Source: an uncultured Candidatus Saccharibacteria bacterium
GTDB taxonomy: Bacteria > Patescibacteriota > Doudnabacteria > UBA920
Reading direction: 5' to 3'
Assembly: GCA_964512925.1 (NCBI GenBank)
Contig: CAZEKH010000004.1
Coordinates: 2,431 to 66,430, forward strand
DNA length: 64,000 nucleotides
Shown here: one piece after another, positions 1 to 64,000 of the stretch
Layout of the letters: every line of letters begins with the position of its first letter
How positions within the stretch are numbered: the first letter of the stretch is position 1
Notes under the pieces: model-generated
The model's database searches: none
Told to the model about the DNA's origin: nothing
Seen by the model: the letters and a program-made list of their open reading frames with translations, nothing else
Program-made: the position numbers and the translations under genes

Positions 1-812
1 TCCCAAGCGGTTTAGGAGGAAGCGTAACTACTTTACCAACTCCAACTCCTGCTCCTACAGCAACTCCTACTCCAAACCCAACCGTAGCGCCGACTCCTGT
101 TGCAATTTCCGGACTTTTAGCGCGATACTCTTTTAACAGCTCTGATTTTAACGGTAGAATATTGGATATTTCTGGTAAAGGTATAAATCTTGATGTATAT
201 GGAGGATTTGTCTTGGAGCCGGGTAAGTTCAGCGAGTCAGGTAAATTTGACGGCGTAAGTACTTATTTAAATGGTTTTTCTGACAGTTCTTTGGCTTTAG
301 TTAACAGTTTGACTTTGTCAGCCTGGGTGAAGACAAGTTCCTCGGGTGATGACAGGGCTGTTATATCTAAATTAGATGCGGCTGGAAGAGAATATGGATA
401 TCTGCTGAAAATAAATTCAGAAGGCAATCCCGAACTTAGGATTGGCGGAAACAATTTAAGCAGCGGTTACGGACAGGATTTTACTTCATCTGTAAAAGTT
501 AACAACGGGCAATGGCGCCATATTGCCGCTGTAATAACTTTGGGGCAAGGAGTAAAACTTTATGTGGACGGACAGTTAACCAACAGTTTTAATTCTCAGG
601 TTTTGTCCAGCGCTGGCGGAGTTAATCTGCACATAGGTGTTAACCCTTGGAGGCCTTATGGCTATAATTTCAACGGAAATATTGATGAAGTCAGGATATA
701 CGGCAGGGCGCTAAGCGATGGGGAAGTTTCAAGCCTTTATACACTTGGCTCCCAAGTGCTTGGTATTTCAACCCAGCTGTTATCAACACCGGTTTGGATA
801 AATCCAAAATAG
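1..812 (+). CDS. LamG-like (concanavalin A-like lectin) domain protein, 5'-partial. The frame is open back to nt 1 through a Pro/Thr-rich linker, so the gene starts upstream of the window.
   Basis: Open frame from position 3 to 161 with no stop (PTPTPAPTATPTPNPTVAPTP linker). The LamG_3-like pattern LLARYSFNSSD...LSAWVKTSS...GYLLKIN...LYVDGQL...DEVRIY is present. Confidence 0.55.
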   Translation, partial: PSGLGGSVTTLPTPTPAPTATPTPNPTVAPTPVAISGLLARYSFNSSDFNGRILDISGKGINLDVYGGFVLEPGKFSESGKFDGVSTYLNGFSDSSLALVNSLTLSAWVKTSSSGDDRAVISKLDAAGREYGYLLKINSEGNPELRIGGNNLSSGYGQDFTSSVKVNNGQWRHIAAVITLGQGVKLYVDGQLTNSFNSQVLSSAGGVNLHIGVNPWRPYGYNFNGNIDEVRIYGRALSDGEVSSLYTLGSQVLGISTQLLSTPVWINPK

Positions 813-860
813 AACTTAAATTAAAATCCTCCCCGAAATTCACGGGGAGGATTTTAAAAA

Positions 861-1349
861 TCATTCAAATAGCTGATGTAGGTCTTTTATATGGTTGATA
901 TCAGATGTTTTAATCAGCCGGATAAAAAATTTATTTCCCAATTCTGTCAATTCATTTTCAATTTCTGGGTCAAGGGCAAAAGGGGATATCCATATACTGT
1001 TCTGCCATTTTTTAAAGCCCAAGGATTTTAGTTTGGCTCTAAGTATGCCGCGAACAAATTTTTGTTTTTCCGGGATATCAAAAATTACAATTTTCCATAC
1101 CCCGTCTTTTTGCGGCCTAAGCCTGGAGACAAGCTTTTTTGCTTCTTTGGTTGCGCGAATTTTTAATTTGCCGTTTTCTTTGACTTTATCTAGAAGACCG
1201 TTTTCGGCAAGCCTGAAAATCAAGTTATAAAATTCTTTATAAGAAGATTTTGGTTGGAGGTTTTTATGAGCATCGGCAATTTGCAAGTCAGGATTGTCTA
1301 AAAAAGCTTTAAGCGCCTCAATTGTTGATTGGTTAAAAATTCTTGCCAT
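861..1349 (-). CDS. PaaX-family transcriptional regulator-like protein
   Basis: C-terminal block DGVWKIVIFDIPEKQKFVRGILRAKLKSLGFKKWQNSIWISP matches the PaaX C-domain pattern WdGxWxlVxfdvPexxRxxRxxLRxxLxxxGFGxlxxgvWixP. The N-terminal part looks like a winged helix. Confidence 0.55.
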   Translation of the reverse strand: MARIFNQSTIEALKAFLDNPDLQIADAHKNLQPKSSYKEFYNLIFRLAENGLLDKVKENGKLKIRATKEAKKLVSRLRPQKDGVWKIVIFDIPEKQKFVRGILRAKLKSLGFKKWQNSIWISPFALDPEIENELTELGNKFFIRLIKTSDINHIKDLHQLFE

Positions 1350-1506
1350 ATACGGAATAATATTCCACTTCTAGCAATAAATCAAGAAAGTATAGGATTA
1401 TTTGCATTTTGGCGTATATTTTTGTATGGGTATTTAAATGTAGGAAATTTACCGCTAGTATTTAGCTGTTTGTTGTAAATTATGCTATAATTATTACATA
1501 AAAATT

Positions 1507-2121
1507 ATGTATTTTGCGAAACAAAATTTGTATAATAAAATTTTTATATTTTTTCTTTTGATATCTTTTGTTTTTTCTCCGGCAATTTTATCACAAAAAG
1601 AAGAATCGGGCTTTTTAAAGCAGGCAGGCGGTAATCGAAAAACTGTCAGTTTAACAGTTAAAGTATTGGAATATAACAATCCGGCTGTACAGGTAGTAGT
1701 TTACCAGACAAAGCCGCAATGCCTAACTTTGAGCAGTTCGGAAAGTAAAAATTTGTTTGACCTGCAGGCCCAGGATGGGTATGTTTTAACCGGGCCGGTT
1801 AGCTGTTTTGTTCTTGCCAAACAAATTCAGAATCAGCCCCTAGACTTAACAGATAACAGCGGATTGGCGGTTGCTCCCTTAAAAACTCAAAATAATTATG
1901 AAATAAAAGTTTTAGCTGTGGGAACGCAAAATATTGTCCGCGCTAAAATAAGCCGGGAAATAAGAATAAATTATGTTTTTTTTCCACATAATAGCGAACA
2001 GATTTTTTACAATTTTAGATATTATAATTTTTCCGGTTATGCATCAGTTAAGAACGGTGCTTTAAACCCAGGCGGTCCAACGGATGACAATCAAGCCAGG
2101 ATTTTTGAAATGCTTTGTTGA
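1507..2121 (+). CDS. hypothetical secreted protein with an N-terminal signal peptide or TM segment
   Basis: Hydrophobic N-terminus IFIFFLLISFVFSPAILSQ and an AT-rich promoter-like upstream region. No recognised domain. Confidence 0.4.
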   Translation: MYFAKQNLYNKIFIFFLLISFVFSPAILSQKEESGFLKQAGGNRKTVSLTVKVLEYNNPAVQVVVYQTKPQCLTLSSSESKNLFDLQAQDGYVLTGPVSCFVLAKQIQNQPLDLTDNSGLAVAPLKTQNNYEIKVLAVGTQNIVRAKISREIRINYVFFPHNSEQIFYNFRYYNFSGYASVKNGALNPGGPTDDNQARIFEMLC

Positions 2122-2179
2122 AATAGTTTATTTTTTTGACTTTGTATTTACCAAATTAATTTTTTTTAAATCCAATCTT

Positions 2180-2728
2180 ATGAACGACGAAATAAAAATC
2201 AACAGGCAGCCGTCACAGGCGCCTCAGTCATCAATGACTTCTGAATATAAAGAAAAAACTCAACAGGCTTCTAAAGGTCCGTGGCTTGTTTTGGCCCTGG
2301 TAGTGGCGGTAATTTTGATTTTAGGCGGACTTTTTAGGCAGAAACTGTTTTCTAAACCTGGAAGTATGCAGTCGCAAAAGGAAACTAAAACTGTTTCAGG
2401 ACAAAAATATCAGGCAGTTTTTTTGACTAACGGGCAGGTGTATTTTGGAAAGATTTCCAACACCAATTCAGACTGGGTGACTATGAGCAGTATTTATTAT
2501 CTTCAGGTAATCCAGCAGCAGCCGCTGCAAGGAACCCCGCAGGGTCAACAGCAACCTGGTCAGCAGCAAATAACTTTGGTTAAGCTGGGCCAGGAACTTC
2601 ACGGTCCGGTTGATGAAATGCATATCAACAAGCAGCAAATATTGTTTTGGGAAGATTTGAAAGCTGACGGCCAGGTGGTTCAGGCTATAGAAAAGAACCT
2701 TCAGGAAACGCAAGCGCCAGCAAAATAA
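2180..2728 (+). CDS. hypothetical membrane-anchored protein with a Gln-rich region. The likely start is the internal ATG (MNDEIKIN...).
   Basis: Single TM helix WLVLALVVAVILILGGLF and a Q-rich stretch PLQGTPQGQQQPGQQQ. A rho-independent terminator follows directly. Confidence 0.4.
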   Translation: MNDEIKINRQPSQAPQSSMTSEYKEKTQQASKGPWLVLALVVAVILILGGLFRQKLFSKPGSMQSQKETKTVSGQKYQAVFLTNGQVYFGKISNTNSDWVTMSSIYYLQVIQQQPLQGTPQGQQQPGQQQITLVKLGQELHGPVDEMHINKQQILFWEDLKADGQVVQAIEKNLQETQAPAK

Positions 2729-2737
2729 TCGGATTTA

Positions 2738-2772
2738 AAAAACCCGCCCTTTTTATAAAGGGCGGGTTTTAA
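2738..2772. terminator. bidirectional intrinsic terminator between convergent genes
   Basis: aaaaaaCCCGCCCtttttataaaGGGCGGGtttt, a perfect GC stem flanked by A and T runs on both sides. Confidence 0.8.
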
Positions 2773-2785
2773 ATTTGTATTCAGT

Positions 2786-3127
2786 TTAGACCGATTTAAC
2801 CATTTGGTCGAAAGCTTCAGGATGCTGAACAGCCATCTCTGCTAACATTTTTCTGTTTAGCTGGATGTTGTTTTTCTTCATCAAGGAAGCAAATTTGCTC
2901 CAGGTAGTGCCATTCTCTCTTAAGGCTGCATTGCAGCGAATAAGCCACAGAGCTCTGAAATCTCGTTTTTTATTGCGTCTGTCGCGATAGCTGTATGAAT
3001 CAGCTTTCAATAAAGCCATTCTGGCGGCGACAAAGTTGGTGGATCTGCGGTTGGTAAACCCCTTAGCTCTTTTTAAGAGGTTTTTTCTGCGCTTGTTTGC
3101 GGCAACGCCGCGTTTGATTCTGGTCAT
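2786..3127 (-). CDS. rplT: 50S ribosomal protein L20
   Basis: MTRIKRGVAANKRRKNLLKRAKGF...YRDRRNKKRDFRALWLIRCNAA matches the L20 consensus. It follows the infC-rpmI-rplT operon order. Confidence 0.92.
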   Translation of the reverse strand: MTRIKRGVAANKRRKNLLKRAKGFTNRRSTNFVAARMALLKADSYSYRDRRNKKRDFRALWLIRCNAALRENGTTWSKFASLMKKNNIQLNRKMLAEMAVQHPEAFDQMVKSV

Positions 3128-3130
3128 AGT

Positions 3131-3219
3131 TGCGACACTAATTTACGAATTGCACACGAATCACCCGAATTAGTGTCATTCGAGTCTTAATTCGGATCAT
3201 TCGAGTCGGTTAATTATTT
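3131..3219 (-). repeat. about 88-nt leader element, copy 1, immediately upstream of rplT
   Basis: TTGCGACACTAATTTACGAATTGCACACGAATCACCCGAATTAGTGTCATTCGAGTCTTAATTCGGATCATTCGAGTCGGTTAATTATTT is nearly identical to the copy at 3418-3506. It contains internal inverted repeats (CCGAATTA...TAATTCGG) and direct repeats (ATTCGAGTC x2). Confidence 0.85.
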
Positions 3220-3408
3220 GTATGGAATTAAGCTTTTAAGCTTGTCGTTGGTTTTGTGGAGGGAAAAGTCTCGACGTTTGTTTTTTGTAACTTTGCCTGA
3301 CTCTCTGGAATTAAAGTGGTTCTGTCCGGCTCGCCTGACTAGCATTTTACCTTTTTTACTGATCTTAATGCGTTTGGCTGTTCCTTGATGGGTTTTTACT
3401 TTTGGCAT
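3214..3408 (-). CDS. rpmI: 50S ribosomal protein L35. The true start is MPKVKTH; the ORF-track N-terminal extension MCNSKIRVAIIT is read from the leader repeat.
   Basis: MPKVKTHQGTAKRIKISKKGKMLVRRAGQNHF matches the L35 consensus MPKxKTHxGxAKR. It sits in operon context. Confidence 0.85.
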   Translation of the reverse strand: MPKVKTHQGTAKRIKISKKGKMLVRRAGQNHFNSRESGKVTKNKRRDFSLHKTNDKLKSLIPYK

Positions 3409-3417
3409 AGTGATTAT

Positions 3418-3506
3418 TGCGACCCTAATTTTCGAATTGCACACGAATCACCCGAATTAGTGTCATTCGAGTCTTAATTCGGATCATTCGAGTCGGTTAA
3501 TTATTT
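3418..3506 (-). repeat. about 88-nt leader element, copy 2, between infC stop and rpmI start
   Basis: Near-identical to the copy at 3131-3219, differing only in the first ~12 nt. Confidence 0.85.
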
Positions 3507-4007
3507 TGATGGAGCTATAAGTAAGGAAAAGGTGCCGCCCATTTTTTTGATCGGGATTTCTATCCGGAACGGAACGGAGATGAACTTTAAGAAAGTATCT
3601 AAGTGTTCCTTGCCAAGATGGGCGTAGGCTTGCTCCCGACCGCGCATCCGAAGCTCAATTTTTACCAAATCGCCATCATTTAGAAATTCGTCTATCTTTT
3701 TTGCCTTTACTTGCATATCGTGTTCGGAAATTCTGACAGAAATCCAGATGGTTTTTACTTCGGTTTTTTGGGAATTTTTCTTTTGCAAGGCTTCGGCTTT
3801 CTTTTGCTGATATTTGTATTTGGCAAAATCTATCACTTTGCAGACCGGGGGTTTTGCCATAGGCGCAACCTCCACCAAATCTAAGCCATTGTCAGTGGCT
3901 AATTTTAAAGCCTCAGAGGTTTTCATTACCCCGATTTGCTGGCCTTCTTCGTTTATTACCCGAACTTCGGGCACGTTGATTTGATGATTTAGTCTGACTT
4001 TAAGCAA
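3501..4007 (-). CDS. infC: translation initiation factor IF-3
   Basis: INVPEVRVINEEGQQIGVMKTSEALKLATDNGLDLVEVAPMAKPPVCKVIDFAKYKY is a typical IF3 N-domain plus linker. The gene heads the L35-L20 operon. Confidence 0.88.
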   Translation of the reverse strand: MLKVRLNHQINVPEVRVINEEGQQIGVMKTSEALKLATDNGLDLVEVAPMAKPPVCKVIDFAKYKYQQKKAEALQKKNSQKTEVKTIWISVRISEHDMQVKAKKIDEFLNDGDLVKIELRMRGREQAYAHLGKEHLDTFLKFISVPFRIEIPIKKMGGTFSLLIAPSK

Positions 4008-4210
4008 TATGTTTTGTATTTAAAAAGCTAATAGATTATAGCCTGGATTGTGGAAATTGTCAATAAAATTCAGTTAAATGACGGAAATTCGAACAAAAAC
4101 CAAAAACTAGCGCTGTTTCATTTATATTTTGTCAGTCAATCCGTTTCCCATACCCCTTAAATATAGTTATTTGCTGGAATTGACTCGTCAGGTTTAAAAA
4201 TAAAACGGCA

Positions 4211-5560
4211 CTAGAATAATAAAGATAAAATCGTTGCAATTGCGATTACAAGCATAAGCAGTACTGTCAGCCAGCCGAAAAAGTTAGCAAATTTCCCATT
4301 TTTCCATTGTTTCATTATTTTGGCGCTGCCGGATATTTTGACTATCAGGATTAAAATTATCGGCGCAATAAGCCCGTTTAAAACCGCGGAATATATCAGG
4401 GCGCGCATTGAATCCAGGCCGGAAAAATTTATCAAGAGGCCCAAAATCATAGAAATGCCAATGATAGTATAAAAAGCCACGGCCTTTTTTGGTTTTCTGT
4501 ATAGGCCGTTTCGTAAGCCAAAAGCTTCTGACAGCGCATAGGCAGCGCCGCCGGCCAGGATGGGCACGGCTAAAAGACCGGTGCCGATGATGCCTAAAGT
4601 AAAAAGTAAAAATGCCCGGTTGCCGGCCAGCGGCCTTAAAGCTTCTGCCGCTTCAGATGCGTTGGAAATATTGTGGATGCCATTCGGATACAAAGTGGCG
4701 GCGCAAGTCATAATGATGAAAAACATTACCAGGTTGGAAAAAAACATTCCGGTCCAGACATCTTTTCTCATCTCAGTAATTTCTTCGGGCTGTGTTTCAG
4801 CTTGCCTCAGTTTTAGGGTGGTTTTGCCGCTGAGTATTTCTTCTTCAACTTCCTGGGAAGTCTGCCAAAAGAACAGGTACGGCGAAATAGTGGTGCCTAA
4901 AATTGCGCATACTAACAAAATTTGTCCGCGGTCAAAGCCGAGGTGGGGAACCAGGGAATGATAAGCCAGCTGTCTTGCGTCAATATCTAAAAGCAAGCCC
5001 GTAAAGATGTAGGCCATCAGGGTAAAGGCCATCCATTTTAAATATCTGGCGTAGTTTTTATAGCTGACAAAAAACTGTAAAAGCAGAGATAGACAGCTAA
5101 AAAAGATCACTAAAACCGTGAAATTCCCATTTGGCCACAACAATTTAACTGCCTGGGCCATAGCCCCGAGGTCGGCTCCTAGGTTAAAAGTATTGGCAAA
5201 AAACAGCAACCCGGTAGTCAAATACAAAACCCATTTGGGAAAATGAGCTCGTATATTTGCGGCAAGGCCACGGCCTGTGACAATGCCGATCCTGGCGCAC
5301 ATTTCTTGAATAACTGCCATTATGGGAAAAGTCAGGGGAGCTAGCCATAAGAACTGAAAACCGTATTTAGCTCCGGCTTGAGAGTAGGTGGCGATGCCGG
5401 AAGGGTCGTCGTCAGCTGCCCCGGTTGTAAGTCCTGGCCCTAAATTGTTCCAGTAGTTTTCGGCTTTAGACAAAGCCCTGCGGCGGAAATTTTTGACCGA
5501 AAAATATTTATCTTCCGACTGATTTTTGTTTGTTGGTTTCAATTTTTTTGTTGCAGCCAT
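4211..5560 (-). CDS. mntH: NRAMP-family divalent metal (Mn2+/Fe2+) transporter
   Basis: GPGLTTGAADDDPSGIATYSQAGAKYGFQFLWL...MAVIQEMCARIGIVTG is the NRAMP signature. The protein is polytopic. Confidence 0.8.
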   Translation of the reverse strand: MAATKKLKPTNKNQSEDKYFSVKNFRRRALSKAENYWNNLGPGLTTGAADDDPSGIATYSQAGAKYGFQFLWLAPLTFPIMAVIQEMCARIGIVTGRGLAANIRAHFPKWVLYLTTGLLFFANTFNLGADLGAMAQAVKLLWPNGNFTVLVIFFSCLSLLLQFFVSYKNYARYLKWMAFTLMAYIFTGLLLDIDARQLAYHSLVPHLGFDRGQILLVCAILGTTISPYLFFWQTSQEVEEEILSGKTTLKLRQAETQPEEITEMRKDVWTGMFFSNLVMFFIIMTCAATLYPNGIHNISNASEAAEALRPLAGNRAFLLFTLGIIGTGLLAVPILAGGAAYALSEAFGLRNGLYRKPKKAVAFYTIIGISMILGLLINFSGLDSMRALIYSAVLNGLIAPIILILIVKISGSAKIMKQWKNGKFANFFGWLTVLLMLVIAIATILSLLF

Positions 5561-5640
5561 TAGAAAAATACTGGCTTAGAAAACTATAAGGCTTGGAAAT
5601 ATTGTGGCAAATTTTTAAATCCAAAGCAAGCGTTAAAATA

Positions 5641-6357
5641 TTATTTTTTTAACGAAAATTCCGCCCTGACAGTTACCATAACTTCTTTATTGATCTTTGA
5701 GGTGTCGTATGAGCCGTAATCTGACACTTCCTGACTGCCTTCGGACAAAACCTGGACAACGCCCTGACTGGCGTTTTTCAGGCTGCCGAGTTTTTTGCCT
5801 CCGCTTTCAGCGATTTGCCCTGCCCTTTGGGAGGCGTCTTTCATCGCGTCTTTCAAAAGCTCCACCCTCAGGCCGGACAGTTTGCTATAAGAATATTCCA
5901 AACTGCCTGAGGATATCAGAACGCCTTTGTTGATAAGTTCGGAAATATTTTTTGCCATTGAAGTTAGTTTTTCAACTTCGGTGGAGGAGATTTCAAATGT
6001 TTGACTGAGGACGTATTCGGGGTTGTTGTTGTAGATGTATGGCTGGGTTTGCGAGACTGGGGAGAAAGTTTCATTGCCGGTTTGAATATTGTTTTTTTTG
6101 AAAAATGCAACAACAGACAAACGATCGGCTTCTAGCTGTTCATAGGCTTGTTTTAGCCCGCTGTCAGACGGGGCGGTACGGGTGTAAAAACCTGTCCATT
6201 TGACCGTATCGGACACTACTTTTTTTCTGGCAGAGCCTGTTACAGACAGGCTGTTTTCCAGATTTTTACTTTGTAAAAAAAATCCTCCGACAATGCTAAA
6301 ACTCACAATCATTCCTACAGCTAGTATCAAGCTAGGTTTGGTAAAGTTATTTTCCAT
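5641..6357 (-). CDS. SIMPL/DUF541-family protein (periplasmic immunogenic-protein-like), N-terminal TM anchor
   Basis: Signal or TM segment LILAVGMIVSFSIVGGFFL followed by a SIMPL-like pattern (SVTGSARKKV...VMVTVRAEFSL). Confidence 0.5.
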   Translation of the reverse strand: MENNFTKPSLILAVGMIVSFSIVGGFFLQSKNLENSLSVTGSARKKVVSDTVKWTGFYTRTAPSDSGLKQAYEQLEADRLSVVAFFKKNNIQTGNETFSPVSQTQPYIYNNNPEYVLSQTFEISSTEVEKLTSMAKNISELINKGVLISSGSLEYSYSKLSGLRVELLKDAMKDASQRAGQIAESGGKKLGSLKNASQGVVQVLSEGSQEVSDYGSYDTSKINKEVMVTVRAEFSLKK

Positions 6358-6380
6358 ATTTTTTTACTTACTACTTACTA

Positions 6381-7088
6381 CTATACAATATCAGTGAACA
6401 CTTGTAAATTTTTTATTTTATACAACCCTAAAACGGGCAGTTCGTTGAGTTTTTGAGAATTTTCCTTAAACCTATTAAAAGCCTCAGCTTTTTCCCGGCC
6501 ACAGATGAGAGCAACCGCATCATCTACCATAGAAAATAAAGGAAATGTTCCAGTAATTCTTTCCGGGTATTCGTGTTTGTCAAAGGCGGTGTAAGCGGCT
6601 ATCCAATTTTCAGATTCAAATAACTGCTTAAAAAACTCCGGATTGTCAGGATAGGGGAAGATGCCGGCTGTATGGCCGTCTTTACCCATACCAAATGTCG
6701 CCACTATTTTGCCTGTGGGATGTTGCTGCCGCCATTTTTTTAAACGCTCTTCAAACCTTTTGCCGGCTTGCTCTAGAGTTTCTTCAGGCCTGGGTAGGGT
6801 GCCAAAGAAATTGACATTTTGGCTTAAAGCCATTTCATAGAAGTCGGTTTTTTGTAGCCTAGTAAAGTTGTTAACTTTTTCGTCCTGGGTAAACCTTTCA
6901 TCCATTACCGTGACGGTTAAATGCTCTCCCATCGCGCTTTCCGGGATACGGTTTAAAAGTTCCAGAGCAGAGCCGCCAGAGCTTAAAAGCAGGGTAGGAA
7001 AAGCCTTATATGAAAGTAAAATGTCCGCCAAAGCCTGTCCGGCTGCGGCTATGGTCATATCCTGGTTGGTAAAAGCTTGAATATTCAT
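6381..7088 (-). CDS. 6-phosphogluconolactonase / glucosamine-6-phosphate deaminase (NagB/Pgl) family protein
   Basis: LLLSSGGSALELL...HLTVTVMDERF matches the lactonase motifs SGGS...DER. Confidence 0.55.
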   Translation of the reverse strand: MNIQAFTNQDMTIAAAGQALADILLSYKAFPTLLLSSGGSALELLNRIPESAMGEHLTVTVMDERFTQDEKVNNFTRLQKTDFYEMALSQNVNFFGTLPRPEETLEQAGKRFEERLKKWRQQHPTGKIVATFGMGKDGHTAGIFPYPDNPEFFKQLFESENWIAAYTAFDKHEYPERITGTFPLFSMVDDAVALICGREKAEAFNRFKENSQKLNELPVLGLYKIKNLQVFTDIV

Positions 7089-7142
7089 AAAACTAAGAAT
7101 AGTTATGATATAATATGGTTATAATAACAGAAATAAAATATT

Positions 7143-9761
7143 ATGAAAATTTGGAATTTTGGGAAACGTTTTTGGTTATATAGATCGGTAAATTTAATAT
7201 TGGCTTTGATTTTAAGTTTCGGGTTTATGGTCAAGCCTGCCGAGGCGGATAGCCTGCAAGGCTTGAAAGTTCCGTCTGTGTTGTCGCAGAATACTCCAGA
7301 GCTTTTGGCTGACTTTAACAATGTCCGGGCAAAGGTCAGTGTATATCTAGATGGTTGGGAAGCGGGAAAAGCCAGGCTTAGGGTCGATATGCAAAGATTG
7401 TATCAAGATTCAGCAAGTGTAATAGGTTACCGCCTGCGTATTTTTCCTTATGGAAAAACTTCAGTTAGAGATTATTTGCATTATGAATTTGCCGGCACTA
7501 ATGATAGCCAATATACCAGATATGTTTTTAATCCTGATCAGAAGTATTGGGTTGAATATCTGTTGAGATATAAATCGGGGAGCGTTGTATATCTGTACCG
7601 TATTGCCAGGCTGGAGATTATAATCCCGAAAGAAGAGTCCGGAGCTTCTTCGTCAACTCCGCTTCCGACAATTTATCCATCCCCGATAATTTCTGTGGTT
7701 CCGACGGTGTATCCGACGGTTGTACCTACTATTGTCCCAACTCCAGCACCCCTAGTCCAGACACAAACCGGAATAGAGGTTTCCTATCTAGGCAAGCTTG
7801 GTGATTTTACCGGCGCGGGCAACTATTTGCCTGACGGAGCTTCGGATTCCGGCATCAGGGTTAAGCTGGTTGGTCAAAAATCCGAAACAATCTCCAAGCT
7901 GGAAGTTAAAAGCAGTATCGGAGGAGTTTGGAATACCGCGCAGAATAGCCCGAATTGGTATTTAAAAGGGGTTTTGGATTCAAACGGAATACTTTTAAAC
8001 ACGCCCCTTAGAACTGTTAACTTTCCGCTAAATCCGAGTCAAACTTTTACTATTTATTTTTCAGACACCTTAAATAATGATTATGTGCCAGCCGGGTCAG
8101 TTTTAACTGTTTTGGTTACTTTAAGCAGCGGCCAGGAAATTTCGGCAAATGTTTTTGCCATACCCGGCGCTACAGGAGCGTCGCAAACAAATTCTGGCAA
8201 TCCCCCTCAGCCAGGCGGTAGTCCTAACTTGGAAATAGATACTGCCAATATAGTGAATTTCAGTCCGGTGAATAAGTCTGTAAATGAGCCGAGTAGAAAT
8301 GTAAACGGGCAGCCGGTAGTCAGACTGGACACAGACGGCAATGCCATAGACGCGCATGATGGAGAGATTAAAAAATTTGGCAATACTTACTATTTGTATG
8401 GAACCAGCTATAACTGCGGTTTTGAATATTTAAGTTACAACCAAAAACCTTTCTGCGGGTTTAAGTCGTATTCTTCGCAAGATATGGTGCATTGGAAAGA
8501 CGAAGGACTGCTTTTTGACCCGAGTTCCCAGTACTGGCAAACTTTGTGCGCTAGCTTAGGCTGCTTTAGGCCGCATATGATATATAACCAGCAAACCGGT
8601 CAATACGTCCTTTGGATAAATGCTGCGACAAATGATGTCGGTTACAGGGTATTGACCAGTAGTTCGCCGGTTTCCGGATTTGTGCTGCAAAGTTTGCCAA
8701 ATCAAATGAAGCGCAAAGCTTGGGCAGGGGATCATAACTTGTTTGTAGATGACAACGGTTCAGCTTATATCATCGGCACAAACTATGGAGTTGAGGGAGA
8801 GGTGTTTAAGCTGGTGGTTGAAAAGTTAAACGGCAGTTATACCGATGCAACCGGGGAGTTTTCGTATGTCAGTCAGGAAGGCTTGGGAGAAGCCCCTTCA
8901 ATAGTAAAAAGAAACGGTATATATTATTTGCTATACAATCCTGGATGCCCGTATTGCCCGGAAAGCCCTACCAGGTATTTTACTTCTTTTTCCCCAATGG
9001 GTCCTTGGGTCTATAAAGGCGAGATTTCTGCCACTTCCTGCGGTGGGCAGCCAGCCCATATAGAAAAAATCGGTGACAGATATTTATATATGAGTGATTT
9101 GTGGCACCAAAACAAACCTTTTGTTTTTACCGAAGAAACTAAGCATAAAATTTATAAAAACCAAGGCAGGGCTAACTATTTCTGGAGCACTTTGTCTTTT
9201 GCTTCAGACGGCAGTTTACAGCCTTTGGTATGCAGTCAGAGTTTGCCCAATCCTTTTGTGGTTTCTTCAGGCAGTCAAAAGTCGATTTATAACCTTGATC
9301 AGTCTTCCGGGGTTTCTGGATTTTCCCAGGTTTGCGATATAGACAGCACAAAGCCTCGTTTACAAAAGTTCACAGCAGGAAAAACCGGCAGGCTAAATTC
9401 CGTAAGTGTCAATGTGTTTCAAAGCGGCCAGTTGGGAGATGCTTTTGTAAATGGGGATTTGGTTTTGGAAATCTCGGAGATGTCAGGTAGCCAGCCGGGC
9501 AGTGTGTTGTATTCGCAAGTAGTGGCGAAAAATGCCATAGGTTTTTCCGCTAGGAAAGTAACCATCCAGCCAAACATATCAGTCAGCGCAGGTAAAACTT
9601 ATGCTGTAACCCTTAAAACTTCATCCCAAGGTCAGGGCTGTTATGGAGTTTTGTACAGTGATGCCAACCCATATAACTTAGGCGAGTCAATGGTATTTGG
9701 TGGCGGAGGTTATACTGCTGAAACCAACCGGGATATAAAATTTGAAACTCAAGTACAGTAA
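7143..9761 (+). CDS. secreted glycoside-hydrolase-like protein with a five-bladed beta-propeller (GH43-like) core
   Basis: Signal peptide followed by a Pro/Thr/Val-rich linker (PTVYPTVVPTIVPTPAP). The propeller motifs are DAHDGEIKKFGNTYYLYGTSY, WKDEGLLF, YVLWINA and EAPSIVKRNGIYYLLYN. Confidence 0.5.
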   Translation: MKIWNFGKRFWLYRSVNLILALILSFGFMVKPAEADSLQGLKVPSVLSQNTPELLADFNNVRAKVSVYLDGWEAGKARLRVDMQRLYQDSASVIGYRLRIFPYGKTSVRDYLHYEFAGTNDSQYTRYVFNPDQKYWVEYLLRYKSGSVVYLYRIARLEIIIPKEESGASSSTPLPTIYPSPIISVVPTVYPTVVPTIVPTPAPLVQTQTGIEVSYLGKLGDFTGAGNYLPDGASDSGIRVKLVGQKSETISKLEVKSSIGGVWNTAQNSPNWYLKGVLDSNGILLNTPLRTVNFPLNPSQTFTIYFSDTLNNDYVPAGSVLTVLVTLSSGQEISANVFAIPGATGASQTNSGNPPQPGGSPNLEIDTANIVNFSPVNKSVNEPSRNVNGQPVVRLDTDGNAIDAHDGEIKKFGNTYYLYGTSYNCGFEYLSYNQKPFCGFKSYSSQDMVHWKDEGLLFDPSSQYWQTLCASLGCFRPHMIYNQQTGQYVLWINAATNDVGYRVLTSSSPVSGFVLQSLPNQMKRKAWAGDHNLFVDDNGSAYIIGTNYGVEGEVFKLVVEKLNGSYTDATGEFSYVSQEGLGEAPSIVKRNGIYYLLYNPGCPYCPESPTRYFTSFSPMGPWVYKGEISATSCGGQPAHIEKIGDRYLYMSDLWHQNKPFVFTEETKHKIYKNQGRANYFWSTLSFASDGSLQPLVCSQSLPNPFVVSSGSQKSIYNLDQSSGVSGFSQVCDIDSTKPRLQKFTAGKTGRLNSVSVNVFQSGQLGDAFVNGDLVLEISEMSGSQPGSVLYSQVVAKNAIGFSARKVTIQPNISVSAGKTYAVTLKTSSQGQGCYGVLYSDANPYNLGESMVFGGGGYTAETNRDIKFETQVQ

Positions 9762-9828
9762 AGGTTCTAAAGCAAGCAGTTTAATTCAATTTAAGTAACA
9801 AAAAAACTCTCTAAGTGAGAGTATGGGG

Positions 9829-9861
9829 GAAGAGGGCCGCTTGGTAGCAGCCCTCTTTTCG
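9829..9861 (+). terminator. intrinsic terminator after the GH43-like gene
   Basis: AAGAGGGCcgcttggtagcaGCCCTCTTtt hairpin plus a T-run. Confidence 0.6.
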
Positions 9862-10396
9862 CGCCGGGAAGCAAGTCTGGCCAGAAGCCACGGGGCGGCT
9901 TCGTAGACCAGATAAAATGATGCCGAGGCAGTCAGAGACGAATAAGCAAGCGTCTCTTGGGCTGAAATCGCGAACATCCGCGGCAGGCAGACAACCAGTC
10001 CGCCTTGCACGGAAAATTCGGTCACTTCAGCGGGCCATGACTTTTTCAGTGTAGCCCATATAACTGCCCAAAAACCTTTTTCTGGTTCCCGGGTCTTTGT
10101 GTCGTAGTAGAGCGAGCCGTAGAATACGGCCATTTCTACAAGCATCGCAATACCTGCGATCACGGTTTCAGTTAAACCGAGGGTAGCAAGCCCTAAAACT
10201 ACCACTTGCGTGGCAGCCAGGGTTTTCCCTTCGGTAAAAAAAACGAAAGTTGCCTTTTTGCGCAGGGCTGTTACCCCGCGCCCAAAATAGGCATACGACC
10301 TCCTTTCCGCGTCGTTGTGTGTATAATATCAAAAACAACATCCTGATGTCCATTTGGATGTTGTTTTCAATCTTCAATCTTCAATCTGAAATTAGT

Positions 10397-11704
10397 CTAT
10401 AATCTCGAAATATCCCTAGGATAAAAAATGTCTATGGTCCAGTCCAAAACCACCCGGATTTTTTTGGCCAGACCCGGGATTTTGCTGAGGTAAATGGTGC
10501 GCCACACCCACCAGGCTAGGTGTCCATAAAAAGGCAGACCAAAAATTTCCGCAGCGGCTTTCCATTTGCCTAAAGAGACCAGCTGGCCTTTTTCTTTGTA
10601 AGCAAAGGGCTTAAGTTTTTTGCCCTGTATCAGCCTGGCAATGTTTCTAGCTACCTGTTTCCCTGAGGCTTCCGCAGCCTGGGCGCTTTGCGGCCAGGAG
10701 GTTTTTTCGCACGGGACTTGCGCCATATCTCCGGCGGAAAAAATATTTTCTTTGCTTTCAACTTGTAAAAATTGGTTAACTATCAGCTGGCCTGACGGCG
10801 AAGCTTTTGTCTTGGTAATGAAATTTGTGGAGTTAGGTTTTACTCCCACAGCGGAGATGACTGTTTTGGTGGGTATGGTTTCTCCGGTTTTAAGCCTGAC
10901 ACTTTCAGGAAACTGTTGGGAAATTTCAGTATTGAGTAAAAAAGTAAAGTGTTGTTTTTTTGTAAGCATCTCCCGGGCTTTTACACTGATTTTTTTGTGA
11001 AAGCGGGGCAGGATTCGGCCACTGCGGTGGATGAGAAAAACTTTTGGCTCACTGGGCGAGATTTCCGGAAAATTGTTTAAAAGATCGGAAAAGAATTCTT
11101 CTATTTCCGCGCTTAGCTCAATTCCGGTGGGGCCGGCTCCTACCACTATAAAATTTAGTTCAGCTTTGCGGTCAATGGAATTTTTTGGCAGCGCCGATGC
11201 TCTGCCAAAACAAGCAATGATATGGTTTTTGAGTTTTCTGGCGTCTTCCAGGGTTTTAAGGCCAAAAGTCATCTGGGGTTCAAAATTTTTCCAGTCATTT
11301 TTAGAGCCTAAAGCCAAAAGCAAAAAGTCGTAAGGGATATTTCCCCTGGAAGTTTCTATTTCTTTTTGTTCTTCGTTGACGCTTAAAACTTCGCCAAATA
11401 CAAACTTGATATTGTTTCCCAAAATCTGTCTCAGCGGTTGGATGATGTTTGACTGGTTAACCGAGCCGGTTGCTACCTCGTGAAGCAGGGGAGTAAAGAG
11501 AAAATAGTTTTCTTTGGAGATTAGAGTAATTTCTATTTCATCATTCCTCTCCCTGTTATGGGGGAGGTTAGGTGGGGGTTGAATCTGAGTGTTTACCAAT
11601 CTGCCTCCAAATATCTTTTTTAACTCCAAAGCCGCATACACTCCGGCAAACCCTCCGCCCACAATGACAATTTTTTTCGTTTGATTCATATCTATATTAT
11701 ACAT
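10397..11704 (-). CDS. ndh: type II NADH dehydrogenase (NDH-2) / FAD-dependent pyridine nucleotide-disulfide oxidoreductase. It carries an in-frame ~19-aa insertion derived from a hairpin repeat.
   Basis: KKIVIVGGGFAGVYAALEL (first Rossmann fold), IVVGAGPTGIELSAEIEEF (second) and FTPLLHEVATGS. An extra segment NTQIQPPPNLPHNRERNDE lies between the first dinucleotide fold and ITLISK, exactly where the CCTCTCCC..GGGAGAGG element sits in the DNA. Confidence 0.8.
   Translation of the reverse strand: MYNIDMNQTKKIVIVGGGFAGVYAALELKKIFGGRLVNTQIQPPPNLPHNRERNDEIEITLISKENYFLFTPLLHEVATGSVNQSNIIQPLRQILGNNIKFVFGEVLSVNEEQKEIETSRGNIPYDFLLLALGSKNDWKNFEPQMTFGLKTLEDARKLKNHIIACFGRASALPKNSIDRKAELNFIVVGAGPTGIELSAEIEEFFSDLLNNFPEISPSEPKVFLIHRSGRILPRFHKKISVKAREMLTKKQHFTFLLNTEISQQFPESVRLKTGETIPTKTVISAVGVKPNSTNFITKTKASPSGQLIVNQFLQVESKENIFSAGDMAQVPCEKTSWPQSAQAAEASGKQVARNIARLIQGKKLKPFAYKEKGQLVSLGKWKAAAEIFGLPFYGHLAWWVWRTIYLSKIPGLAKKIRVVLDWTIDIFYPRDISRL
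11546..11581. repeat. hairpin repeat family 1 copy, inside the ndh CDS and in-frame
   Basis: CCTCTCCCtgttatGGGGGAGGTTAGGTGGGGGTTG. Confidence 0.75.
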
Positions 11705-11737
11705 TAAAACCGATTATTTATTTTTTCAGTTCTTTTT

Positions 11738-11770
11738 CCTCCCCTTAAAGTAAGGGGAGGTTAGGAGGGG
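11738..11770. repeat. hairpin repeat family 1 copy, intergenic
   Basis: CCTCCCCttaaagtaaGGGGAGGTTAGGAGGGG. The loop ttaaagtaa is shared with the copy inside recG. Confidence 0.7.
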
Positions 11771-11845
11771 ATATGTTTCAGTAACTATGAATTTCGAATA
11801 TTTTTTAAATAAGTAATGTTATTTTTCAAATGAAAAAGCCGCGGT

Positions 11846-12253
11846 TTACTCGCGGCTGTGGGTAGGCCTTGGAACAGCGTCCAGGCCTTGTTCTAAGATG
11901 AAATTTTTTAGTCCCTCCGGGACGTTTCTGGTTCCTGGCAGCGCCAGAAACCAGAGATGCTGTGGGTACCACTGCGCGGTTACCCACTGCACTTCCGCCC
12001 AAGCCTGGGCAGAGAGGTTTGCGGAAGTTAGGTCTACGACCAGCACTTCCGACCCCTCCAAAGGCCAGCCCGTGCAAAGCGCTTGCCGCGCTTCGTCTCG
12101 GGTGGCAAGTTCCCCGGATATGACGATCCGGGTGAACTCTCCTTCTTTCCTCACAACTTTACGCGACCAAGTTCTGGTCAAGCGTATGTAAAGAGGGCGG
12201 AAAAAGAGAAAAATTACAAAAACTATAATATAATTCATCTTCCTCCACTTCAA
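11846..12253 (-). CDS. hypothetical protein with an N-terminal TM segment and a possible STAS-like fold, in a GC-enriched segment
   Basis: N-terminal hydrophobic NYIIVFVIFLFF, then RIVISGELATRDEARQAL...LVVDLTSANLS. Local GC is clearly above the window average. A minus-strand hairpin plus T-run lies at the 3' end (about 11836-11862). Confidence 0.3.
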   Translation of the reverse strand: MKWRKMNYIIVFVIFLFFRPLYIRLTRTWSRKVVRKEGEFTRIVISGELATRDEARQALCTGWPLEGSEVLVVDLTSANLSAQAWAEVQWVTAQWYPQHLWFLALPGTRNVPEGLKNFILEQGLDAVPRPTHSRE

Positions 12254-12370
12254 AAGACTGATTTATATTATACCACAAATACATATTTTTGTCCAGGAAA
12301 AAATGGCAGTTTTGCCATAGTTTTTTTCTAAACCACCTAAAAAATGATATAATTAAAACATACGCTTTTC

Positions 12371-12410
12371 CCCTTCTTTTTCCCTCCCTTGATGGGAGGG
12401 AGCCAAAGGC
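12371..12410. repeat. hairpin repeat family 1, degenerate copy
   Basis: CCCTCCCttgatGGGAGGGagccaaaggcg. Confidence 0.55.
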
Positions 12411-12457
12411 GTAAGTCTAAATAATATTATAGTATTTATTTTAAAAATCTTGTTTAT

Positions 12458-12727
12458 ATGGATAAAAGAGAAATTACAAAGCCTAGTAATGAAATTCCAA
12501 AACCCGATATTTTAGAAGTAAATCGGTTGATTAGGGGATTTGAAGAAGTAGAAAAAATGTCGGAATCTATGCGACATGGTACTGTTCACCCTTCCAAACT
12601 CCTACTCCAGCATCTTCTGCGATCACAAAAAAACCCAGAAGATTATAAGGGTGTTGATTTCACCAAAGTCAGGTCTCATCTAGAATATGGATGCTTTACA
12701 TGCGCCTCGCATAATTTTGAAGAATAA
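12458..12727 (+). CDS. hypothetical protein
   Basis: The ORF has its own downstream terminator (aaCCGCtttgGGCGGtttttt at about 12818-12848). No recognisable domain. Confidence 0.35.
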   Translation: MDKREITKPSNEIPKPDILEVNRLIRGFEEVEKMSESMRHGTVHPSKLLLQHLLRSQKNPEDYKGVDFTKVRSHLEYGCFTCASHNFEE

Positions 12728-12817
12728 AATGCTTTCTTAGTTTTTTAAACTAAGTTGGAGAAACCAATTAAAACAAGCGCAGCATAGATTAAGTGTGACT
12801 TTTAAATTATGAATTTT

Positions 12818-12848
12818 AAAAAAAACCGCTTTGGGCGGTTTTTTATTA
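12818..12848 (+). terminator. intrinsic terminator
   Basis: AACCGCtttgGGCGGTT followed by TTTTTT. Confidence 0.7.
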
Positions 12849-12867
12849 TCTAAACTCACTAGAGAAA

Positions 12868-12895
12868 ACAATGGGGGAATTACCTATTGTTTATT
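12868..12895. repeat. imperfect 25-nt palindrome AACAATGGGGGAATTACCTATTGTT, copy 1
   Basis: Arms AACAAT/ATTGTT. A second copy AACAATTGGGGGAATTACCCATTGTT lies at about 13305-13332, a direct repeat about 437 bp away. Confidence 0.6.
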
Positions 12896-13304
12896 GTTTA
12901 AGGGTCTGGACAAGTAACTAATTTACTGATATTATTAGCTGTTCTTACAGCTTGGGACGGAGGAGTTATGAAAACCAGTGAACTGTGTGGGTTTGTGTTG
13001 TTGGTTTGCTGTTGCGTTTTTACTGTGGTACTAGTTAAGACCGAAACAGCCTCCATGTTGGAGGAGCAACAAAAAGCCACAGAAAGAATAAGGATCGAGA
13101 ATGTACGGTTGGCTTCTCGCCAACTGGAAACGGAGCGATACATGCACTCAATCGGGTGCATAACTCTGGATTGTGCTATCAGCAAGGCGATGAAGCATTG
13201 AGCTGAAGCGCTAAATAAACATCCCAATTATCCTGTTTTTAAACAGGCCGCTCGCGCGACGGATTTCGTGCTTTTTTTAATGTTAAATTTATTTCTTATA
13301 AACA

Positions 13305-13332
13305 ATTGGGGGAATTACCCATTGTTTTAAGC
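13305..13332. repeat. imperfect palindrome, copy 2 (see 12868)
   Basis: AACAATTGGGGGAATTACCCATTGTT. Confidence 0.6.
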
Positions 13333-13697
13333 ATTGAAAAAACCCTAGAAAAATGCTAGGATATAGGCCTTGGGGATGACGGTTTTTGACAGGTCTTTGA
13401 CATCTTTTTATATGCAAGGCGAGCTAGTCTGTAGCCTCGTAAATCCTACGGACATCAACAAATGCTGTTGAAACCTCTTGGAACAAAGTTGTTAAAGCTT
13501 TTGCTTTAGCTGATTTTGCTCCTGTTGCTGCTTAATAAAGTAGCAACACATACCCTTTCCCCAATTCCGGGAAAGACCAGTATGCTTATTTGGAATTTGC
13601 GGTTTTAAGGTTTGATTTGCACTTTAAAACCAAAGGCATTGTAAATCAATTTCAATGAATTTTCGCCAGACTTTGTTCATTGAAATATCAAGTTTGG

Positions 13698-15305
13698 CTA
13701 ACCTTGTGAACAATGGAAAGATTGAGAAGTTCTGGACCCGGGTTTAACTCCCGGCATCTCCACCATATTAGTTTTTGAGGTGTTAACTTGTGTTAATGCC
13801 TCTAAGACAAGCGGTAATTTTGGTGTTCCAAAGCCTGTGAATTTGTCGTATGATAATCCTTTGTTAAAGTAAACGTTCAAAAGTGTTCTTTTCTCAATGA
13901 TTTCAGGGCTGTTCCAGTGATTTAGAGGGTGTTCCAAATAGCCAAAGACCAATTGTAGAGCTTTTAAAAAATCTTGTGTATTATACTGCTGAATTTTACC
14001 CGCCGATTCAATGGCGGTTTTTTGTTTGAGTAAATTTTCTAACTCAATTTCGTAATGGCGAATAAGCGTTTGATTAGAAGTTTCAGAAATTCTTTGGGTT
14101 AGATTGCTAATCTTGGTGTTAAATTCGTTTATTTGTTTCAAATTTGCCTCTTGATTGCTAATTTCGCCATTTTGCCTTTTTTGCCACACATCAAGGAGTA
14201 TAGCTTCGGCTAGCTTTAAAATTTGAGTTTTGGGGGTAAGTTTCGCAAGCAGTATTTCAAAGTCTTTATGGACTTCTGTTTGTCGTAAGGTTTTATTGCG
14301 GTTTGAGCAAAACGGATACTTACACCAGTAGTGGGGGTAAAGAGTGCCGAGTTTGCCTTTATGCCAACTTGCAGTCATTGCTCTATTGCAGTTTGGACAA
14401 AGTAAATAATTCCTTAAAGGAAAATCAGCACTAAGGTCTTGGCGCATTTGCGGTTTAAGTCTAGTTTGTAATCGGGTTTTAACTGCTTGTAAAGTTTCGA
14501 AAGAAATAAACCCTTTATGTTTAGCTTTTCTAAAATCAACATCCCAATTTTTATATTCCAAATAGCCGGCATAAAGCGGATTAATCAAAATAGTTTTGGT
14601 TGCGTCTGCGCTTAAACTTTTCTTTAAGCCCTTAAGTTTATATTGTTCAAGTATAAATTGTCTGACTGCTTCAATGGTGTTAAGTTCGTAATCTCTAAAT
14701 TTTTCTATGGCTTGTTTGTAAATTACAGAAAATACCCCGTCAGGAGCTAATATATTGCCCTCGTGATCTTTTCTTTGGAATTTTAAGCCAGGTGGAGCGT
14801 GAAATGCCCAGTAGCCAAGTTCTAGCCTAGCTTTTTGTTTTTGGATAACTTGCCTGCGATTTTGTTCTCGTTCTAACTGTGAGGTGGCGGCAATAATATT
14901 TTCTACAAAAATTCCTTCAGGGGTTTCTTCAAACTTAAAATTTAAACACTCCAACTTAGCCAATCTTGAACCAAATTCTTTTTTTAGCTTTAAATGAACT
15001 TCTATATCTCTTGCAAATCTTTTTATGTCGTCAAATATAACAACGAACTTTTCTGAACTATTTTTGTCTAAAAACTTTAATACTTCTTTCATTGCAGGGC
15101 GTTCAAATAATCCGCCTGAAACACCTTCGTCTCGGAATATTTTTATAACTTCTAAGCCTTTAGCTAGGGCGTAAGCAATACACCTGTGCTCTTGGCTTTC
15201 TAAACCGCTACCCTCGGAAACTTGCTGGCCAGAAGATACACGGCAATAAATTAAGGCTTTTTGGTATTCATTTAGGTTTGTGTTGTTTTTCATATGTGTT
15301 ATCAA
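13698..15305 (-). CDS. large serine recombinase (phage-integrase type). TTG start as called by the ORF track.
   Basis: Resolvase catalytic domain ALIYCRVSSGQQ...VVIFDDIKRFARD, a recombinase domain, the zinc ribbon CPNCNRAMTASWHKGKLGTLYPHYWCKYPFC, and a C-terminal coiled coil. The last ~20 codons read through the tRNA-like fragment. Confidence 0.85.
   Translation of the reverse strand: MITHMKNNTNLNEYQKALIYCRVSSGQQVSEGSGLESQEHRCIAYALAKGLEVIKIFRDEGVSGGLFERPAMKEVLKFLDKNSSEKFVVIFDDIKRFARDIEVHLKLKKEFGSRLAKLECLNFKFEETPEGIFVENIIAATSQLEREQNRRQVIQKQKARLELGYWAFHAPPGLKFQRKDHEGNILAPDGVFSVIYKQAIEKFRDYELNTIEAVRQFILEQYKLKGLKKSLSADATKTILINPLYAGYLEYKNWDVDFRKAKHKGFISFETLQAVKTRLQTRLKPQMRQDLSADFPLRNYLLCPNCNRAMTASWHKGKLGTLYPHYWCKYPFCSNRNKTLRQTEVHKDFEILLAKLTPKTQILKLAEAILLDVWQKRQNGEISNQEANLKQINEFNTKISNLTQRISETSNQTLIRHYEIELENLLKQKTAIESAGKIQQYNTQDFLKALQLVFGYLEHPLNHWNSPEIIEKRTLLNVYFNKGLSYDKFTGFGTPKLPLVLEALTQVNTSKTNMVEMPGVKPGSRTSQSFHCSQG
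13738..13765 (+). other. tRNA-like 3' fragment (T-arm, acceptor 3' strand, discriminator, CCA). No matching 5' half is present, so this is a candidate att-site remnant.
   Basis: CCGGG-TTTAACT-CCCGG (5-bp T-stem, 7-nt T-loop), then CATCTCC, A, CCA. No complementary GGAGATG acceptor 5' strand occurs within 100 nt upstream. It lies under the 3' end of the serine recombinase ORF. Confidence 0.4.
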
Positions 15306-15659
15306 GAATATTGGTAATTATAAAATACAGGGAATTTCTAATTTCCTCAACTTGCTTGTCGGTTAAGTCAAGCCCTATAAGATATTTTTTACATTCTTTT
15401 ACACTCAACATTGCTTTATGTATGTTATAATAGGCTTGCTAATTATTAACCCAGAAAGGCAAAATCTATGATTACAAATCAAGGGAAATTGCTCGAAATG
15501 GCTGTTGAAATTACCAAAGAATATGCCAGAAGCGGAGAAGCCAAAAGTGGTGCCGTGCAGACAGTTCTTGAAGAAGTTTTTAACAAGCTTGTAGAGCTAA
15601 ACACCAAAGGCTAGTGGTATTATTATGTTTTAAAAGCGATTCGTAATTACGGGTCGCTT

Positions 15660-16461
15660 TTAAGTTTTTAACAAACTATCGACTTGAAAACCGTCTGGAA
15701 AAATCATGTCTACCTGTTTAACATTTTTCCCGTCAGGGGTTGTGTATTCAGCTTTTTTAATTACACATTGCGTTACGTCAATTTTTTTATTTAATTCTTC
15801 TATAGACTCTGGGTTTCGTATAACTACGGGTTTTTTTAAATTGCGGGAGGAGTAAAATCTTTTGGCAAATTTTTTGTGTTTTTCGCCCATGTCTTTTTGA
15901 ATGTATTTAGAAATATAATTAGCTAAGTGTTCTAAATTTTTTGTTGATTCATTAAAAATAAATCCTTGTCCCCAAATTTCAGTAAGAACTTTGTGAGGGT
16001 CTTTAAGGATTGGGATATTAAAAAGTACAACATGATAATGCACCGCACCACGTTTTTGGTATTCTGGGACTGCAATATAGGCTAAATTATTTTTGATTTT
16101 TGACATAGTAATTAAGCCTTTTTAAAAAGTTTTTAAATATAATATTTGCCTCCTTTAAATCTTGAATATTTTCAGCGAAAGTTAAGGTTAAAAATTGGGG
16201 AACAAATCGCTTTTTTGTTTGGGGGTTAAAGTACTGCCAACCATTGCACCAAATTAACCGTTTTAAAGCACTCTTGGCTTTTCTTGCGCTCTCTTCAGGG
16301 TTGGCTAATTTTTCGTAAATAATTTTATTTACATGAGGCTTTTGGTTTACACTAAAGGCGTAACCAATTGGCCTGTCGTATTCTTGAATGGTTATTTTAG
16401 AACCTGTGATTATTAATATTTTATTTGTTATTTTCATCGCCTTATGTTTCTTTAATATCAA
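15660..16461 (-). pseudogene. rolling-circle replication initiator (HUH endonuclease, Rep_trans-like) split by a frameshift into two overlapping ORFs (16087..16461 and 15660..16106)
   Basis: Motif 1 FLTLTF sits in the upstream ORF. The HUH motif HYHVVLF and the catalytic Tyr region ANYISKYIQKD sit in the downstream ORF. The ORFs overlap by 20 nt in different frames. The combined length of about 265 aa is typical of RCR Rep proteins. Confidence 0.6.
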
Positions 16462-16464
16462 GTA

Positions 16465-16625
16465 ATACAGAGAGCCGGGCGGCCGCCATTTTGGCGGCGC
16501 GCCCGGGCACCCATCTGCCGTATAGGCACCGTGGTTGACACCGGGTAAGTCAGAGCCACGCGGAACCCGGTTTATGTGCCTGCCGGCATGACCGTAAACC
16601 TGCTCCGTGCGAACCCAACAAAAAA
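16465..16625. other. GC-rich (>60%) structured segment between rep and the next gene; candidate double-strand origin or ncRNA
   Basis: GAGCCGGGCGGCCGCCattttGGCGGCGCGCCCGGGC is a long imperfect hairpin, and further GC-rich stems follow. The composition contrasts sharply with the ~38% GC flanks. It holds no ORF. Confidence 0.35.
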
Positions 16626-16688
16626 CCTAGGGGTTAACCTAGGTGAAGCATACAGAGCAAAGTTTGGGAAAGTTGGGGAAAATATTGA

Positions 16689-17582
16689 TTACAAAAAAAG
16701 CTCGTTAATACGCACTGTTCCTGCTCTTTCGGAGGTGGCGATTAAAAAATCTTTATTTGCCCCCGGGAGCTTTTCTGTAATTAACTTAGGAATTTTTGCA
16801 TTAATACGAATGCAAATATCATAATATTTACGCCATTTGCTTTTACTTTTATCATAATCATAGTCACCGAAAGCATTTTCAGCGATATCTGCATACGGAA
16901 TTGTTTTTCCCAAAGATTTTCTATCTGAAAATATATATTCTAAAAGCCGATTTTCGTTTGTGTTTGCTTTTCGAGGCTTTATAACAATCCGTTTACCTTT
17001 TAAAATAAGAATACCGTTAATATATTCAAGCTTTAGAAGTTTTTCTTCTTGTGATTTTTGAACAACTTCCTGAACATCAGGGTTAGCCAGCTGTCTGAGC
17101 AAATACCTATGAACTTTTTGCCATTTTGCTTTAATATCTTTTTCGTAAGTGTGATAGTAGTTATTTTTAGAAGTTTCGTTTTTATATAATTCCCAAATAC
17201 CTAACTGAATTCTATCCCAAATACTTTGGTGTTTATTTTTTTTTATATACTCAATTTCTTCTCCAAGAGTTCCTTTTTTTAGACTGTCTTCTGCCTCAGT
17301 AGCAAATACTAACTCCATATAGTCTTCCGAGCAGTTGGTGTAAAGTTTTTCGCCCAAGATTTTTTGCATTATTTCATACTCTTTTTCGTTTCTGGCTTTT
17401 GGTATTTTGTGTCTAGCGCTTCTTAAATCTTGATGCTCATTTTCAATCATCTTTTTTAGCAAAGGCGTTTTTTCAACAAATTTAACATAAGCACCTATCT
17501 TTAAAATGAAATCAAAAGAGACAGGGAGGTTTATTCCTCTATTGTAAATTTTCTTAAGCTTTTCTTCGGTTTTTGTAGGCAT
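16689..17582 (-). CDS. hypothetical protein (297 aa) in the mobile-element-like region
   Basis: Long ORF with a Lys/Glu-rich, coiled-coil-like centre. No recognisable motif. Confidence 0.4.
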   Translation of the reverse strand: MPTKTEEKLKKIYNRGINLPVSFDFILKIGAYVKFVEKTPLLKKMIENEHQDLRSARHKIPKARNEKEYEIMQKILGEKLYTNCSEDYMELVFATEAEDSLKKGTLGEEIEYIKKNKHQSIWDRIQLGIWELYKNETSKNNYYHTYEKDIKAKWQKVHRYLLRQLANPDVQEVVQKSQEEKLLKLEYINGILILKGKRIVIKPRKANTNENRLLEYIFSDRKSLGKTIPYADIAENAFGDYDYDKSKSKWRKYYDICIRINAKIPKLITEKLPGANKDFLIATSERAGTVRINELFL

Positions 17583-17699
17583 AACTGGATTATAACAGCG
17601 AAATTTGCTATATTTTAAGTATAACTAAATAGCCTAAACCTGAGCAATCGGGCATGGCACAAAAAAATCTCAAGACGATACTGAACCCCGCGTTCAGCT

Positions 17700-17772
17700 A
17701 TTCGTCTTGAGTCATACCCGAAAGGGTATGGGGTGTAAAAGCCCGGCTGACACGGGGCTTTGTGTTTTTATA
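17700..17772. repeat. structured ~65-nt repeat, copy 1
   Basis: GAGTCATACCCGAAAGGGTATGGGGTGTAAAAGCCCGGCTGACACGGGGCTTTGTGTTT. It is preceded by a 10-bp inverted repeat CTCAAGACGA...TCGTCTTGAG. The related copy is at about 20331-20405. Confidence 0.6.
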
Positions 17773-17782
17773 AAAAAAATTT

Positions 17783-18286
17783 ATGATTGAACTAATATTA
17801 TTTATTGCACTGATTTTCATTATTTTTGGGGTCATTGCATTCTTCATTAACCTTATCAAAAAACACTCATTTTCTGATACCATTTTTCAAAACGCCTATT
17901 ACAAAAAACAGTATTTAATTACTAAAGCCGAACACCAGTTTTTTAATATTCTGCAAGAAATAGTTCGGGACAAATACTATGTTTTTCCACAAATCCATTT
18001 AGCCAGTTTGCTTGAAGTAAAAAACAGTGAGAAAAATTGGAGATCCTATTTCAATAAAATAATCCGCAAATCCGTTGACTTCGTTATTTGCGACAAACAA
18101 TATTTAAAGCCACTGCTCGTCATTGAGCTAGACGACCTTACTCATTATCGTTATAAGAGGCAAGATCGAGACCAGTTTGTAAATCAAGCATTAGAATCTG
18201 TAGGGCTAAAATGCCTTCATATACGTACATCTTACTCTTATAATTTGGAGGAACTAAAAAGCCAAGTATTGCAGGGATTGTTATAA
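17783..18286 (+). CDS. DUF2726-domain protein (restriction-endonuclease-like fold) with an N-terminal TM anchor
   Basis: TM segment LILFIALIFIIFGVIAFFI, then VDFVICDKQYLKPLLVIELDDLTHY...RDQF, which matches the DUF2726 pattern vDFvl...p.laIElDg.sH...RD.f. Confidence 0.55.
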   Translation: MIELILFIALIFIIFGVIAFFINLIKKHSFSDTIFQNAYYKKQYLITKAEHQFFNILQEIVRDKYYVFPQIHLASLLEVKNSEKNWRSYFNKIIRKSVDFVICDKQYLKPLLVIELDDLTHYRYKRQDRDQFVNQALESVGLKCLHIRTSYSYNLEELKSQVLQGLL

Positions 18287-18377
18287 AAGTGCTTAACATA
18301 TTTTTATAAAATTGACTTTATTTACGCATAGTTTTATACTTGGGTGAAAGAATATTTTAATGTAAAAGGCTAAATTA

Positions 18378-18794
18378 GTGGCGGAAGATCAAAAAAAATA
18401 TAAATACGAAAGCGATGAACAAATATTTAAGGAGTTGTTTGTCGGTTTTGATGATTTCTTTAAACCCATTTTTGAAAGTTTTTCCATAAGCAAAAAAACT
18501 TTTGTGCTGCAAGTAGTAAATTTTATTTTAATATTTTATTGGTTTTATTTACTATTAGGTGATGCACCAGACAGATTACTTACTAAAATTAATGGAAGTG
18601 GCGTACTGGGAATGAGACTTTTATTACTAGTTGTAGTTGTGTGTGGAATCTCGTTAATTACCAAAAATAAAATTTTAAGATGGCAGACACTATTTATGAC
18701 AAAGTATGAATTGACCCAAAGTTATTTTTGGAGAATCTTGTTTCTAGTAGCACTAACATATTTTGGTAATAAAATTTATGCAAAAAGACATTAA
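18378..18794 (+). CDS. hypothetical polytopic membrane protein
   Basis: Three to four hydrophobic helices (FVLQVVNFILIFYWFYLLL, LLLLVVVVCGISLI, FWRILFLVALTYF). Confidence 0.35.
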   Translation: MAEDQKKYKYESDEQIFKELFVGFDDFFKPIFESFSISKKTFVLQVVNFILIFYWFYLLLGDAPDRLLTKINGSGVLGMRLLLLVVVVCGISLITKNKILRWQTLFMTKYELTQSYFWRILFLVALTYFGNKIYAKRH

Positions 18795-19512
18795 GAATAA
18801 AATATTAGCTATTGGCGTTTTAATTTTTGTGGTGGGCTTGACGATTGGAATTATTCAATTAGTCGGTGTTGGTATTGATTGGCTAAGGAAAAAATTAGAT
18901 TTGCCGAATACCTCTAATCCTGGAAGCGCACAACTAGCTCCAGGTTTATCTAGCAGTACTCCAGAGCGAGTTCAGCTTTCACAAAATTCTGATTTTGATT
19001 TTTATAATACACTAAATAAAATAGCACTATCTTCTTCTACAGAAAGCTGGGTTAATAAAAATGGAAAAGTGGAAGGGAGAATATATAAAAAATTTATTAG
19101 AGTCGATGGGGATATTTCTAATGCATACTTATTTGTTGAGGTCTCGGTTGATAATAATAAGCCTTTAACTGTTTGGGATAGTATATACGTTTCTTTAAGA
19201 AAGGAAGTTGGTGGTTATTTGTACGAACCTGTTGCTGGTCATTTGTTAAGATCAAAAAGTTTAAATATACCACCTTCTAATACCACGAGGTTGCTGTATG
19301 ATATGCAACAAATACCTTTTACGACTATCCCTTATTCGGATAATAATAATTTTGTAAACAAAAATTGGTTGTCAAATATTCAAACAGCTAAGACTTTTCA
19401 ATTTGAAACTTTCCTGTCTACAAGCAGAAAAGGCGGAAAGATTGTTAATATAAGCATCGGCTATCAATGTGCTCAAGAAACTCCTAATTGTAAACTAGAA
19501 GTAATCCAATAG
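18778..19512 (+). CDS. hypothetical membrane-anchored or secreted protein. The likely start is MQKDIKNK.
   Basis: N-terminal TM segment ILAIGVLIFVVGLTIGIIQLVGVGI, then a hydrophilic domain with two Cys near the C-terminus. Confidence 0.35.
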   Translation: MQKDIKNKILAIGVLIFVVGLTIGIIQLVGVGIDWLRKKLDLPNTSNPGSAQLAPGLSSSTPERVQLSQNSDFDFYNTLNKIALSSSTESWVNKNGKVEGRIYKKFIRVDGDISNAYLFVEVSVDNNKPLTVWDSIYVSLRKEVGGYLYEPVAGHLLRSKSLNIPPSNTTRLLYDMQQIPFTTIPYSDNNNFVNKNWLSNIQTAKTFQFETFLSTSRKGGKIVNISIGYQCAQETPNCKLEVIQ

Positions 19513-19625
19513 TTGTTTAAATTTTAATAGCCCTTAATCGGGCTATTTTTACTACATATTTAGGACGCCAGAAATTCTAAAAATTTCCTCATAAAGTAAG
19601 TTCCACCCATTTTTGAGAATCTCCA

Positions 19626-20000
19626 CCACTGCTTCGCCAAGGCTACGAAGTGCAAGCACACCGATAATGCTCGCCATTTGAAAAAGTTAAAACATTAGTA
19701 GCAACGAAGCAGTGCCCTTCGAAGCTTTAAGCGTAGTAGGGCTGTATCTTCTTCGCCAAGGCTACGAAGTGCAAGCACTGCTTATAGATAGGTTTGTTTA
19801 AAAAGTAAGCTTGTAAATTTACGATGCGAAGAAGTGTCCTGCGTAGCTTTAGCGAAGCAGGGCTGTATCTGCTTCTCTTTCACCTTCGCCAAGGCGACGA
19901 AGTGCAAGCACACCGATAATGCTAGCCATTTGAAAAAGTTAAAACATTAGTAGCAACGAAGCAGTGCCCTTCGAAGCTTTAAGCGAAGTAGGGCCATAAG
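19626..20000. repeat. non-coding array of ~110-bp repeats: two full copies plus partial internal copies
   Basis: CTTCGCCAAGGCTACGAAGTGCAAGCACACCGATAATGCTCGCCATTTGAAAAAGTTAAAACATTAGTAGCAACGAAGCAGTGCCCTTCGAAGCTTTAAGCG(T/A)AGTAGGGC occurs at about 19633-19745 and about 19886-19998. Partial copies lie between them (CTTCGCCAAGGCTACGAAGTGCAAGCACTGC..., GCGAAGCAGGGCTGTATCTGCTTC). Confidence 0.75.
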
Positions 20001-20058
20001 TTTATAAAATGCCCAACTATAAGGTTGGCTTTTTATTTTGGAGTGATATAATTCTTAT

Positions 20059-20298
20059 ATGCACTATACCTACATTCTCCAAAGCCTGCTAGATAAAAGC
20101 CATTATGTCGGCTCAACCCACGATTTAAAATCACGGATTGTTAAACATAACAACGGTGAGGTAACCTATTCAGCAAAAAAACGCCCTTGGAAACTGGTTT
20201 GGTACTGCGCTTTCCCAACAAAAAAGCAAGCAGTTGATTTTGAGCTCTATCTAAAACAAGGTTCAGGCTTTGCCTTTGCAAGAAAACATCTGGTTTAA
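20059..20298 (+). CDS. small GIY-YIG nuclease-family protein (UPF0213/YhbQ-like)
   Basis: YTYILQSLLDKSHYVGSTHDLKSRIVKHNNGE...WKLVWYCAFPTKKQAVDFELYLK matches the GIY-YIG core (YxYIL...YVGsT...R...H...kpWkLv..e.f....A...E..lK). Confidence 0.7.
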   Translation: MHYTYILQSLLDKSHYVGSTHDLKSRIVKHNNGEVTYSAKKRPWKLVWYCAFPTKKQAVDFELYLKQGSGFAFARKHLV

Positions 20299-20330
20299 AA
20301 TTAAAAAAGCTCCTTACCCCTTTTGTTTTT

Positions 20331-20405
20331 CCCAACGAGTCATATCTCGAAAGGGATATGGGTTCCGCAAGGGATCGGCTGGCGTGGGGCTTTGTGTTTC
20401 TGCGC
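20331..20405. repeat. structured ~65-nt repeat, copy 2 (related to 17700-17772)
   Basis: GAGTCATATCTCGAAAGGGATATGGGTTCCGCAAGGGATCGGCTGGCGTGGGGCTTTGTGTTT. Confidence 0.6.
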
Positions 20406-20433
20406 CGGCTTCTATCATTAAAAGAAATTTTAT

Positions 20434-20649
20434 ATGTTCGCGAAAAACAAGCTGCCGGTATTAGCAATAGCAATCTACACGTTTTTTAACCTTAAAGCGG
20501 TTTTGGGAATTATCTTCACTAAAGGTTGGTGGATGTTAGTTTTCACTACCAGTAATAATAGCGCGAGCACACTGACGCTAGGGGTAGTACTAGGATTATT
20601 CCTAAATGTTGGGGTCATACTGTATTTTTGGAAAAATATCAAAGTCTAA
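20434..20649 (+). CDS. small two-TM membrane protein (71 aa), hypothetical
   Basis: LPVLAIAIYTFFNLKAVLGIIF and LTLGVVLGLFLNVGVILYFW. It lies directly upstream of the large nuclease-NTPase gene. Confidence 0.3.
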   Translation: MFAKNKLPVLAIAIYTFFNLKAVLGIIFTKGWWMLVFTTSNNSASTLTLGVVLGLFLNVGVILYFWKNIKV

Positions 20650-20784
20650 GTACGGATATTAAAAATGTCAGGGGTATAATTCCCTGACATTTTTGTTAAA
20701 TGAGGCAAAAATATGAGGAGTGTTCCTGTAATTTTTCTCCCTAATATGTTATGATTTTAGTGAAAATACAGTATTCCAATCACT

Positions 20785-23469
20785 ATGTGCCTATTTTCTA
20801 CCCTTGAAGAATTAAAGAATGAAAGTGACGTAGAACAAAAGCTGGTTCTGCCTATACTAACAAGCCAGCCGCCTTTAGGTTTGGGTTTTTTAGTATCTGA
20901 TTTTAGAACCAAACCCGATATCAGACAAATTCAGATAGGAAAAGGATCAAGTTCAAAATTATACTTTCCTGACTATGTCGTTATAATGCAAGGCTTACCA
21001 CTTATGATAATCGAAGTGAAAAGACCTGGGGAAGACCTAAATGAAGCACTTAAAGAAGCTCGATTATATGCGTCAGAATTAAACGCCGAATACCCTGCTA
21101 AAATAAATCCGTGTTATAAAGTGGTTGTTACGAATGGGGAAAAAATTATATGCGCTGATTGGGATTCTAGTATTCCAGAATTAACTATTGAGTTTAAGGA
21201 TATAAATACCTCCAGCAAACCTTACGCTCAACTTATCTCTATACTATCGAGGGTAAGCATTTTTACCTTTGGCGAACAGATATACAAAAGAGTTAGAGGT
21301 AATAGAAAATTTCATAAGCCTACATTATCACTGGGTGGGAACTCTGTGCAGCATCAAGAGTTAGAACAAAATACTTTTGGGACATCCCTTGCTTTGGATT
21401 ACAGGCATATTTTTAACCCCACTACTTTAGAGGATCGAAAAAATATTGTTCAGCATGCCTACGTGCCATCAAAAAAAAGATTAAAACATGTTCAACCAAT
21501 TGATAGGATAATTAGGGCTGCGAAGCCTCCCAGCATAACAGACGCAAGGGCAATAAGCAGTACTGAAAATCCAAAAGAAATATACGATCAACTAAAAAAT
21601 AATAAATCTTTAATTGGCGAAATTTTACTTTTAATAGGGAGTGTCGGTTCAGGTAAAACAACTTTTATTGATTATTTAAGGGAGGTGGCCTTACCTCAAA
21701 ATTTGAAGAGAGATACAGAATGGGTCTTAATTGATTTGAATGATGCCCCTTTAGCAAAAGAAGAAATTTACAAATGGGTAAAAATTAAGATGATCGAGGG
21801 GCTCAAAGAAGCTCATCCTGATATTGATTTCGACGAACTTTCAACTCTAAAAAAGATTTTTTCAGTAGAACTAGCTAAGGTCGAGAAAGGAACGGCGGCT
21901 TTATTTGAAAAAGATTCAATTCAACATAAAGAACTTTTAGCAAATAAGCTTTCTTCTCTACAAGAAGATAATGACGCTATTCTAAAATATCTTATTAAAT
22001 ATCTTTGTGAAAGTCAGAACAGACTGCTTATAACTGTTTTGGATAACTGTGATAAACGCAATAGAGAAGATCAATTGCTAATGTTTGATCTTGCGAAATG
22101 GCTTCAAAAAGAATACGCGAGTTTAATTTTTCTCCCGTTACGGGATGTTACTTATGATCACCATAGAAAAGAACCACCACTTGATACTGCAATAAAGGAT
22201 TTGGTTTTTAGAATTGACCCTCCTACTTTTGCGGAAGTCATTTACAAACGTGTAAAATATGCTTTAAGAAACGCGCCTAATACCCTCTATTACAGCTTAC
22301 CTAATGGCATGACTGTCGCTTATAATAAAGAAGAACGTGAAACGTATTTAGCGTGTATACTTCGTTCATTATTTCAAAATGATATCTTTTTTAAGAGGTT
22401 GGTGGCAGGGCTTGCGGGTCGTAATATAAGAAAAGGGATAGAGTTATTCTTAGATTTTTGTAAAAGTGGCCATATTAGTGAATCAGAAATTCTAAAAATG
22501 AGACATTCAAAAGGCGACCACCTAATCCCACCTCATTTAGTCACAAGGGTTTTATTCCGAGGGAATCGAAGATATTATAACGATGTTAATTCAAATGTAA
22601 AAAATTTATTTACTTCCGAACCAAAGGATGTGATTCCAGATCCATACTCACGTCTTGCTATTTTACGTTGGCTCTCAAATAAATTTAAGGTCCGCGGCCC
22701 TAATGGCGTAATGGGCTACCATAAAGTATCTGAATTGATAAAACAGCTCGTCCCACTTGGACATAATGATGATAGAATCAGAGTTGAAATAAAAAATCTG
22801 GTTACCGCAGGGTGCGTCAGTACAGAATCACAGGATGATATTGAGGAAAACAACATTACAATAGATGACGAAGATTTAATAACAATTGCACCCGCAGGTC
22901 ACATACACTTAGAACTATTATCTAATTTAGATTATCTTTCATCCTGCTCCGAAGATTTATGGTACAGCGAGCAAGAATTAGCAGAAAAAATTTCTAAAAG
23001 GTTAATCGGTGGCGGGACTACGGGACACCTTTCCTTGCGTGCGTCTTATGAAAATGCTAAGGATATGGTTGATTATTTAATGAGATATAAGGGGCATGTG
23101 CTATCGAAGCCAGAATTATATCTTGCTAATAATTCTTTTGAACATCTTACAGACTTTACTCAAAGTCTCAAGGCCATCGAAAAATCACAAAGGAATCTTC
23201 ATGTAGAGCCTGGGTCTGATAAATTAAAACTACTATACCCAAACGGTACTACAATGGAAGCTCAAGTTGTTTCTATTCAAACATATGGGATTTTTGTTGA
23301 GTTTGGCTTACACGCTACAGGCTTAATCCGTTTTGATAAAACGGCAAAAGTTGAAAAACCCGGAAGCCTTCTCTACGAAGATGTAGAAACTGGTGACTGG
23401 GTTAAAATTGAAGTTATAAATTATAATGAGTACCATAAAAAGTTTGATGTTAAAATTTTAAGTGAATAA
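20785..23469 (+). CDS. multidomain protein: N-terminal HsdR_N/Mrr-like PD-(D/E)xK nuclease domain, a central P-loop NTPase (Walker A and Walker B), and a C-terminal S1-type OB-fold RNA-binding domain. Candidate STAND-like defence protein.
   Basis: N-terminus EQKLVLPILTSQ...LGF...PDYVVIMQGLPLMIIEVKRPGEDLNEALKEARLYA matches the HsdR_N pattern (PDyvlf..g.pl.viEaK...l..a..Qa..Ya). Walker A is LLLIGSVGSGKTTFIDYL and Walker B is LLITVLDNCDKR. The C-terminus GTTMEAQVVSIQTYGIFVEFGLHATGLIRFDKTAKVEKPGSLLYEDVETGDWVKIEVINYNEYHKKFDVKILSE matches the S1 consensus (G.V.i..fGaFV.l..g..GL.h.s......P......G..v.vkV...d.....i.LS). Confidence 0.6.
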   Translation: MCLFSTLEELKNESDVEQKLVLPILTSQPPLGLGFLVSDFRTKPDIRQIQIGKGSSSKLYFPDYVVIMQGLPLMIIEVKRPGEDLNEALKEARLYASELNAEYPAKINPCYKVVVTNGEKIICADWDSSIPELTIEFKDINTSSKPYAQLISILSRVSIFTFGEQIYKRVRGNRKFHKPTLSLGGNSVQHQELEQNTFGTSLALDYRHIFNPTTLEDRKNIVQHAYVPSKKRLKHVQPIDRIIRAAKPPSITDARAISSTENPKEIYDQLKNNKSLIGEILLLIGSVGSGKTTFIDYLREVALPQNLKRDTEWVLIDLNDAPLAKEEIYKWVKIKMIEGLKEAHPDIDFDELSTLKKIFSVELAKVEKGTAALFEKDSIQHKELLANKLSSLQEDNDAILKYLIKYLCESQNRLLITVLDNCDKRNREDQLLMFDLAKWLQKEYASLIFLPLRDVTYDHHRKEPPLDTAIKDLVFRIDPPTFAEVIYKRVKYALRNAPNTLYYSLPNGMTVAYNKEERETYLACILRSLFQNDIFFKRLVAGLAGRNIRKGIELFLDFCKSGHISESEILKMRHSKGDHLIPPHLVTRVLFRGNRRYYNDVNSNVKNLFTSEPKDVIPDPYSRLAILRWLSNKFKVRGPNGVMGYHKVSELIKQLVPLGHNDDRIRVEIKNLVTAGCVSTESQDDIEENNITIDDEDLITIAPAGHIHLELLSNLDYLSSCSEDLWYSEQELAEKISKRLIGGGTTGHLSLRASYENAKDMVDYLMRYKGHVLSKPELYLANNSFEHLTDFTQSLKAIEKSQRNLHVEPGSDKLKLLYPNGTTMEAQVVSIQTYGIFVEFGLHATGLIRFDKTAKVEKPGSLLYEDVETGDWVKIEVINYNEYHKKFDVKILSE

Positions 23470-23561
23470 AAGTACAGAAATATTTAACCTGTGTAAAACT
23501 CATTTTGTGATTTAGGGTATAATGAAAACAGGGCAATAGCCCTGCCTTTCGTTAAAATCCC

Positions 23562-23930
23562 TTAGCTACCTGTTATCAGGTCGTTGAGGGATTTTATATT
23601 ATGTTCCTCAAGATAAGTCCCGAGGTGCATATCGTCCCGAACACCCAGGTCGATTCCATATTGTTTCTCAATAGTCCCAATATGGGTATCGTCCCGCTTA
23701 TCGCGGAGTTGTCCGTTCTCGTTTCGAGAACGACAACCGCGCATGCCGGCAGCGTCATTATAGCATTTAGCCATAACTTGCCCTTTCCTTAATTGGAAGG
23801 CGACTAAATCCTTCTGGCCGTAATTCGACCAAGCCCGTAGAAGTCGATCCGTAACAGGAAGGAGTTTAGTATTATGGCAAAGGCTATGCCCTGTTTCCAC
23901 TTTTTGAATAACAATGGGGACATGACCCAT
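23562..23930 (-). CDS. hypothetical protein in a GC-enriched (~50%) segment
   Basis: 122-aa ORF flanked by hairpin terminators. No recognisable domain. Confidence 0.3.
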   Translation of the reverse strand: MGHVPIVIQKVETGHSLCHNTKLLPVTDRLLRAWSNYGQKDLVAFQLRKGQVMAKCYNDAAGMRGCRSRNENGQLRDKRDDTHIGTIEKQYGIDLGVRDDMHLGTYLEEHNIKSLNDLITGS

Positions 23931-24017
23931 TGTTATTTTTGATATATTTTCAATAAAAATTTATAAACGAAAAGCCGCCGAGGTTGTACCCGGCGGCGTT
24001 TTGGTCGTGGCATCCTC

Positions 24018-24380
24018 CTATTTCCACAAACCGTCGTAGTACTTGTCAGCGATTACCCATAAGCGGTATAGGTAGGTTACCCCAGAAACCAGCAAAATGT
24101 ATGACATTATCTTTTCCATTCCCCCCAGAAGCTCCGTAGGTGGGAGGAAAATCAGCATGAAGGCGACCCATCCCGAACTAAGATTGATGATCCTGGCGCG
24201 GTAAACGCCAAGCCTCTCGAAGACTGTCTTGGTTTCCGAAAGGCAATACACTGTCAACGACGAGAACAGTGTCAGCCAAACCGCCGTTTTCATATTTCCG
24301 TAGCGTTCAGTGACGCTATAGATTGCGAAATACAGGCCTAGAGCTGTCACGGCCTGCAAAAATGTACTTACGAATTTCAT
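24018..24380 (-). CDS. hypothetical four-TM membrane protein. The likely start is MKFVSTF.
   Basis: Helices FLQAVTALGLYFAIYSV, VWLTLFSSLTVYCL, WVAFMLIFLPPTELL and ILLVSGVTYLYRLWVI. A minus-strand terminator GCCGCCGGGTACAACCTCGGCGGC plus T-run lies at about 23972-24000. Confidence 0.4.
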   Translation of the reverse strand: MKFVSTFLQAVTALGLYFAIYSVTERYGNMKTAVWLTLFSSLTVYCLSETKTVFERLGVYRARIINLSSGWVAFMLIFLPPTELLGGMEKIMSYILLVSGVTYLYRLWVIADKYYDGLWK

Positions 24381-24552
24381 TTGTTTCCTCCCGCCAAGGT
24401 TTCCGAACAAATCAAAATACCACTATTTAGTGGAGTTTGTCAATCTTTTTTTAAAAGATAATTTACAAGATTTCGAATTCTAAACTTCGTTAAAGCTATG
24501 GCTTGCGAGGCAAGTTCGGAATGACACTGAATCTAATGGAAAAAAAATTACC

Positions 24553-24588
24553 AAAACACCCCGACCTAAGTCGGGGTGTTTTGGTTTT
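24553..24588. terminator. bidirectional intrinsic terminator
   Basis: AAAACACCCCGACctaaGTCGGGGTGTTTTggtttt. Confidence 0.75.
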
Positions 24589-24607
24589 GATAATTAAAAT
24601 AAAGTAT

Positions 24608-24835
24608 TTAGTGTATTGGCGGGCCGTCTGGTTCGTTTCGTCCTTCGGTGACTACAAAGCTCACGCAGTCGCCTTGGTTTTTGAACATCTGGCCGTAGTT
24701 TCTCCAACCGTCTTTTTTACACTGCTGAGCTTCAGTCGGGAAAGTCGGGGGAACCACAGCGGCAAAAGCCAAGCTGGAAAAAGCCATCAAACCTGCAGAA
24801 GCGGCAGCTCCAACCGCAATTTTAAATTTATTCAT
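24608..24835 (-). CDS. small secreted Cys-containing peptide (75 aa) with a signal peptide
   Basis: MNKFKIAVGAAASAGLMAFSSLAFA is a signal peptide. The mature ~50-aa peptide has 2 Cys (QQCKKDGWRNYGQMFKNQGDCVSF). The gene has its own terminator. Confidence 0.4.
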   Translation of the reverse strand: MNKFKIAVGAAASAGLMAFSSLAFAAVVPPTFPTEAQQCKKDGWRNYGQMFKNQGDCVSFVVTEGRNEPDGPPIH

Positions 24836-24891
24836 ATGATTTTATTTTTTTGTTTCTAAAAATTTTCGACCTTTTAGGTATTATATCACAA

Positions 24892-25275
24892 TCAATTATA
24901 TCTTTTGTATATATAGTTTACTTGAGTACTTAAATCAATGCCAAAAGATTCGGAAGATAGACTGAAACTTCCAGGTTCTCCCGGAGATTCGTTGTCTGAG
25001 CCTTTTGGCGTAAGTTGAGTTTTAGGATTGGTTAAAGATACTTCGTTAGTTCTTTGCATTCTTATAGCAGCTTTAGCTAATTCTTTAGGAGTAACTGTTT
25101 GATCCGCCAACTGTATACTAATAAGTATTTGTCCAAATGTCTGAGTTTTTTTTTCTATTAAAAAATGTCTGATAGCTTGTTCCAATAACACCTCTTCTGA
25201 TACTTCAGGCAAATTTAAAAGTTCCCTCAGCGCCCCATATTTATATTGTGGTTCTTTAAAAAATTCTCTAGCCAT
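24892..25275 (-). CDS. hypothetical protein
   Basis: 127-aa ORF whose start overlaps the stop of the upstream histidine phosphatase gene (translational coupling). Confidence 0.35.
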   Translation of the reverse strand: MAREFFKEPQYKYGALRELLNLPEVSEEVLLEQAIRHFLIEKKTQTFGQILISIQLADQTVTPKELAKAAIRMQRTNEVSLTNPKTQLTPKGSDNESPGEPGSFSLSSESFGIDLSTQVNYIYKRYN

Positions 25276-25907
25276 TATTTTAAAAGCGATTTAATGTTCT
25301 TTTTTACGCCGTCCGTGATGGTCCACTCGTAGATGTCCGTGTTGCCGATATCCTTTTTTTTGGTCATATGGTCGGTATGGTAAATGCGGATGATTTCCGG
25401 GAAATGGAAAAGCAAAAGCCTTAAGGGACCTGCGTGCGTAACAACGCCGATATTGTTGTTAGCGTAGTTTTCCGCCATATCCCAAACGCAGGACAAAAGC
25501 CTTTCCCGAACCTGAGCAACAGTTTCTCCGCCAAAAGGCGTATAGTCATAGGTCTGCATTATATCCATCCTACGGAAGTCGGGCAAGACTTTTTCTATTT
25601 CGCTTTGGGTTTTGCCGGACAAAGAGCCGAAGTCTCGCTCTTCCAAACGATGGTCTATAAAAACCGGAATAGGGGACTTTAAATGCTTGTTGATCAAAGC
25701 TGCGGTTTGTTCGCTTCTAAAAAGCTGGGAAGAAAACATCAAATCCAAATTTAACGGCAAAATTTGCGGGATGGCTTCTTCCAGCTGGCGGATGCCAAGC
25801 GTGTCTAAATACTCGTTAACACGAACGCCTTGCTCAATGCCCAGGCGGTTGGCCGGGGTTTGTCCGTGGCGGATGAAATAAATTGTGGTTTGCGATCTTA
25901 AATTCAA
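25275..25907 (-). CDS. histidine phosphatase family (phosphoglycerate-mutase-like) protein
   Basis: TIYFIRHGQTPANR is the RHG catalytic motif. Length and downstream conservation are typical of the family. Confidence 0.75.
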   Translation of the reverse strand: MNLRSQTTIYFIRHGQTPANRLGIEQGVRVNEYLDTLGIRQLEEAIPQILPLNLDLMFSSQLFRSEQTAALINKHLKSPIPVFIDHRLEERDFGSLSGKTQSEIEKVLPDFRRMDIMQTYDYTPFGGETVAQVRERLLSCVWDMAENYANNNIGVVTHAGPLRLLLFHFPEIIRIYHTDHMTKKKDIGNTDIYEWTITDGVKKNIKSLLK

Positions 25908-25982
25908 AGGCTAAATAGTTAGAAATTTTAGGGCAGACTTTTAAAACCTCCTCCCAGCCTTAGGCAAAAGAGGAGGCTTAGA

Positions 25983-26381
25983 CTATTTTTTTGTGGTTTT
26001 TTTGCTTTTGGCCTTGGTCTTGGCTTTCGGTTTGGTTGCGGTTTTTTCTGAAACGTATTTTTTAACGTGTTTTTCTATGTTTTGCCACTGGCCTTTGAGG
26101 TCTTTGGCGACTTCTTTGGCTTTGGGGGTAAAATCCGCTTCCACTTTTTCATATTTTTTTAAAACATCTGAAACGGTTTTTTCAAAACTGTCTTTGGAAA
26201 TGCCTTTTAGCTTTGCCAGTTCTTTAACCACTTCTTTTTTTGCATCTTCAATCAGCTTGGCGGTTTTAGTCCTGGCTGATTTGGCTTTAGGAGAAGTAAA
26301 AAAGAAATACGCTCCTGCCGCCGCTGCTGCCATCGCCGCCATACCCGCTGCTGTTTTTGCGCCTTGGTGTTTTTGTGCCAT
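25983..26381 (-). CDS. YtxH-like (DUF948) Lys/Ala-rich membrane-associated protein. The likely start is MAQKHQ.
   Basis: AAGMAAMAAAAAGAYFFFTSPKAKSARTKTAKLIEDAKKEV matches the YtxH N-terminal pattern (GaaaGaaagLLfAPksG.e.R..l). Lys-rich coiled coil follows. Confidence 0.5.
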   Translation of the reverse strand: MAQKHQGAKTAAGMAAMAAAAAGAYFFFTSPKAKSARTKTAKLIEDAKKEVVKELAKLKGISKDSFEKTVSDVLKKYEKVEADFTPKAKEVAKDLKGQWQNIEKHVKKYVSEKTATKPKAKTKAKSKKTTKK

Positions 26382-26400
26382 AATTTTTCCTTTCGTGGAG

Positions 26401-26673
26401 TTATTTTTTTTCTTTTTTTGTTTTACCCTGGACAAAAGAAAAGAAGGAGGCCAGGTCTTTTACCCTTTGCCCTTGGCCTTTGATGTTTTCCCTGAGATTT
26501 CCTACATCTTCCACTATCTTGTCCGCTTCAGCCTTAGCTTTTTGGGAGATGTATTTTAAGTCCCGACTGATTTTAACCAGATAATACAAAAGAACAGCCA
26601 AAAATAAAGTTAAAATTATTGTGGCAACCGAAGTGATGAAAAAAAAGATATCAGATTTTGCTATTGTTTCCAT
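26401..26673 (-). CDS. DUF948-like small membrane-anchored coiled-coil protein
   Basis: N-terminal TM segment IFFFITSVATIILTLFLAVLLYYLV followed by a coiled coil. It is paired with the YtxH-like gene. Confidence 0.45.
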   Translation of the reverse strand: METIAKSDIFFFITSVATIILTLFLAVLLYYLVKISRDLKYISQKAKAEADKIVEDVGNLRENIKGQGQRVKDLASFFSFVQGKTKKEKK

Positions 26674-26757
26674 ATATCTATTATAGCATGACTTTAGTGG
26701 GTAATAAAAACTATGTATTACGGTGCATAATACATAATACTTTATACAATATACTGA

Positions 26758-27306
26758 TTAGTTATTCCCATAAATTCTAAAAAGTTCCAAAAGTACATTT
26801 TCATATTGTTTGCGGATGCTTTCATCTTGTCCGACTTCCAAAACCTCGTCGTTGAGGTTGGTGGCAGCGGAAGTCCAGTTAAAACTGCCTGAAGCGTAAG
26901 CTTTTTCCGTAACTACCGTTTTTAAGTGCATAATAGAAGTATGATCCTGTGTATAAACCGGGATGCCGGCATCTTTAAGTTCTTTAACAATCTTTCCTTG
27001 GAGTTCGGTTTTTGCCATCTGGTCGCGGTCAGTGATGCCAATGACAGTAAGTCCCCGGTGTTTAGCTGCTAAAAGCGCGTCTTTGATGTCAGAACGGGTG
27101 AAGGTATAAACCGCAAAATACACAAACCGGTCCGCATCGCGGATGAGGGAAATCAACTCTTTGTTAAGGGGTCGGTTTTGGTTGTAGTAAACTTTAACTT
27201 CGCGCTCCTCCGCGGGAATATATTTATAGGAATAAAAAAATTGCGCGCAAAGCGCGATGAGTAGGACGATGACAAGTATGTATATTTTTTCTCTAGTGGG
27301 GGTCAT
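26758..27306 (-). CDS. phospholipase D-like (HKD motif) domain protein, Nuc/PLD nuclease family, membrane-anchored
   Basis: HLKTVVTEKAYASGSFNWTSAA is the HxK(x)4D(x)6GSxN motif. The N-terminal TM segment is IYILVIVLLIALCAQFF. Confidence 0.7.
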   Translation of the reverse strand: MTPTREKIYILVIVLLIALCAQFFYSYKYIPAEEREVKVYYNQNRPLNKELISLIRDADRFVYFAVYTFTRSDIKDALLAAKHRGLTVIGITDRDQMAKTELQGKIVKELKDAGIPVYTQDHTSIMHLKTVVTEKAYASGSFNWTSAATNLNDEVLEVGQDESIRKQYENVLLELFRIYGNN

Positions 27307-27478
27307 TTAGAATTATTAGTAAATTAGAAATTAGAAATTAGAATAATTTCCTCTAAAACTTTGTCATTCCCGCGGATCCGCCAACTGGCGGAGGGAATCT
27401 AGTTAACAAAATTAAAGTTTAATTTAGAGGTAAATGAGGTAATTGCCTGCCCGAATGCCAAGCAAAGCCTTGCAGAAA

Positions 27479-27913
27479 TTAGAATAATTTTCTTATCTCC
27501 CTCTCCGTATCCCTCTTTTTTATATATTCCCGTTTGTCGGTTTTTTTTCGGCCTTTGCCAAGACCGACCCGCAGTTTAAGCCAGCCTTTGGGACTTGCAA
27601 AAATATCCAGCGCTATTAACACCAAACCTTTTTCTTTACCCATCAGTTTGTTTATCTCATCTTTGTTGAGTAAAAGTTTTCGGGTTTGGGTCGGGTTATA
27701 CTTATCGTTGGACGCGTATTTATAAGGACCGATATGGCAGCCGACCAGTTCAGCCCCGCGGCTCGTGGCTGTAACATAGGCCCCGGCCAGGGAGACATTG
27801 CCTTCTTTGACGGATTTTACTTCCGCTCCGGTCAATGCTAAACCCGCGACAAAAGTTTCCTTGATGTCGTAATCAAAACGCGCTCGTTTGTTTTCCGCCA
27901 GGGATTTGGACAT
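27479..27913 (-). CDS. smpB: SsrA-binding protein SmpB
   Basis: KSLAENKRARFDYDIKETFVAGLALTGAEVKSVKEGNVSLAGAYV is the SmpB consensus. Confidence 0.92.
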   Translation of the reverse strand: MSKSLAENKRARFDYDIKETFVAGLALTGAEVKSVKEGNVSLAGAYVTATSRGAELVGCHIGPYKYASNDKYNPTQTRKLLLNKDEINKLMGKEKGLVLIALDIFASPKGWLKLRVGLGKGRKKTDKREYIKKRDTEREIRKLF

Positions 27914-27934
27914 AAAATTAAATTCAAGTTAGAA

Positions 27935-27984
27935 CCCCTCTCTCCAAAAGTTGGAGAGAGGTTGGGAGAGAGGTTTAAGTTAGG
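27935..27984. repeat. hairpin repeat family 1 copy; left inverted repeat flanking the DUF559 gene
   Basis: CCCCTCTCTCCaaaagttGGAGAGAGGTTGGGAGAGAGGTTTAAGTTAGG. Its reverse complement closely matches the element at about 28316-28359. Confidence 0.7.
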
Positions 27985-28316
27985 CTTTTAGCTATGGTTT
28001 CAAGCACTGTATCTAAATTTTTGTCTATATCATTATTCCAAAATCGTAATACTTTGTAACCTTCAGATTTTAAAAAAGCATTTCTTTGAGAGTCATAGAG
28101 TTTTGTGATAGCTTTTGAATGGTGCCCGCCATCTAACTCAATAATTAGCTTTTTTTCTTGACAACAAAAATCAACAATAAATTTACCTAAGGGAATTTGT
28201 CTTTTAAATTTGAAATTCCAAACCCTTTTACCTCTTAAATACTTCCAGAGTTTAGTTTCCCATGGGGTTTGTTGTTTTCTTAGCTCTTTACTTCTTGGGG
28301 TAAGAAATGCTTTCAC
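27975..28316 (-). CDS. DUF559 endonuclease-domain protein (Vsr/very-short-patch-repair-like fold), GTG start
   Basis: WETKLWKYLRGKRVWNFKFKRQIPLGKFIVDFCCQEKKLIIELDGGHHSKAITKLYDSQRNAFLKSEGYKVLRFWNNDI is the canonical DUF559 pattern (VDF....klvIElDG..H.....D..R...L...G..vlRf.n..v). Confidence 0.75.
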   Translation of the reverse strand: MKAFLTPRSKELRKQQTPWETKLWKYLRGKRVWNFKFKRQIPLGKFIVDFCCQEKKLIIELDGGHHSKAITKLYDSQRNAFLKSEGYKVLRFWNNDIDKNLDTVLETIAKSLT

Positions 28317-28359
28317 TTTAACCTCTCCCTAACCCTCTCCAAGAATTGGAGAGGGAATC
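28316..28359. repeat. hairpin repeat family 1 copy; right inverted repeat flanking the DUF559 gene
   Basis: TTAACCTCTCCCTAACCCTCTCCaagaattGGAGAGGGAATC. This is an inverted copy of the 27935-27984 element. Confidence 0.7.
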
Positions 28360-28431
28360 TATAATGTATATAGCTTACATTTTACCCTGTTTCACCTTTT
28401 TTGTCATTTTGTGTTATAATTTACTCACTTT

Positions 28432-30159
28432 ATGAACAGTGAAACACCGAAAAAACATATAAATTCTTTAGTCTCTCAGGCAATAAAAGAGGCTGGTTTT
28501 ACCTTGGAAAATATCCAAATAACCGAACCGGATCCCGAATTTGGGGACTACAGCACCAACGCGGCTTTAGTTTTGGCGAAAAAAGAGAAAAAAAACCCTC
28601 AGGAAGTCGCTGAAAAAATCATTGCTGAAATTTTGTCATTGGACAAAGAAAAAGTTTTGGAAAACGTTTTAGAGAAAGGCGGGTTTATAAACTTTAAGCT
28701 GTCAAAAAAGTTTTTACTTACAAATTTGCAAAGTATTTTAGAACAGGAAAATTTGTATGGTTCGTCGGCTGAGGGCGGAAAACAAAAGATTTTAGTGGAA
28801 TATTTTCAGCCCAATGTGGCCAAGCCTCTTCATTTAGGACATTTGCGGACAGCTATCATTGGCGACAGCTTGTTTAGAATATTTTTATCGCAAGGCTTTA
28901 AGGCTGAATCGGATACGCATTTGGGCGACTGGGGCACGCAGTTTGGGCTTTTGCTTTTGGCATACAAAAAGTATGGCGACATAGAAGTAATAAAAAAGGA
29001 CCCCATAACTGAGCTGAATAAACTTTATGTAAAAATAAATTTAGAGTTGGAACAAAGTCCGACTTTACGGGAAGAAGGCAAGGCCGAGTTTGTCAAGCTG
29101 GAAAAAGGGGATGAAGAAAACCGCAGACTTTGGAAACAGTTTAAAGACTGGTCTTGGAAAGAATATGAAATAATTTATTCCGATTTGGGCGTCCGAAAAA
29201 GCGATCATAACTGGCCGGAAAGTTTTTTTGAAGACAAAATGCCGGCAGTGGTAGAGGAGCTGAAAGCCAAAGGCTTGGCTAAAGAGTCCCAAGGCGCGCT
29301 GATTGTGGATTTGGAAGAATATAAATTAGGCGTGGCTGTGCTTGTGAAATCTGACGGCGGAACAACCTACCTCCTCAGGGACTTGGCAACTTTTATTTTC
29401 AGAAAGAGCCAGGGTTTTGTAAAGCAGTATTATGTGGTGGATGTCAGACAAAAACATACTTTAGAGCAGACTTTTAAAATTTTGGAGCTCGGCGGGTATT
29501 TGCTGTCGGGCGAGGCTGAACATATCTCTTATGGATTTTTAACCTTGCCGGAAGGAGCGATGAGCACCAGGAAAGGCACGGTTGTAGGAGCTAAAGAATT
29601 TATAGAAAATGTCCAATCCGAGGCGCTAAAAGTCATTGAAGAAAAAAACCCGGCTCTTTTGGAAAAGGAGCAGGCCGCAAAACAGGTTGCCGCGGCAGCT
29701 ATAAAATATTTTGACCTTTCACATAATATAAAGAGCGATATAGTTTTTGATCCGAAGAAAGCCCTGTCTTTTGAAGGCAATACCGGGCCTTACTTGCAAT
29801 ACACTCACGCGAGGATATATGGGATACTAAAAAAAATCAAAAATCAAAAATCAAAAATCAAAATTGATGACCAATACGAATTTTTAGAGTTCAAAGAACA
29901 AGAATTGGCGGTTTTAAGAAAGTTGGTGAAGTTTCCGGAGACCGTCTCGCAGGTAGCGGAAGATTGTTTGCCAAATTTATTGTGCAATTACTTGTTTGAA
30001 CTTTCCCAGGCTTTTAACGCTTTTTATCAGGATGTTCCAGTGCTTTCCGAGCCAGATGAAAATTTGAAAAATTTCCGCCTCGCTCTCATATCCTCGGTTG
30101 CCCAGGTGCTGAAAAATGGCCTGTATCTTCTAGGTATAGAAGCCCCTAAGGAAATGTAA
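28432..30159 (+). CDS. argS: arginine--tRNA ligase
   Basis: Class I motifs PLHLGHLRTAIIGD (HIGH) and GAMSTRKG (KMSKS), plus overall ArgRS architecture. It contains a (AAAATCA)n heptanucleotide repeat in-frame (KKIKNQKSKIKID). Confidence 0.9.
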   Translation: MNSETPKKHINSLVSQAIKEAGFTLENIQITEPDPEFGDYSTNAALVLAKKEKKNPQEVAEKIIAEILSLDKEKVLENVLEKGGFINFKLSKKFLLTNLQSILEQENLYGSSAEGGKQKILVEYFQPNVAKPLHLGHLRTAIIGDSLFRIFLSQGFKAESDTHLGDWGTQFGLLLLAYKKYGDIEVIKKDPITELNKLYVKINLELEQSPTLREEGKAEFVKLEKGDEENRRLWKQFKDWSWKEYEIIYSDLGVRKSDHNWPESFFEDKMPAVVEELKAKGLAKESQGALIVDLEEYKLGVAVLVKSDGGTTYLLRDLATFIFRKSQGFVKQYYVVDVRQKHTLEQTFKILELGGYLLSGEAEHISYGFLTLPEGAMSTRKGTVVGAKEFIENVQSEALKVIEEKNPALLEKEQAAKQVAAAAIKYFDLSHNIKSDIVFDPKKALSFEGNTGPYLQYTHARIYGILKKIKNQKSKIKIDDQYEFLEFKEQELAVLRKLVKFPETVSQVAEDCLPNLLCNYLFELSQAFNAFYQDVPVLSEPDENLKNFRLALISSVAQVLKNGLYLLGIEAPKEM

Positions 30160-30196
30160 ATACGAAATTATACGAAACAGGATCGTACAAAATAGT

Positions 30197-30589
30197 ATGA
30201 ACAAAGATTTTGAAAAATGGAATATTAGAAAAATTTGGATCCACAAAGAAAAACCAAGAGTGTTTTTTAAAGAACGCGATGTTTGGTGGTGTTCTATGGG
30301 TTTAAATGTTGGTTTTGAACAAGATGGAAAAGGAGATAAATTTTCACGCCCGATTTTGGTGTTTAAAAAATTTAATCAAGAAATTTTTTGGGGTATTCCA
30401 TTGACTACGAAAATTAAAGAAAACAAATTTTATTTACCTATCAATTAAAATGATTTAAGCAAGCAGGCTGTTATTTTGTCTCAAATAAGACTTATGGACT
30501 CTAAAAGATTGTTAGCCAAACTATCTTATATAAGTAAAGAAGATTATGTAAAAATAAAAAAAGCAGTTATAAATCTTTGCGAATTATAA
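30197..30589 (+). pseudogene. mazF/pemK-family toxin gene interrupted by an in-frame TAA (30446-30448). The C-terminal third continues in the same frame.
   Basis: The N-terminal part RPILVFKKFNQEIFWGIPLTTKIK matches the MazF/PemK core (RPalVls....gipiTs.). After the TAA, the same frame reads NDLSKQAVILSQIRLMDSKRLLAKLSYISKEDYVKIKKAVINLCEL, matching the MazF C-terminus (SvvlcdQiRtiDk.RL...iG.ls). No antitoxin-like ORF lies upstream; argS ends 37 nt before. Confidence 0.55.
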
Positions 30590-30731
30590 CCGCCCTTTCA
30601 TTTTATGCCCCACAATTAAGTGGGGACGAGGCCGAAGCCGTTTAGATTTAAATTATATCATAAGTAGCGCATTTGTCAAATAGAATATAAAATCAAGGTT
30701 AATTAAAAACATAGGGTATATTTATTGAATT

Positions 30732-31142
30732 ATGGAAAATAGGGTTTGTGTCGTAGGGATTATAAAAAAAGGGGATAGTATATTGTTAGGCAGGAAAGCT
30801 CCTGGCAAAGGACCCTATCCTGATACTTGGCATATCCCGGGCGGGGGTATAAAATTAGGCGAGGAAACTTGCGAGCAAGCTATCTCTAGAGAGATTTTGG
30901 AAGAAACTGGAATTTCTGTGAAAAATTTGAAAAAAGTTGGTTGGAGCACGGATATTGAACCAAACAAACATGGAGTAGAAACTTATTATATTTTCTTGAT
31001 TTACGAAGCTGAATACGACAGCGGCGAGCTTCAGGCAAATGACGATTTGATACATATTGAATGGGTTAAAATTTCAGAGCTAAAAACTAAAAATTTAAAC
31101 AGACCAACAGAAAAGTATTTTAAAAGTTTGGGGTTTATATAA
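30732..31142 (+). CDS. NUDIX hydrolase
   Basis: Nudix box GGGIKLGEETCEQAISREILEETGI (GX5EX7REUXEEXGU). Confidence 0.85.
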   Translation: MENRVCVVGIIKKGDSILLGRKAPGKGPYPDTWHIPGGGIKLGEETCEQAISREILEETGISVKNLKKVGWSTDIEPNKHGVETYYIFLIYEAEYDSGELQANDDLIHIEWVKISELKTKNLNRPTEKYFKSLGFI

Positions 31143-31220
31143 ATGTTAAGATGATAGGATGTTATTTGTTAGAATGTTAAAATGTTAGGATATTATTTGT
31201 TAAAATGTTAATCTGATTTT

Positions 31221-34200
31221 ATGACAGAAGAAAAAACTACAACTGAAGACAAAACTGGGACTTTAAATTTTAACCAGATGGAGCTGGAGATTTTAAAGCA
31301 TTGGGATGAAGCCAAAGTTTTTGAAAAATCTTTGGAGAAAAATAAAGAAAACGAACCTTATGTGTTTTACGACGGACCGCCTTTTGCCACGGGCCTGCCG
31401 CACTACGGCAGTATTTTGCCTTCTGTCATAAAAGACGCCATCCCGCGCTATCAGACTATGAAAGGCCGGTATGTCAGAAGGCGCTGGGGCTGGGACTGCC
31501 ACGGTCTGCCCATAGAAAACCTGGTGGAAAAAAACTTGGGCATTTCTGGCAAAAAACAGATTGAAGAAATTGGCGTTGAGAGGTTTAACAAAGTTTGTCG
31601 GGACAATGTTTTAAAATATACCGTGGAGTGGGGTAAAACCATCAAGCGCATCGCCCGCTGGGTGGAGTTTGAAGGCGCTTACAAGACTATGGACACTTCC
31701 TATCAGGAATCTGTCTGGTGGGCTTTAAAGCAACTGTGGCAACACAAACTCATATATCAGGACAGGAAAGTTCTTTTGTATTGCTCCAGATGCGAAACCC
31801 CAATTTCCAATTTTGAGGTGGCGATGGATAACAGCTATAAAGATGTAACTGAGGAGTCCGTGTTTGCCAAGTTCAAATTGGTTCGTGGCCAGCGCATTGT
31901 CAACGATTTAACCACTGACAAAACTTACGCCCTGGCTTGGACAACCACGCCCTGGACTTTGCCCGGCAACACTTCTTTAAACATCGGTCCGAACATCCGG
32001 TACATAATGATAGAAATGGAAAACGGGGAAAGGTACTTGTTAGCCAAAGAACGGCTGTCAGTCATATCCGAACCCTATGAAGTCGTTTCAGAATACTCTG
32101 CCTCTGAACTTATGGGGCTTTCTTATGAGCCGTTGTATCCGGAATTTTCCGAATTTTTAAAAAATTCTTCCGAAGTTTCAGAAGAACAGAAAAAAAATGT
32201 CCATAAAGTATATCTGGCGGATTTTGTTACCACCACGGACGGCACCGGGATAGTGCACAACGCGGCAATGTATGGAGAAGAAGATTTTTTGCTCGCTAAA
32301 GAGAAAAATTTGCCCAGAGTGGAAATGCTTGACCATCAGGGTAAATATTTGTCTTGGGCGCCAGAGAGTTTGCGCGGAGCTTTTTTTAAAAAAGCGGATA
32401 AAATCGTTTTATCTGAACTTAAAGAAAAAAATTTGGTTTATAAAACCGAACACTATACCCACTCGTATCCGCACTGCTACCGCTGCGCCACCCCGCTGTT
32501 TTACAACGCTTTGCCGGCTTGGTTTATAGATATCAACTCCCTTCGTCCTAAGCTCCTTTTAAACAACCAGGGCAACGGCTCGGAAGAAAAGCCGGGTGTA
32601 AACTGGTATCCTTCGCATTTAAAGGAGGGCCGGTTTAAGCAGGGCATAGAAAACGCGCCGGATTGGAATATTTCCAGAAACCGCTATTGGGCCACAGCCC
32701 TGCCGTTTTGGGTATGCGGATGCGGAGAGAAGACTTGTATTGGGTCAGTTGAAGAGCTGAGGCAAAAATCTTTAAACTTTGCGGAAGTCTATCCAGAAGC
32801 GGAAGCCAAAATTAAGAACTTTATATCCTCCCAGCTTAATACAAAATACATTATACAAAATACTGATTTGGATTTGCATCGTCCGTACATTGACAGGGTA
32901 ATTTTAAAATGTGAAAAATGCGGCGGGCAAATGAAAAGGATCGAAGAAGTGGTGGACTGCTGGGTGGAGTCAGGCAGTATGCCTTTTGCGGAGCTTCACG
33001 CGCCGTTTGAAAATGTGGAGCTTTTTGACAACCGATTTCCCGCGGATTTTGTGGTGGAATATATCCCGCAGACCCGCGCCTGGTTTTATGTGATGCACGT
33101 GATGGCGACCGCGCTTTTTGACCACGCGCCGTTTAAAAACGTGATGACCACTGGAACCATACTCGGAGAAGACGGCACCAAAATGTCAAAGTCAAAAGGC
33201 AATTATCCGGATCCGCATATTGTGATAGAAAAGTACGGGGCTGACGCCTTGCGGTTTTATCTGTTGACTAGCCCGGTGGTGGTGGGCGAGGATGTGGCTT
33301 TTTCTGAAAAAAATGTGCAGGACATTAACAGAAAATTAAGCCTTCTTTTATATAATGTATGGACTTTTTATAGAACATATGAGACTGGGAAGGTTGGTCA
33401 GTCAGTAGATCAGTGGATCAGTAGATCAGTTAGTCAGTTAGTCAGTGGATCAGTTTTAGACAAGTGGATATTGGCGAGGCTAAACCAGACTCATATGGAA
33501 GTAACCAGGCAACTGGATGTTTTTAACACCCCGAAAGCCGGCAAAGCCATCATAGATTTTGTTTCCGACCTGTCTACTTGGTACTTGAGAAGAAGTCGCG
33601 ACCGGATCAAGGAAGCATCTGAGGATGGGAAAAACTGCCTGAATACTTTGGGCTATGTTTTGGTGGAAACCTGCAAAATGCTTGCTCCGTTTATGCCGTT
33701 TTTGTCCGAATTTTTGTTCCGGGATTTAACAGGCAAAGAATCTGTACATTTGGCAGACTGGAGCCCGGTACAAGCAGTGGATGAAAAAATTCTTTCGGAT
33801 ATGGAAGTAGCCAGGGAAATTGTTTCTTTGGGACACGCTTTGCGCAAAGACAATCAAAAATCCGTGCGCCAGCCTTTGGCGCGCTTGGCTTATCAATCAA
33901 CTTTGTCCAATTTAGTATTAAATAATGAATTTGAAAAACTGGTTTTAGAGGAGCTCAATGTAAAAAAAGTTGATGTTGATTTGTTGGCAGGTGAAAAAAT
34001 TGGCGAAAATATAAAATCCATCTCAGGGAATTTAAAAATTTCATTTGTTTATTTGGATTTGGAATTGACCGAAGAACTAAAAAAAGAAGGATTGGCGCGC
34101 GAACTGGAACGGATGGTGCAGGATATGAGGAAAAAATCCGGTTTGCAAGTCGGAGAGATGGCGGATTTGTATTACAATATTCCCGAAAAAGACTTGGAAA

Positions 34201-34340
34201 ACATATTGATAAATCTGTTAGATCGTAAAAAAACTTTCATCCGCGAGATCAAGCAGTCTTTGGAAGTGGAGACAGACTTTGAAACACAAGGCGAAGTAGA
34301 CAAAAAAGCCGTGTGGATGGGGATAGTGAAAATCGCTTAG
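31221..34340 (+). CDS. ileS: isoleucine--tRNA ligase
   Basis: PHYGSILPSVIKD is the HIGH-region variant and KMSKSKGN is KMSKS. Length 1039 aa, with editing-domain and zinc-binding Cys clusters. It contains an in-frame short tandem repeat at about 33395-33460. Confidence 0.92.
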   Translation: MTEEKTTTEDKTGTLNFNQMELEILKHWDEAKVFEKSLEKNKENEPYVFYDGPPFATGLPHYGSILPSVIKDAIPRYQTMKGRYVRRRWGWDCHGLPIENLVEKNLGISGKKQIEEIGVERFNKVCRDNVLKYTVEWGKTIKRIARWVEFEGAYKTMDTSYQESVWWALKQLWQHKLIYQDRKVLLYCSRCETPISNFEVAMDNSYKDVTEESVFAKFKLVRGQRIVNDLTTDKTYALAWTTTPWTLPGNTSLNIGPNIRYIMIEMENGERYLLAKERLSVISEPYEVVSEYSASELMGLSYEPLYPEFSEFLKNSSEVSEEQKKNVHKVYLADFVTTTDGTGIVHNAAMYGEEDFLLAKEKNLPRVEMLDHQGKYLSWAPESLRGAFFKKADKIVLSELKEKNLVYKTEHYTHSYPHCYRCATPLFYNALPAWFIDINSLRPKLLLNNQGNGSEEKPGVNWYPSHLKEGRFKQGIENAPDWNISRNRYWATALPFWVCGCGEKTCIGSVEELRQKSLNFAEVYPEAEAKIKNFISSQLNTKYIIQNTDLDLHRPYIDRVILKCEKCGGQMKRIEEVVDCWVESGSMPFAELHAPFENVELFDNRFPADFVVEYIPQTRAWFYVMHVMATALFDHAPFKNVMTTGTILGEDGTKMSKSKGNYPDPHIVIEKYGADALRFYLLTSPVVVGEDVAFSEKNVQDINRKLSLLLYNVWTFYRTYETGKVGQSVDQWISRSVSQLVSGSVLDKWILARLNQTHMEVTRQLDVFNTPKAGKAIIDFVSDLSTWYLRRSRDRIKEASEDGKNCLNTLGYVLVETCKMLAPFMPFLSEFLFRDLTGKESVHLADWSPVQAVDEKILSDMEVAREIVSLGHALRKDNQKSVRQPLARLAYQSTLSNLVLNNEFEKLVLEELNVKKVDVDLLAGEKIGENIKSISGNLKISFVYLDLELTEELKKEGLARELERMVQDMRKKSGLQVGEMADLYYNIPEKDLENILINLLDRKKTFIREIKQSLEVETDFETQGEVDKKAVWMGIVKIA

Positions 34341-34380
34341 TATTTAGTATAGTGTATTAAGTATTAAGCATTAGAGCCTA

Positions 34381-35100
34381 ATGAGGGAAAATAAATATCA
34401 AGCTATAGTTTTAAAGAAGCAGGCGTTTGGAGAAGCGGATGAGATAATTACTTTTTTTTCTAAAGAACAAGGCAAAGTCCGGGCGCTGGCCAAATCCATA
34501 AGGCTTTCCAAAAGCAAGCTGCAAAACAGCCTCCAGCAGTTTTTTCTTGTTAATCTAAGACTGGTTTCATCCGGGTCTTTGGCGAAGATAGTCGGATCGG
34601 ATATAGCGGAAACATTTTTGGGGCTCAGGGAAGCGCCAGAGAAGACTTACGTCGCCTTTTTTGTCGCGGAAATCATCTTAAAATTCTTTCCGGATGAAAA
34701 TCCCAGCCCAAAAATGTTTGAGTTGGTTGTGGATTTTTTTTGTTGCCTTTCCCGCGCGGATTTTCCAAAAACCCATATTTTCCCGGCTTGCGCCAAGTTT
34801 GAAATTGAAGCTTTGAAAGTTTTAGGTTTAAGTGTAAAAACCCCGCTCTTAAAAGAGGACGGAAAACCTTTATTTTTTAGCTGCAGTCAAGGCGGTTTTA
34901 CATATAATCAAGACATAGATTCAGAGCCTGTTTCGGTTGAGGTTTTGAAAAATTTTGAAAATTTGGAGGCTTTGCCACACCTCAACTCTGTTGCCAATTT
35001 GGAGAATTTAAAAGAATATGGCGTTTTAGAAAAACAGCTGAAGCGGTTTTTGGAATACCACTTGGAGATGAGCCTGAAATCCCATAGATTTGTGGTATAA
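34381..35100 (+). CDS. recO: DNA repair protein RecO
   Basis: N-terminal OB-fold region KYQAIVLKKQAFGEADEIITFFSKEQGKVRALAKSIR is typical of RecO. Length 239 aa. Confidence 0.7.
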   Translation: MRENKYQAIVLKKQAFGEADEIITFFSKEQGKVRALAKSIRLSKSKLQNSLQQFFLVNLRLVSSGSLAKIVGSDIAETFLGLREAPEKTYVAFFVAEIILKFFPDENPSPKMFELVVDFFCCLSRADFPKTHIFPACAKFEIEALKVLGLSVKTPLLKEDGKPLFFSCSQGGFTYNQDIDSEPVSVEVLKNFENLEALPHLNSVANLENLKEYGVLEKQLKRFLEYHLEMSLKSHRFVV

Positions 35101-35196
35101 TTTAATTAGCATTTAGTAGTTAGCGTTTAGTAATTAGTAATTACCGATTACCGTTTAGTTTTTAGCAGTTAGCGTTTAGTAAGTAACTTAAAAAAT

Positions 35197-37008
35197 ATGG
35201 AAAATCAGGATTTTAAGGCAAAGCCGGTTGAACAGCCTATTTTAGAGCCTGGGCTGAGACAAGAAATTCGTGATGAGGTTTCTGTTCCCGATGCTGATGA
35301 ATCATTTTACCAGGCCAATAAATATTATATTTGGGCAATAGTTTTTGGCGCACTAGTTATAGCTGTGCTGGCTTTTTTTGCTTTTAAAAAGCCCAGTTCC
35401 GAGCCTGTCAAACAGGCTAATTTAGCAATCTATATTGATTCGCCGGACACAGTTCCTTCCGGCGGCGAAGCCGTTTATACCATCAAGGTGGAAAACCAGG
35501 ATACCAAAACTTTAAGCAAATTAAGTTTGGAACTGGTTTATCCTGATGGTATGTCTTATGTGTTTTCCAACCCTAAAGCGGAAAATCTTTCAGGTAGCCT
35601 GTTTGATGTTCCGGATTTGTCGCCAAAACAAAATGTCACAATTTTTGTGAAAACCAAAGTGGTTGGAAATATCAATGAAGTGAAAACTTTAAAAGCCAGA
35701 CTGCATTACAGTTTCAGTAATTTTAATTCCGAGTTTGTGGCTGATAAAAGCGCGGATATAAGGCTAAGCGCTTCCGATGTGGCAGTTGAGATCACGGGTC
35801 CTAAAGAAACTACCGCCGGCCAGTTAGTGATATATGAAATCCGCTATAAAAATAACGCCAAAGAAGCTATTAAAAACGCGCGCGTAAAAGCCGAATATCC
35901 TGCTGACTTTTCATTTGGCCAGGCTGATCCGGCCCCCAGCCTTTCTAACAACATCTGGAGTTTGCCCGCTTTAGAAGCGGGCGGAGAGGGGATAGTAAAA
36001 CTTACCGGAACGTATAAATCCGCAGGGCCAGGCGAACAAAAAACTATAAATGTTAATTTTGAAGTTTTGGGTCCGGATGGAAACTATTTTACCCAGGCTA
36101 ACTCGACAGCTGTCAGTGGTATCTCGTCTTTGCCGTTAGTTGCGACTCAGGAAATCCAGTCTGCAGAGGCTTTTGGCATCGTATCTCCCGGAGATTCCGT
36201 GAATGTTATAGTAAAATATCAAAATAATTCCAACATTGCTGTCAGCGGGGTGAATATTTTGGTTACTTTAAATTCCAAATCAATAGATTTCTCCAGCTTG
36301 TCGGCCGAAGGTGGCCAGGTGACTGGCAACACAATTTTGTGGAATGCCGCGGGAGTTTCCAATTTGGAACGTTTAAATCCTTCTGAAAGCGGAATTTTGT
36401 CTTTAAATTTTAAAGTTAAAGATCCGGCGGTTTCCGATTCCACAAAGAATTTGCAGATTGACAGCTCAATCAAAATCAAATCCAACGAATATGAAGCTTT
36501 TTTTCCGGGTAACAGTTTAAGTCTGAAGATTTCAAGCCCGGCCCAGTTGAAAGCGTCTTTGGAATATTTAAGCGGCAGTTTGCCCCCAAAGCCGGGTCAG
36601 CAGACGGTATACAAAGTAAAATTTATTTTACAGAATTCCAGTAATGATTTTTCCGCCGGCACAGTTAGCGCTTTTTTGCCTTTGGGGCCTTCCGGGTTTG
36701 TCGCTGGCAGCGTGAAGGGCGCTGAAGCGGCCAATACCCAGTTTGACCAGTCAACAGGAAAACTTTCGTGGAATGTCGGGTTTTTACCGGCATACACAGG
36801 CAAATACTCTCCGTCAAAAATTTTGGAATTTCAGATAAAACTCAGTCCTTCTGCATCCCAGGTCGGGCAAACCCCGGACCTGGTAAAAAATATTGTTTTT
36901 TCCGGCAAAGATAACTTTACTGCTCAGGATATCATTTTAAAAACCGATGACTTAAACACTTCAAATTTGCCAGGCGACCAGGGTTATGAGAATGGGAGAG
37001 TAGAGTAG
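35197..37008 (+). CDS. membrane-anchored surface protein with repeated DUF11/CARDB-like beta domains
   Basis: N-terminal TM segment YIWAIVFGALVIAVLAFFAF. Repeated about 100-aa units begin GGEAVYTIKVENQDTKTL, AGQLVIYEIRYKNNAKEAI and PGDSVNVIVKYQNNSNIAV. Confidence 0.45.
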   Translation: MENQDFKAKPVEQPILEPGLRQEIRDEVSVPDADESFYQANKYYIWAIVFGALVIAVLAFFAFKKPSSEPVKQANLAIYIDSPDTVPSGGEAVYTIKVENQDTKTLSKLSLELVYPDGMSYVFSNPKAENLSGSLFDVPDLSPKQNVTIFVKTKVVGNINEVKTLKARLHYSFSNFNSEFVADKSADIRLSASDVAVEITGPKETTAGQLVIYEIRYKNNAKEAIKNARVKAEYPADFSFGQADPAPSLSNNIWSLPALEAGGEGIVKLTGTYKSAGPGEQKTINVNFEVLGPDGNYFTQANSTAVSGISSLPLVATQEIQSAEAFGIVSPGDSVNVIVKYQNNSNIAVSGVNILVTLNSKSIDFSSLSAEGGQVTGNTILWNAAGVSNLERLNPSESGILSLNFKVKDPAVSDSTKNLQIDSSIKIKSNEYEAFFPGNSLSLKISSPAQLKASLEYLSGSLPPKPGQQTVYKVKFILQNSSNDFSAGTVSAFLPLGPSGFVAGSVKGAEAANTQFDQSTGKLSWNVGFLPAYTGKYSPSKILEFQIKLSPSASQVGQTPDLVKNIVFSGKDNFTAQDIILKTDDLNTSNLPGDQGYENGRVE

Positions 37009-37020
37009 CGCATTTTATTT

Positions 37021-37668
37021 ATGCCAAGATTAAAACCAAAAGAATTAAATGAAGCTTTATATAACCAGCCAGTTGAATTAACGGATAAACCAAACTCAAA
37101 TCCTCATTTTTATATTGATTTAGGAACTGATGGTTTAGGGTCGGCAAAAAAAGAAAAATTATTTAATACTTTGGAATTATTAGTTTTGGATTTTATTAGT
37201 TCGTATAGAGAACTTTTACTGTCTGAGATTGATGAATATCAAAAATGTAATCCTAATACCACCATCTTTACAGATGCAATAAAAGACCATATAAAGTTTT
37301 TTGGTTTGGAAAAACCTTATATAGGAATTTACGGAACAGAATCTGGTAATCAATTTTTGATTAAAAACCAACTTCAGAGGCAGCTGGGACCCGATTCATT
37401 AATGTTGGTTTTTCAGCAATCAAAACCTTTGAGTTGGTTTTGGAAAAAGGGTAATGATGGTAATAAAAGTCCAGAAGACGAGAGTCGGGATTTAAATAGG
37501 ACAGTTATAGAGTGGGGTACTTTATATAGAAAAGTCATGCCTGAGCTATGGAAATTGATTTATAGGCTACAGGAACAATATAATATAAATTTAAGTCGAA
37601 TAAATTTGTTTTCAGACCATAATAATGAGTATTATTATGTTTGGGAAGTATCTGCAAAATCTGAATAA
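37021..37668 (+). CDS. hypothetical protein
   Basis: 215-aa ORF with no recognised motifs. Confidence 0.35.
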   Translation: MPRLKPKELNEALYNQPVELTDKPNSNPHFYIDLGTDGLGSAKKEKLFNTLELLVLDFISSYRELLLSEIDEYQKCNPNTTIFTDAIKDHIKFFGLEKPYIGIYGTESGNQFLIKNQLQRQLGPDSLMLVFQQSKPLSWFWKKGNDGNKSPEDESRDLNRTVIEWGTLYRKVMPELWKLIYRLQEQYNINLSRINLFSDHNNEYYYVWEVSAKSE

Positions 37669-37674
37669 AATTTT

Positions 37675-38751
37675 TTATGGAAGGATGAAGCCGCGGATAA
37701 TTTTACTTCCGTGAGGAATAAAGCGGGTATTAACAGTGCCGAACTTTTTATAATTCATTTCTGAAACCACGAATCCGTTATCCGAAACAGATTCAACAAA
37801 AGCCACGTGTCCAAAACGTCTATCGTCCGTCGTTACCACTATTGCTCCGACAGTTGCGCGGTCAGAAATCACTGAGCCGTAAGCTTTGGAATTTGCCAGC
37901 CAATTTTTTGCGTTGCCGCCCCAGGGGACGTGGCGTTTGGTCGCTACATACCAGGTGCAGTAGCCCCAAGGAAATATATGACCTGTGCCGTTATCAACAT
38001 ATTGTGGTTTTAACACTCCGCCAGGTTTGACTTTCCCGTCATTGGTTTTGGGTATGGTTTTAGGTTTGACGGCTTCCGGCATCCTGCCGCCCGGCACTAT
38101 TATCAGCTGTCCTTCGTCTATATCTTCAGCGCTTGCCAAACCGTTATAGGCGATAATCTTGTCCAAGTCAGCCTTATATTTTTTTGCCAGGTCAGGCAGG
38201 GTGTCGTTGCTGGTGGCTTTATGGAAAACTCCGTCAATCGGAAGTATAACCAAATTCCATCCGGGTTTGACTGAAAAACCGGGCAGATTGTTTGCCCAGA
38301 TGATGGTTTGGGCATTGATACCGTTTGCTTGGGCAATTTTGGACAGAGAGTCGCCTTCTTTTACAGTATAGAGTTTAATCTGCTTATCCAGCAGGTTTTG
38401 CAAACTGTCCGCCGGCATACTGTTTAGAGAGTCCAAATCTTGCGGTTGAGAAAGCTCCGTGTCTTGCGGCTCTATATAAGAGTTGCTAAGCGATTCAAAA
38501 CTTTCAGCCTGGGCATAAGTAAAAATACCGGCTTCTTTGTTTACTGTGGTGATGATGCTGGTATTTTTTTCGTACAGCTTAGAATTCAGTTGCGGGTGGT
38601 TGTTTAAAAGCTGGGCTGACAGGCTTTTGTCGCGAAATTCAAAATGAAAAAATGACAAATTATAAGCGGCGGTTAATACTGCCAACAAAATAAGCAGCGC
38701 TTCGCTGGAAAACTTAAAAACCAAATCAAACCAGTCCAGCTTGATATGCAC
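37675..38751 (-). CDS. peptidoglycan hydrolase: N-terminal TM segment, two LysM domains and a C-terminal CHAP domain
   Basis: LysM domains: YTVKEGDSLSKIAQANGINAQTIIWANNL and LAKKYKADLDKIIAYNGL...GQLIIVPG. CHAP domain: GYCTWYVATKRHVPWGGNAKNW...GAIVVTTDDRRFGHVAFVESV. Confidence 0.75.
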   Translation of the reverse strand: MHIKLDWFDLVFKFSSEALLILLAVLTAAYNLSFFHFEFRDKSLSAQLLNNHPQLNSKLYEKNTSIITTVNKEAGIFTYAQAESFESLSNSYIEPQDTELSQPQDLDSLNSMPADSLQNLLDKQIKLYTVKEGDSLSKIAQANGINAQTIIWANNLPGFSVKPGWNLVILPIDGVFHKATSNDTLPDLAKKYKADLDKIIAYNGLASAEDIDEGQLIIVPGGRMPEAVKPKTIPKTNDGKVKPGGVLKPQYVDNGTGHIFPWGYCTWYVATKRHVPWGGNAKNWLANSKAYGSVISDRATVGAIVVTTDDRRFGHVAFVESVSDNGFVVSEMNYKKFGTVNTRFIPHGSKIIRGFILP

Positions 38752-39174
38752 GGCCGGAAAAGAATTTAAATGTATGGATTTAAAGCGCGGCAGCCTTTGT
38801 TTGAGTTTGAAGATGGTTTTTTTTGAATAGTAGGCTAAAAAAAACAGTGATCTTGCGCGGATGCTTTTTAGCCAAAGCTGCCAATTATAAATTGTATTTA
38901 TAAAGTATCTGCCATATACCCAGAGCAGCGCGCGGTTTTCATCAAGTTTAGGAGCTCCGCCAACAGCTAAGGGTTTAATTGATAGTACTAAACCAGGGGG
39001 TGTGTCTATCTTGCAATAACTATATTTATACTAATTTTAAGCCCTAAGTACTTTTTGAGCAAGAAAAATGATCCACAATTATTCGTTTCAGCTCTTAAAT
39101 ATAGCAAATAAAATTTTTATACTCATAAATATGACCAACTCTTTGATTAAATATTTTTGTGCTAAAATAAATGA

Positions 39175-41337
39175 ATGGATTTAGCATCTTTTAACGAAAA
39201 ACAGAAACAGGCAGTGACCTCAGGTTTGGGCCCGGTTTTGGTTTTGGCAGGTCCGGGCAGCGGGAAAACCAAAACTTTAACCGCGAGGATTGCTTATATT
39301 ATAGAGAAGAAGATGAAAAAGCCCTCTGAAATACTGGCTTTGACCTTTACAAACAAAGCATCAAAAGAGATGAGGGATAGAGTAGCCAAGCTTTTAACCA
39401 AAATGCCTGGGGCTGCCGAGCTGTTGACTATGGGCACTTTTCATTCTGTTTGTTCGAGGATTTTGAGAAAAGAAATATCCAAACTCGGATACAGTCCGGA
39501 TTTTGTGATTTTTGATTCTGACGACCAACAGAAGATTGTCAAAGAAATTTGCGAGGAGCTGGCTTTGGGCAAGCAGCTGCCGCCTTCTTTGTTCGGGGCT
39601 CTTATATCCAAAGGCAAAAATATGCTGCAGACTCCGGATGAGTTGAATTTGGATACTGACAAAAGGCTTTTGGAAAAAACCCGGGAAGTTTATGTTCGCT
39701 ATCAGGATGCCTTGTTTCGCCAAAATGCCTTGGATTTTGATGATCTCTTAATGTTGACAGTGAAGCTGTTTGAAGCCGACAGCGAAGTTTTGGAAAAATA
39801 CCAAAAAAGATTTACTTATATATTGGTGGATGAATATCAAGATACTAACCCGGTGCAGTATGCACTGCTCAGACTTTTGTCCACCCATAGAAATTTGTTT
39901 GTGGTTGGGGACGACGCGCAGAGCATTTACAAGTTTCGTGGCAGCGACATTTCCAATATTTTGAACTTTGAAAAAGATTTTCCGGAAAGCGTGGTGATTG
40001 CCCTGGAGCAAAACTACCGCAGCACTAAAAATATCTTAGCCGTGGCGCAAAAAGTGATTGAACTGAATCCGGAGCAAAAGAAAAAAACTTTATGGACGGA
40101 AAATCACGACGGGGAGAAAATATTTTTAGTTCGGGCTGAAGATGAACGGGCTGAGGCGGAATTTGTGGCAAAAAAAATTGTTAAACTTGCTTCAGGGGGA
40201 AGCGAACCTGAGTATGAAGAACCTGAAGATATAAAAAGCCAGAGCGGTTCTATTTTGGACAGGTTTTTGCTTGCTCGGAAGAAATACGGCCAGAGTATGG
40301 GCGGCTTTTTAAGGCAATTGCCCCAACTGCCGAAAATTCACGAGAGTTTGAAAGAATACGCGGTTTTGTACCGCACGCACGCGCAGTCTAGAGCTATAGA
40401 AGAAACTCTGATACAATCCGGCATTCCTTACCAGATAATCGGCGGGTTTAAGTTTTATGACCGCAAAGAGATCAAGGATATGCTTTGTTACTTGCGTTTG
40501 GTTTTAAACTTTCGCGATTTGGTGTCTTTAAAAAGAGTGATCAATGAGCCGCCAAGGGGCATTGGCGATAAATCGTACCAGGTTATTCGGGATTTTATTT
40601 TAGATTTTCAGAATTCTGCCAAAGACCAGGAAGTTAGCAAGTCAGCTGAACTCGCGGTTTTCCGACTCAAATTTGCCGAAGTTAAGCTCAGTCCCAAGCA
40701 GTGGCAGTCAGCCCAGGATTTTTTTTCTATGCTGGAGGAGCTTTCTGCTGTGCCGGATGATTTCAAATTGCCGGATTTGATGAAGATGATTGTCAGAAGG
40801 GCTCGTTTGGAGCAGTATATAAGAGACGGCAGCGACAGCGGGGAGTCCAGGTGGGAAAACCTGCAGGAGCTTCTGACAGTAGGTGAAAAATTCAGAAACC
40901 TCAAATGGCGGGAAGGCGTGGCGGAATTTTTGGAAGAAGTGGCTTTACTTTCGGAGATTGACCAAAAGCAGGACGAGAAAAACGCAGTTACCCTGATGAC
41001 TCTCCATAGCGCCAAGGGTTTGGAATTTGATACTGTGTTTTTTGTCGGGTTGGAAGAGGGTATCTTGCCGCATTCTAGAAGCCTGACAGAGTCTGACGAG
41101 TTGTCCGAAGAGGTGAGGCTTGCTTATGTGGGTTTAACTCGGGCGCGGAAAAATTTGTTTTTGCTTTTTGCCAAAAGCCGGATGTCTTTTGGGCAAAGGC
41201 AGATCCAGTCGCCTTCGCGAATTTTAAAAGCTATGCCCAAGGAAAAATTGCAGCTTGTAAACGGCGCGGAAGCGGTATTTGCCGGCACGGCGGAAGATGG
41301 GGAATTGGAATATGTGGAAGATGGAGAATTGACCTAA
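39175..41337 (+). CDS. uvrD: UvrD/PcrA/Rep-family ATP-dependent DNA helicase
   Basis: Motif I GPVLVLAGPGSGKTKTLTARIAYI, motif II ILVDEYQDTNPVQY, FVVGDDAQSIYKFRG, and the C-terminal LMTLHSAKGLEFDTVF and YVGLTRAR. Confidence 0.9.
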   Translation: MDLASFNEKQKQAVTSGLGPVLVLAGPGSGKTKTLTARIAYIIEKKMKKPSEILALTFTNKASKEMRDRVAKLLTKMPGAAELLTMGTFHSVCSRILRKEISKLGYSPDFVIFDSDDQQKIVKEICEELALGKQLPPSLFGALISKGKNMLQTPDELNLDTDKRLLEKTREVYVRYQDALFRQNALDFDDLLMLTVKLFEADSEVLEKYQKRFTYILVDEYQDTNPVQYALLRLLSTHRNLFVVGDDAQSIYKFRGSDISNILNFEKDFPESVVIALEQNYRSTKNILAVAQKVIELNPEQKKKTLWTENHDGEKIFLVRAEDERAEAEFVAKKIVKLASGGSEPEYEEPEDIKSQSGSILDRFLLARKKYGQSMGGFLRQLPQLPKIHESLKEYAVLYRTHAQSRAIEETLIQSGIPYQIIGGFKFYDRKEIKDMLCYLRLVLNFRDLVSLKRVINEPPRGIGDKSYQVIRDFILDFQNSAKDQEVSKSAELAVFRLKFAEVKLSPKQWQSAQDFFSMLEELSAVPDDFKLPDLMKMIVRRARLEQYIRDGSDSGESRWENLQELLTVGEKFRNLKWREGVAEFLEEVALLSEIDQKQDEKNAVTLMTLHSAKGLEFDTVFFVGLEEGILPHSRSLTESDELSEEVRLAYVGLTRARKNLFLLFAKSRMSFGQRQIQSPSRILKAMPKEKLQLVNGAEAVFAGTAEDGELEYVEDGELT

Positions 41338-41454
41338 TTTTTAATTACCCTAATTTCTAAACAAATCCAAATACTTAATTTAAATTTTAGAGCAACTAGA
41401 ATAATTAGCCCGCCAGTTGGCGGAAATTAGAAATTTACAGACAATTTTATAAAA

Positions 41455-42363
41455 ATGGACTCACAATATATTAAAACATTGTTATCACGATACGGATTAA
41501 AACCTAATTTCACTTACGGGCAGAATTTTTTGATTGACGAGGTCGTGCTGGAAGATATGGTGGACGCAAGCGGGATAAGTAAAGAAGATTTGGTTTTGGA
41601 GATCGGGCCGGGTATCGGCAACTTGACCCGCAAACTATGCGAAAGAGCCGGCTTTGTTTTGTCCGTGGAAAAAGATCCCAAGTTTCAGCCCATTCTTTAC
41701 AATATTAAAAAAGATTTCCGGGACAATTTTAGATATGAGATATTTGACGCTTTGGAGTTTGACTACCAAGATTTTTTGGAAAACTATACAAGGCACGAAA
41801 TATCCGAATTAAAAACGAACGACACCAATTCGGGACATTCGGGTGAAGTTCGTAAATTAGTGTCGCCCTACAAAGTTGTCGCCAACATCCCTTACTACAT
41901 CACCGGGAAAATTTTGGAAATGTTTATGACCTCAAAAAATAAACCTTCCAGCATCACGGTTCTCACCCAAAAAGAAGTTGCAGAAAGAGTGGTCGCAAAG
42001 GCCGGGGGGATGTCGCTTCTTTCCATCTCGGTTCAACTTTACGGCGAGCCGAAAATCATTTCCATTGTTCCTGCCAGAAGTTTTTATCCGGCGCCTAAAG
42101 TTGATAGCGCGGTTTTGAAAATAGATCTTTTTGAAAAGCCTAAATACGAAATTGAAGATGAGAAGAAATTTTTCAAAGTCCTAAAAGCTTGCTTCTCTGG
42201 AAAACGAAAACAGATCCACAACACCCTGTCCGGAAATTTCGGACTGCCTAAAGAAAAAGTTTTAGAAGTTTTATCCGAACTTTCCATTGACCCGAAAATT
42301 CGTCCCCAGGAACTGGAGATAGAGCAGTGGGTGGAGTTGGTTAAAAAAATCAGTAGTAATTAG
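41455..42363 (+). CDS. rsmA: 16S rRNA (adenine1518/1519-N6)-dimethyltransferase RsmA/KsgA
   Basis: YGQNFLIDEVVLEDMVD...VLEIGPGIGNLT is the SAM motif. VVANIPYYIT is the NLPY-type motif. Confidence 0.85.
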   Translation: MDSQYIKTLLSRYGLKPNFTYGQNFLIDEVVLEDMVDASGISKEDLVLEIGPGIGNLTRKLCERAGFVLSVEKDPKFQPILYNIKKDFRDNFRYEIFDALEFDYQDFLENYTRHEISELKTNDTNSGHSGEVRKLVSPYKVVANIPYYITGKILEMFMTSKNKPSSITVLTQKEVAERVVAKAGGMSLLSISVQLYGEPKIISIVPARSFYPAPKVDSAVLKIDLFEKPKYEIEDEKKFFKVLKACFSGKRKQIHNTLSGNFGLPKEKVLEVLSELSIDPKIRPQELEIEQWVELVKKISSN

Positions 42364-42409
42364 TATGAAGTATTATGTATTAAGTATTAAGCAAATAAAT
42401 TCCTAATTC

Positions 42410-42883
42410 CTAAATACTAAGTTCATCCCCCACTTTAATGTTATTTTTTTTGCTCCAGCCGGCGTTGACTTCTAAAACTGCATCAACCGGTCCGGGGGAA
42501 GAGTAGCGGGGGAGGCTAGTATCTTGAGCATCGTATCTTTTGTTGTTAACCGGGGCAGGGACATCGGCAGTAATGCCGATTATTTTTTTATTTTCAATCC
42601 AAATTATATCCAAGTTAAAATTCATATCTTTCATCCAAAAAGAAACTTGTGATTGTTTTGAAAATTTAAAAAGCATCCCTTGGTTTTCACCTAAAGTTTT
42701 TTGGCCGGACAACCCTTGGATTTGTTTTTCTGGCGTATCGGCTATGGCAACTGAAATAATCTTATCTTTTATTTTAAGGTTTGTTGGATAAGTATTTGTT
42801 TGATTATTTTTTTGCGCATCACAAGCAGATGCCAGAAAAAAAAGAGAAAAAATTACAATTATTTTTCTAAAATTTATATGCAT
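42410..42883 (-). CDS. DUF192 (COG1430) protein with a lipoprotein-like signal peptide. The likely start is MHINFRK.
   Basis: GLSGQKTLGENQGMLFKF...FWMKDMNFNLDIIWI...AVLEVNAGWSKKNNIKVGDEL is the DUF192 pattern. The signal peptide is IIVIFSLFFLASAC. Confidence 0.65.
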   Translation of the reverse strand: MHINFRKIIVIFSLFFLASACDAQKNNQTNTYPTNLKIKDKIISVAIADTPEKQIQGLSGQKTLGENQGMLFKFSKQSQVSFWMKDMNFNLDIIWIENKKIIGITADVPAPVNNKRYDAQDTSLPRYSSPGPVDAVLEVNAGWSKKNNIKVGDELSI

Positions 42884-43027
42884 ATTTTTAGAATAACAGA
42901 AAAAGAAATTTTGGGCTAGACAAAAAACTGAATGTGTGCTATAATATAGTAAATATTGGTTAAAAACCTCTATTGAAACCAAAACAAAAAAACAATTAAA
43001 TATTTAAACCCTGAACATTTTGAATGT

Positions 43028-43798
43028 TTGGGCGTTCAAGTTATGGAAGAACGTATGGATATACCAAATCAAAATTCCAAACCCGAACCTTTACACTTCG
43101 GGCATTTTGCGTTGATAGCTATAGCTGTTGTGGGGGTGTTTGGGCTGACTGTGTTTAAAAAAGGAACAGCATTTTTTTATCCAAAATCCGAGATCAAAAA
43201 AAATCTATATACCTATGAACAAGCAACCTTGGACGCGCAAAAAGAGTTGGGAATAAATGTATCTGTAAATCAAATTGCTTCAAGCTCTCAGGATGAAAAA
43301 GAACTGGCGCTTATAGATCCCAATTTTTCTTCGGGCGGGTCTGTGTTAGGCGAGTCTACCGAGGCTGAAGAGGCGATAGCAAATAATGTTTTTGAAATAC
43401 CGGAAGAGATTTTAAATGGTATTCCTATTTTATATACCGCGCCAAACACCAAAGAAGCGGCGCAAAAATATTTCTCGGATTTTAGCGAAGCTGAATATCA
43501 AAACGACTTGCCCGTAGTGCTTGAAGGTTTGAGTTCGGATGATCCGGAAAAGATAGGTCAGGTGCCGGAAAAGATAGACAAGCTGATGAAAGCTTTTTTG
43601 GATTTGGATGTACCGCCGGATTTATATAAATTTCACCGGCTGAAACTTTTATATTATTCAGAGCTCAGGCAGATGGCGATGGCTGTTCTTTCCGCTGAAG
43701 GAGCTCAAACTCCGGAAAGCGTGAGCGAGCAAACCATCTCAGTGGTGCAGGCTTTAAGCGAAGAGCAAAAAAAAATTGACAGCCAATTTGGTTTTTAA
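43028..43798 (+). CDS. hypothetical single-TM membrane protein with an acidic C-terminal domain; first gene of the T4SS-like cluster
   Basis: TM segment FGHFALIAIAVVGVFGLTVF. Co-directional with the downstream cluster and 3 nt from the next ORF. Confidence 0.35.
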   Translation: MGVQVMEERMDIPNQNSKPEPLHFGHFALIAIAVVGVFGLTVFKKGTAFFYPKSEIKKNLYTYEQATLDAQKELGINVSVNQIASSSQDEKELALIDPNFSSGGSVLGESTEAEEAIANNVFEIPEEILNGIPILYTAPNTKEAAQKYFSDFSEAEYQNDLPVVLEGLSSDDPEKIGQVPEKIDKLMKAFLDLDVPPDLYKFHRLKLLYYSELRQMAMAVLSAEGAQTPESVSEQTISVVQALSEEQKKIDSQFGF

Positions 43799-43801
43799 GC
43801 G

Positions 43802-45847
43802 ATGCAAAACAAAACAAAAATCCAATTCAAAAAGATTTTAGCAGGATGTCTTCTGGCATCTATGCTTTTTTCCGCGTATCCAAACAAAACCCAAGCTTTG
43901 ATACCGGTACACGATTTGCCCGGTTATATTTTAGACGGTCTGAAATTTTCAGTGGATTTTTTAAGAAACCTCGCTCTTGGAGCTCCGGGTTCCGGAGCTG
44001 CGACCAGGGCGGCTTTAAAAGGCGCGAAAAAACCTTGTGATGCCGTGAAGACCGCATATCAAGCTTCCCAGGCAGCTGACGTTTTTCCTGGAGCTGAGGT
44101 GTTAGGTGGAAACTCAGTTCAGATCGGAAAACTGACTGCGAAAATCACGGCGTTACAAACCTTAAGAACTTGTTATATCTCAGTTTTGGCTTTGGAAGAG
44201 GCTCCCGGGGCTTTGGCCGGAGTATTGGGCGGTTTGCAAGCTGAAAGCGCAGCGGGTTTTAACGAATTGATTTTGGAAAATGCAATCAATGCTCTGGATC
44301 AGAGGATTGATAAATTGGTGGAACTGCGGAGCAATGCCATCAAAGCAATGTGGAAAGCGGTTGCGGTCAAAGTTTTGATTACTGCGGAAAATAAATTTGT
44401 TACCAATGTAGTTAATGACATTATCCGCAAATACAAAGTTTCCAACTTTTTGGATTACGGCGATGCGTTAACAACTCAAATATACAACATTGAATACGCA
44501 CAGAAAAATTATCCAAATCAGGTTGACCAGGCGATCATTAAATCTGTCTGGCAAAGCGATCCTTTTCAAGGCGAGCTCTCACCGATTTTAAGCGCCCAGG
44601 CTTCCGAGAACCTGGGATTTGACCCTACGCTTATAGATTACAATGATCCGGCATTTTTTGTGAAAATGGCGCAAGCGGGGAGTATGAACAATACGCCTGA
44701 CGGGCTAAATGTTTTGTATAACGACGCGGCAACAGTTGTCAGGGCGCAGGCTAAGGCAAATGCCCAGGCGGAAATTTCCCAAGGCCAGGGAGTGATGGCG
44801 CTGAGGAATTGTAGCGGGATTGCCAGCCAGGAGAGAAGGTTTGATAGCGACTTTAAAGCCAAGCAGGATGATTTGGCTTTAAAACAGGCAGCTTACCAGA
44901 AGCTGTGGGCGGCGCAGATTAGCGATCCTTCTTCTGTTGACCCCCAGGATTTACAAAGGGCGCTGAATAATTTAAACCAGGCCAAAACCGCTTTGGCAGC
45001 ATTGCCAAAAAGAAATAGCGATGTGTTTGTGAAAAGATGCGAAGATATTTCCAATCCGGCTTCAGCCATAAATAATTTTACCAATACATTTTTATCAACC
45101 TCGCTTATCGGTTCCAAATTTAAAGAACCGGAAAACTTGTCTTTTGCTCCTTCTGCGGTAGGGGCTTTCAGTTCTTTGTTTTTAGACAAGCTGATCGGAG
45201 TAACCAAGGGCAGAAGTTTGGGAACCAGGGATTTTGAGGATATGGCGCTTACAACCTCCGGTCAATATGCTTCGGATTTAAGCCTCAACATTTTAAGAAG
45301 CGCGGAAAATTCAACAAAAAATAATTCTCTGTTTTTATCAGTTGCCTCAGCAGGTTCCGCTGGCAGGTTTGTTATTAATTGGGATGCCAGCGCTTTGGAA
45401 GGCGGGAGCCGGATCACGATAACCGGCACGGGGTCAGGGGCTTTGAATTATTCGGCCCAGTCTTTAAAGGGCAGTATAACCATCCAGAGCCAGCAGACGA
45501 GCGGATCTTTTACTTTGAAAGTTTTTGACTCTGCCAATAAAGAACTCGCTTCTGAGGTTGCCAACATCCCAGCGGTGCCAAATTTGACTTTAGGTTCGCC
45601 CCAAAACCCCGATTTGAGCAGTTCCATTTCAAATACAAACACCAGCCTTATAACTTCCGGCTTAATACCCACACCTCCACCATCTTCCGAATATACTTGC
45701 AATGGTCAATATATTAGTTATAATGAATGTTTGTTGCAGCATGAGCCGAATTATTGCGCAGCGATTTGTGGTGGAGTAAATGGCGCAAACATAAAAAGTC
45801 CAGAGTTTTTAAGGGGTAGCCAGGCAGTGAAGATTCGTGGAAATTAA
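43802..45847 (+). CDS. large secreted protein (681 aa) with a signal peptide, coiled-coil regions and a C-terminal Cys-rich module. It may be a pilus or surface component of the T4SS-like cluster.
   Basis: Signal peptide ILAGCLLASMLFSAYPNKTQA. The C-terminus YTCNGQYISYNECLLQHEPNYCAAICGG has 5 Cys. A strong terminator follows directly. Confidence 0.35.
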   Translation: MQNKTKIQFKKILAGCLLASMLFSAYPNKTQALIPVHDLPGYILDGLKFSVDFLRNLALGAPGSGAATRAALKGAKKPCDAVKTAYQASQAADVFPGAEVLGGNSVQIGKLTAKITALQTLRTCYISVLALEEAPGALAGVLGGLQAESAAGFNELILENAINALDQRIDKLVELRSNAIKAMWKAVAVKVLITAENKFVTNVVNDIIRKYKVSNFLDYGDALTTQIYNIEYAQKNYPNQVDQAIIKSVWQSDPFQGELSPILSAQASENLGFDPTLIDYNDPAFFVKMAQAGSMNNTPDGLNVLYNDAATVVRAQAKANAQAEISQGQGVMALRNCSGIASQERRFDSDFKAKQDDLALKQAAYQKLWAAQISDPSSVDPQDLQRALNNLNQAKTALAALPKRNSDVFVKRCEDISNPASAINNFTNTFLSTSLIGSKFKEPENLSFAPSAVGAFSSLFLDKLIGVTKGRSLGTRDFEDMALTTSGQYASDLSLNILRSAENSTKNNSLFLSVASAGSAGRFVINWDASALEGGSRITITGTGSGALNYSAQSLKGSITIQSQQTSGSFTLKVFDSANKELASEVANIPAVPNLTLGSPQNPDLSSSISNTNTSLITSGLIPTPPPSSEYTCNGQYISYNECLLQHEPNYCAAICGGVNGANIKSPEFLRGSQAVKIRGN

Positions 45848-45887
45848 ATCTTATAGTAAATAAATAGGAAAAATCAAGTCTTTTTTA

Positions 45888-45923
45888 CCCCGCCCCGATG
45901 TACATCGGGGCGGGGTTTTGTTA
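45888..45923 (+). terminator. intrinsic terminator
   Basis: CCCCGCCCCGATGtaCATCGGGGCGGGGttttgtt. The CCCCGATGTNCATCGGGG core is shared with repeat family 2. Confidence 0.8.
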
Positions 45924-46012
45924 TCCCCAAAAAATTTTGAGGTTTTGGGTTTTTTGTGGTATAATTTTTAGGTATTTGGATATAAATTTCCTAAATTTTT
46001 ACCCCTTTTTCC

Positions 46013-49000
46013 TTGCAGAAACTAAAAATAAAATTTAAAAGGTTTTTTGCAAATAAAACATTCCTTTTTCCCATACTTGTGGGTATTTTTGTGTTAGGTA
46101 TAATTTTTTTCCAAGGAATACTAACAGCAAAAGCTCAGTTAACAGCAAAGAAAGTAGACCCTGGGAGCATTCAGTTTAAAATGGATACTGAAATAAATGG
46201 AAAGAATGATAATCTGGTTAAAGTTGTAAAGGGTAACCCTATCAAAATTAAGGCAATTGTTACTGTCACCGCAGCTTCTGAATCCGGGACCATTGGAGGA
46301 CCGATACAAGATATAAATTATGGTGTTGATGTTTTGGATTTTAATACAACTATTGATAGAAATAGAATTTTGAAAGAGATCGGTGTTGGTATAGAGCCAG
46401 CCCAAGCCGACAAGACATCTTGCGATCAAAAAATAGTTTCAAATTTTATTGTTTGGAAAGATAATACCACTTATATCGCGTGTAATTTTTTTGCAGGATC
46501 AGGAGTTTTGGGCGCAAACGGCCTTAAAATCGGACAATCATATCCTGTTGAAATTTCGTTTGTAATAAATGACACAACAATAAACGGTATGGGGTTAGAC
46601 AAACCCTGTCCCAGAAATTCAAGCAAGACACCTTGTTTAACTGTTTATCCATATGTTTTTATGGATAAAATTGGAATTGATAGAAAAATCGCAGTATCAA
46701 CAGGCGGGAAGGATGTTTATGTGCAGTATTATAATTCGCAAACAGAAATGGATGCGGATACATCCAGGCCGACCGATATACCGGCATATGGTTCCGTGCA
46801 AGGTAATCTTGGCGTTGGCGCAACCGGAAGTGGTTTAGTAGGGTTCATTAACCAAATCATTGGCATTATTGTTGGGGCTTTTAATGAGCTGATTTATTTG
46901 ATTTTCTATTTGGTGGTAGCTCCTCTGCTTCAGGCAATGCTTTCCATCTCAACTTACAAAGATACTTTTGTGGCGGTTATTTACCCGGGCTGGGAGATTA
47001 TCCGCAACATTTGCAACATCATTTTTATCGTGGCGATGATAGCTATCGGACTTGGCACCATCTTGCGCGTAGATTCGTACAACTACAAACATTTGCTGGT
47101 GAATTTGATTCTTGCAGCATTACTCATTAACTTTAGTTTAGTTATTGGACAGATTATACTGGGCATAGCAGACACAGTGCAAAACCAATTTTTGCCCAAC
47201 AATCAGGAAGTCATCCGCGCTTTGGCAAAAGACTTGATGCTGGCATACCGAAGCGAAACTTGGAATTTAAATTACGCGCAAAATGGTTTTTGGGGCAACA
47301 CCTTCAAGCCTTTGTTTTTCCTGGCTATGGCTACGGGCAGTTTTATGATTTTTGTTGCTATAGCCGCGTTTTTGTTTATACGAATTGTGATGCTCTGGAT
47401 ACTTCTTATGGTTTCGCCCATAGCGTATGCCGCCGGGGTTTTGCCTTCTACGGCTAGTTTCAGGCAGACCTGGTGGTCAAACTTCATTAAGTACGCGTTC
47501 TTCACGCCGGTGATGGCTTTCTTCTTAAACCTGACTGCTGTCATTTCCGCAGCTTACAAAAACACTTCCATTCTTCAAACTGTAACATCTGCGGACTTGC
47601 AGAATTCGGATTTAGCAGCTTTTGTCTTTAGACTGGCTAGTAATGTCATCCTGCTGGTGTTTTTGATGGTCGCTATCCAAGCTGCTGACAAGTTCGGCAT
47701 CTATGGCGCTTCCGAGCTCGGCAAAATGGCCAAAGGCGGCCTTATGGCTCCGTTTGCCGGAGCCGGGTGGCTGGGGAAGACAGGATATAAAAATTTCCAG
47801 TTGTGGAAATGGAATGCTACCAAGGCATGGTCGCAGGAAACCGAACCTGGGAAGTCAAAAGTTATTGGTGGGCTTAAAAGGATAGCATTTACCGCAGTGA
47901 ATCCTGAAGCTGTAAAAAAAGCCTTTGAAAAAGATTTTGAAAAGAAATATCACAGGGCAGAGCATGCTGTTGAAGCTGCCGGTTTGGATGTAAAACGACA
48001 AACTCCAGGGTTTAAAGAAGTTGGTATGCCAAGTGAGTTGGCTGAGGTTGAATTACATGCTTTGGATGAAATAAGTAAAGAACGACCTTACTCTGGTAAT
48101 GAGGAGTTAGAGGTGGACTTGGCATTAAACTTATTTAAGCTGGCTAAAACTTCAGAAAAATACCGTCCGGTGGCGGCAGCTAAATTTTTGCAATTAATTG
48201 AGGAAAAAGGTGGTAATGCGTTACTTGCAAAAAGCACTGATGATGAAGGTAAACCCTTTGAATGGACACGCGAGTCTATGAACGCTTATCTAAATAAAAT
48301 GGTAAAAGATGGTGTGTTTTCGAAACAAATGGCCGGTGAATTAAATAACCGTATTAGCAAAATTGCCTATGAAACTAAACAGCGAGCTATGTATGAGGGT
48401 GTATATAGACATGGTGTTCATCCTGGAGTGTTTGAAACTGAAAAAGTAGATTGGGGTGATGAAAAAGGTAAGGTTTGGCGCATAGCCGGACAAAATGATT
48501 ACGAAGCTTTACGCAATTTTTCATATAGCAAGCTTGATTCTGCCATTGTTGAAGACAAGGAAGTGGCGGCACAATTTTTAGAAACCACAAAAGGTTTGGA
48601 TGGCTTGGCTAAAGAGGAAGCGGAAAAAACATTTAAAGCCAGCCTTTTGAAGCAAATGATGAAAGATATATCTGGTCACAGTGGCAAATGGGGTTCAAAA
48701 TACGGCCATGATTTTGAAGAAGCCTTTCAAAAGGATAAAAAATATAATCCTGATGGCAAAGCTAGTTTTAATCATGATCGGTATCATAATTTTGAGGCTT
48801 GGAAAGGAACTATGGATCAAAGAGATTCAAACCTGACCAAAAGAAAAGGACCTAACGATGCTCTTTCCGATGTTCACTGGAATAGCGTTACCGAAACAAT
48901 TAATGGGGCAACCAGGCTTCAGAGCTCTGCGTTGGTGGATTTTTATGATATAAAAGAGGGTGAAAAGTTTCAGGCTGGAAGAGGTTTGCAGCCTAAAGTA

Positions 49001-49252
49001 CTTGCCGGTCTTGAAAGGGCTATCGTTACCTACAAAGATTTGGCAATCAAGGATTTTGAAAATGAAATAAGGCGAAGGACCATTGAAGCTGGCGAAAAGA
49101 TGCCTTCTGATGCTGAAATTACCGAAATGGCAAAGAAAAAGGTTGCTGACTTGCAAACTGTGATTGACAGGTCAAAATATGGAGCGACCACACCCCCAGT
49201 AGTTAAACCCAAAATTGATATGGGTAAGTTAGAAGAAACTGGTATTTCATAA
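46013..49252 (+). CDS. VirB6/TrbL-like polytopic membrane protein (1079 aa) with an N-terminal extracytoplasmic beta-rich domain and a ~500-aa C-terminal hydrophilic domain
   Basis: N-terminal TM or signal segment, then at least 6 strongly hydrophobic helices between aa ~270 and ~560 (for example FFLAMATGSFMIFVAIAAFLFIRIVMLWILLMVSPIAYAAGVLP). The topology and size resemble Gram-positive VirB6 analogues such as TcpH or PrgH. It sits upstream of the VirB3/VirB4-like genes. Confidence 0.5.
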   Translation: MQKLKIKFKRFFANKTFLFPILVGIFVLGIIFFQGILTAKAQLTAKKVDPGSIQFKMDTEINGKNDNLVKVVKGNPIKIKAIVTVTAASESGTIGGPIQDINYGVDVLDFNTTIDRNRILKEIGVGIEPAQADKTSCDQKIVSNFIVWKDNTTYIACNFFAGSGVLGANGLKIGQSYPVEISFVINDTTINGMGLDKPCPRNSSKTPCLTVYPYVFMDKIGIDRKIAVSTGGKDVYVQYYNSQTEMDADTSRPTDIPAYGSVQGNLGVGATGSGLVGFINQIIGIIVGAFNELIYLIFYLVVAPLLQAMLSISTYKDTFVAVIYPGWEIIRNICNIIFIVAMIAIGLGTILRVDSYNYKHLLVNLILAALLINFSLVIGQIILGIADTVQNQFLPNNQEVIRALAKDLMLAYRSETWNLNYAQNGFWGNTFKPLFFLAMATGSFMIFVAIAAFLFIRIVMLWILLMVSPIAYAAGVLPSTASFRQTWWSNFIKYAFFTPVMAFFLNLTAVISAAYKNTSILQTVTSADLQNSDLAAFVFRLASNVILLVFLMVAIQAADKFGIYGASELGKMAKGGLMAPFAGAGWLGKTGYKNFQLWKWNATKAWSQETEPGKSKVIGGLKRIAFTAVNPEAVKKAFEKDFEKKYHRAEHAVEAAGLDVKRQTPGFKEVGMPSELAEVELHALDEISKERPYSGNEELEVDLALNLFKLAKTSEKYRPVAAAKFLQLIEEKGGNALLAKSTDDEGKPFEWTRESMNAYLNKMVKDGVFSKQMAGELNNRISKIAYETKQRAMYEGVYRHGVHPGVFETEKVDWGDEKGKVWRIAGQNDYEALRNFSYSKLDSAIVEDKEVAAQFLETTKGLDGLAKEEAEKTFKASLLKQMMKDISGHSGKWGSKYGHDFEEAFQKDKKYNPDGKASFNHDRYHNFEAWKGTMDQRDSNLTKRKGPNDALSDVHWNSVTETINGATRLQSSALVDFYDIKEGEKFQAGRGLQPKVLAGLERAIVTYKDLAIKDFENEIRRRTIEAGEKMPSDAEITEMAKKKVADLQTVIDRSKYGATTPPVVKPKIDMGKLEETGIS

Positions 49253-49260
49253 TTTTTTGC

Positions 49261-50286
49261 TTGACTTATCTTATGTCTCAACTAGATAATAATTTGATTG
49301 AAAAAATAAATAAAGCTAAATGGCCTGAAAATCAAAAAAAACTCCTGTTAGAGCTTTTGCCGAATTTTGGTTTGAATTTTCAAAACTTTGTCTTGATTGA
49401 AGCCGGCAAACTGGGTTTTGAATATTTGTCAGAAGTTTTGCCTAAATTAATGCAACAACTTTTAGATATTGGTGTGAGTAAGTTAAAAGATTCTGATGGG
49501 TTTTTGTCCTTATTGGCTTCTGCCCCAGATGATCCAGAAAAGGATTGTGGGCAAATGGTTTTACCTTGGGTTATGGATTTTTATTCTGAAAATAAGGAAA
49601 ACTTTTCAACTTCCGATGAAGTATATGGGGCTTTAGCGTATTTTTTTTCTAAAATGTTTAATTTTTTACCAGAAAAATTCTGCGCTAATTTTTTTGAACA
49701 TTATACATTTTTTTCTTTGATACGCGGTATTGATCTGTTATTTTTGAGTAAAAAGTATATTTATAAAAAAAGATGGGTGGGTGATAGTAATAAAACAAAA
49801 TTTTTTTTAGATGCTTTATTTAAAAATCAGGAGATAATCACAAGTTCCCCAATTACATATTTAGGTTCGAAGGTAAATGGTAATGTATCGGAGATTATAT
49901 CAAAATTTGCAACTTCTAATAACAATTTTAGAAAAATTAGTAGTTTAGAAGTTACTAAATTCGTGTCTGATATTAGGGGCGTGCAAGAAAACGAAAGAAA
50001 GGCTATATTAAAGCTTTTGATTTTGTATTTATGGCTTCTAAGTCCAAATGTGACTGAGTCAGAAATTTATGATGAAGATTATTCAGAGATTTTAACAGAA
50101 ATTGACCCAGGTAAATTTTTTAGAAAGGAAATATTAATTGGTTTTTTTTCACCTGATATTCCCTCCTCAACACAAAATAGTAATTTAGTTATGAAAACCA
50201 GCGATTTTTCAAACGTCGGTTATGTAAACATTGACCAAAAACTGCAGGAGCTTAGGAGGAGGGCGGAGAAGGATGGGAAAGGGTAA
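49261..50286 (+). CDS. hypothetical cytoplasmic protein within the T4SS-like cluster
   Basis: 341-aa ORF starting 9 nt after the VirB6-like gene. No motif recognised. Confidence 0.35.
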   Translation: MTYLMSQLDNNLIEKINKAKWPENQKKLLLELLPNFGLNFQNFVLIEAGKLGFEYLSEVLPKLMQQLLDIGVSKLKDSDGFLSLLASAPDDPEKDCGQMVLPWVMDFYSENKENFSTSDEVYGALAYFFSKMFNFLPEKFCANFFEHYTFFSLIRGIDLLFLSKKYIYKKRWVGDSNKTKFFLDALFKNQEIITSSPITYLGSKVNGNVSEIISKFATSNNNFRKISSLEVTKFVSDIRGVQENERKAILKLLILYLWLLSPNVTESEIYDEDYSEILTEIDPGKFFRKEILIGFFSPDIPSSTQNSNLVMKTSDFSNVGYVNIDQKLQELRRRAEKDGKG

Positions 50287-50527
50287 GTGCAAGCTAGTTA
50301 GAGTGTTAGGGAGATAGAGTTAAGAATAAAGAAATTTTGGATAATATTATATATTTTTAAATGTTTAAAGGTTTTATTTTTAAGAATTTATTAAAACAAA
50401 AACCCAAAGCCTTGTTGCCTTGAGTTAGGATTTATACCTCTGCCTTTTCAGGCAGAGTCGGGCCGAAGCCATTTGTAAAATTAGTATATAATATATATAA
50501 GATACTGTCAAGAGCAATTTAAAGTTT

Positions 50528-52081
50528 ATGCAACAAGACCAGGTAGAACAAATTAAAAAGCTTGTCAGATCAACAGAGCTTTTAAAAGAAGAAGAAAGGG
50601 CTGAATGGCTTTCGCTTTTTGGCGTGATGAATGACAAACAGCTTTTAGAGCTTAGAAAAATATTAGAAGGGGTGGAAAAAAAGGTTGAAACCCAGTCCGT
50701 GGGACTCGGATATTTGCCAAAAATAGAAGAGAATCCAGTAGCTCAGATGGCTATCAAGCCGAAATTCTCCGAAGAGCCTAAGTCTTTATCTGAAACGGTT
50801 CAAAAAAAGCCGGAGCCTGCGCCTGTGGCTTTGCCAAAACCGACAGTTTTGCCGCCTTTGGAAGCAAAATTACCCGAACTTTTGAAAAAATCCGCGGAAG
50901 ATATAAAAAAGCCGGTAATTTCTCCTAAAAGCCCAAACCTTTCGCATATTTTAAACATCCCTGCTAAAGATCCGGGTGTAAAAAAGCTGATTGCCAACAA
51001 CTTGGGACAAAAATCCAATTTAGAAATCAAAAGCGCACCTAAGATTGCATCAAAAGTATTGAGTGATGAGAGTTTTAAAGGCAGGCAAAATGGATTTTTT
51101 ACTTCTTTAAAATCCTTGCTTGGAAAAAAAGAACTCAAAGCTGGACATCCTGAAGCTGTGCAAGAAAAAGAGCTGCCTGCGCCTCATACCGCTTTAGAAA
51201 AAATGCCGCAAAATTTGCCTGCCCCGCTTGTGTCCAAAGCTCTGGCGCCGGCTGTTTTGCCGAAAACTGAAACACAGAAAACCGGAGATAAAACCGCTGA
51301 AGCAAAACCTTTACCGCCAACTGTGCCTAAACCCCCGGTAAAGTTGCCAGAAAAAAAACCGGAAGCAAAAGTTCCGGACAAGCCCGCGGTCAAATCTGTG
51401 GAATTGCCAAAAATTCAACCCATTGCGTCTACTTTTGGTAAGGGATTGACTTATAATCCAGCTGTCAAAAAAACTGGAGGTTTGGAGGATCAAAAAATCC
51501 TTCAAAAAGTTCCGCTTGCTTCGCCGCAGCCACAGCCGCCAGTAAAGAAAACCATCAGGCCAGATGCTGGAAAAATTTTTGCCGCCGGAGTGCAACTACC
51601 CAATATGCCTGAAGGTTTAAATTTGTCAGATTTTGTAAGAAAACAGGCTCAGTTTTCTGAAAAAAAGCCGGAAAATATTGCTACAGCCCCGGAACAGATG
51701 AAGCGCGCAAATATGCCGGCAGATGTTCAAAGCCTGGAAAGCAAAACCGCTCCCATAATGATGGTTTTAAAATACCCTGATTTTAAACCTCCGGCAATCA
51801 ATGTAGCTTCAGACTTATTATCTTTAAAACTTAAAGATTTTCCGGAAAATCATCCTGCTTTTTCCAACCAGATCAAGGCTTTGGTGAAAAATATCGGTAT
51901 TCATGAAGTTATGGCGCAGTTGGAGCAGAGCCCTCTTTATAAAGCCTATCTAAAAACCGGCACGGATGCGCTTAGTCAAAAGTATAATTTTTCCGAAAAT
52001 TCCGAATCTGAAACGGATTATATGAATTTGGATCAGTTTGAAGGTTTTGCGGATCTGTTGATGCAGGTACAGGCTGAATAA
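50528..52081 (+). CDS. Pro/Lys/Ala-rich low-complexity protein (517 aa)
   Basis: Repeats of the type PKPPVKLPEKKPEAKVPDKPAVK and LPAPLVSKALAPAVLPK. The N- and C-termini are non-repetitive. No TM segment. Confidence 0.35.
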   Translation: MQQDQVEQIKKLVRSTELLKEEERAEWLSLFGVMNDKQLLELRKILEGVEKKVETQSVGLGYLPKIEENPVAQMAIKPKFSEEPKSLSETVQKKPEPAPVALPKPTVLPPLEAKLPELLKKSAEDIKKPVISPKSPNLSHILNIPAKDPGVKKLIANNLGQKSNLEIKSAPKIASKVLSDESFKGRQNGFFTSLKSLLGKKELKAGHPEAVQEKELPAPHTALEKMPQNLPAPLVSKALAPAVLPKTETQKTGDKTAEAKPLPPTVPKPPVKLPEKKPEAKVPDKPAVKSVELPKIQPIASTFGKGLTYNPAVKKTGGLEDQKILQKVPLASPQPQPPVKKTIRPDAGKIFAAGVQLPNMPEGLNLSDFVRKQAQFSEKKPENIATAPEQMKRANMPADVQSLESKTAPIMMVLKYPDFKPPAINVASDLLSLKLKDFPENHPAFSNQIKALVKNIGIHEVMAQLEQSPLYKAYLKTGTDALSQKYNFSENSESETDYMNLDQFEGFADLLMQVQAE

Positions 52082-52167
52082 CGTAGTTTTTAGGCCTATG
52101 TTTTTACTGTTTTTTAATCCTGAACTAGTTAAAAAATAGAAATAAACTAAAAAAACTAGTATAATTA

Positions 52168-52617
52168 TTGTACGAAGTAACAATGCAATTTCCAGTACCA
52201 CAATTTACCGAAGTTGAGGATAAAATTTTTGGTCCCTTGACCCTAAAGCAGTTTGGTATTGTTTTTGGAGCCGGGGTGGTGATATTTTTGGGTTACAGCG
52301 CGACCAAAAGCCTGGCGGTTTTAGTAGTTTTGTTTTTATTGTTTGGACTTCCGGCATTGGGAATAGCCTTTGCTAAGCCAAACGGCAGGCCGCTATACAA
52401 TTCTTTCGGATTTATGTTTAGATTTTATACCAGTCCCAAAGAGTTGATATTCCACCGCGAAGCTCGGTCTGCGGGCGCGATGCCAAAAAATCAAAATCCA
52501 GATCAGGCACCTGCTTCAGTTGACGCGAACCTCGGCACCACTCAGGACAGGCTAAGGGAAGTTAACCAGCTGCTGCAAAAAAATGCACAGGAAGAAAAAG
52601 ATATTTTGAAGATGTAG
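52168..52617 (+). CDS. small two-TM membrane protein, VirB3/PrgI-like by position and topology
   Basis: Helices FGIVFGAGVVIFLGY and LAVLVVLFLLFGLPALGIAFA. Immediately upstream of the VirB4 N-domain ORF. Confidence 0.4.
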   Translation: MYEVTMQFPVPQFTEVEDKIFGPLTLKQFGIVFGAGVVIFLGYSATKSLAVLVVLFLLFGLPALGIAFAKPNGRPLYNSFGFMFRFYTSPKELIFHREARSAGAMPKNQNPDQAPASVDANLGTTQDRLREVNQLLQKNAQEEKDILKM

Positions 52618-52687
52618 AAGCCCAAATTTTAAATTAAAAATGTATTTAAGTAATTCAATTTAAAAATATTCGCTGTGTAGGGCACAG

Positions 52688-52790
52688 TCGTTCGACCTCT
52701 CCCGCTCCGATGTCCATCGGGGCACCCTCCCCACCCGCCTGCAGCGATATGTGCAGCATTTCGGGCAGGAGCCTGGGGAGGGAAAAACTG
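52688..52790. repeat. hairpin repeat family 2 copy
   Basis: GTTCGACCTCTCCCGCTCCGATGTCCATCGGGGCACCCTCCCCACCCGCC...GCCTGGGGAGGG. It overlaps the annotated N-terminal extension of the next ORF. Confidence 0.7.
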
Positions 52791-52807
52791 TATTAAGTTT
52801 TTATCCT

Positions 52808-53494
52808 ATGAAGTTTGATATGCAAAATAAAAACAAATCAACCGGCAAAACAACCCAAAGCTTTTTACGCATCGCTGAGATCAAATCCGATACCGCAGTG
52901 ATGGATGACGGGACTTTGAGGGCAATTTTGTCTGTCTCGTCCACCAATTTTGATTTAAAAAGCCAAGACGAGCAAAATGGGATAATATTTAACTTCCAAA
53001 GGTTTTTAAATTCTTTGGATTTTCCCGTTCAAATTTTGATGCAAAGCCGAAAGATGGATGTCGGGGCTTACTTGGAAAAGCTCAAGCGGATTTCGGAAAA
53101 GCAGACTAACGAACTTTTGCGAGTGCAGACCCAGGAATATGTGGAGTTTATCGCCAGGCTGGTGGAAAATGCCAGCATTATGAACAAAAATTTTTATGTT
53201 GTTGTGCCTTTGGGCGAAAGCGTCAATCCGAATGCAGCAGGTTTTTTCAGTAAAATATTTGGAAACGGCAAAGCCAAAGAAGCCAAAGAACGGATTGAGA
53301 ATTTTGAAAAAGCTTCGGAAAAATTGAATTTGCGTGTCAGCGCGGTTTTGTCCAACCTATCCAGCGTGGGGGTAAGATCAGCCAGGCTGAAAACCGAAGA
53401 GATCATCCAACTTTACTACAACTCTTATAATTTTGATGCCGCTCCAAACATAGACGCCACTAAAATCCCGGAAATGGATATTGTTAATACTTAA
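52808..53494 (+). CDS. VirB4/TrbE/CagE-family N-terminal domain, separate ORF. The start is taken at MKFDMQ because the ORF-track extension reads through a repeat.
   Basis: RAILSVSSTNFDLKSQDEQNGIIFNFQRFLNSLDFPVQILMQSRK resembles the VirB4 N-domain. It ends with TAA in the same frame as the ATPase ORF, which restarts 27 nt downstream. Confidence 0.5.
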   Translation: MKFDMQNKNKSTGKTTQSFLRIAEIKSDTAVMDDGTLRAILSVSSTNFDLKSQDEQNGIIFNFQRFLNSLDFPVQILMQSRKMDVGAYLEKLKRISEKQTNELLRVQTQEYVEFIARLVENASIMNKNFYVVVPLGESVNPNAAGFFSKIFGNGKAKEAKERIENFEKASEKLNLRVSAVLSNLSSVGVRSARLKTEEIIQLYYNSYNFDAAPNIDATKIPEMDIVNT

Positions 53495-53521
53495 ATAAAA
53501 ATATAAAACTACTTCATCACA

Positions 53522-55369
53522 ATGAGTTTATTTGGAAAACACAACCAGGCGGAGATTGACGAAAAAAAAGAAAAGATAAAAGAGCTGGAGTCTGAACGCA
53601 GCGCGTCAAAAAAATTGGACGATGTGGAAAAAACCTACCGCGAGGGACTTACCACTTTGCGGGATTTGATCGCGCCCGCGGCTTTAAAGTTTTCCGGATC
53701 GTATTTTGAACTGAATGGCAAATTCGGCAGAAGTTTTTTTGTGCTGGCTTACCCGAGATTTTTATCCACTAACTGGCTGTCTTTTGTCATTAACGCGGAA
53801 GGGGCTTTGGATGTTTCAATGTTTATTTACCCCATTGATTCGGCAACGATTTTAAAAAAGCTTAAATCCAAAGTCGGGGAAATAGGTTCTCAGATGTCTA
53901 TGAATCAGGAAAAGGGTTCGGTCCGCGACCCAATGCTGGAGACTGCGTACAAAGATGTGGAAGGGCTTCGCGACCAGCTGATGCAGGGAACGGAAAAATA
54001 TTTCCGTTTTGCCTTATATTTTACGATTTATGCGGACGATCTAAAAGAGCTGGATAAAAATTCCGCCACTTTAGAGAGCTCTTTAGGCGCCAAGTTGGTG
54101 GTAACAAAGCGCGCGGTTCTGCAGACTCAGGACGGTCTGAACTCCACTTTGCCTCTGGGTATGGATCTTTTGGATGTTGGAAACAATATGAATACCAGCC
54201 CGCTCTCTACCTGTTTTCCTTTTGTTTCTTCCGATCTGACGACTAATGACGGGATTTTATACGGTATCAACCGGCACAATAACAGTCTGATTTTGTTTGA
54301 CCGTTTTGCAATGGAAAATGCCAATAGCGTGATTTTCGCCAAATCAGGCGCAGGAAAATCCTACGCTGTAAAGCTGGAAGTTTTGCGTTCTCTGATGATG
54401 GGCACTGAAGTTATCATCATAGATCCTGAAAACGAATATAAGCATTTAGCCGAGGCCGTGGGCGGGACTTACTTAAATGTCTCTTTAAACAGCGAATCGC
54501 GGATTAACCCTTTTGATTTGCCAGTGGCTATAGAAGGAGAGCAAAATAGCGAAGTTTTGAGAAGCGCGGTGGTAAATCTTTTAGGTATGTTCAATCTGAT
54601 GCTGGGCAAGTTAAATCCCACTGAAGAAGCGATAATGGACAAGGCGATTTGGCAAACATATGCGAAAAAAGACATTACTCCGGATTTGGCGGACTTTAGA
54701 GGCGCGGAAATGCCGACAATGAACGATCTGGTAGAAATTTTGTCCGGCACTGTGGGAGCGGAAAGTTTGGTTCAGCGCTTAGGCAAATATACGGAAGGGA
54801 CTTTTGCCGGACTGTTTAACCAGCCGACCAATGTGGTTTTAAACAACCAGCTCGTGGTTTTTTCCATTCGCGACCTGGAAGAGGAGCTAAGGCCCATAGC
54901 GATGTATATTGTGCTGAATTATATTTGGAATGTTGTCAGAAGCGAACTCAAGCGTAGGATATTGGCAGTGGACGAAGCCTGGATTTTGATGCAGCACGAA
55001 GACAGCGCCAGGTTTTTATTTGGCATAGCAAAAAGAGGCCGTAAATATTATCTGGGACTTTCAACCATCACTCAGGATGTGGTGGATTTTATGTCCAGCC
55101 CTTACGGCAAGCCGATCGTTACCAATTCTTCCATCCAGCTTTTGCTCAAACAGTCGCCGGCGGCTATCAATGTCATAGCAGAAACTTTTTATCTGACAGA
55201 GGGTGAAAAATATCTGCTTTTAGAAAGCGAAGTCGGGGAAGGCATATTTTTTGCCGGCCTTAAACACGCGGCTATCAAAATTTATGCCTCCTATGTGGAA
55301 GATCAAATCATTACTACTGACCCGAAACAGCTTTTAGAAATTCAGGAAAGCCAGGATAAGCTGAACTAA
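53522..55369 (+). CDS. virB4: VirB4-family conjugation/secretion ATPase, ATPase domain
   Basis: Walker A AKSGAGKSYAV, Walker B RILAVDEAWILM (DEAW is the VirB4 hallmark), GLSTITQDV. Length and motif spacing match the VirB4 C-terminal domain. Confidence 0.8.
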   Translation: MSLFGKHNQAEIDEKKEKIKELESERSASKKLDDVEKTYREGLTTLRDLIAPAALKFSGSYFELNGKFGRSFFVLAYPRFLSTNWLSFVINAEGALDVSMFIYPIDSATILKKLKSKVGEIGSQMSMNQEKGSVRDPMLETAYKDVEGLRDQLMQGTEKYFRFALYFTIYADDLKELDKNSATLESSLGAKLVVTKRAVLQTQDGLNSTLPLGMDLLDVGNNMNTSPLSTCFPFVSSDLTTNDGILYGINRHNNSLILFDRFAMENANSVIFAKSGAGKSYAVKLEVLRSLMMGTEVIIIDPENEYKHLAEAVGGTYLNVSLNSESRINPFDLPVAIEGEQNSEVLRSAVVNLLGMFNLMLGKLNPTEEAIMDKAIWQTYAKKDITPDLADFRGAEMPTMNDLVEILSGTVGAESLVQRLGKYTEGTFAGLFNQPTNVVLNNQLVVFSIRDLEEELRPIAMYIVLNYIWNVVRSELKRRILAVDEAWILMQHEDSARFLFGIAKRGRKYYLGLSTITQDVVDFMSSPYGKPIVTNSSIQLLLKQSPAAINVIAETFYLTEGEKYLLLESEVGEGIFFAGLKHAAIKIYASYVEDQIITTDPKQLLEIQESQDKLN

Positions 55370-55390
55370 TTTTTAAAATTATTAGATTAC

Positions 55391-55472
55391 ACCCGCATCC
55401 TTTCCCCCTCTCCCGTTAGACGGGGGAGCCTGCCCGACTTGGTCATTCAGGCGGGGGTAGGGGTGGGGGTGA
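55391..55472. repeat. composite hairpin repeat related to family 1
   Basis: CCCCCTCTCCCGttagaCGGGGGAGcctgcccgacttggtcattcaggcGGGGGTAGGGGTGGGGGTG. Confidence 0.6.
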
Positions 55473-55555
55473 ATTTTTTTAAAATTCAGTGAAAATTGTC
55501 CCGATGTCAATCGGGATCCCGCTTCGCGGGAAAAATTGGTAATTGAAATTTTTTT

Positions 55556-58426
55556 ATGGCAGACCCAGTTTTAAGCGACGAATCCGTTGATGCGGAAATA
55601 GATGAGGCGCAAAAAGATAACCCCAAAAAGCCTTCACCTCCTGAAGAGCTTTTCGGGTTGGCTAAACAAAAAGCTGTAAAAAATTCTCCAATATTGGCTG
55701 ACGGACAATCCGTGACTTTTTTTAGCTGGCCAGATGTGGCCAGGGCAAAATCAAAAGTTGTAATTTCAGGACAAAATTTAAATCGATATAACGCGCTAAG
55801 GGTTTGGGCAAAAGGCAAGCCTTACAATCCGGTTAGTCTTCATCGGGCGGTTTCTGACAGTGAGAGTATAGGTTTTTTAATGCCGGATTTCAACGATTTT
55901 TTAGATGAAGGCGCTGAAATAATTTTAGAACTTTTAAGCTCCACATTTCCCGGGCTTAACAGACAGTTGTCGCCAAGGGTTTTTTACAGCTTGAAATCAG
56001 AAGATTCTTCTGAAGAAGAAAAAAGTAAAGAAGAAAAAATTGCTAAAAATGAAAAAAATGATGACGGTTCTTCTAATAAATCAACGCAGTATTCTGGCAT
56101 TTCTCCTGTTCAGGCAACCGAGGAGTTGTTGGAAGGCGTCAGGCAATCTTTACTGTCTTCCAAAGATGCTCAAAATCAATTTGCTCCAAAAAGCGCTCTA
56201 GAGCCAGACTTTCCAAAAAAACAGGAAAATTTGAGTGAGGATTTGAATTCTGACGATGAAAATCCGGCTGTAGAGGGTATTTCTCAAACAACAGAAACTG
56301 GTGGAGGTGAAAATTCAGGGACAGAGGCGGTTTTAGATGCCTTAAATGTCAATCCTGGATTGATTGAAAATACGGAAATTCGGGAAAAAATTATCAGCGC
56401 CTTGCAAGCCGGCGAAGTTCAAAATCTGGATGAAGAAAGTGCAGAAGTTTTAAGCCGGATTATTAACTCTACCCAGGTTTCAAGTGGAATAACCGAGCAG
56501 TCAGATGATGTTTCGATAAAAACTGAATCCGAGGTTGGTGGAGCGTCAACTCTTCAAGGGACAGAGATTTCTGCCCGAACTCAAACAACTCAAACTGCAA
56601 ATGCCGGCGGGTCGGTTTCTTCTAAGGTTGCTTCAGAGAACATTTCCGTACAAGAGCCGAGGTTGGAGGCTAATTTAAAATCCACTCAAACGGAAGCTTC
56701 AGGCAGTATTACTGCCGAAGTAAAAACTGGCCAAGAACAAAGTTTGAGTCAAAATCAAGAGACTAAAGCCGATATAAGCGCCGAAGCTTCTTTAGATATC
56801 GGCGCTAACAATGTTTCTGAAACTAACAAGTCCAAGCCTGACTTAAATGAAAATGCCGATGTAAAAATAAATCAGAACTTACAAAATGAGACTGCAGCGG
56901 ATTTACCTAAAGATTTAACGGGTCAAGAAAAGAAACAAGATCAGCCGAAACAAGCGCAAGTAAAAAAACCATCGGGCGATTTAAAAGAACCGAAAGGCGA
57001 TTTTAAGGAAGCAAAACCGCAAAAACCGTCTGAAAAAAAAGCCAGCGAAGTTCAGGAGGATGTAAAACCGCAGGTTCCGGAAGAATATAAAAAAATGCTG
57101 GGAAGCCTTGATGGGAAAACTCCGTTGGGAGCGCTGCCGGCAAGGGAAGAAAAAAAATCCGAAAGTATAAAAGGAAAAAGCTCTGAAAAAAAACAAGAGA
57201 GAAAAAAAGGTCAGAATTCCGGCGCTCCTTTGGGCTTGGTACCGAAAGATTTTTCCAAAGCTGAAGCTGCCGCTAAAGAAAAATCTTTAAGCTCCGGTTT
57301 GCCTTCAGGGTTTAAAACTCCGCCTCAAAATGTGGAAGGTTTGAAAAATGTTGGAAAAGATACAGAAACTTCCCCTCAGGGTGATGAAAACAAACAGCCG
57401 TCTTTGGCTGAAAATATGCCGGAAAAATCCGAACAGGCAGGCCAGCCCGGACCAGAGAATGTAAACGAGAGGGAAAAAGATGCAGAAGATGCAGATGAAA
57501 ATTTAGAAACAGAAGAACCTGATACGCCGCTACCGCTTCAGCAGGTAGAAAATAAGAAAAAACAGGAAAAGAAAAAAAGTTTGGAATCAGCCGAAGCGGA
57601 TAAAGCTTTTGGCGTAGCGGCCTCCGCAGCCTGGCGACAGATTGCTTTGGTTTGGCTTCCTGGTATGTTTTTTGGGTCAATGCCGACCATTGTCGGCCCG
57701 ATATTTGTTTTGGTTATGGGGGCGCTCGCTGGGGATGTTTATTGGTGGTTTTTGCATTCGCGCAATTCCGACAGGTGGCCGCTTAAAACCTGGCAGAAAG
57801 GCCTGACTGTGGGAATCAATTTATTGTTGGCGGTTTTTGTGGTCGGTATTTTGTTGTTTTTTGTTACAACTTTGAAATATCTATGTTCAGATTCAAAAGG
57901 TTTAGGAGCTCTATATTTGGCAGGCTACCAAGATGTCTGTAAAGGAATAGACCAGGTTACAGGAACCAGCTTTTTAGACTTTCAAAAAAATCCTTACGCA
58001 GGAACAACGGATGGCGGGGTAACATCTTCCGGAATATGCCAGCCGGTTTCGTTCGGTGTCGCATCCGTGCAAAATTTGCAAAACAGTTGTTTTGGTTCCA
58101 ATGCAGCCAAAGCCTCTTCCATAGCCAAGCTGGAAAGCGGGGGTCAAGCAACCAATGAAAGTAAGAGCGACATATGCAAGGACGGTAAAGCGTTTTCGAT
58201 CGGGCTTTTTCAGATAAACTTGACAGTTCATAAAATAAACAGCTTAAACTGCCCCGCGGCTTTTGCGGGCAGGGACTTTGCCTGCACTGTGGTAAATGGG
58301 CAGCTATATAGTCAATGCGTACAAGCGGCAAAAGACGCACAGATCAATATTCAAAAAGCCTGCGAGATTTCCCAAAACGGCCAGAATTGGGGAGCCTGGA
58401 GCACAAATAGGGTATGCAAGTATTGA
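55556..58426 (+). CDS. VirB1-like lytic transglycosylase domain protein (956 aa): ~700-aa acidic/Lys-rich disordered N-terminal region, two TM helices, and a C-terminal Cys-rich GH23/SLT-like domain
   Basis: C-terminal KLESGGQATNE...GLFQINL matches the catalytic Glu-Ser and GLMQ motifs of SLT/GH23. TM segments are IALVWLPGMFFGSMPTIVGPIFVLVMGALAG and LTVGINLLLAVFVVGILLFFV. The N-terminal 700 aa are rich in E/K/S/Q. Confidence 0.5.
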   Translation: MADPVLSDESVDAEIDEAQKDNPKKPSPPEELFGLAKQKAVKNSPILADGQSVTFFSWPDVARAKSKVVISGQNLNRYNALRVWAKGKPYNPVSLHRAVSDSESIGFLMPDFNDFLDEGAEIILELLSSTFPGLNRQLSPRVFYSLKSEDSSEEEKSKEEKIAKNEKNDDGSSNKSTQYSGISPVQATEELLEGVRQSLLSSKDAQNQFAPKSALEPDFPKKQENLSEDLNSDDENPAVEGISQTTETGGGENSGTEAVLDALNVNPGLIENTEIREKIISALQAGEVQNLDEESAEVLSRIINSTQVSSGITEQSDDVSIKTESEVGGASTLQGTEISARTQTTQTANAGGSVSSKVASENISVQEPRLEANLKSTQTEASGSITAEVKTGQEQSLSQNQETKADISAEASLDIGANNVSETNKSKPDLNENADVKINQNLQNETAADLPKDLTGQEKKQDQPKQAQVKKPSGDLKEPKGDFKEAKPQKPSEKKASEVQEDVKPQVPEEYKKMLGSLDGKTPLGALPAREEKKSESIKGKSSEKKQERKKGQNSGAPLGLVPKDFSKAEAAAKEKSLSSGLPSGFKTPPQNVEGLKNVGKDTETSPQGDENKQPSLAENMPEKSEQAGQPGPENVNEREKDAEDADENLETEEPDTPLPLQQVENKKKQEKKKSLESAEADKAFGVAASAAWRQIALVWLPGMFFGSMPTIVGPIFVLVMGALAGDVYWWFLHSRNSDRWPLKTWQKGLTVGINLLLAVFVVGILLFFVTTLKYLCSDSKGLGALYLAGYQDVCKGIDQVTGTSFLDFQKNPYAGTTDGGVTSSGICQPVSFGVASVQNLQNSCFGSNAAKASSIAKLESGGQATNESKSDICKDGKAFSIGLFQINLTVHKINSLNCPAAFAGRDFACTVVNGQLYSQCVQAAKDAQINIQKACEISQNGQNWGAWSTNRVCKY

Positions 58427-58457
58427 AAATTATAAATTATTATTTTTTATTAATTAC

Positions 58458-58517
58458 GATCGTTTGACCCCTCCCGCCCCGATGTCCATCGGGGCACGCT
58501 CCCCAAGCCTGGGGAGG
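58458..58517. repeat. hairpin repeat family 2 copy
   Basis: GTTTGACCCCTCCCGCCCCGATGTCCATCGGGGCACGCTCCCCAAGCCTGGGGAGG. Confidence 0.75.
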
Positions 58518-58522
58518 AAAAA

Positions 58523-58984
58523 ATGAAATCTATGGAAAATTCTAAATTTTACAAAATATTGCTGGGACTCGGAATACTTATTTTGATTTTAGTCAGCGTG
58601 TATTTTGCATTGCCCGGTCCTGACCAAAAAAGCTCGTTGAATGGGAAGATAAATATTCCTGCGCAAAACGGACAAATCCAAACCAATGATTTTCATAAAA
58701 CTCAGGTGGAGCAAGTGGCTGAAACTTCGGTTTTAGCCAGAACTGCCGGGTTTGAAATTGTGAATTACGCGGTTGATAATTCTTTTACTATAACGCTTTC
58801 TCAAAAGCCGTTGGACAAGTCTCGCGATGAGGCTGAGCAAAAACTTTTGCAGATTTTAGGCGTTATCCCGACTGAGGCTTGTAAATTGAAAGTTGCCGTC
58901 TTTGTCCCTTTTTCCGTGGATGAGAAAGCTGCTGGTATAGACTATGGCCTAAGCTTTTGTCCAAAAGGCCTGCCGATTGATTAA
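58523..58984 (+). CDS. hypothetical single-TM or secreted protein (153 aa)
   Basis: TM segment ILLGLGILILILVSVYFALP. No motif. Confidence 0.3.
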   Translation: MKSMENSKFYKILLGLGILILILVSVYFALPGPDQKSSLNGKINIPAQNGQIQTNDFHKTQVEQVAETSVLARTAGFEIVNYAVDNSFTITLSQKPLDKSRDEAEQKLLQILGVIPTEACKLKVAVFVPFSVDEKAAGIDYGLSFCPKGLPID

Positions 58985-59020
58985 AGTGTGTTTATCTAAT
59001 TCAAAGATTGGTACTGTTTA

Positions 59021-59062
59021 CCCCCTCTCCCATATGGGAGAGGGCAGGGGTGAGGTTAGGGC
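59021..59062. repeat. hairpin repeat family 1 copy
   Basis: CCCTCTCCCatatGGGAGAGGGCAGGGGTGAGGTTAGGG. Confidence 0.75.
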
Positions 59063-59153
59063 GATTTTAATATAAAAAACCTAAGCCATTTTTGCATTCA
59101 ACCTAAAATATGCTATAATTTTTAGGTAAATTAGTTAAAATTTTGAAACAAAA

Positions 59154-60305
59154 ATGAATAAAAAAGCCATTGCCATACTTGGCGCAATTTTTATACTTAT
59201 CATTGGAGCTTTGGGTTTTCTCATATACTCAAAGTATTCATCCAAACCGGCTGGGGATACAGCCCAGGTTCAGCCAACTCCGACAGTAACCCCTGTTCCT
59301 TCAGCTGAGCCGACTTTAGTCCCGACTCCAACCCCGTCTGTCCCTGCCGGGCAATTTTATCTTTTAAATCAAGGACCGGTAGTTTCGCCTGTGTTGAATT
59401 TTGACGCATCCGCGGTTACCTATTTGGACAAACAGGGAAAAGTTTATGAAGCCAAGTTTGTGCAAAACGGCAATTTTTTAACCCTAGCCGCCCCGACCAC
59501 TTTTGAAATAGAAAGCAGATCAAACATCAGCAAAGTTTTATGGCCGTTGCACGGGCATGATTTTATAGCTCAGATGAACAGTTTTGGGAAAAAAACTTGG
59601 ACATATTTCAATGCGGAAAAAAATTCTTTTACAGATTTGCCTGACCAAGTATATGCTTTGGACTGGCTGCCTTCCTCAGACAAGATTTTGTATGTTTGGT
59701 TGGAAAACGGCAAAGCGACTTTAAACATCTCGGATCCTGATACTAAAAATTGGAAACAAATTTCCGAAATGTGGGAAACAGACAATGAAATCCGCATATC
59801 TCCCGACGGCTTGAATATTTTGTATTTTAGGACTGAAAACAGTTCCGATACCAACCAGATAAATTTGACCACTCCGGATGGCAAACTATGGCGCGGCTTA
59901 GTCAAGCAAGGTTATAACTACGGCGTTTTATGGAGTCCTGACAGCCAGAGGTTTTTATTTGCCAAAAAAGACGGTCAAACCCAGGCTTATCAGTTATGGG
60001 TTTATGAGTTGTTGTCAGGAGACTTGAAAAATACCGGACTTTATACCACTGTGGACAAAGCAGTCTGGGCTCAAAATGGGAAAACTTTTTATGCCTCTGT
60101 GCCGACTAGCCCTACAGCCCAAAGCGGAGTTTTGACTTCGGATATGTTTTACAGTATGGATTCAGATACTTTGCAAAAAAAATCTTTTGATCCGGGAACT
60201 ATGAAAATAGACGGCAGGGATTTGTTTTTAGACCCGTCCGGCGGTAAACTCTTTTTCCGCAACGCCCAGGATGGGGGTTTATATTATTTGAATTTAGTTC
60301 AATAA
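59154..60305 (+). CDS. membrane-anchored TolB-like (PD40/WD40-like) beta-propeller protein
   Basis: TM segment AIAILGAIFILIIGALGFLIY, a Pro/Thr linker, and PD40-like repeats ISPDGLNILYFRTENSSD and LWSPDSQRFLFAKKDG. Confidence 0.45.
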   Translation: MNKKAIAILGAIFILIIGALGFLIYSKYSSKPAGDTAQVQPTPTVTPVPSAEPTLVPTPTPSVPAGQFYLLNQGPVVSPVLNFDASAVTYLDKQGKVYEAKFVQNGNFLTLAAPTTFEIESRSNISKVLWPLHGHDFIAQMNSFGKKTWTYFNAEKNSFTDLPDQVYALDWLPSSDKILYVWLENGKATLNISDPDTKNWKQISEMWETDNEIRISPDGLNILYFRTENSSDTNQINLTTPDGKLWRGLVKQGYNYGVLWSPDSQRFLFAKKDGQTQAYQLWVYELLSGDLKNTGLYTTVDKAVWAQNGKTFYASVPTSPTAQSGVLTSDMFYSMDSDTLQKKSFDPGTMKIDGRDLFLDPSGGKLFFRNAQDGGLYYLNLVQ

Positions 60306-60479
60306 ATTATTTAAAATTTTTGATTAAATTTTTCTTTATCCGTTCACTGTAAATTTCTAATTGTTCTAATTATTCTAAAAAGCTTAAATTTCATTTGGGA
60401 ATTATTTAGGTCAATTACCTGACCGAATTAAACACAACGTGGCAGCCGGGGAAATTAGAATAATTGGAAATTTAATTTT

Positions 60480-61814
60480 ATGCCCAAATCTTCCACTGTC
60501 TTTGTTTGTTCTAACTGCAAGTACCAGAGCCCGCGCTGGCAGGGGAAGTGTCCTGAGTGCGGGGAGTGGAATAGTTTTAAAGAAAGCCAATCCGCCAGCT
60601 GGCGGACAAATAACAAAAATCAAAATTTTAGATCAGCATCGACCCCGGTAAATTTAAATGAGGTGGATGAATTTAGTCGCGGCAGGATAAAGACCGGCAT
60701 TGACGAGCTTGACGAGGTGTTGGGCGGAGGCGTGGTGCCGGGAAGTTTGGTTTTGCTGGGCGGGGATCCGGGCATTGGAAAGTCCACGCTTGCTCTTCAG
60801 GCTTCTTTAAATTTGTCCAAGGAAGTTTTGTATGTGTCCGGCGAGGAGTCAGCCGGCCAAATAAAGATGCGTTCCGGCAGGATGCCGGGCGAGGGTAGTT
60901 TAAATGTTCTTTCTGAAACTAACCTAGAAACCGTTCTGGCAACCGCCCAGGAGCAAAAGCCTTTGCTGGTTGTTATAGATTCTGTTCAGACTATGTACTC
61001 TGAGCAAGCCTCTGGGGTTTCCGGCGGGGTGGCGCAGGTTTCTTTCGCTGTCCAGCAGATAATGCGTCTGGCTAAAACCGAACACATCGCTTTTTTGCTG
61101 ATCGGCCATGTAACCAAGGAAGGCTATTTGGCGGGTCCTAAAACCCTGGAGCATATGGTGGACACGGTTTTGTATTTGGAAGGCGACAGGTTTGCCAATT
61201 TGAGGATCCTTAGGTGCGTGAAAAATCGTTTTGGCACTACAAACGAGGTTGGAGTGTTTGAGATGTCTTCTACGGGCTTAAAAGAGGTTAAAAACCCTTC
61301 CAGTTTGTTTTTGGGCGAGGATTCGCTTCGGGCTTCGGGCAACGCCATAACCAGCATAATGGAAGGCTCTAGGGCGCTTTTACTAGAGATCCAGGCATTA
61401 ACTTCGTCTTCCAGTTTTGGCTACCCCAAACGCACAACTTCAGGGTATGATCAAAATCGTCTTCAGCTTATAACTGCTATACTCCAAAAACGCGCAGGGC
61501 TAAATCTTTCTAACCAAGACATATATATAAACGTAGTAGGCGGACTGAAGATAGACGAGCCCGCCTCAGACCTGGCTGTAGCTCTGGCTATAGTCTCCTG
61601 CATCAAGGACAGCGTGATAGAAGACACGGTAGTGGTGGGGGAGCTTGGGCTTTCAGGAGAAGTCAGGTATGTGCCAAACCTGGAAAAAAGGGTGAAGGAA
61701 GCGGAAAAACTTGGCTTTAAAAAAATCATCTGCCCCCGCGGGCAAGTCAAAAGTTCCAAAATAAAAATCATCCAACCCAAAACTTTAAAACAGGCGATGG
61801 ATGAGCTTAAATAG
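60480..61814 (+). CDS. radA: DNA repair protein RadA/Sms
   Basis: Zinc ribbon CSNCKYQSPRWQGKCPECGEWNSF, Walker A LLGGDPGIGKSTL, the KNRFG motif, and a Lon-protease-like C-terminal domain. Confidence 0.92.
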   Translation: MPKSSTVFVCSNCKYQSPRWQGKCPECGEWNSFKESQSASWRTNNKNQNFRSASTPVNLNEVDEFSRGRIKTGIDELDEVLGGGVVPGSLVLLGGDPGIGKSTLALQASLNLSKEVLYVSGEESAGQIKMRSGRMPGEGSLNVLSETNLETVLATAQEQKPLLVVIDSVQTMYSEQASGVSGGVAQVSFAVQQIMRLAKTEHIAFLLIGHVTKEGYLAGPKTLEHMVDTVLYLEGDRFANLRILRCVKNRFGTTNEVGVFEMSSTGLKEVKNPSSLFLGEDSLRASGNAITSIMEGSRALLLEIQALTSSSSFGYPKRTTSGYDQNRLQLITAILQKRAGLNLSNQDIYINVVGGLKIDEPASDLAVALAIVSCIKDSVIEDTVVVGELGLSGEVRYVPNLEKRVKEAEKLGFKKIICPRGQVKSSKIKIIQPKTLKQAMDELK

Positions 61815-62352
61815 GGTAAAGGGTTTAGGGATTAGGGGTATGGAAAATATAAATTTAAAAAATTTTATGAATTTTCAAAGAGAAGCCAGATTTCGTCCAG
61901 ATGCTGGAACGGATAATACGGAAATCGAACCGGAATTTATAGAAAATGTTATGACAGAGGCTTATGCTCAAGTTGCTAGAGATTATGCCGACTATATGTC
62001 TTCAAAAAATCCACAGGATGTTTTTATGGAAGATGATAAATGCCAACAGGTTTCTGAAGCTATTTTTTATATTTTAAAGAAAGCAGGCATTCGAGCTCGG
62101 TATGTTTATGTAACCGATAGAGAAAAGTTTAAAACTTATGGCGGCAGGCAGCATATATATGTATGTGTGGATGATCGATATCTGCTCGACGGTACTTGGC
62201 AGTCATTTGTAGATTTTACAAATAAAAATCAGCCTTATTTGCTGTTGGATGTCAACGATATTGAATCAGGTTTGAAAAATGCAGACGTGCCTAAAGAATT
62301 ATGGTTAATTTGGATGGATTATAAAAAATATTTAAAAAAATTACCTAATTAA
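61801..62352 (+). CDS. hypothetical protein with a possible transglutaminase-like Cys-His-Asp core
   Basis: CQQVSEAIFYILKKAGIRARYVYV...QHIYVCVDDRYLLDGTWQ is arranged like a papain/transglutaminase-like triad. Weak. Confidence 0.3.
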   Translation: MSLNRVKGLGIRGMENINLKNFMNFQREARFRPDAGTDNTEIEPEFIENVMTEAYAQVARDYADYMSSKNPQDVFMEDDKCQQVSEAIFYILKKAGIRARYVYVTDREKFKTYGGRQHIYVCVDDRYLLDGTWQSFVDFTNKNQPYLLLDVNDIESGLKNADVPKELWLIWMDYKKYLKKLPN

Positions 62353-62416
62353 TATATAAAAGGGACGGGGTGAGGTTGCGGAATATTTTTTTAAAATAAA
62401 ACTATGTGGATTACCA

Positions 62417-62470
62417 GCGTTCGACCTCTCCCGCCCTTTCGGGCACCCTCCCCAAGCCTGGGGAGGGAAG
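62417..62470. repeat. hairpin repeat family 2 copy
   Basis: GTTCGACCTCTCCCGCCCtttcGGGCACCCTCCCCAAGCCTGGGGAGGG. Confidence 0.75.
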
Positions 62471-62478
62471 TATTGGAT

Positions 62479-64000
62479 TTACTCAAAATGCACCGCCTGG
62501 CCTTTTAGTTTTTGTTGGAGCAGGGGGTAGTTTTTTAGTTCCAGATCATCTTCCAAAAGTTTTCTGGCCTCTTGCCTAGCTTTGGGGATCAGGGCTATGT
62601 AGTCGGGGTTGAAGTATTTGTAATCAAAACCTGACTGAGTTTCGCCAAACAGCTTGCCAAAACCCCTTTGCTTTAAGTCTATTTCAGCCAGCTCAAAGCC
62701 GTTTCGGGTTTTGGTAAAGGAAGTGAGGCGGTCTAAGCTTTCGTTTTGAACAATAACTCTCCCAGGACCCCTCTTTGAAAAAGAGGGGGTTTCTGCAATT
62801 TCGCCCCCTCTTAAAGTAAGAGGGGGTTTGGGGGTGATACTGTTTTCTGTTGTAAACAAAAAGCAGTAGCTTTGGTGTTCGGCACGGCCGACGCGGCCGC
62901 GAAACTGGTGGAGCTGGGACAGACCGAAACGTTCTGCTCCTTCTATGACCATCACTGAAGCGTTTGGCACATCTACCCCAACTTCCACAACTGACGTTGA
63001 AACTAGGATTTGGATTTTGTTGTCTAAAAAATCCTGCATAACTTGTTCTTTTTCTTTGCTCTTCATTTTTCCGTGGAGGAGACCAATCAGAACTCCCCCC
63101 GCCTTCGCCAAGGCTTCGGCGGGCAAGGCCTGCCCACTCCCCTCAAGGGAGGGGAAAGAGGCGGTAAAGGGGGATGAAGGGGGTTTTTGAGAAAGCTCAG
63201 CAAATATTTTTTGCAGATTTAAAACTTCTGTTTTGGCGGACTTTATGTCAGACGTTTCGTTTTCCTCTATGAGCGGGGTTATGACAAAAGCCTGCCTGCC
63301 TTTTTGTATTTGTTCTTTAATAAACTCATAAGCCTTGTTTCTGTTTTCGTCTGTAACCAGTTTGGTTATGATAGGTTTTCTTTCAGCCGGCTTTTGTCTT
63401 ATCTGCGAAATATCTAACTCTCCAACAAAAGCCAGTTTAAGCGTGCGCGGGATCGGCGTTGCGCTCATAGAAAGTAAATGAGGCACTTTATGAGTCACTG
63501 AGTCGTTATCCGCGTGGCTCCGCTTCTTAGTCGGATCCGCATGAAATCCGCGCAGCAAAGTTCCTCTTTGCTCTACCCCGAAGCGGTGTTGTTCGTCGAT
63601 GATCACGAGGGCTAATTTTTTAAAATTGACCTTTTCTTCCAAAAGCGCGTGCGTGCCGATGTACAGCCCTGGCATACCATCCTGAAGTTCTTGTAGTAAT
63701 TCTTTTTTAGTTTTTTCTTTACGATTGATGAGTGAGTAGGTTTGAGTATAAAGTATGCTGCGGCAGTTGAAAAAAGGTTTTTTTTCCACCAAATATTTCA
63801 AAGCGCTTTCGTGATGCTGTTTGGCTAAAACTTCAGTTGGGCATAACAAAGCTACTTGTAAGCCTTTTTGTATCGCCTGAAGTGCGGCGATGAAAGAAAC
63901 CAAAGTTTTTCCCGACCCAACATCTCCTTCCAAAAGCCTGTTCATAGGAGATGATTTTTCCATATCCTGCAGTATGTCCCAGGCCGCTTTTTTTTGTTCT
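62479..64000 (-). CDS. recG: ATP-dependent DNA helicase RecG, 5'-partial (continues beyond the window end). It carries two in-frame hairpin-repeat insertions.
   Basis: Motif I MNRLLEGDVGSGKT, motif II LVIIDEQHRFG, and LHGKMKSKEK...ILVSTSVVEVGVDVP...FRGRVGR (helicase C-domain). The minus-strand frame stays open to nt 64000 (EQKKAAWDILQDMEKSSP...). The extra segments PPSSPFTASFPSLEGSGQALPAEALAKAGG and PPLTLRGGEIAETPSFSKRGPGRV coincide with repeat copies at about 63095-63188 and about 62767-62838. Confidence 0.88.
   Translation of the reverse strand, partial: EQKKAAWDILQDMEKSSPMNRLLEGDVGSGKTLVSFIAALQAIQKGLQVALLCPTEVLAKQHHESALKYLVEKKPFFNCRSILYTQTYSLINRKEKTKKELLQELQDGMPGLYIGTHALLEEKVNFKKLALVIIDEQHRFGVEQRGTLLRGFHADPTKKRSHADNDSVTHKVPHLLSMSATPIPRTLKLAFVGELDISQIRQKPAERKPIITKLVTDENRNKAYEFIKEQIQKGRQAFVITPLIEENETSDIKSAKTEVLNLQKIFAELSQKPPSSPFTASFPSLEGSGQALPAEALAKAGGVLIGLLHGKMKSKEKEQVMQDFLDNKIQILVSTSVVEVGVDVPNASVMVIEGAERFGLSQLHQFRGRVGRAEHQSYCFLFTTENSITPKPPLTLRGGEIAETPSFSKRGPGRVIVQNESLDRLTSFTKTRNGFELAEIDLKQRGFGKLFGETQSGFDYKYFNPDYIALIPKARQEARKLLEDDLELKNYPLLQQKLKGQAVHFE
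62767..62838. repeat. hairpin repeat family 1 double copy, inside the recG CDS and in-frame
   Basis: CCCCTCTTtgaaaaAGAGGGGG...CCCCCTCTTAAAGTAAGAGGGGGTTTGGGGGTGAT. The loop TTAAAGTAA is identical to the intergenic copy at 11738-11770. Confidence 0.7.
63095..63188. repeat. GC-rich hairpin repeat inside the recG CDS and in-frame
   Basis: CCGCCTTCGCCAAGGCTTCGGCGGGCAAGGCCTGCCCACTCCCCTCaagGGAGGGGAAAGAGGCGGTAAAGGGGGATGAAGGGGG. It shares the 12-mer CTTCGCCAAGGC with the 110-bp repeat at 19.6-20.0 kb. Confidence 0.6.

Follow-up and report, generated by a model that had tools for sequence, protein, structure and literature searches.

A small palindromic repeat in both spacers of the infC-rpmI-rplT operon and in frame within ksgA in a Patescibacteria genome

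Results

The infC-rpmI-rplT operon

The window, by which we mean the whole 64,000-nucleotide stretch of DNA that was analysed, carries infC, rpmI and rplT in this order on the minus strand (Table 1). Judging by the sequences of its L20 and KsgA proteins it belongs to the Patescibacteria (CPR): the best named matches of L20 and KsgA come from Candidatus Doudnabacteria and 'Patescibacteria group', and the L20 entries in databases, apart from the identical P0001 of the source genome, reach at most 87% identity. The sigma-70-like site upstream of infC is the sole promoter-like site on the minus strand between 2700 and 4300, and the three genes look like one tricistronic transcript. Given that this site precedes infC and that the sole terminator follows rplT, both copies of the element described below would be transcribed as hairpins within the tricistronic mRNA; promoter-like and terminator-like sites were searched for inside both copies and none was found. 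The 203-nt region 5' of infC has no unusual structure (z = 0.3).

A Shine-Dalgarno-like motif within 20 nt 5' of the start is present in five of the 61 ORFs of the window and is absent before rpmI and rplT. Several starts have a TATAAT-like box 2-12 nt upstream, for example those of the ORFs beginning at 28432 and 52168, and such a box is also found near the start of the minus-strand ORFs 16689..17582, 11846..12253 and 13698..15305, which suggests that leaderless or very-short-leader mRNAs may be frequent. The longer rpmI reading frame that reaches 3444, with the N-terminal sequence MCNSKIRVAIIT, is spurious, as the initial annotation had supposed, since in most relatives L35 has 64 residues and starts with MPKVK.

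Table 1. Genes, putative signals and repeat copies in the window
Feature	Coordinates	Strand	Basis
infC (IF3), first cistron	3501..4007	-	Pfam IF3_N/IF3_C in syntenic relatives
rpmI (L35), 64 aa, ATG at 3408	3214..3408	-	ORF call and comparison with relatives
rplT (L20), 113 aa	2786..3127	-	ORF call and L20 database matches
Promoter-like site upstream of infC, perfect sigma-70 consensus TTGACA-17-TATAAT	4035..4063	-	
Bidirectional terminator-like hairpin after rplT, 14 bp, G+C-rich	2739..2770	.	
Repeat copy A, fills the infC-rpmI spacer (3409-3500, 92 nt)	3417..3500	-	nhmmer E = 8e-28
Repeat copy B, fills the rpmI-rplT spacer (3128-3213, 86 nt)	3130..3213	-	repeat search, alignment, nhmmer
Repeat copy C, diverged, in frame in ksgA/rsmA	41792..41866	+	nhmmer E = 2.7e-21
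ksgA/rsmA, 16S rRNA dimethyladenosine transferase, host of copy C	41455..42363	+	PDB KsgA match, E = 4e-42

Two near-identical copies in the operon spacers

The two spacers of the operon are filled by copies A and B of one element, which are identical at 82 of 84 positions within the spacers and both fold into hairpins, so that a near-identical, duplicated structured element, as first annotated at this site, is indeed present. An exact core of 53 nt has two matches in the window and none in 100 shuffles. The similarity runs on into the last codons of the upstream genes, to 3513 in infC and to 3226 in rpmI, giving a direct repeat of 104 nt at 93% identity in a repeat search (3123-3226 versus 3410-3513) and an alignment of 97 nt at 95.9% by blastn. 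The shared stretch begins in the upstream gene's last codons and its TAA, and stops 2 nt 5' of the ATG of rplT and 8 nt 5' of that of rpmI. Copy A is flanked by AATAAT on both sides, and copy B by AATAAT upstream and AACTAT downstream.

The inverted repeat CCGAATTA/TAATTCGG and the doubled ATTCGAGTC, both described earlier, were recovered in the element, which is a palindrome with 19-nt arms of 84% complementarity. Each spacer has one dominant imperfect hairpin (-24.3 and -21.6 kcal/mol; z = -2.8 and -2.4), with 2 of 200 shuffles equally stable. On the sense strand three CGAAU units lie in the 5' arm and three AUUCG units in the 3' arm, 9-12 nt apart, and because each arm has three such units a register-shifted hairpin is found within 2 kcal/mol. 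The minimum-free-energy hairpin ends about 25-30 nt before the ATGs.

A third copy in frame within ksgA

The element is not confined to the operon, since a diverged copy, C, lies in ksgA, 38 kb away, which makes three copies at two loci within the window. A pattern search with up to three mismatches gave only A and B; copy C was detected by blastn-short and then by nhmmer, and a sensitive comparison of every spacer against 465 kb of DNA led to copy C and to the extra copies of relatives described below. The initial annotation had proposed a check for many additional copies elsewhere in the genome: one more was found, within ksgA, in the 64 kb scanned. When a genome collection without the source genome was scanned for the hairpin core, there was one match, in a TPR gene of a Pyrinomonadaceae MAG, and a scan of viral contigs gave three simple hairpins with no flanking similarity, each being about the number expected by chance.

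Over 72 nt, copy C shows 83% identity with copy B; it is flanked by CTATACAA upstream and CTACAAA downstream, and its hairpin has decayed (z = -0.6). It encodes approximately residues 113-138 of KsgA (RHEISELKTNDTNSGHSGEVRKLVS). When the protein is compared with B. subtilis KsgA, residues 110-139 of the query face nine residues, an excess of about 21 residues directly before VVANxPYY. In the AlphaFold model of KsgA (mean pLDDT 83.9, pTM 0.82), residues 119-135 have a pLDDT below 50 and no secondary structure, so copy C encodes, according to the model, a disordered loop of about 21-26 residues, inserted in frame at a position compatible with the fold. The loop insert is missing in seven of 19 homologues from the clade, while a related insert is present in P0122 and P0123 and, more distantly, in P0160, and other homologues have different inserts. 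This family was seen in frame in ksgA alone, although a search with a 56-aa concatenated peptide, which matched nothing, missed even the window's own KsgA. Copies A and B contain stop codons in the frame that is used by ksgA.

The loop before VVANxPYY (alignment columns ~140-195) is an insertion hot spot in the clade, the proteins ranging from 272 to 345 aa. Several of the inserts are rich in PP...GG (P0126, P0156, P0147), as expected from translated G+C-rich palindromes.

Other repeats and elements in the window

The ORF for a RecG-like helicase (62479..63963, minus strand) holds two in-frame, G+C-rich palindromic segments, at 62749-62844 and about 63087-63225, the palindromes being CCCCTCTT...AAGAGGGG twice, and CCCCTCCCTTGAGGGGAG followed by a GCC-rich hairpin. 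In an alignment with T. maritima RecG, only 3 residues lie opposite query residues 372-405 and 13 opposite 247-292, an excess of about 31 and about 33. These segments belong to a family that is G+C-rich and different from that of the CGAAT element. About seven hairpins of the CCTCCCC...GGGGAGG type, like those of the RecG-like segments, occur in intergenic DNA of the window, and a dispersed family of G+C-rich hairpins with the core CCCCGATGTNCATCGGGG was observed at 45887-45916, 52688-52733, 58460-58505, 62410-62469 and near 55500; the hairpins with this core may resemble terminators or REPs.

Within a convergent intergenic region of 628 nt, 19629-19994 is occupied by repeats of about 111-130 nt (97% identity for 19632-19742 versus 19884-19994), and short tandem units of 7-8 nt are found in the spacers 42358-42395, 27307-27478 and 10206-10396 (AGTATTA/AGTATGA; TTCTAAT three times; AGATTGA three times). 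A type IV secretion-like cluster extends over 52168-58426, with a PrgI family protein, a P-loop ATPase of the TraG/VirB4 type and a large protein in which the lysozyme-like domain SLT_3 is present.

A Pfam scan of 55 of the window's 61 ORFs gave no transposase family, and the sole recombinase is a serine recombinase beside the tmRNA gene. The tmRNA gene lies at 13372-13765, its 3' end overlapped by the large serine recombinase ORF (13698..15305, minus strand), beyond which, up to 23469, are found a replication-protein ORF (15660..16106), a LOOT RNA (17631-17744), a DUF2726 protein and a protein containing HSDR_N. The region 13372-23469 has the appearance of an element that became integrated at the tmRNA gene.

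Turnover of the two spacers among relatives

The syntenic locus (Nramp, infC, rpmI, rplT, two unknown genes, PaaX_M) was gathered from 11 further lineages through exact-protein matches; a metagenome search with L20 gave one close relative and 79 distant loci, and the distant loci served as outgroup controls only. The infC-rpmI spacer measures 63-291 nt in all ten related lineages where it is readable, and the rpmI-rplT spacer of the relatives 36-109 nt, compared with medians of 0 and 3 nt, respectively, in the outgroup loci (n = 39). Most of the long spacers form a single long hairpin with arms made of short tandem units (z from -2 to -6.4), the base of which is situated, in most relatives, 0-12 nt past the stop codon and mostly 3-16 nt before the ATG. 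Between rpmI and rplT a long hairpin is present in eight of 12 lineages (z = -2.4 to -6.4) and absent in L092, L096, L100 and L103. The sequences of the spacers are mostly unrelated between the 12 lineages and their content differs in all 12; even relatives whose L20 is 81-87% identical carry unrelated ones. The two spacers of a single genome, by comparison, are nearly identical in L008 (74/78) and L098 (64/70), and partially so in L010 (47/61).

The best KsgA match (68% identity; L20, 81%) is provided by L102 and L103, which are two parts of one 63.6-kb contig. L102 carries the repeat family at the same position of ksgA, where it folds into an almost perfect hairpin (-42.3 kcal/mol, z = -8.1), and in L103 the element is in neither operon spacer, the rpmI-rplT spacer being 47 nt long and unstructured (-0.7 kcal/mol). 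The presence of the element thus varies, as seen in the KsgA homologues that lack the insert, in the operon spacers of L103 and in the changing content of the spacers. Conservation of structure with covariation across relatives, which had been suggested as a check on the element, was not found: the element is missing from the operon of the nearest relative, and the covariation of five family members is +1.12, a value that is uninformative because most pairs are invariant.

Hairpins of the same kind occur elsewhere in these genomes. In L010 the intergenic spacer that follows contains another full hairpin, the third, and in L028 a second copy lies at a distance of 1 kb. The family with the TATAGGAC unit makes up the short rpmI-rplT spacers of L092, L096 and L100, and also two large palindromes in other spacers of L004, whereas TTATCAT units are found in L012 and L101, and elsewhere in L094. 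The spacer after ksgA in the window (42358-42395) contains units of the L094 type, AGTATTA/AGTATGA, with 89% identity over 38 nt to the rpmI-rplT hairpin of L094. L094 and L095 are one 7-nt unit apart, a difference that points to slippage as its probable origin. CGAAT/ATTCG units recur in the infC-rpmI spacers of L079, L028 and L096; the distant L079 spacer matches the window element at 47 of 61 positions (nhmmer E = 0.004, borderline), which is suggestive of a widespread CGAAT family. Within the window, 23 of the 38 spacers of 40-250 nt have z <= -2.4, that is, they are at least as structured as those of the operon, and many of them bear G+C-rich hairpin families.

A clade-wide conserved intercistronic hairpin subject to concerted evolution was also considered and was downgraded in view of the extra copies elsewhere, the hairpin-less lineages and the equally structured unrelated spacers.

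Discussion

Taken as a whole, our results are best explained by a small dispersed palindromic repeat, similar to MITEs and, in its in-frame insertion, to Rickettsia palindromic elements (RPEs), of which the two spacer copies are most likely tolerated passengers in the mRNA; we assign to this reading a probability of roughly 0.7. The family would consist of imperfect palindromes of about 80 nt, each arm with three CGAAT/ATTCG units. An older copy would have entered a surface loop of KsgA in frame, the insertion being common to the window and its nearest sampled relative, and two young copies (2 differences in 84 nt) would have been pasted into the spacers of infC-rpmI-rplT within this lineage. 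We infer that the copying proceeded by transposition or, the two sites being 287 bp apart, by gene conversion or template switching between them; copies tend to lie in neighbouring spacers, in the window as well as in L008, L098 and L010, a pattern equally compatible with transposition and with conversion or switching on a local scale. Once in the mRNA, the copies would most probably be tolerated, any effect on processing, stability or translation arising as a by-product. Across the clade, the same spacers seem to have been repeatedly filled, lost and overwritten by different families of unit-built palindromes. The suggestion in the initial annotation that a mobile intergenic repeat had happened to land twice is retained here in a modified form, given the third copy in ksgA and the analogous families of relatives with their extra copies.

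Some observations speak against a repeat of this kind. The scan of window ORFs gave no transposase, and the direct repeats at the flanks are ambiguous, AATAAT bordering copy A on both sides but copy B only upstream. All three copies are in translation-related genes and in sense orientation, which would be compatible with a shared function, even if they represent two independent loci only, and arms made of tandem units are atypical of described MITEs or RPEs. Moreover, the infC-rpmI spacer is at least 63 nt long in every related lineage where it can be read, against the outgroup median of 0 nt, and the long spacers at this site could reflect selection for a hairpin there instead of simple tolerance.

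It has also to be considered that the hairpins, whatever their origin, have been selected or co-opted and are kept for a function in the operon, an alternative that we regard as unlikely. Candidate functions are an RNase III-type processing site or a 3' stabiliser that uncouples the mRNA levels of infC, rpmI and rplT; a fold that juxtaposes the stop codon and the next start, and so favours re-initiation in a genome that hardly uses Shine-Dalgarno sequences; or an insulator that leaves the start region unpaired. The greater length of the infC-rpmI spacers relative to the outgroup, the long hairpins that two thirds of the lineages have before rplT, and the proximity of the hairpin base to the stop codon and mostly to the ATG would all agree with such a function, as would the scarcity of Shine-Dalgarno-like motifs and the predicted co-transcription of the copies with the operon. 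There is also precedent among co-transcribed repeats: Correia repeats serve as substrates of RNase III, and mRNA decay is changed by ERIC elements (PMC10969869). With so few Shine-Dalgarno motifs, and with the hairpin base so near to the stop and start codons of relatives, a role in re-initiation, processing or stability is conceivable. Such a role would nevertheless not be required, to judge from the lineages without a hairpin and from how widespread hairpin-filled spacers are: before rplT a long hairpin is missing in four of 12 lineages, among them L103 with its unstructured spacer, and hairpins are equally common in unrelated spacers of the genome, including convergent ones. In the window, in addition, the minimum-free-energy hairpin falls short of the ATGs, and the covariation analysis lends no support.

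A further and quite improbable reading is that these repeats represent an undescribed class of tandem-unit palindromes in this clade of the Patescibacteria, which spread locally between spacers and into protein loops. If it were true, expression of the internal cistrons might be possible without initiation directed by Shine-Dalgarno sequences.

The position of the element, right before both downstream cistrons of the L20 operon, is apt for a translational operator, and the initial annotation had proposed a duplicated, operon-specific L20 autoregulatory RNA, in which the copies mimic helices 40/41 of 23S rRNA and excess L20 represses the translation of rpmI and rplT. Known L20 sites are irregular helices of variable length and low sequence conservation (PMC3616713). 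Their published signature is an AA dimer together with two G-C pairs in succession, within a helix whose sequence varies (PMC7247131, PMC3616713), and a loose reading, by hand, of the fold of the window hairpin gives C-G pairs that follow one another and a step A39-A40 in which A40 bulges out. The 23S rRNA gene itself lies outside the window. The proposal is nonetheless very unlikely to be correct. At the gathering threshold of Rfam, there is no L20_leader match in the window and no family matches the spacers, although E. coli L20 sites may be unrepresented; at E <= 10, the sole L20_leader (RF00558) match is at 2730-2823, on the rplT terminator, with 15.7 bits versus a threshold of 58.7 (E = 6.5), so that neither L20_leader nor any other family is matched within the spacers. 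The closest relative is without the element in both spacers, and relatives with an L20 that is 81-87% identical have unrelated hairpins, or in some cases none. The signature is not kept among relatives either: the hairpins of L008, nearly free of G+C, never show two G-C pairs in a row, and a hairpin before rplT is lacking in L103. The same element is found inside ksgA, and the covariation term is positive. Compared with the L20-binding leaders (the pseudoknot and stem-loop of E. coli, RF00558 of Bacillus and a candidate of Deltaproteobacteria), the element is in the same operon and, as in E. coli, a structured RNA precedes rpmI; it differs from them in matching no model, in that the combination of AA dimer and G-C pairs is not shared by relatives and the element itself is not conserved in the nearest one, and in being also duplicated before rplT and present in ksgA.

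It is barely credible that the duplication comes from a mis-assembled metagenome contig, as a short-read Logan contig that joins infC, the element and rplT and omits rpmI (L002) and another that begins inside the element (L001, 1-48) might suggest, because the copies can be told apart by two internal differences and by their two ends, the stop and start codons on either side of each copy are the correct ones, the collapsed path of L002 requires rpmI between two copies, and the same layout, with unrelated sequences, recurs in L098/L099 and in the L006-L009 lineage, the latter represented by four independent assemblies. The duplicated layout is seen in three other lineages that were assembled independently. 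The Logan contigs break or collapse at the element, as would be expected of a real repeat.

The duplicated element before rpmI and rplT resembles a new ribosomal-protein riboregulator and behaves as a dispersed palindromic repeat, so that a tempting false positive is removed; none of the features analysed singles the copies out as a dedicated operon regulator. In an ultra-small Patescibacteria genome, small palindromic repeats lie in frame in at least two conserved genes, those of KsgA and the RecG-like helicase, and the spacers of a core translation operon undergo rapid turnover of different repeat families. Small palindromic repeats, including in-frame ones, are of a known kind, for which published analogues exist in the in-frame insertions of RPEs and in the Correia and ERIC elements that are co-transcribed with genes (PMC10969869); what we describe is a new family in Patescibacteria, unusual in its unit-built arms and in its rapid turnover in a core operon. 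In the literature searched, we found no paper that links palindromic elements with Patescibacteria. That the repeats break or collapse short-read assemblies at the operon also has consequences for binning and gene calling, of which the spurious extension of rpmI is an example.

Among known systems, the REP/BIME sequences, mobilised by RAYT/Y1 enzymes, are likewise intergenic imperfect palindromes downstream of stop codons. REPs have a conserved 5' GTAG; the window element lacks this start, exceeds a REP in length and has an apparently low copy number. No Y1_Tnp gene was found in the 64-kb window. In the relative L096, a Y1_Tnp (IS200/IS605-type) gene is located at 5066-5345, 2.2 kb downstream of rplT, and this enzyme class is a possible candidate for the mobilisation of the hairpin repeats.

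The co-transcribed MITEs (Correia/nemis, ERIC, RUP) are non-coding imperfect palindromes of about 80-200 nt that adjoin genes or lie between them, form long RNA hairpins, vary in presence between relatives, and can alter mRNA processing (PMC10969869). The element has in common with them its kind, size, location, hairpin and variable presence, but we found in it no internal promoter-like site and no clear terminal inverted repeats apart from the palindrome as a whole, its flanks show no clean target-site duplication, and the window gave no cognate IS or transposase. From RPEs it differs in size (about 80 nt versus about 100-150 nt), in phylum, in its arms of 5-nt core units every 9-12 nt, and in that its intergenic copies have stops in the ksgA frame, one in-frame copy having been seen. 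As with RPEs, on the other hand, short palindromes are found both between genes and in frame within conserved protein genes (PMC10969869), the peptide appears to be tolerated at a non-core position, here the KsgA loop with its predicted pLDDT below 50, and families are common to related genomes and decay after insertion (PMC10969869).

Follow-up and report, generated by a model that had tools for sequence, protein, structure and literature searches.

BoxC repeats were described in E. coli in the 1990s, the intrastrand-triplex class of BoxC, PIT and TM repeats is said to be documented by Hoyne and Maher in 2000, and REP elements together with the RAYT transposase were reportedly treated by Nunvar in 2010. 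In the former class a pyrimidine block is accompanied by its Watson-Crick purine partner and by a mirroring, purine-rich third block, as a consequence of which a single strand can form a triplexed hairpin; its third strand would be of the purine motif, with G.GC, A.AT and T.AT as expected triads. Triplex folding of the TM consensus was demonstrated by CD and NMR (Holder et al. 2015, PMC4666352), whereby a stable triplex in vivo was not found in E. coli; the TM repeats of this organism were reported to be always intergenic, with neither an associated gene nor a link to mobile elements (PMC4666352). Rickettsia palindromic elements (RPE; Ogata et al. 2000, summarised in PMC10969869) measure ~100-150 bp and form Rickettsia-specific families. 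REP/REPIN elements and the RAYT transposase were dealt with by Bertels and Rainey 2011 (PMC3116915) and Ton-Hoang 2012 (PMC3333891). As to nucleases, the homing endonuclease I-Bth0305I (PDB 3r3p), which possesses a Vsr-like fold, was grouped with DUF559 (PMC3424549), and the annotation 'DUF559 domain-containing protein' was found 14-fold enriched among predicted invertible segments (PMC9881135).

Within the source genome, the present analysis covers one 64-kb window (the whole stretch of DNA that was analysed), in which one DUF559 gene is located. Taken as a whole, the explanation that we consider quite probable is that triplex-class repeats are mobile or recombinogenic, are tolerated in-frame in protein loops and have a DUF559 nuclease as partner.

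Architecture and class of the repeat

The window contains about 13 copies of an element 35-45 nt long (Table 1), whose blocks are ordered as pyrimidine arm, loop, purine arm, a spacer of ~3 nt (often TTA) and the mirrored purine arm. Ten loci carry the full three-block motif, as compared to 0.15 expected and at most one in 60 shuffles, and hairpins with 7-nt C/T arms occur at 13 loci, as compared to 0.68 +/- 0.81 (maximum 4) in 100 dinucleotide shuffles. More exactly, the tail, previously noted as GTTAGG(N)GGGG-type, mirrors the purine arm: among 90 asymmetric arms, resemblance to the own arm was greater as mirror than as direct repeat in 40 cases versus 12, and the mirror score of 0.815 exceeded those of all 200 tail permutations (maximum 0.737). 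The copy at 11734-11778 possesses a perfect mirror (GGGGAGG TTA GGAGGGG) and brackets, together with that at 12363-12405, a high-GC ORFan; its 9-nt loop is identical to that of the recG copy at 62804, as had been claimed before, and the two copies share 74% identity over 50 nt. The copy at 59019-59062 reads CCCTCTCCC ATAT GGGAGAGGG CAG GGGTGAGG and matches, as copy 59023, the published TMECO consensus CCCTCNCCC N3-6 GGGNGAGGG N3 GGGNGAGGG. Judged by sequence, the window elements are members of the BoxC/PIT/TM intrastrand-triplex class, which as a sequence class is not new. A terminator-like hairpin with an arm composition similar to that of the repeat is located at 827-850.

All repeat sequences given in the earlier note are present where it had placed them and the copies it listed are real, including the five intergenic ones; '28316' marks the start codon of the neighbouring ORF, which the element abuts. 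That list omitted the copy at 55386-55475 as well as long forms (52688, 58460, 62441) characterised by an additional internal hairpin; the one within the 62441 copy (CGCCCTTTCGGGCA) matches the internal hairpin of external DUF559 flanks.

Table 1. Features of the window. CM, covariance model, trained exclusively on external DUF559 flanks
Feature	Position	Strand	Details
NDH-2, type II NADH dehydrogenase gene (ndh), intact	10397..11704	-	PDB matches 9mqy, 4nwz, E ~1e-40
TM (BoxC-type) copy within ndh	11542..11584	+	coding (-) strand reads QPPPNLPHNRERN
TM copy, intergenic	11734..11778	+	loop TTAAAGTAA; CM E 0.17
TM-like copy, intergenic, inverted orientation	12363..12405	-	tail degenerate; CM E 0.33
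TM copy, downstream flank of DUF559 gene	27934..27978	+	adjoins stop codon, tail towards gene; CM E=6.9e-5
DUF559 (Vsr-like PD-(D/E)XK) nuclease gene	27975..28316	-	113 aa; Pfam PF04480 E=9.4e-40; PDB 3HRL E=2.4e-23
TM copy, upstream flank of DUF559 gene	28315..28358	-	adjoins start codon; CM E=2.1e-8
Second, unrelated repeat family, in-frame within ksgA/rsmA	41796..41885	-	read as RHEISELKTNDTNSGHSGEVRKLVSP
Long-form TM-related copy	52688..52790	-	C-rich tail, internal GCCCCGATGTCCATCGGGGC-type hairpin, main hairpin, extra nested sequence
Long-form copy	55386..55475	+	hairpin, second hairpin, G-rich tail GGTAGGGGTGGGGGTGA
Long-form copy	58460..58520	-	immediately upstream of ORF 58523-58984
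TM copy, canonical, intergenic	59019..59062	+	CM E=4.6e-9; nhmmer E=2.9e-7
Long-form copy	62441..62470	-	between recG and convergent upstream ORF
recG	62479..64000	-	C-terminal 506 codons inside window; PDB 1gm5 E=5e-83
RecG insertion iii, inverted doublet of two TM copies	62749..62844	- and +	read as TPKPPLTLRGGEIAETPSFSKRGPGRV
RecG insertion ii, composite	63095..63188		TM-like hairpin 63138-63155 and CGCCTTCGCCAAGGCTTCGGCG-type hairpins; read as PPSSPFTASFPSLEGSGQALPAEALAKAGG
RecG insertion i	~63490..63546	-	~17 aa, FHADPTKKRSHADNDSV; GC-rich; not the TM repeat

Repeats flanking DUF559 genes

The DUF559 gene of the window lies between inverted TM copies, whereby 5 nt separate the tail of the upstream flank (GGGAGAGG) from the GTG start. 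Apparently, a Shine-Dalgarno-like purine tract is contributed by the tail on the upstream side and the TAA stop by that on the downstream side. Among metagenomic DUF559 loci, a flank hairpin was found upstream in 60 of 76, downstream in 54 of 77 and on either side in 72 of 80 (the window's own gene included), as compared to 4 of 1249 control windows. Tails-inward flanks outnumber others by 38 to 3 upstream and by 32 to 2 downstream. The two flanks of one gene resemble each other more than they resemble flanks from elsewhere (0 of 2000 permutations), a similarity that may in part be due to each genome having its own repeat variants instead of to a unit. Flanking repeats likewise occur at DUF559 genes of cultured E. 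coli (ycjD), N. gonorrhoeae, where the flanked gene is that of the PDB 3HRL family, Deinococcus and Synechocystis; on the Deinococcus and Synechocystis plasmids the tails point outwards, hence the architecture is not uniform.

Based on this association, the DUF559 nuclease is suggested as the putative partner protein of these repeats. By analogy with REP-RAYT, this protein may be an enzyme that nicks or mobilises in trans; alternatively, the gene may be of the homing type and live in the repeat. A dimeric enzyme that cuts an uninterrupted repeat doublet would be compatible with the palindromic, tails-inward flanks, this being a predicted specificity; such 'empty' tails-inward doublets were encountered anecdotally only (L089, L090).

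In-frame copies within genes

The ndh copy, a full-length CM match (E=3.3e-4) with the blocks CCTCTCC/GGGGAGG/GGTGGGG, coincides with an indel of +19 aa that is unique among 118 sequences, as the spacing from GxGxxG to FLFTPLL amounts to 46 aa here only and to 22-30 aa in 117 homologues. Residues ~33-56, which correspond to the insertion, are coil of low pLDDT in an AF2 model of mean pLDDT 88.6, and the gaps of the PDB alignments fall exactly at this position. The full RecG comprises 784 aa as compared to ~685 typically, and its PDB alignments are likewise gapped exactly at the inserts. Insertion iii consists of two halves (62749-62792, minus strand; 62801-62844, plus strand) with outward tails and an MFE of -41.7 kcal/mol, for which the CM gave weak matches (E 0.04 and 0.4); insertion ii is a degenerate composite, and the recG copies altogether score weakly (E 0.04-0.7). 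Other copies of insertion i were searched for and none was found. Segments of pLDDT<50 cover residues 665-694 (iii), 549-579 (ii) and 432-446 (i), such that low-confidence AF2 segments match the positions of all four inserts in NDH-2 and RecG.

The earlier note had proposed in-frame copies in ndh and at two sites of recG, genes it termed essential, and the peptides it quoted are indeed found in the ORFs. The ndh copy, given as 11546-11581, is in-frame with a core of 11542-11584; of the two recG sites, both real repeat sites, that at 62749-62844 is an inverted doublet instead of a single copy, and the third insertion had been missed. Orthologue alignment, its proposed check, identified the inserts as lineage-specific and at DNA level coincident with the repeats in both genes, the frames are intact with all invariant alignment columns kept to the C-termini, and the extra segments map to low-confidence loops of the AlphaFold models, where a surface loop had been anticipated.

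Further intragenic copies are given by ksgA, an intact ORF whose insert belongs to the second, unrelated repeat family, is 86% identical over 51 nt to 3132-3182 and adds ~21 aa relative to B. subtilis KsgA (6ifs), and by the PPDK_N gene of relative L082, in which the CM matched two in-frame copies.

Considering that Pro/Gly-rich linkers are common and that the recG copies score weakly, the extra segments might be taken for ordinary low-complexity linkers resembling the repeats by coincidence, or for ancestral sequence lost elsewhere. This idea is largely refuted: the ndh insert as well as the RecG inserts of the other genomes L083 and L165 are recognised by a model derived from unrelated loci (E 3e-4 to 1e-7), the shared loop joins an intergenic to an intragenic copy, a peptide linker gives no reason for a hairpin with mirror tail, and bacteria as a rule have the short state. 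Assembly artefacts, i.e. repeat-induced chimeras, come to mind as the contig is metagenomic and assemblers are known to be misled by repeats; this is negligibly probable, as recG with all three inserts is 100% identical in an independent Logan assembly of a sequencing run (L081), comparable in-frame inserts are found in numerous independent assemblies (JGI, ENA, NCBI), and frame retention is not expected from a chimera.

It is also very improbable, if slightly less so than coincidental linkers, that the intragenic copies are excised at the mRNA level or skipped by ribosomal bypassing, for which the T4 gene 60 gap and, in Magnusiomyces mitochondria, the GC-rich 'byp' elements may serve as models and which would render the frame irrelevant. 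Against the AT-rich genome background the inserts stand out as GC-rich, stable hairpins (MFE -25 to -111 kcal/mol), a structure type used in bypassing, but all those examined as DNA (window; RecG/PPDK in L082, L083, L165 and L167) are stop-free and a multiple of three in length. Moreover, in a sample biased to intact ORFs, 50 of 50 expanded RecG homologues are continuous ORFs and only a handful of 120 RecG sequences are short, where two thirds would be expected to be broken without frame constraint.

Insertion, tolerance and the RecG hotspot

According to the explanation preferred here, the repeats of this Patescibacteria genome and its relatives would be small, non-autonomous mobile or recombinogenic DNA, dispersed between genes as singlets and inverted doublets, some of which landed within coding sequence. 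As the arms are homopyrimidine or homopurine, stop codons are impossible there and can be encoded by the loops and the TTA spacer only; the elements possess on average 4.3 of 6 open frames, as compared to 3.2 of 6 for random 42-mers. Inserts with a length divisible by three, an open frame and a position in a surface loop would be tolerated and probably translated as disordered loops rich in Pro/Ser and Gly/Glu/Arg, with all other intragenic insertions presumably purged by selection.

In RecG, the site that follows helicase motif VI constitutes a hotspot. The linker measures 37 aa here, whereas 71 of 74 loci from diverse bacteria have 4-9 aa; among the 120 closest homologues the site is expanded in 50 and short in 70. 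Proteins of 83-85% identity show empty versus differently filled states, inserts differ even within a pair of 95% identity, and at DNA level empty (18 nt), +45 nt (canonical TM) and +39 nt (GTAG-type palindrome) states were found. Hotspot copies from elsewhere match the CM (L083, 1.3e-7 and 2.8e-3; L165, 1.2e-6). The loop between motif VI and the TRG motif would represent a tolerant site with fast turnover.

Different repeat families at one RecG site fit tolerance or site fragility as well as they fit transposition. Instead of element-specific transposition, repair at fragile or broken sites could have patched in repeats, either by template switching or by gene conversion from other copies, including repeats into repeats; the hotspot would then be an anciently occupied or break-prone site, repeatedly remodelled, and DUF559 would at most break DNA. 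This reading, which departs from the preferred explanation in the insertion step only, is possible though rather unlikely. It accommodates that unrelated palindromes (TM, GTAG-type and CGCCTTCGCCAAGGC-type hairpins) share the RecG site in close relatives, that nested or composite inserts occur (201 nt in L082; RecG insertion ii; a TM of the L082 PPDK gene with an insert in its loop), that TM repeats were tied in the literature to local instability and small hairpin-preserving deletions, and that a target-site duplication was not seen. Neither such a duplication nor an exact insertion boundary was resolvable, because the nearest empty-site relatives are just 55-85% identical. Against repair, the ndh singleton resides at a site empty in 117 of 117 homologues, so that a pre-existing occupied site is not required, and the matched inverted flanks of DUF559 genes resemble the ends of a unit.

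Comparison with described systems

The Rickettsia likeness suggested by the earlier note holds for behaviour, as in both cases palindromes are found in-frame in conserved genes, adding a peptide where the fold allows, next to intergenic copies. It does not hold for the family: the window elements are 35-45 nt long (doublets ~95 nt), belong to the BoxC/PIT/TM class with its mirror-repeat third block and are found across phyla, whereas RPE families are Rickettsia-specific and longer.

The DUF559-repeat layout resembles REP/REPIN-RAYT, with the partner activity being putative. Both have short GC-rich palindromes, which occur singly or as inverted doublets, a protein gene that is present once and lies between two inverted copies, and flanks which co-vary with the genome's own repeat variant. 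Here, however, the flanked gene encodes a Vsr-like PD-(D/E)XK nuclease (~110 aa) and not a Y1/HUH transposase, a GTAG/CGTC tag is lacking, and a triplex-forming third block and intragenic copies are present. With Vsr-like homing endonucleases DUF559 has in common the small nuclease, the fold clade and a gene within a specific DNA context; unlike there, no intron or intein context is given and the putative target is a dispersed repeat.

Yeast mitochondrial GC clusters, the double-hairpin elements of Allomyces mtDNA and cyanobacterial small dispersed repeats (SDR) are GC-rich hairpin mini-elements of AT-richer genomes, which occasionally reside in-frame within protein genes; their sequence families and hosts differ from those of the window repeats. 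Neither a mirror-repeat block nor a DUF559 partner is known for them.

Closest are the BoxC/PIT/TM repeats themselves, with which the window elements share the three-block architecture, nearly identical sequence, the second loop TTA (type A), singlets and inverted doublets, scattered multi-copy occurrence and local sequence variability. The window variants are richer in A/T and their first loops are longer (up to 9 nt). In E. coli the repeats are reported to be always intergenic, whereas here, in a Patescibacteria host, they reside in-frame within NDH-2 and RecG (and PPDK in a relative) and bracket a DUF559 nuclease gene. Two features hence appear new, namely intragenic, frame-preserving TM copies in Patescibacteria and TM repeats flanking DUF559 genes.

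Architecture and class of the repeats

Each repeat element consists, in this order, of an arm built from C and T only, a loop of 4-9 nt, a complementary arm of G and A, a spacer of some 3 nt that is frequently TTA, and a G-rich tail. All sequences quoted in an earlier note on this DNA were found in the window, the G+C content of which is 40%, and the copies were classified as short-form and long-form, the latter possessing an extra small hairpin between main hairpin and tail. Hairpins with a 7-nt pyrimidine arm (perfect or with one mismatch) were identified at 13 window loci, as compared to 0.68 +/- 0.81 (max 4) expected from 100 dinucleotide-preserving shuffles. A search for three blocks of 7 nt each with at most one mismatch, i.e., pyrimidine, Watson-Crick purine and third block (G.G, A.A, T.A), yielded 10 window loci versus 0.15 (max 1) in 60 shuffles, eight of these being window repeat copies and two residing within the tmRNA. 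As claimed before, the intergenic copy 11738 and the recG copy 62804 have the 9-nt loop TTAAAGTAA in common; between these two copies stem differences are compensated and the tails are altered in step.

In asymmetric copies the tail was identified to be the reverse of the purine arm and not its direct repeat, whereby A is mirrored as A or T. Among 90 asymmetric arms from external and window copies the mirror fitted better than the direct repeat in 40 and worse in 12, and the tail-to-own-arm mirror score of 0.815 exceeded all of 200 tail permutations among elements (max 0.737). By its primary structure the third block is hence antiparallel-mirror to the purine block, which is the class II purine-motif pattern. 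For the isolated strand of the E. coli consensus, CD and NMR documented a stable class II purine-motif triplex, and the NMR data argue against a quadruplex (Holder et al. 2015, PMC4666352). A G-quadruplex formed by purine arm and tail was considered for the window copies and is disfavoured, as their mirrored G-tract lengths in asymmetric copies and the NMR data for the E. coli consensus favour a triplex. A reading of the repeats as terminators was dropped, as a T-run accompanies only the hairpin at 827-850 and none of the other repeat hairpins.

The consensus reported in the same work is 5'-CCCTCNCCC N3-6 GGGNGAGGG N3 GGGNGAGGG with TTA or CCG as second loop, and copy 59023 matches it. The element was first named BoxC element of E. 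coli, then 'potential intrastrand triplex' (PIT) and later G/C-rich 'triplex motif' (TM or TMECO). The window also holds A/T-richer TM variants such as CCTCCCCTTAAAGTAAGGGGAGGTTAGGAGGGG, and the first loops of some window copies (7-9 nt) are longer than the ITxF database allows for (1-6 nt). Judged by sequence, the window repeats are members of the known BoxC/TM class and not a new sequence class. Rfam holds no family for them, as found in a gathering-threshold scan of the whole window and an E-value scan of the DUF559 unit, a nuclease gene between inverted TM copies.

Several further features relate to the long-form copies. In the copy at 58460-58525 the purine arm TGGGGAGG is located 6 nt before the ATG of the downstream ORF, i.e., in Shine-Dalgarno position. 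A terminator-like perfect 13-bp palindrome (ACCCCGCCCCGATGTACATCGGGGCGGGGT) followed by TTTT is located after the gene ending at 45847, and in its core it shares 96% identity with the internal hairpin that long-form copies possess (58473-58495). Finally, a cluster of PrgI-family and VirB4/TraG-like genes (type IV secretion/conjugation-like) lies between long-form copies and is syntenic in two loci of other genomes, L082 and L083.

Repeat copies and associated features in the window
Feature	Position	Details
Hairpin with T-run	827-850	
Second-family copy, intergenic	3123-3226	104 nt
Second-family copy, intergenic	3410-3513	104 nt
NDH-2 gene (ndh)	10397-11704 (-)	
Short-form copy	11542-11584	in ndh, encodes QPPPNLPHNRERN; model match E 3.3e-4; mirror tail (copy 11546) GGGGGAGG-TTA-GGTGGGGG
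Short-form copy	11734-11778	mirror tail (copy 11738) GGGGAGG-TTA-GGAGGGG
135-aa ORF	11846-12253 (-)	between inverted TM copies 11734 and 12405
Short-form copy, reverse	12363-12405	
tmRNA	13372-13765	124.7 bits
LOOT RNA	17631-17744	63.1 bits, Rfam RF03000
Repeat block	19623-20006	CTTCGCCAAGGCTACGAAGTGCAAGCAC three times
smpB	27479-27913	adjoins DUF559 unit
Short-form copy	27934-27978	
DUF559 (PF04480) gene	27975-28316 (-)	between inverted copies 27934 and 28358
Short-form copy, reverse	28315-28358	mirror tail (copy 28333) TGGAGAGGG-TTA-GGGAGAGGT
ksgA/rsmA	41455-42363	
Second-family copy in ksgA	about 41796-41885	RHEISELKTNDTNSGHSGEVRKLVSP
Palindrome	45887-45916	
PrgI/VirB4/TraG-like cluster	52168-55369	
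Long-form copy	52688	
Long-form copy	55386-55475	
Long-form copy	58460	
ORF after long-form copy	58523-58984	
Short-form copy	59019-59062	model match E 4.6e-9
Long-form copy	62441	
Short-form copy, reverse	62749-62792	
Short-form copy	62801-62844	mirror tail (copy 62804) GAGGGGG-TTT-GGGGGTG
Short-form copy	around 63138	
RecG insert i	63490-63546	FHADPTKKRSHADNDSV
RecG insert ii		PPSSPFTASFPSLEGSGQALPAEALAKAGG
RecG insert iii		TPKPPLTLRGGEIAETPSFSKRGPGRV; between helicase motif VI (HQSYCFLF) and TRG region

Frame-preserving insertions in NDH-2 and RecG

The ORFs of NDH-2 and RecG are intact despite their in-frame copies and keep every invariant alignment column; the closest relatives of both proteins derive from Patescibacteria/CPR metagenome bins. 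NDH-2 was aligned end-to-end with 22 homologues, and segment GGRLVNTQIQPPPNLPHNRERNDE is absent from all 22. The spacing from GxGxxG to FLFTPLL amounts to 46 aa only in the window protein and to 22-30 aa otherwise (118 homologues), and the PDB alignments to 9mqy and 4nwz are interrupted at the insert position. In the AlphaFold model the insert coincides with a low-confidence coil (residues 33-56) between helix 19-32 and strand 57-63. Pro/Gly-rich extras were also observed in other CPR NDH-2 homologues, namely SPGEAEGKSPAAPTTGSGNN in a different loop of P0047 and the N-terminal LQPPLTPPSKGGG of P0114, with P0010 also being named in the alignment, which suggests that the phenomenon may reach beyond the window genome.

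The window RecG comprises 784 aa as compared to about 685 aa typically, and three extra segments (inserts i, ii and iii) were identified relative to T. maritima RecG (1gm5) and most relatives. AlphaFold predicts a confident fold, in which the low-confidence coils 432-446, 549-579 and 665-694 coincide with the inserts, and an independent Logan assembly contains an identical recG, inserts included. At the DNA level insert iii comprises an inverted doublet, the two hairpins of which are separated by a 13-nt spacer and bordered by a C-rich tail in front and a G-rich tail behind; the doublet folds as a single long hairpin (-41.7 kcal/mol). In insert ii a TM-like hairpin is combined with other small hairpins into a degenerate composite, and insert i is GC-rich with repeated GCGGA motifs, no further copy of it being found among the sequences examined. 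Peptides predicted across inserts include PPPNLPHNRERN and PPLTLRGGE. All inserts examined at the DNA level, i.e., those of the window and the RecG and PPDK copies of relatives, are multiples of three and stop-free. As outgroup, RecG loci 34-44% identical from diverse bacteria were used for the linker length and not for close comparison; among the matches listed, 71 of 74 possess a site iii linker of 4-9 aa, all in frame.

The intragenic copies are hence derived, frame-preserving insertions in loops, and both the lineage-specificity and the loop location put forward in the earlier note were borne out, the former by the NDH-2 spacing and the short RecG linker of most relatives, the latter by the coincidence of inserts and predicted coil.

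A RecG loop as insertion hotspot

Of the 120 closest homologues of RecG, 50 are expanded at site iii, nine at site i and five at site ii. All 50 homologues expanded at site iii are continuous ORFs, the sample being biased to intact ORFs, and many of their inserts read like the canonical repeat in translation (e.g., LPLPLGEGQGEGV, PSPIHGEGQGERL and SPSPNPSPQGRG). Proteins being 83-85% identical differ in possessing the short or the expanded state, and one pair being 95% identical carries different inserts. At the DNA level, site iii is empty in L166 (18 nt), extended by 45 nt containing CTCCCTCTCCCTCTGGGAGAGGGCCAGGGTGAGGGTG in L165, and extended by 39 nt in L167 (2313-2369, within the RecG gene of P0147), which contain a perfect 29-nt GTAG-type palindrome, GTAGGGGCAGGTTTTAAACCTGCCCCTAC. 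This palindrome translates as PVGAGFKPAPT, is REP-like and unrelated to the TM repeat. An inverted doublet like that of the window was identified in L083 and a 201-nt composite in L082. As to a possible MITE character, which would involve terminal inverted repeats, a target-site duplication and an autonomous parent IS, the RecG TM doublets have inverted ends, and no duplication could be made out when filled and empty sites were compared, the proteins being 83-85% identical. One RecG loop is an insertion hotspot with rapid turnover. As to how copies get in, transposition fits no better than patching by repair from a template, at a site that is fragile or already holds a repeat, as unrelated palindromes occupy the same site and nested composite inserts exist. 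A transposase-bearing parent element was not found in the window.

The phenomenon involves a second repeat family, characterized by the motif GCGACACTAATTTACGAA...ATTAGTGTC. An in-frame copy in ksgA accounts for about 21 extra aa as compared to B. subtilis KsgA, and two intergenic copies being 93% identical flank rpmI between infC and rplT. Considering this and the states of RecG site iii in relatives, in-frame insertion is general in the clade and involves more than one repeat family.

Other insertions and repeats were observed as well. Two RecG homologues (P0168 and P0239) carry an insertion of about 150 aa at site i with PF13366 (GxxExxY, PD-(D/E)XK-type), i.e., a whole small nuclease domain. 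A stretch of 29 nt from the repeat block at 19623-20006 is identical in L166 (372-400), another CPR genome, and a hairpin related to this block recurs in RecG insert ii, where it reads AEALAKA, as well as in the inserts that P0122 and P0208 carry at the hotspot.

Association with DUF559 genes

The gene located between two inverted window copies belongs to DUF559 (E=9.4e-40, 135.3 bits versus a cutoff of 20.6), and its product has a homologue of solved structure in N. gonorrhoeae, the 'endonuclease-like protein' 3HRL (E=2.4e-23); it is hence a predicted Vsr-like nuclease of the DUF559 family. Both flanking copies have their tails on the gene side, directly adjoining the start codon and the stop codon, respectively. 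In 80 metagenomic loci with DUF559 relatives 43-61% identical to the window protein, flank hairpins (perfect, at least 6 bp, all-pyrimidine 5' arm, within 110 nt) were searched for. Such hairpins were identified in 60/76 assessable upstream flanks, in 54/77 downstream flanks and on at least one side in 72/80 loci, as compared to 4/1249 control windows of the same loci. Their orientation is specific, the G-rich tail of upstream hairpins being gene-side in 38 and far-side in 3 cases, and the C-rich tail of downstream hairpins being gene-side in 32 versus 2. The two flanks of one gene are far more alike than flanks across loci (0/2000 permutations), and no locus examined holds a second DUF559 copy.

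A covariance model built solely from 52 external DUF559 flanks matched, next to both window DUF559 flanks (E 2e-8 and 7e-5), the ndh copy and, more weakly, the recG copies (E 0.04-0.7). In other genomes it matched the RecG hotspot copies of L083 (E 1.3e-7 and 2.8e-3) and L165 (E 1.2e-6), three copies in L082, of which two lie in-frame in a PPDK_N gene (giving SPTSPNPSSGRRGIN and SPSPHPSRPSFAKATADKQGRGIN) and one is intergenic, and two copies in a Chloroflexi contig, matches being few in the 1.48 Mb of external loci searched. The model outperformed a simple sequence HMM, which finds copies with weak E-values due to the variable loop lengths.

The association extends to cultured organisms. In E. 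coli K-12 a degenerate TM copy forms the 3' end of ycjD (b1289, annotated DUF559) and extends across its stop codon, so that the protein terminates with SPSP; this copy is followed by a partial duplicate of the gene's last ~45 nt (fabI-ycjD region, L173 5200-5430), and a canonical TMECO is located about 190 nt downstream (covariance model E 1e-8). At the megablast level, the 131-nt region downstream of ycjD is present in a median of 4 copies per genome of E. coli. Three strong TM copies lie within 1.1 kb of the N. gonorrhoeae DUF559 gene, and the plasmid-borne DUF559 genes of Deinococcus aetherius and Synechocystis B12 have strong copies on both sides, here tails-outward. TM repeats are hence matched flanks of DUF559 genes, and a functional link between nuclease and repeats is likely, in which the repeats may be mobilised by the nuclease or may just serve as its homing sites.

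Two observations concern related layouts. Tails-inward doublets with 15-17 nt between tails, found in the upstream flank of L089 and the downstream flank of L090/L092, resemble a DUF559 unit from which the gene is missing and may represent unoccupied homing sites. In the window, a 135-aa ORF in an island of 55-62% G+C is enclosed by TM copies in the same tails-inward layout; it is an ORFan, for which neither a Pfam match nor, among 5.8 billion proteins, a homologue was found, and may be captured foreign DNA or not a gene.

Proposed mechanism and implications

The suggested model assumes that the repeats spread as DNA, either as singlets or as inverted doublets. Homopyrimidine and homopurine arms are unable to hold stop codons; across a copy a mean of 4.3 of six frames is open, as compared to 3.2 for random window 42-mers. 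Copies with a length being a multiple of three would survive in tolerant loops as disordered peptides rich in Pro/Ser and Gly/Glu/Arg. The single-copy DUF559 gene with its inverted flanks parallels the REP-RAYT arrangement, and a homing-type gene centred in a palindromic doublet would likewise be compatible with the tails-inward layout, with the upstream tail supplying a GGAGG-like tract and the downstream tail a TAA stop. A wider proposal, which we regard as possible and on balance doubtful, holds that TM repeats are the cognate DNA of the DUF559 (YcjD/NGO0050-type, Vsr-like) family, the two together forming a selfish system of the REP-RAYT or homing type that ranges from E. coli to Patescibacteria and in which the nuclease acts on the hairpin or triplex and drives repeat spread and turnover, reaching protein-coding genes in small AT-rich CPR genomes.

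If the latter proposal were true, repeats in CPR genes would be a recurrent source of new surface loops. The window repeats represent, after Rickettsia, the second clear example of proteins containing palindromic repeats, in a different phylum and from a different, far more widespread repeat class. The repeatedly remodelled RecG loop informs on how proteins gain loops, and for CPR genome annotation it matters that such inserts can resemble errors. To our knowledge, neither an origin nor a partner protein has been assigned to BoxC/PIT/TM repeats since the 1990s. The orientation-specific DUF559 association provides a candidate protein partner for this long-unexplained family, testable in E. coli (ycjD) and N. 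gonorrhoeae, for the latter with crystal structure 3HRL.

Comparison with known systems

Holder et al. (PMC4666352) reported 23 TM copies in K-12, five as inverted pairs, and presence in more than 260 genomes; sequence variability was found to be raised around TM sites, a stable triplex was not detected in vivo, and no association with transposons, phages or plasmids was identified, the flanking genes having no common function. The words ycjD, DUF559 and endonuclease are absent from that report. DUF559 was grouped with Vsr and the homing endonuclease 3r3p (PMC3424549), and 'DUF559 domain-containing protein' was reported as 14-fold enriched among predicted programmed-inversion targets (PMC9881135), which inverted TM flanks would explain. 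The accessible text of the open-access literature mentioning DUF559 yielded no link to repeats, and the open-access literature nothing on palindromic or in-frame repeats in Patescibacteria/CPR; earlier descriptions elsewhere are possible in both cases. Small repeats located in-frame within genes have been described before, among them the RPE of Rickettsia and ERIC (PMC10969869). The element class and palindromes in proteins as a general phenomenon are hence already known, whereas BoxC/TM repeats inside Patescibacteria genes, the recurrent RecG hotspot and the DUF559 association look new.

The K-12 motif was described as 'always located intergenically' (PMC4666352), in contrast to the copies inside ndh and recG and, in related genomes, inside recG and PPDK_N; intergenic location is a described property of BoxC/TM and not part of its definition. 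The parallel to Rickettsia palindromic elements drawn in the earlier note stands in that conserved ORFs receive in-frame inserts at positions tolerated by the structure, but not for length and host, as RPEs are Rickettsia families of about 100-150 bp, whereas the window core comprises 35-45 nt in Patescibacteria. Translational bypass elements are inserts unconstrained in length and stop codons, unlike the inserts described here, which are multiples of three and stop-free in a sample biased to intact ORFs. With REP/REPIN-RAYT systems the repeats share the occurrence as singlets and inverted doublets (recG of the window and L083) and the flanking of a single-copy gene by two inverted copies; however, the flanked gene is PF04480 DUF559 and not a Y1 (HUH) transposase, and the TM copies are devoid of the GTAG tag of the GTAG/CGTC type.

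Follow-up and report, generated by a model that had tools for sequence, protein, structure and literature searches.

A small integrative element, probably a rolling-circle plasmid, at the 3' end of a Patescibacteria tmRNA gene, with an integrase gene that appears to span its own attachment site

In the window (the whole 64,000-nucleotide stretch of DNA analysed), a large serine recombinase gene runs into a sequence shaped like the 3' end of a tRNA and lies next to a frameshifted rolling-circle initiator gene and a mixed set of further genes. The locus raises the question of what was integrated here, into which gene, and where the integrated DNA ends. The first-pass annotation had read the tRNA-like sequence as a tRNA 3' fragment lacking a nearby 5' half, left by insertion of a mobile element into a tRNA gene. 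ARAGORN and Rfam instead call a full-length tmRNA gene, with RF00023 matched at 124.7 bits (gathering score 47) over model positions 1-374. The Rfam alignment gives an acceptor stem GGGGAUG/CAUCUCC with a G3:U wobble, followed by ACCA, and ARAGORN predicts the tag peptide AVETSWNKVVKAFALADFAPVAA, ending in ADFAPVAA and two stops. Far from being a leftover half-gene, the sequence adjoining the integrase comprises the last 26 nt of this intact gene and is its functional 3' end (attL). Insertion into a tRNA gene, with a 28-nt 3' fragment as att duplication and the other boundary elsewhere, is very improbable: the last 26 nt do resemble a T-arm, an acceptor strand and CCA, and the integrase family targets tRNA genes in other phyla, but they belong to a complete tmRNA gene and the window also contains the other boundary, at a distance of 5.9 kb. 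A second copy of the 26-nt segment, which had been proposed as the means of locating that boundary, is neither needed nor present, because the displaced copy comprises only 10 bp (19619-19628).

We conclude that the 5,863 bp at positions 13766-19628 are probably an integrative element hosted by a Patescibacteria (CPR) bacterium, namely a small integrative rolling-circle plasmid that its own large serine integrase inserted within the final 10 nt of the tmRNA gene. Flanked by the 10-bp direct repeat ATCTCCACCA (13756-13765 and 19619-19628), it contains a large serine integrase gene, a small conserved upstream ORF, a rolling-circle rep gene with a candidate origin, a LOOT RNA and a DUF2726 nuclease-like gene (Table 1); the source samples are SRR14271332, SRR14271335 and SRR14271336. 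By our estimate, chance would yield about 0.8 matches among the 10-mers tested. A shared 10-mer is weak evidence by itself, and the boundary is placed by combining it with a conserved integrase tail motif (W-motif, see below) and two comparisons. In the related loci L088 and L089 the same pair of cores lies 6,576 bp apart, and the island-side flank of attR is conserved with these relatives (AAGTTCCAC..ATTTTT); longer direct repeats are found in L037, L065 and L053. At the same site, locus L005 carries a different island, with an integrase 49% identical, next to a host flank that holds a repeat unit and the GIY-YIG gene at about 80% nucleotide identity to the window. The annotation had included a repeat array and a GIY-YIG protein in an island reaching 20420. 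Both features are present, the array at 19623-20006 with two 111-nt copies (97% alike) and a diverged middle copy, and the GIY-YIG protein with a Pfam match at E 8e-18, but since L005 has them beside a different island they are host-side flank, and the att core, the W-motif tail and the comparisons with L088/L089 and L005 place the end of the element at 19628.

Table 1. Features of the element and its target gene.
Feature	Position	Strand	Evidence or remark
Complete tmRNA gene (ssrA), integration target	13372..13765	+	ARAGORN; Rfam RF00023
attL core ATCTCCACCA, last 10 nt of the tmRNA	13756..13765	+	Single other window copy at 19619
Large serine integrase, integrated form	13698..15305	-	Pfam, PHROG and NCBIfam matches; probable start ATG 15293
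47-aa ORF overlapping integrase start	15268..15411	-	Homologues directly upstream of integrase in 17 loci
48-aa ORF, strand opposite rep and int	15468..15614	+	Called in Logan contigs
Rep ORF2, HUH motif II (HYH) and Tyr motif III (YISKYIQKD)	15660..16106	-	PF23343 E 3.6e-16; phrog_3419 E 1.4e-20
Rep ORF1, motif I (FLTLTF), probable ATG 16437	16087..16461	-	PF23343 and phrog_3419
Candidate double-strand origin, just upstream of rep	16456..16640	-	GC-rich hairpins, then GTATTACTTGATATTAA; CTTGATA 16456-16462
297-aa cargo protein	16689..17582	-	Without recognisable family
LOOT RNA (RF03000), conserved terminator-like 3' hairpin	17629..17767	+	Directly upstream of DUF2726 gene
DUF2726 nuclease-fold protein	17783..18286	+	Pfam E 2.1e-34
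Two overlapping ORFs, variable cargo	18378..19512	+	138 aa (18378-18794) and 249 aa (18763-19512)
Detached integrase 3' end, conserved C-terminal W-motif of the family	19552..19618	-	In frame after the core: ILKNGWNLLYEEIFRISGVLNM, then stop
attR core ATCTCCACCA, displaced tmRNA-end copy, right boundary	19619..19628	+	L088/L089 pair; L005 flank homology begins here

The crossover lies within the core (antisense GTGGA), and GTGGAC or GTGGAG occupies 39 of the 41 distal junctions across the integrase family, ahead of the W-motif. Both partners have an identical core, and for that reason the tmRNA is unaltered after integration. The attP junction is predicted to read ...TTTTTGAGAATCTCCACCATATTAGTTTTTGAGG... 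A search for a circular form had been suggested; neither a circular junction nor an empty site was found for the window element, two attP-junction scans of JGI metagenome contigs returned no matches, and only integrated-form proteins are present in the 90% clusters of P0001 and P0002.

The integrase is a large serine recombinase with a catalytic domain, a recombinase domain, a zinc ribbon and a long C-terminal coiled coil. It matches the Pfam Resolvase domain (PF00239, E 3.3e-22) and, over residues 3-481, the phrog_95 integrase (E 2e-54), while matches to PF07508 (Recombinase) and PF13408 (Zn-ribbon) fall just under the cut-offs and the resemblance to CcrB (NF047343, E 1.7e-17) falls far under its cut-off. 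S24, in the catalytic YCRVSS, is invariant in 23 sequences, as are C303, C328 and C333, with C306 nearly so, and an AF2 model of the homologue P0051 places helices at 349-397 and 401-423. The identity, catalytic serine and zinc ribbon given by the annotation all hold up; its TTG start is doubtful, the ATG at 15293 being the probable start because P0001 is 531 aa long and homologues align from there. The 47-aa ORF upstream is 79% identical in L004 and L088 and, with no family match among the profiles searched (PHROGs included), is a candidate regulator or directionality factor. The small plus-strand ORF previously given as 49 aa (about 15467..15616) is present as a 48-aa ORF, its sequence not conserved and without a homologue in the compared loci.

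As had been noted, the integrase ORF reads through the attachment site: its last 68 nt (22 codons and the stop) belong to the host, being tmRNA sequence in antisense. Across a family of more than 1,370 homologues, the integrase ORF overlaps the 3' end of a tmRNA or tRNA gene in antisense by at least 38 nt in all 53 scorable loci, nearly all of which show the antisense T-arm peptide pattern xVE/D..G.EP.., and the tmRNA-overlap arrangement is the same in 32 tmRNA loci. Integrase-tmRNA adjacency in dozens of CPR genomes, together with the inversion of ssrA and island relative to the smpB block between the window genome and L004, could indicate a resident, vertically inherited ssrA neighbour, such as a housekeeping invertase or resolvase, in an immobile block. 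That reading is hardly tenable: instead of being syntenic and conserved across the lineage, the DNA from integrase to distal core is entirely different from one genome to another, the islands measure 3.4 to 10.4 kb, the family occupies five kinds of tRNA gene in other phyla, some members lie on tmRNA-free contigs whose ends overlap, and in L005 the same host flank carries a different island. The annotation's proposal of a mobile-element island is borne out in this respect, with site-specific integration and a serine integrase at the edge.

The far end of the element shows an arrangement that is new here, in which the integrase gene spans attP and, because it spans the insertion site, its conserved tail is exchanged on integration. 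The W-motif (consensus V-D/E...WNQIxxYIWKWYPIL) is matched by its HMM in the detached tail at E 4.1e-10, the only significant match in the window (E<=0.001), and the L088 counterpart of this tail differs by seven synonymous and seven conservative codon changes. W-motif fragments occur at the far island end in 37 of 80 loci, all upstream of the integrase and on the same strand, with zero matches in three control sets of equal size. The model also detects eight database integrases at E<=1, with strong matches to four (P0051, P0036, P0047 and P0076). Two of the W-motif integrases, with the motif contiguous with the integrase, are encoded on tmRNA-free contigs whose two ends overlap by 26 nt and 127 nt, which we read as circular forms. 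In the free circle, the integrase ORF would not stop at the core (antisense GTGGA) but read on across it into the element's far end, giving a predicted 534-aa protein that ends in a Trp-rich segment predicted to be helical (pLDDT 64-76). On integration these last 22 codons become detached, and their place is taken by 19 codons plus a stop that are read in antisense from the T-arm of the tmRNA and its adjoining 3' helix. The two forms may differ in activity or directionality, and if they do, the state of the element would be self-reporting.

Integrase genes containing their own attP are known from Myxococcus phage Mx8 (intP to intX) and from SSV1-type archaeal integrases. There, as in the window, integration cuts the integrase ORF and the integrated and free proteins differ, with Mx8 and the window exchanging the C-terminal end only. 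Mx8 and SSV1 encode tyrosine recombinases, whereas the window encodes a large serine recombinase with a tail read antisense from a tmRNA or, elsewhere in the family, a tRNA gene. The archaeal cases have been reviewed (PMC8371274). The closest published case comes from Dehalococcoides, whose ssrA islands carry the serine integrase DsiB (McMurdie et al., 2011; PMC3146451); the authors suggested that this integrase may be complete only on the circle. Both systems have a CcrB-like serine recombinase of about 540 aa at the ssrA-proximal edge on the opposite strand, an ORF that overlaps attL and ssrA and stops outside the island (about 70 bp for DsiB, 68 bp in the window), and a directly repeated copy of ssrA's 3' end at the far boundary (20 bp and 10 bp, respectively). 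The DsiB islands differ in carrying a second, small serine recombinase (DsiA) as well as ParB, Mom, RecF and an embedded tRNA module, all absent from the window element; against their six-gene integration module, which includes DsiA, 13766-19628 has no second Resolvase-domain ORF, ParB or Mom. Conversely, the rolling-circle Rep and LOOT RNA are features of the window and not of the DsiB islands, the window element has a CPR host and is half the DsiB-island size or less, and a conserved W-motif encoded across attP does not feature in PMC3146451. Engineered integrase-RDF fusions show that the direction in which a large serine integrase recombines can be set by what is joined to its C-terminus (Olorunniji et al., 2017; PMC5737554). 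That system is artificial, whereas the C-terminal change in the window arises naturally from the recombination event itself.

The second hallmark of the element is its HUH Rep, for which the motifs FLTLTF and YISKYIQKD and a split at about 16087-16106 had been described. Both halves match PF23343 and phrog_3419, and H133, H135, Y174, K177 and Y178 are invariant in alignment A5. ORF1 ends 20 nt within ORF2, which is in the +1 frame, and the shift region (GTCAAAAATCAAAAATAA) maps to a variable-length loop. Assembly error, for which a read-level check had been advised, was ruled out as a cause, with Logan contigs from two runs showing the same split and L088/L089 being split in the same place with the ORF2 ATG at the identical position. 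Nearly all of about 350 Rep homologues are single ORFs of 240-300 aa, and the window Rep is not encoded as one polypeptide. We consider it unlikely, though worth keeping in view, that the locus is a decaying, immobilised remnant in which the frameshift disables Rep, replication and movement have ceased and the integrase ORF alone survives. Such decay would accord with the homopolymer-rich stretch around the frameshift, the rarity of split homologues and the absence from the record of a circular form of this clade. Against it, both Rep halves are intact in the window and L088/L089, with pN of 0.21 and 0.32 and pS of 0.85 and 0.70 (synonymous sites saturated), and they lack the stops that a dead gene would collect; the shared ORF2 start and the position of the split in the loop point the same way, as does the intact state of the integrase, of both att cores and of the detached W-motif tail. 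That L088/L089 have the split despite saturated synonymous divergence makes simple recent decay unlikely. Alternatively, a mutational hotspot at an A-run could have produced the split on two separate occasions. In a functional plasmid, Rep may be made as two polypeptides, or as a fusion by a +1 event in the A-run overlap.

The GC-rich hairpin segment noted upstream of rep (about 16470-16640) is indeed structured (GC 0.59, DNA fold z -3.5). The hairpin and GTATTACTTGAT are conserved in L088, with the ACTTGAT motif kept upstream of rep; CTTGATA alone is not significant, 1.3 occurrences per island being expected by chance. The window Rep shares motifs I, II (HUH) and III (Tyr) with the HUH replicons of the pC194/phiX174 superfamily, and the hairpin followed by ACTTGATATTAA resembles what we take, as a lead, to be their CTTG/ATA nick region; CTTGATA is by this analogy presumably the candidate nick site. 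The window differs from these replicons in that Rep occurs as two overlapping ORFs in its clade and in that no single-strand origin was identified. The excised circle would replicate with Rep from the GC-hairpin/CTTGATA origin. The pSAM2-type integrative elements of actinomycetes (AICEs), rolling-circle plasmids that integrate in tRNA genes, likewise combine small size, integration at a tRNA-like 3' end and a rolling-circle initiator. pSAM2 has a tyrosine integrase with Xis and an FtsK-like transfer gene, whereas the window integrase is a serine recombinase and no transfer gene or FtsK/Tra domain was identified in the element (Pfam, NCBIfam). Matches of the window Rep to RepSA models are weak and fall far short of the curated cut-offs (32 bits for a cut-off of 34, and 17 bits for one of 700).

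A small prophage or phage satellite, in place of a plasmid-like element, is improbable. The integrase matches a PHROG integrase, Rep matches PHROG rolling-circle initiators akin to those of microviruses and inoviruses, the PF23343 name derives from plectrovirus and inovirus replication proteins, and a neighbouring 894-aa protein matches phrog_14719; that gene, however, lies outside the element, and searches of 13766-19628 with Pfam and PHROGs gave no capsid, coat, morphogenesis, terminase, other packaging or lysis family. A length of 5.9 kb with three ORFs of no assigned family leaves little room for virion genes, though an inovirus-like coat could escape detection.

The cargo of the element is variable, comprising the DUF2726 nuclease-like protein, membrane proteins and the 297-aa protein, all of which, like the GIY-YIG protein of the flank, had already been annotated. 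DUF2726 is the only cargo gene shared with L088 (62% identity). The 297-aa protein has no match in Pfam, PHROGs, NCBIfam or PADLOC and is not conserved in L088, nor are the 138-aa and 249-aa ORFs, which have hydrophobic N-terminal or internal segments and no family match in searches that included Pfam. The LOOT RNA is a conserved companion element: the Rfam match (17631-17744) scores 63.1 bits against a gathering score of 46.4, our own model R1 gives 137 bits, a 3' extension is present, and L088 has the RNA in the same position. A second LOOT copy at 20248-20376 scores 39.7 bits, under the threshold.

The open reading frames reported in the first-pass annotation were all recovered where it had placed them and their family assignments stand, among them a large serine recombinase (535 aa from a TTG start, 531 aa from an ATG start) whose reading frame crosses the last 68 nt of a tmRNA gene (ssrA) in antisense. 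The 26-nt sequence previously taken for a tRNA 3' fragment is the 3' end of this tmRNA gene, which ARAGORN and Rfam identify as complete. The proposed island is a true mobile element, although the annotation misjudged what it targets, how far it extends and what the "fragment" is.

A second copy of the 26-nt tmRNA end was absent from the window in a 3-mismatch pattern search, sensitive blastn and 12-24 nt k-mer comparisons. The terminal 10-mer of the tmRNA gene (ATCTCCACCA) is found once more in direct orientation, a recurrence that taken alone constitutes weak boundary evidence. The same 10-mer pair, spaced by 6,576 bp, occurs in L088/L089, relatives' loci with a 78% identical integrase; the island-side flank of the distal core is conserved between that element and the one in the window, and codes in the integrase frame for a conserved peptide. 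At L005, a relative's locus carrying a different island with a 49% identical integrase, the host-side flank shares with the window one repeat unit and the GIY-YIG gene, at ~80% nucleotide identity from the core onward. The 10-mer pair, together with these four independent supporting observations, places the element at 13766-19628 (5,863 bp) and leaves outside it the repeat array and the GIY-YIG gene, together with a second weak LOOT-like sequence and an 894-aa protein. Three further relatives' loci (L037, L053 and L065) show 14-21 bp repeats at a tmRNA or tRNA end. The repeat array directly abuts attR on the host side; L005 has one copy of its unit beside attR, and the window has none elsewhere.

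Features of the element and of neighboring DNA, with coordinates in the window unless a relative's locus is named
Feature	Position	Strand	Details
GC-rich patch	11880-12210		~330 nt, GC 0.53-0.62, within AT-rich DNA
Complete tmRNA gene	13372..13765	+	ARAGORN and Rfam; 124.7 bits, full model, tag peptide
attL core	13756-13765		last 10 nt of tmRNA
Large serine recombinase	13698..15305	-	535-aa ORF; Resolvase E 3e-22, weaker Recombinase and Zn-ribbon, phrog_95 integrase E 2e-54
HUH rolling-circle initiator	16087..16461 and 15660..16106		two overlapping ORFs; PF23343, phrog_3419
Candidate origin, nick region			ACTTGATATT
LOOT RNA (RF03000)	17629-17767		just upstream of DUF2726 gene; same placement in L088
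DUF2726 protein	17783..18286
attR core	19619-19628
Repeat array	19629-20006		three hairpin-rich tandem units, ~120-130 nt each
GIY-YIG protein	20059..20298		outside element
Second LOOT-like sequence	20248-20399		39.7 bits, under gathering score; 29 bits with our own model
894-aa protein	20785-23469		HSDR_N nuclease-like N-terminus, P-loop, C-terminal S1 domain; full-length phrog_14719 match, E 6.6e-134
attP junction			expected on excised circle: TTTTTGAGAATCTCCACCATATTAGTTTTTGAGG
Empty attB			expected: CTCCCGGCATCTCCACCACTGCTTCGCCAAGG
LOOT RNA in relatives	L005 8830-8973; L088 7317-7451		also in L023, L008, L041, L021, L025, L036, L031, L006

When the integrase reading frame is joined over the core to the distal end of the element, as in the excised circle, the predicted 534-aa protein (531 aa in the integrated form) ends in ...TNMVEILKNGWNLLYEEIFRISGVLNM*, and the L088 integrase joined likewise ends in ...ITMVEIFKNQWNLLYEEVLRLSGFI...; of the codon changes between the two tails, seven are synonymous and seven conservative. 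Four more repeat-bearing loci yielded related tails (WNQIxxYIWKW) when joined in the same way. A hidden Markov model built from the six joined tails recovered 33 further fragments, and the rebuilt model of this tryptophan-rich W-motif identified 41 fragments distributed over 37 of 80 loci, every one on the integrase strand and upstream of the integrase, 39 of them opening with GTGGAC or GTGGAG. The motif had no matches in three control sets of equal size (the opposite strand, and each strand of the host side), and the island sizes implied by the fragments range from 3.4 to 10.4 kb (median 6.5 kb; 37 loci). Against the W-motif model, eight of the 120 best database homologues score at E<=1, with strong matches for four (P0051, P0036, P0047 and P0076). 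Two of these integrases come from contigs of 7,539 and 10,950 nt, neither of which carries a tmRNA gene; these contigs have terminal overlaps of 26 and 127 nt, respectively, and we read them as circular forms. In the AlphaFold model of one circular-form integrase (mean pLDDT 87.5), the secondary-structure output predicts the W-motif as a helix with moderate confidence.

Integration therefore removes the conserved integrase tail and puts antisense tmRNA codons in its place. We infer that this exchange may govern the activity or direction of the enzyme, which is plausible because the direction in which serine integrases recombine can be determined by proteins fused to their C-terminus (PMC5737554). 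Under such a scheme, the full-length integrase would carry out integration and the tail-swapped form would serve maintenance or excision, with the switch operating either without or beside a separate directionality factor. Each member of the family combines a short, defined core with an integrase that naturally takes two forms, a combination of relevance to the directionality of large serine integrases, which are widely used in genome engineering. Five relatives' loci (L011, L023, L039, L043 and L044) present two W-motif fragments, or an extra ~80-nt tmRNA-like repeat, upstream of a single integrase, which suggests tandem or remnant islands at ssrA such as those described in Dehalococcoides.

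Homologues of the integrase number more than 1,370 at E<=1e-10, the named ones belonging to Patescibacteria, and relatives in isolated phages and plasmids reach at most 27% identity. A one-genome-per-species scan returned 480 integrase loci, the best 80 of which were analyzed, with tmRNA genes missed by ARAGORN recovered using Rfam. Within these 80, a tmRNA gene converges with the integrase 3' end at almost every locus of sufficient sequence in CPR lineages, and in Rhodobacterales, Gracilibacteria, Peregrinibacteria and others a tRNA gene (Thr, Arg, Ala, Leu or Tyr) takes its place. The integrase reading frame enters the RNA gene by at least 38 nt in all 53 scorable loci, nearly all of which display the antisense T-arm peptide pattern xVE/D..G.EP... 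The seemingly conserved C-terminal peptide VEMPGVKPGS...SQD arises because the T-arm and acceptor strand are read in antisense; selection on the VEMPGVKPGS tail of the integrated form was considered and set aside in favor of the simpler combination of a conserved antisense T-arm and fixed attP geometry. The published precedent for an ssrA-targeting serine integrase is provided by the Dehalococcoides ssrA islands (PMC3146451), whose serine integrase is DsiB (ACZ62382). The element described here is a compact variant of that type, differing in being joined to a rolling-circle replicon and in residing in a CPR host. A 2020 survey nonetheless described tRNA/tmRNA use by serine integrases as previously unreported and counted just 14 cases out of 297. 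The family delineated here comprises hundreds to thousands of members; it is very large and barely described in the literature searched. The element itself is ordinary for this family, and what merits follow-up is the location of attP within the integrase gene with its detachable tail, the conserved split in Rep and the association with LOOT RNA.

The Rep split is real, being reproduced exactly in Logan contigs from two runs. The second ORF lies in the +1 frame relative to the first, and deletion of one A from the second A5 run yields a 266-aa Rep with motifs I, II and III that can be aligned end to end with single-ORF homologues; a fused Rep would have a mass of about 31 kDa. Almost all Rep homologues, including that of relative locus L004, are single ORFs of 240-300 aa; the exception is L088/L089, where Rep is split at the same place, with the ATG of the second ORF at the same position and with an A6 run. 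The window and L088/L089 proteins are 50-68% identical, with saturated synonymous sites and pN of 0.21 and 0.32, and the break maps to a loop whose length varies. Two independent mutations at a hotspot are a possible explanation for this coincidence, but it is best explained by a functional arrangement of two ORFs or by low-level recoding. Directly upstream of rep, strong GC hairpins (fold z -3.5) are followed by GTATTACTTGATATTAA, an arrangement we read as a candidate double-strand origin. The comparison behind this reading is with the CTTG/ATA nick sites of pC194 and phiX174. The CTTGATA heptamer by itself is not significant. The hairpin and ACTTGAT arrangement recurs in L088 and is the only part of the GC-rich segment shared with that locus; comparison with L004 revealed no nucleotide homology beyond short words.

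A covariance model built here detected LOOT RNA in ten relatives' loci; relative to the integrase, every match falls to the island side and none to the host side, and the RNA ends in a conserved terminator-like hairpin and U-run. LOOT RNA appears to be a component of tmRNA-targeting elements, which supply a genomic context for an orphan motif to which the literature assigns no function. At its 3' end the GIY-YIG gene overlaps the second LOOT-like sequence, which has a 24-nt 3' hairpin in common with the first. The 47-aa ORF that overlaps the start of the integrase gene is also conserved, immediately preceding the integrase in 17 loci. A joint reading, which we hold tentatively and rate somewhat below even, would combine the tail swap as a built-in directionality or expression switch, a clade-specific +1 Rep split that is functional (through recoding or as a two-piece protein) and LOOT RNA as a dedicated component.

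Scans for the attP junction and integrase protein clusters gave no sign of current mobility for this copy: two junction patterns had no matches in JGI metagenome contigs. The Logan contigs, all 100% identical to the window, contained no alternative junction. Breaks in the latter (at 13798, 15166 and others) look like low coverage rather than strain variation. PADLOC identified no known defence system in the cargo. Of two contigs with overlapping ends, read as free forms of related elements, L090 encodes a TIR-domain protein together with a trypsin-like protease and a LexA-like repressor, and L091 encodes a restriction-modification set that includes Vsr and HNH; the family thus seems to move defence-type cargo. 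For CPR/Patescibacteria, with their tiny genomes and few characterized mobile elements, these tmRNA-targeting elements represent a compact and abundant class with defence-like and nuclease cargo, inserted in ssrA without exception.

The low-GC block at 19.6-23.5 kb, which contains the 894-aa gene, may be older mobile DNA beside ssrA. Within 13372-27913, ssrA and smpB point towards each other across 13.7 kb; the convergent orientation is also seen in L009, L010 and L044, and at the majority of CPR loci smpB immediately precedes ssrA. In L004, ssrA is on the opposite side of the same HisPhos-PLD-smpB block, implying that ssrA and the island were inverted between the two genomes. On either strand, the GC-rich patch upstream of ssrA folds far more stably than shuffled controls (z -8.2 for the minus strand and -6.3 for the plus strand). 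Rfam gave no match to the patch, and the 135-aa ORF that overlaps it belongs to no Pfam family; the patch could represent a structured RNA not yet described, or else an element rich in hairpins.
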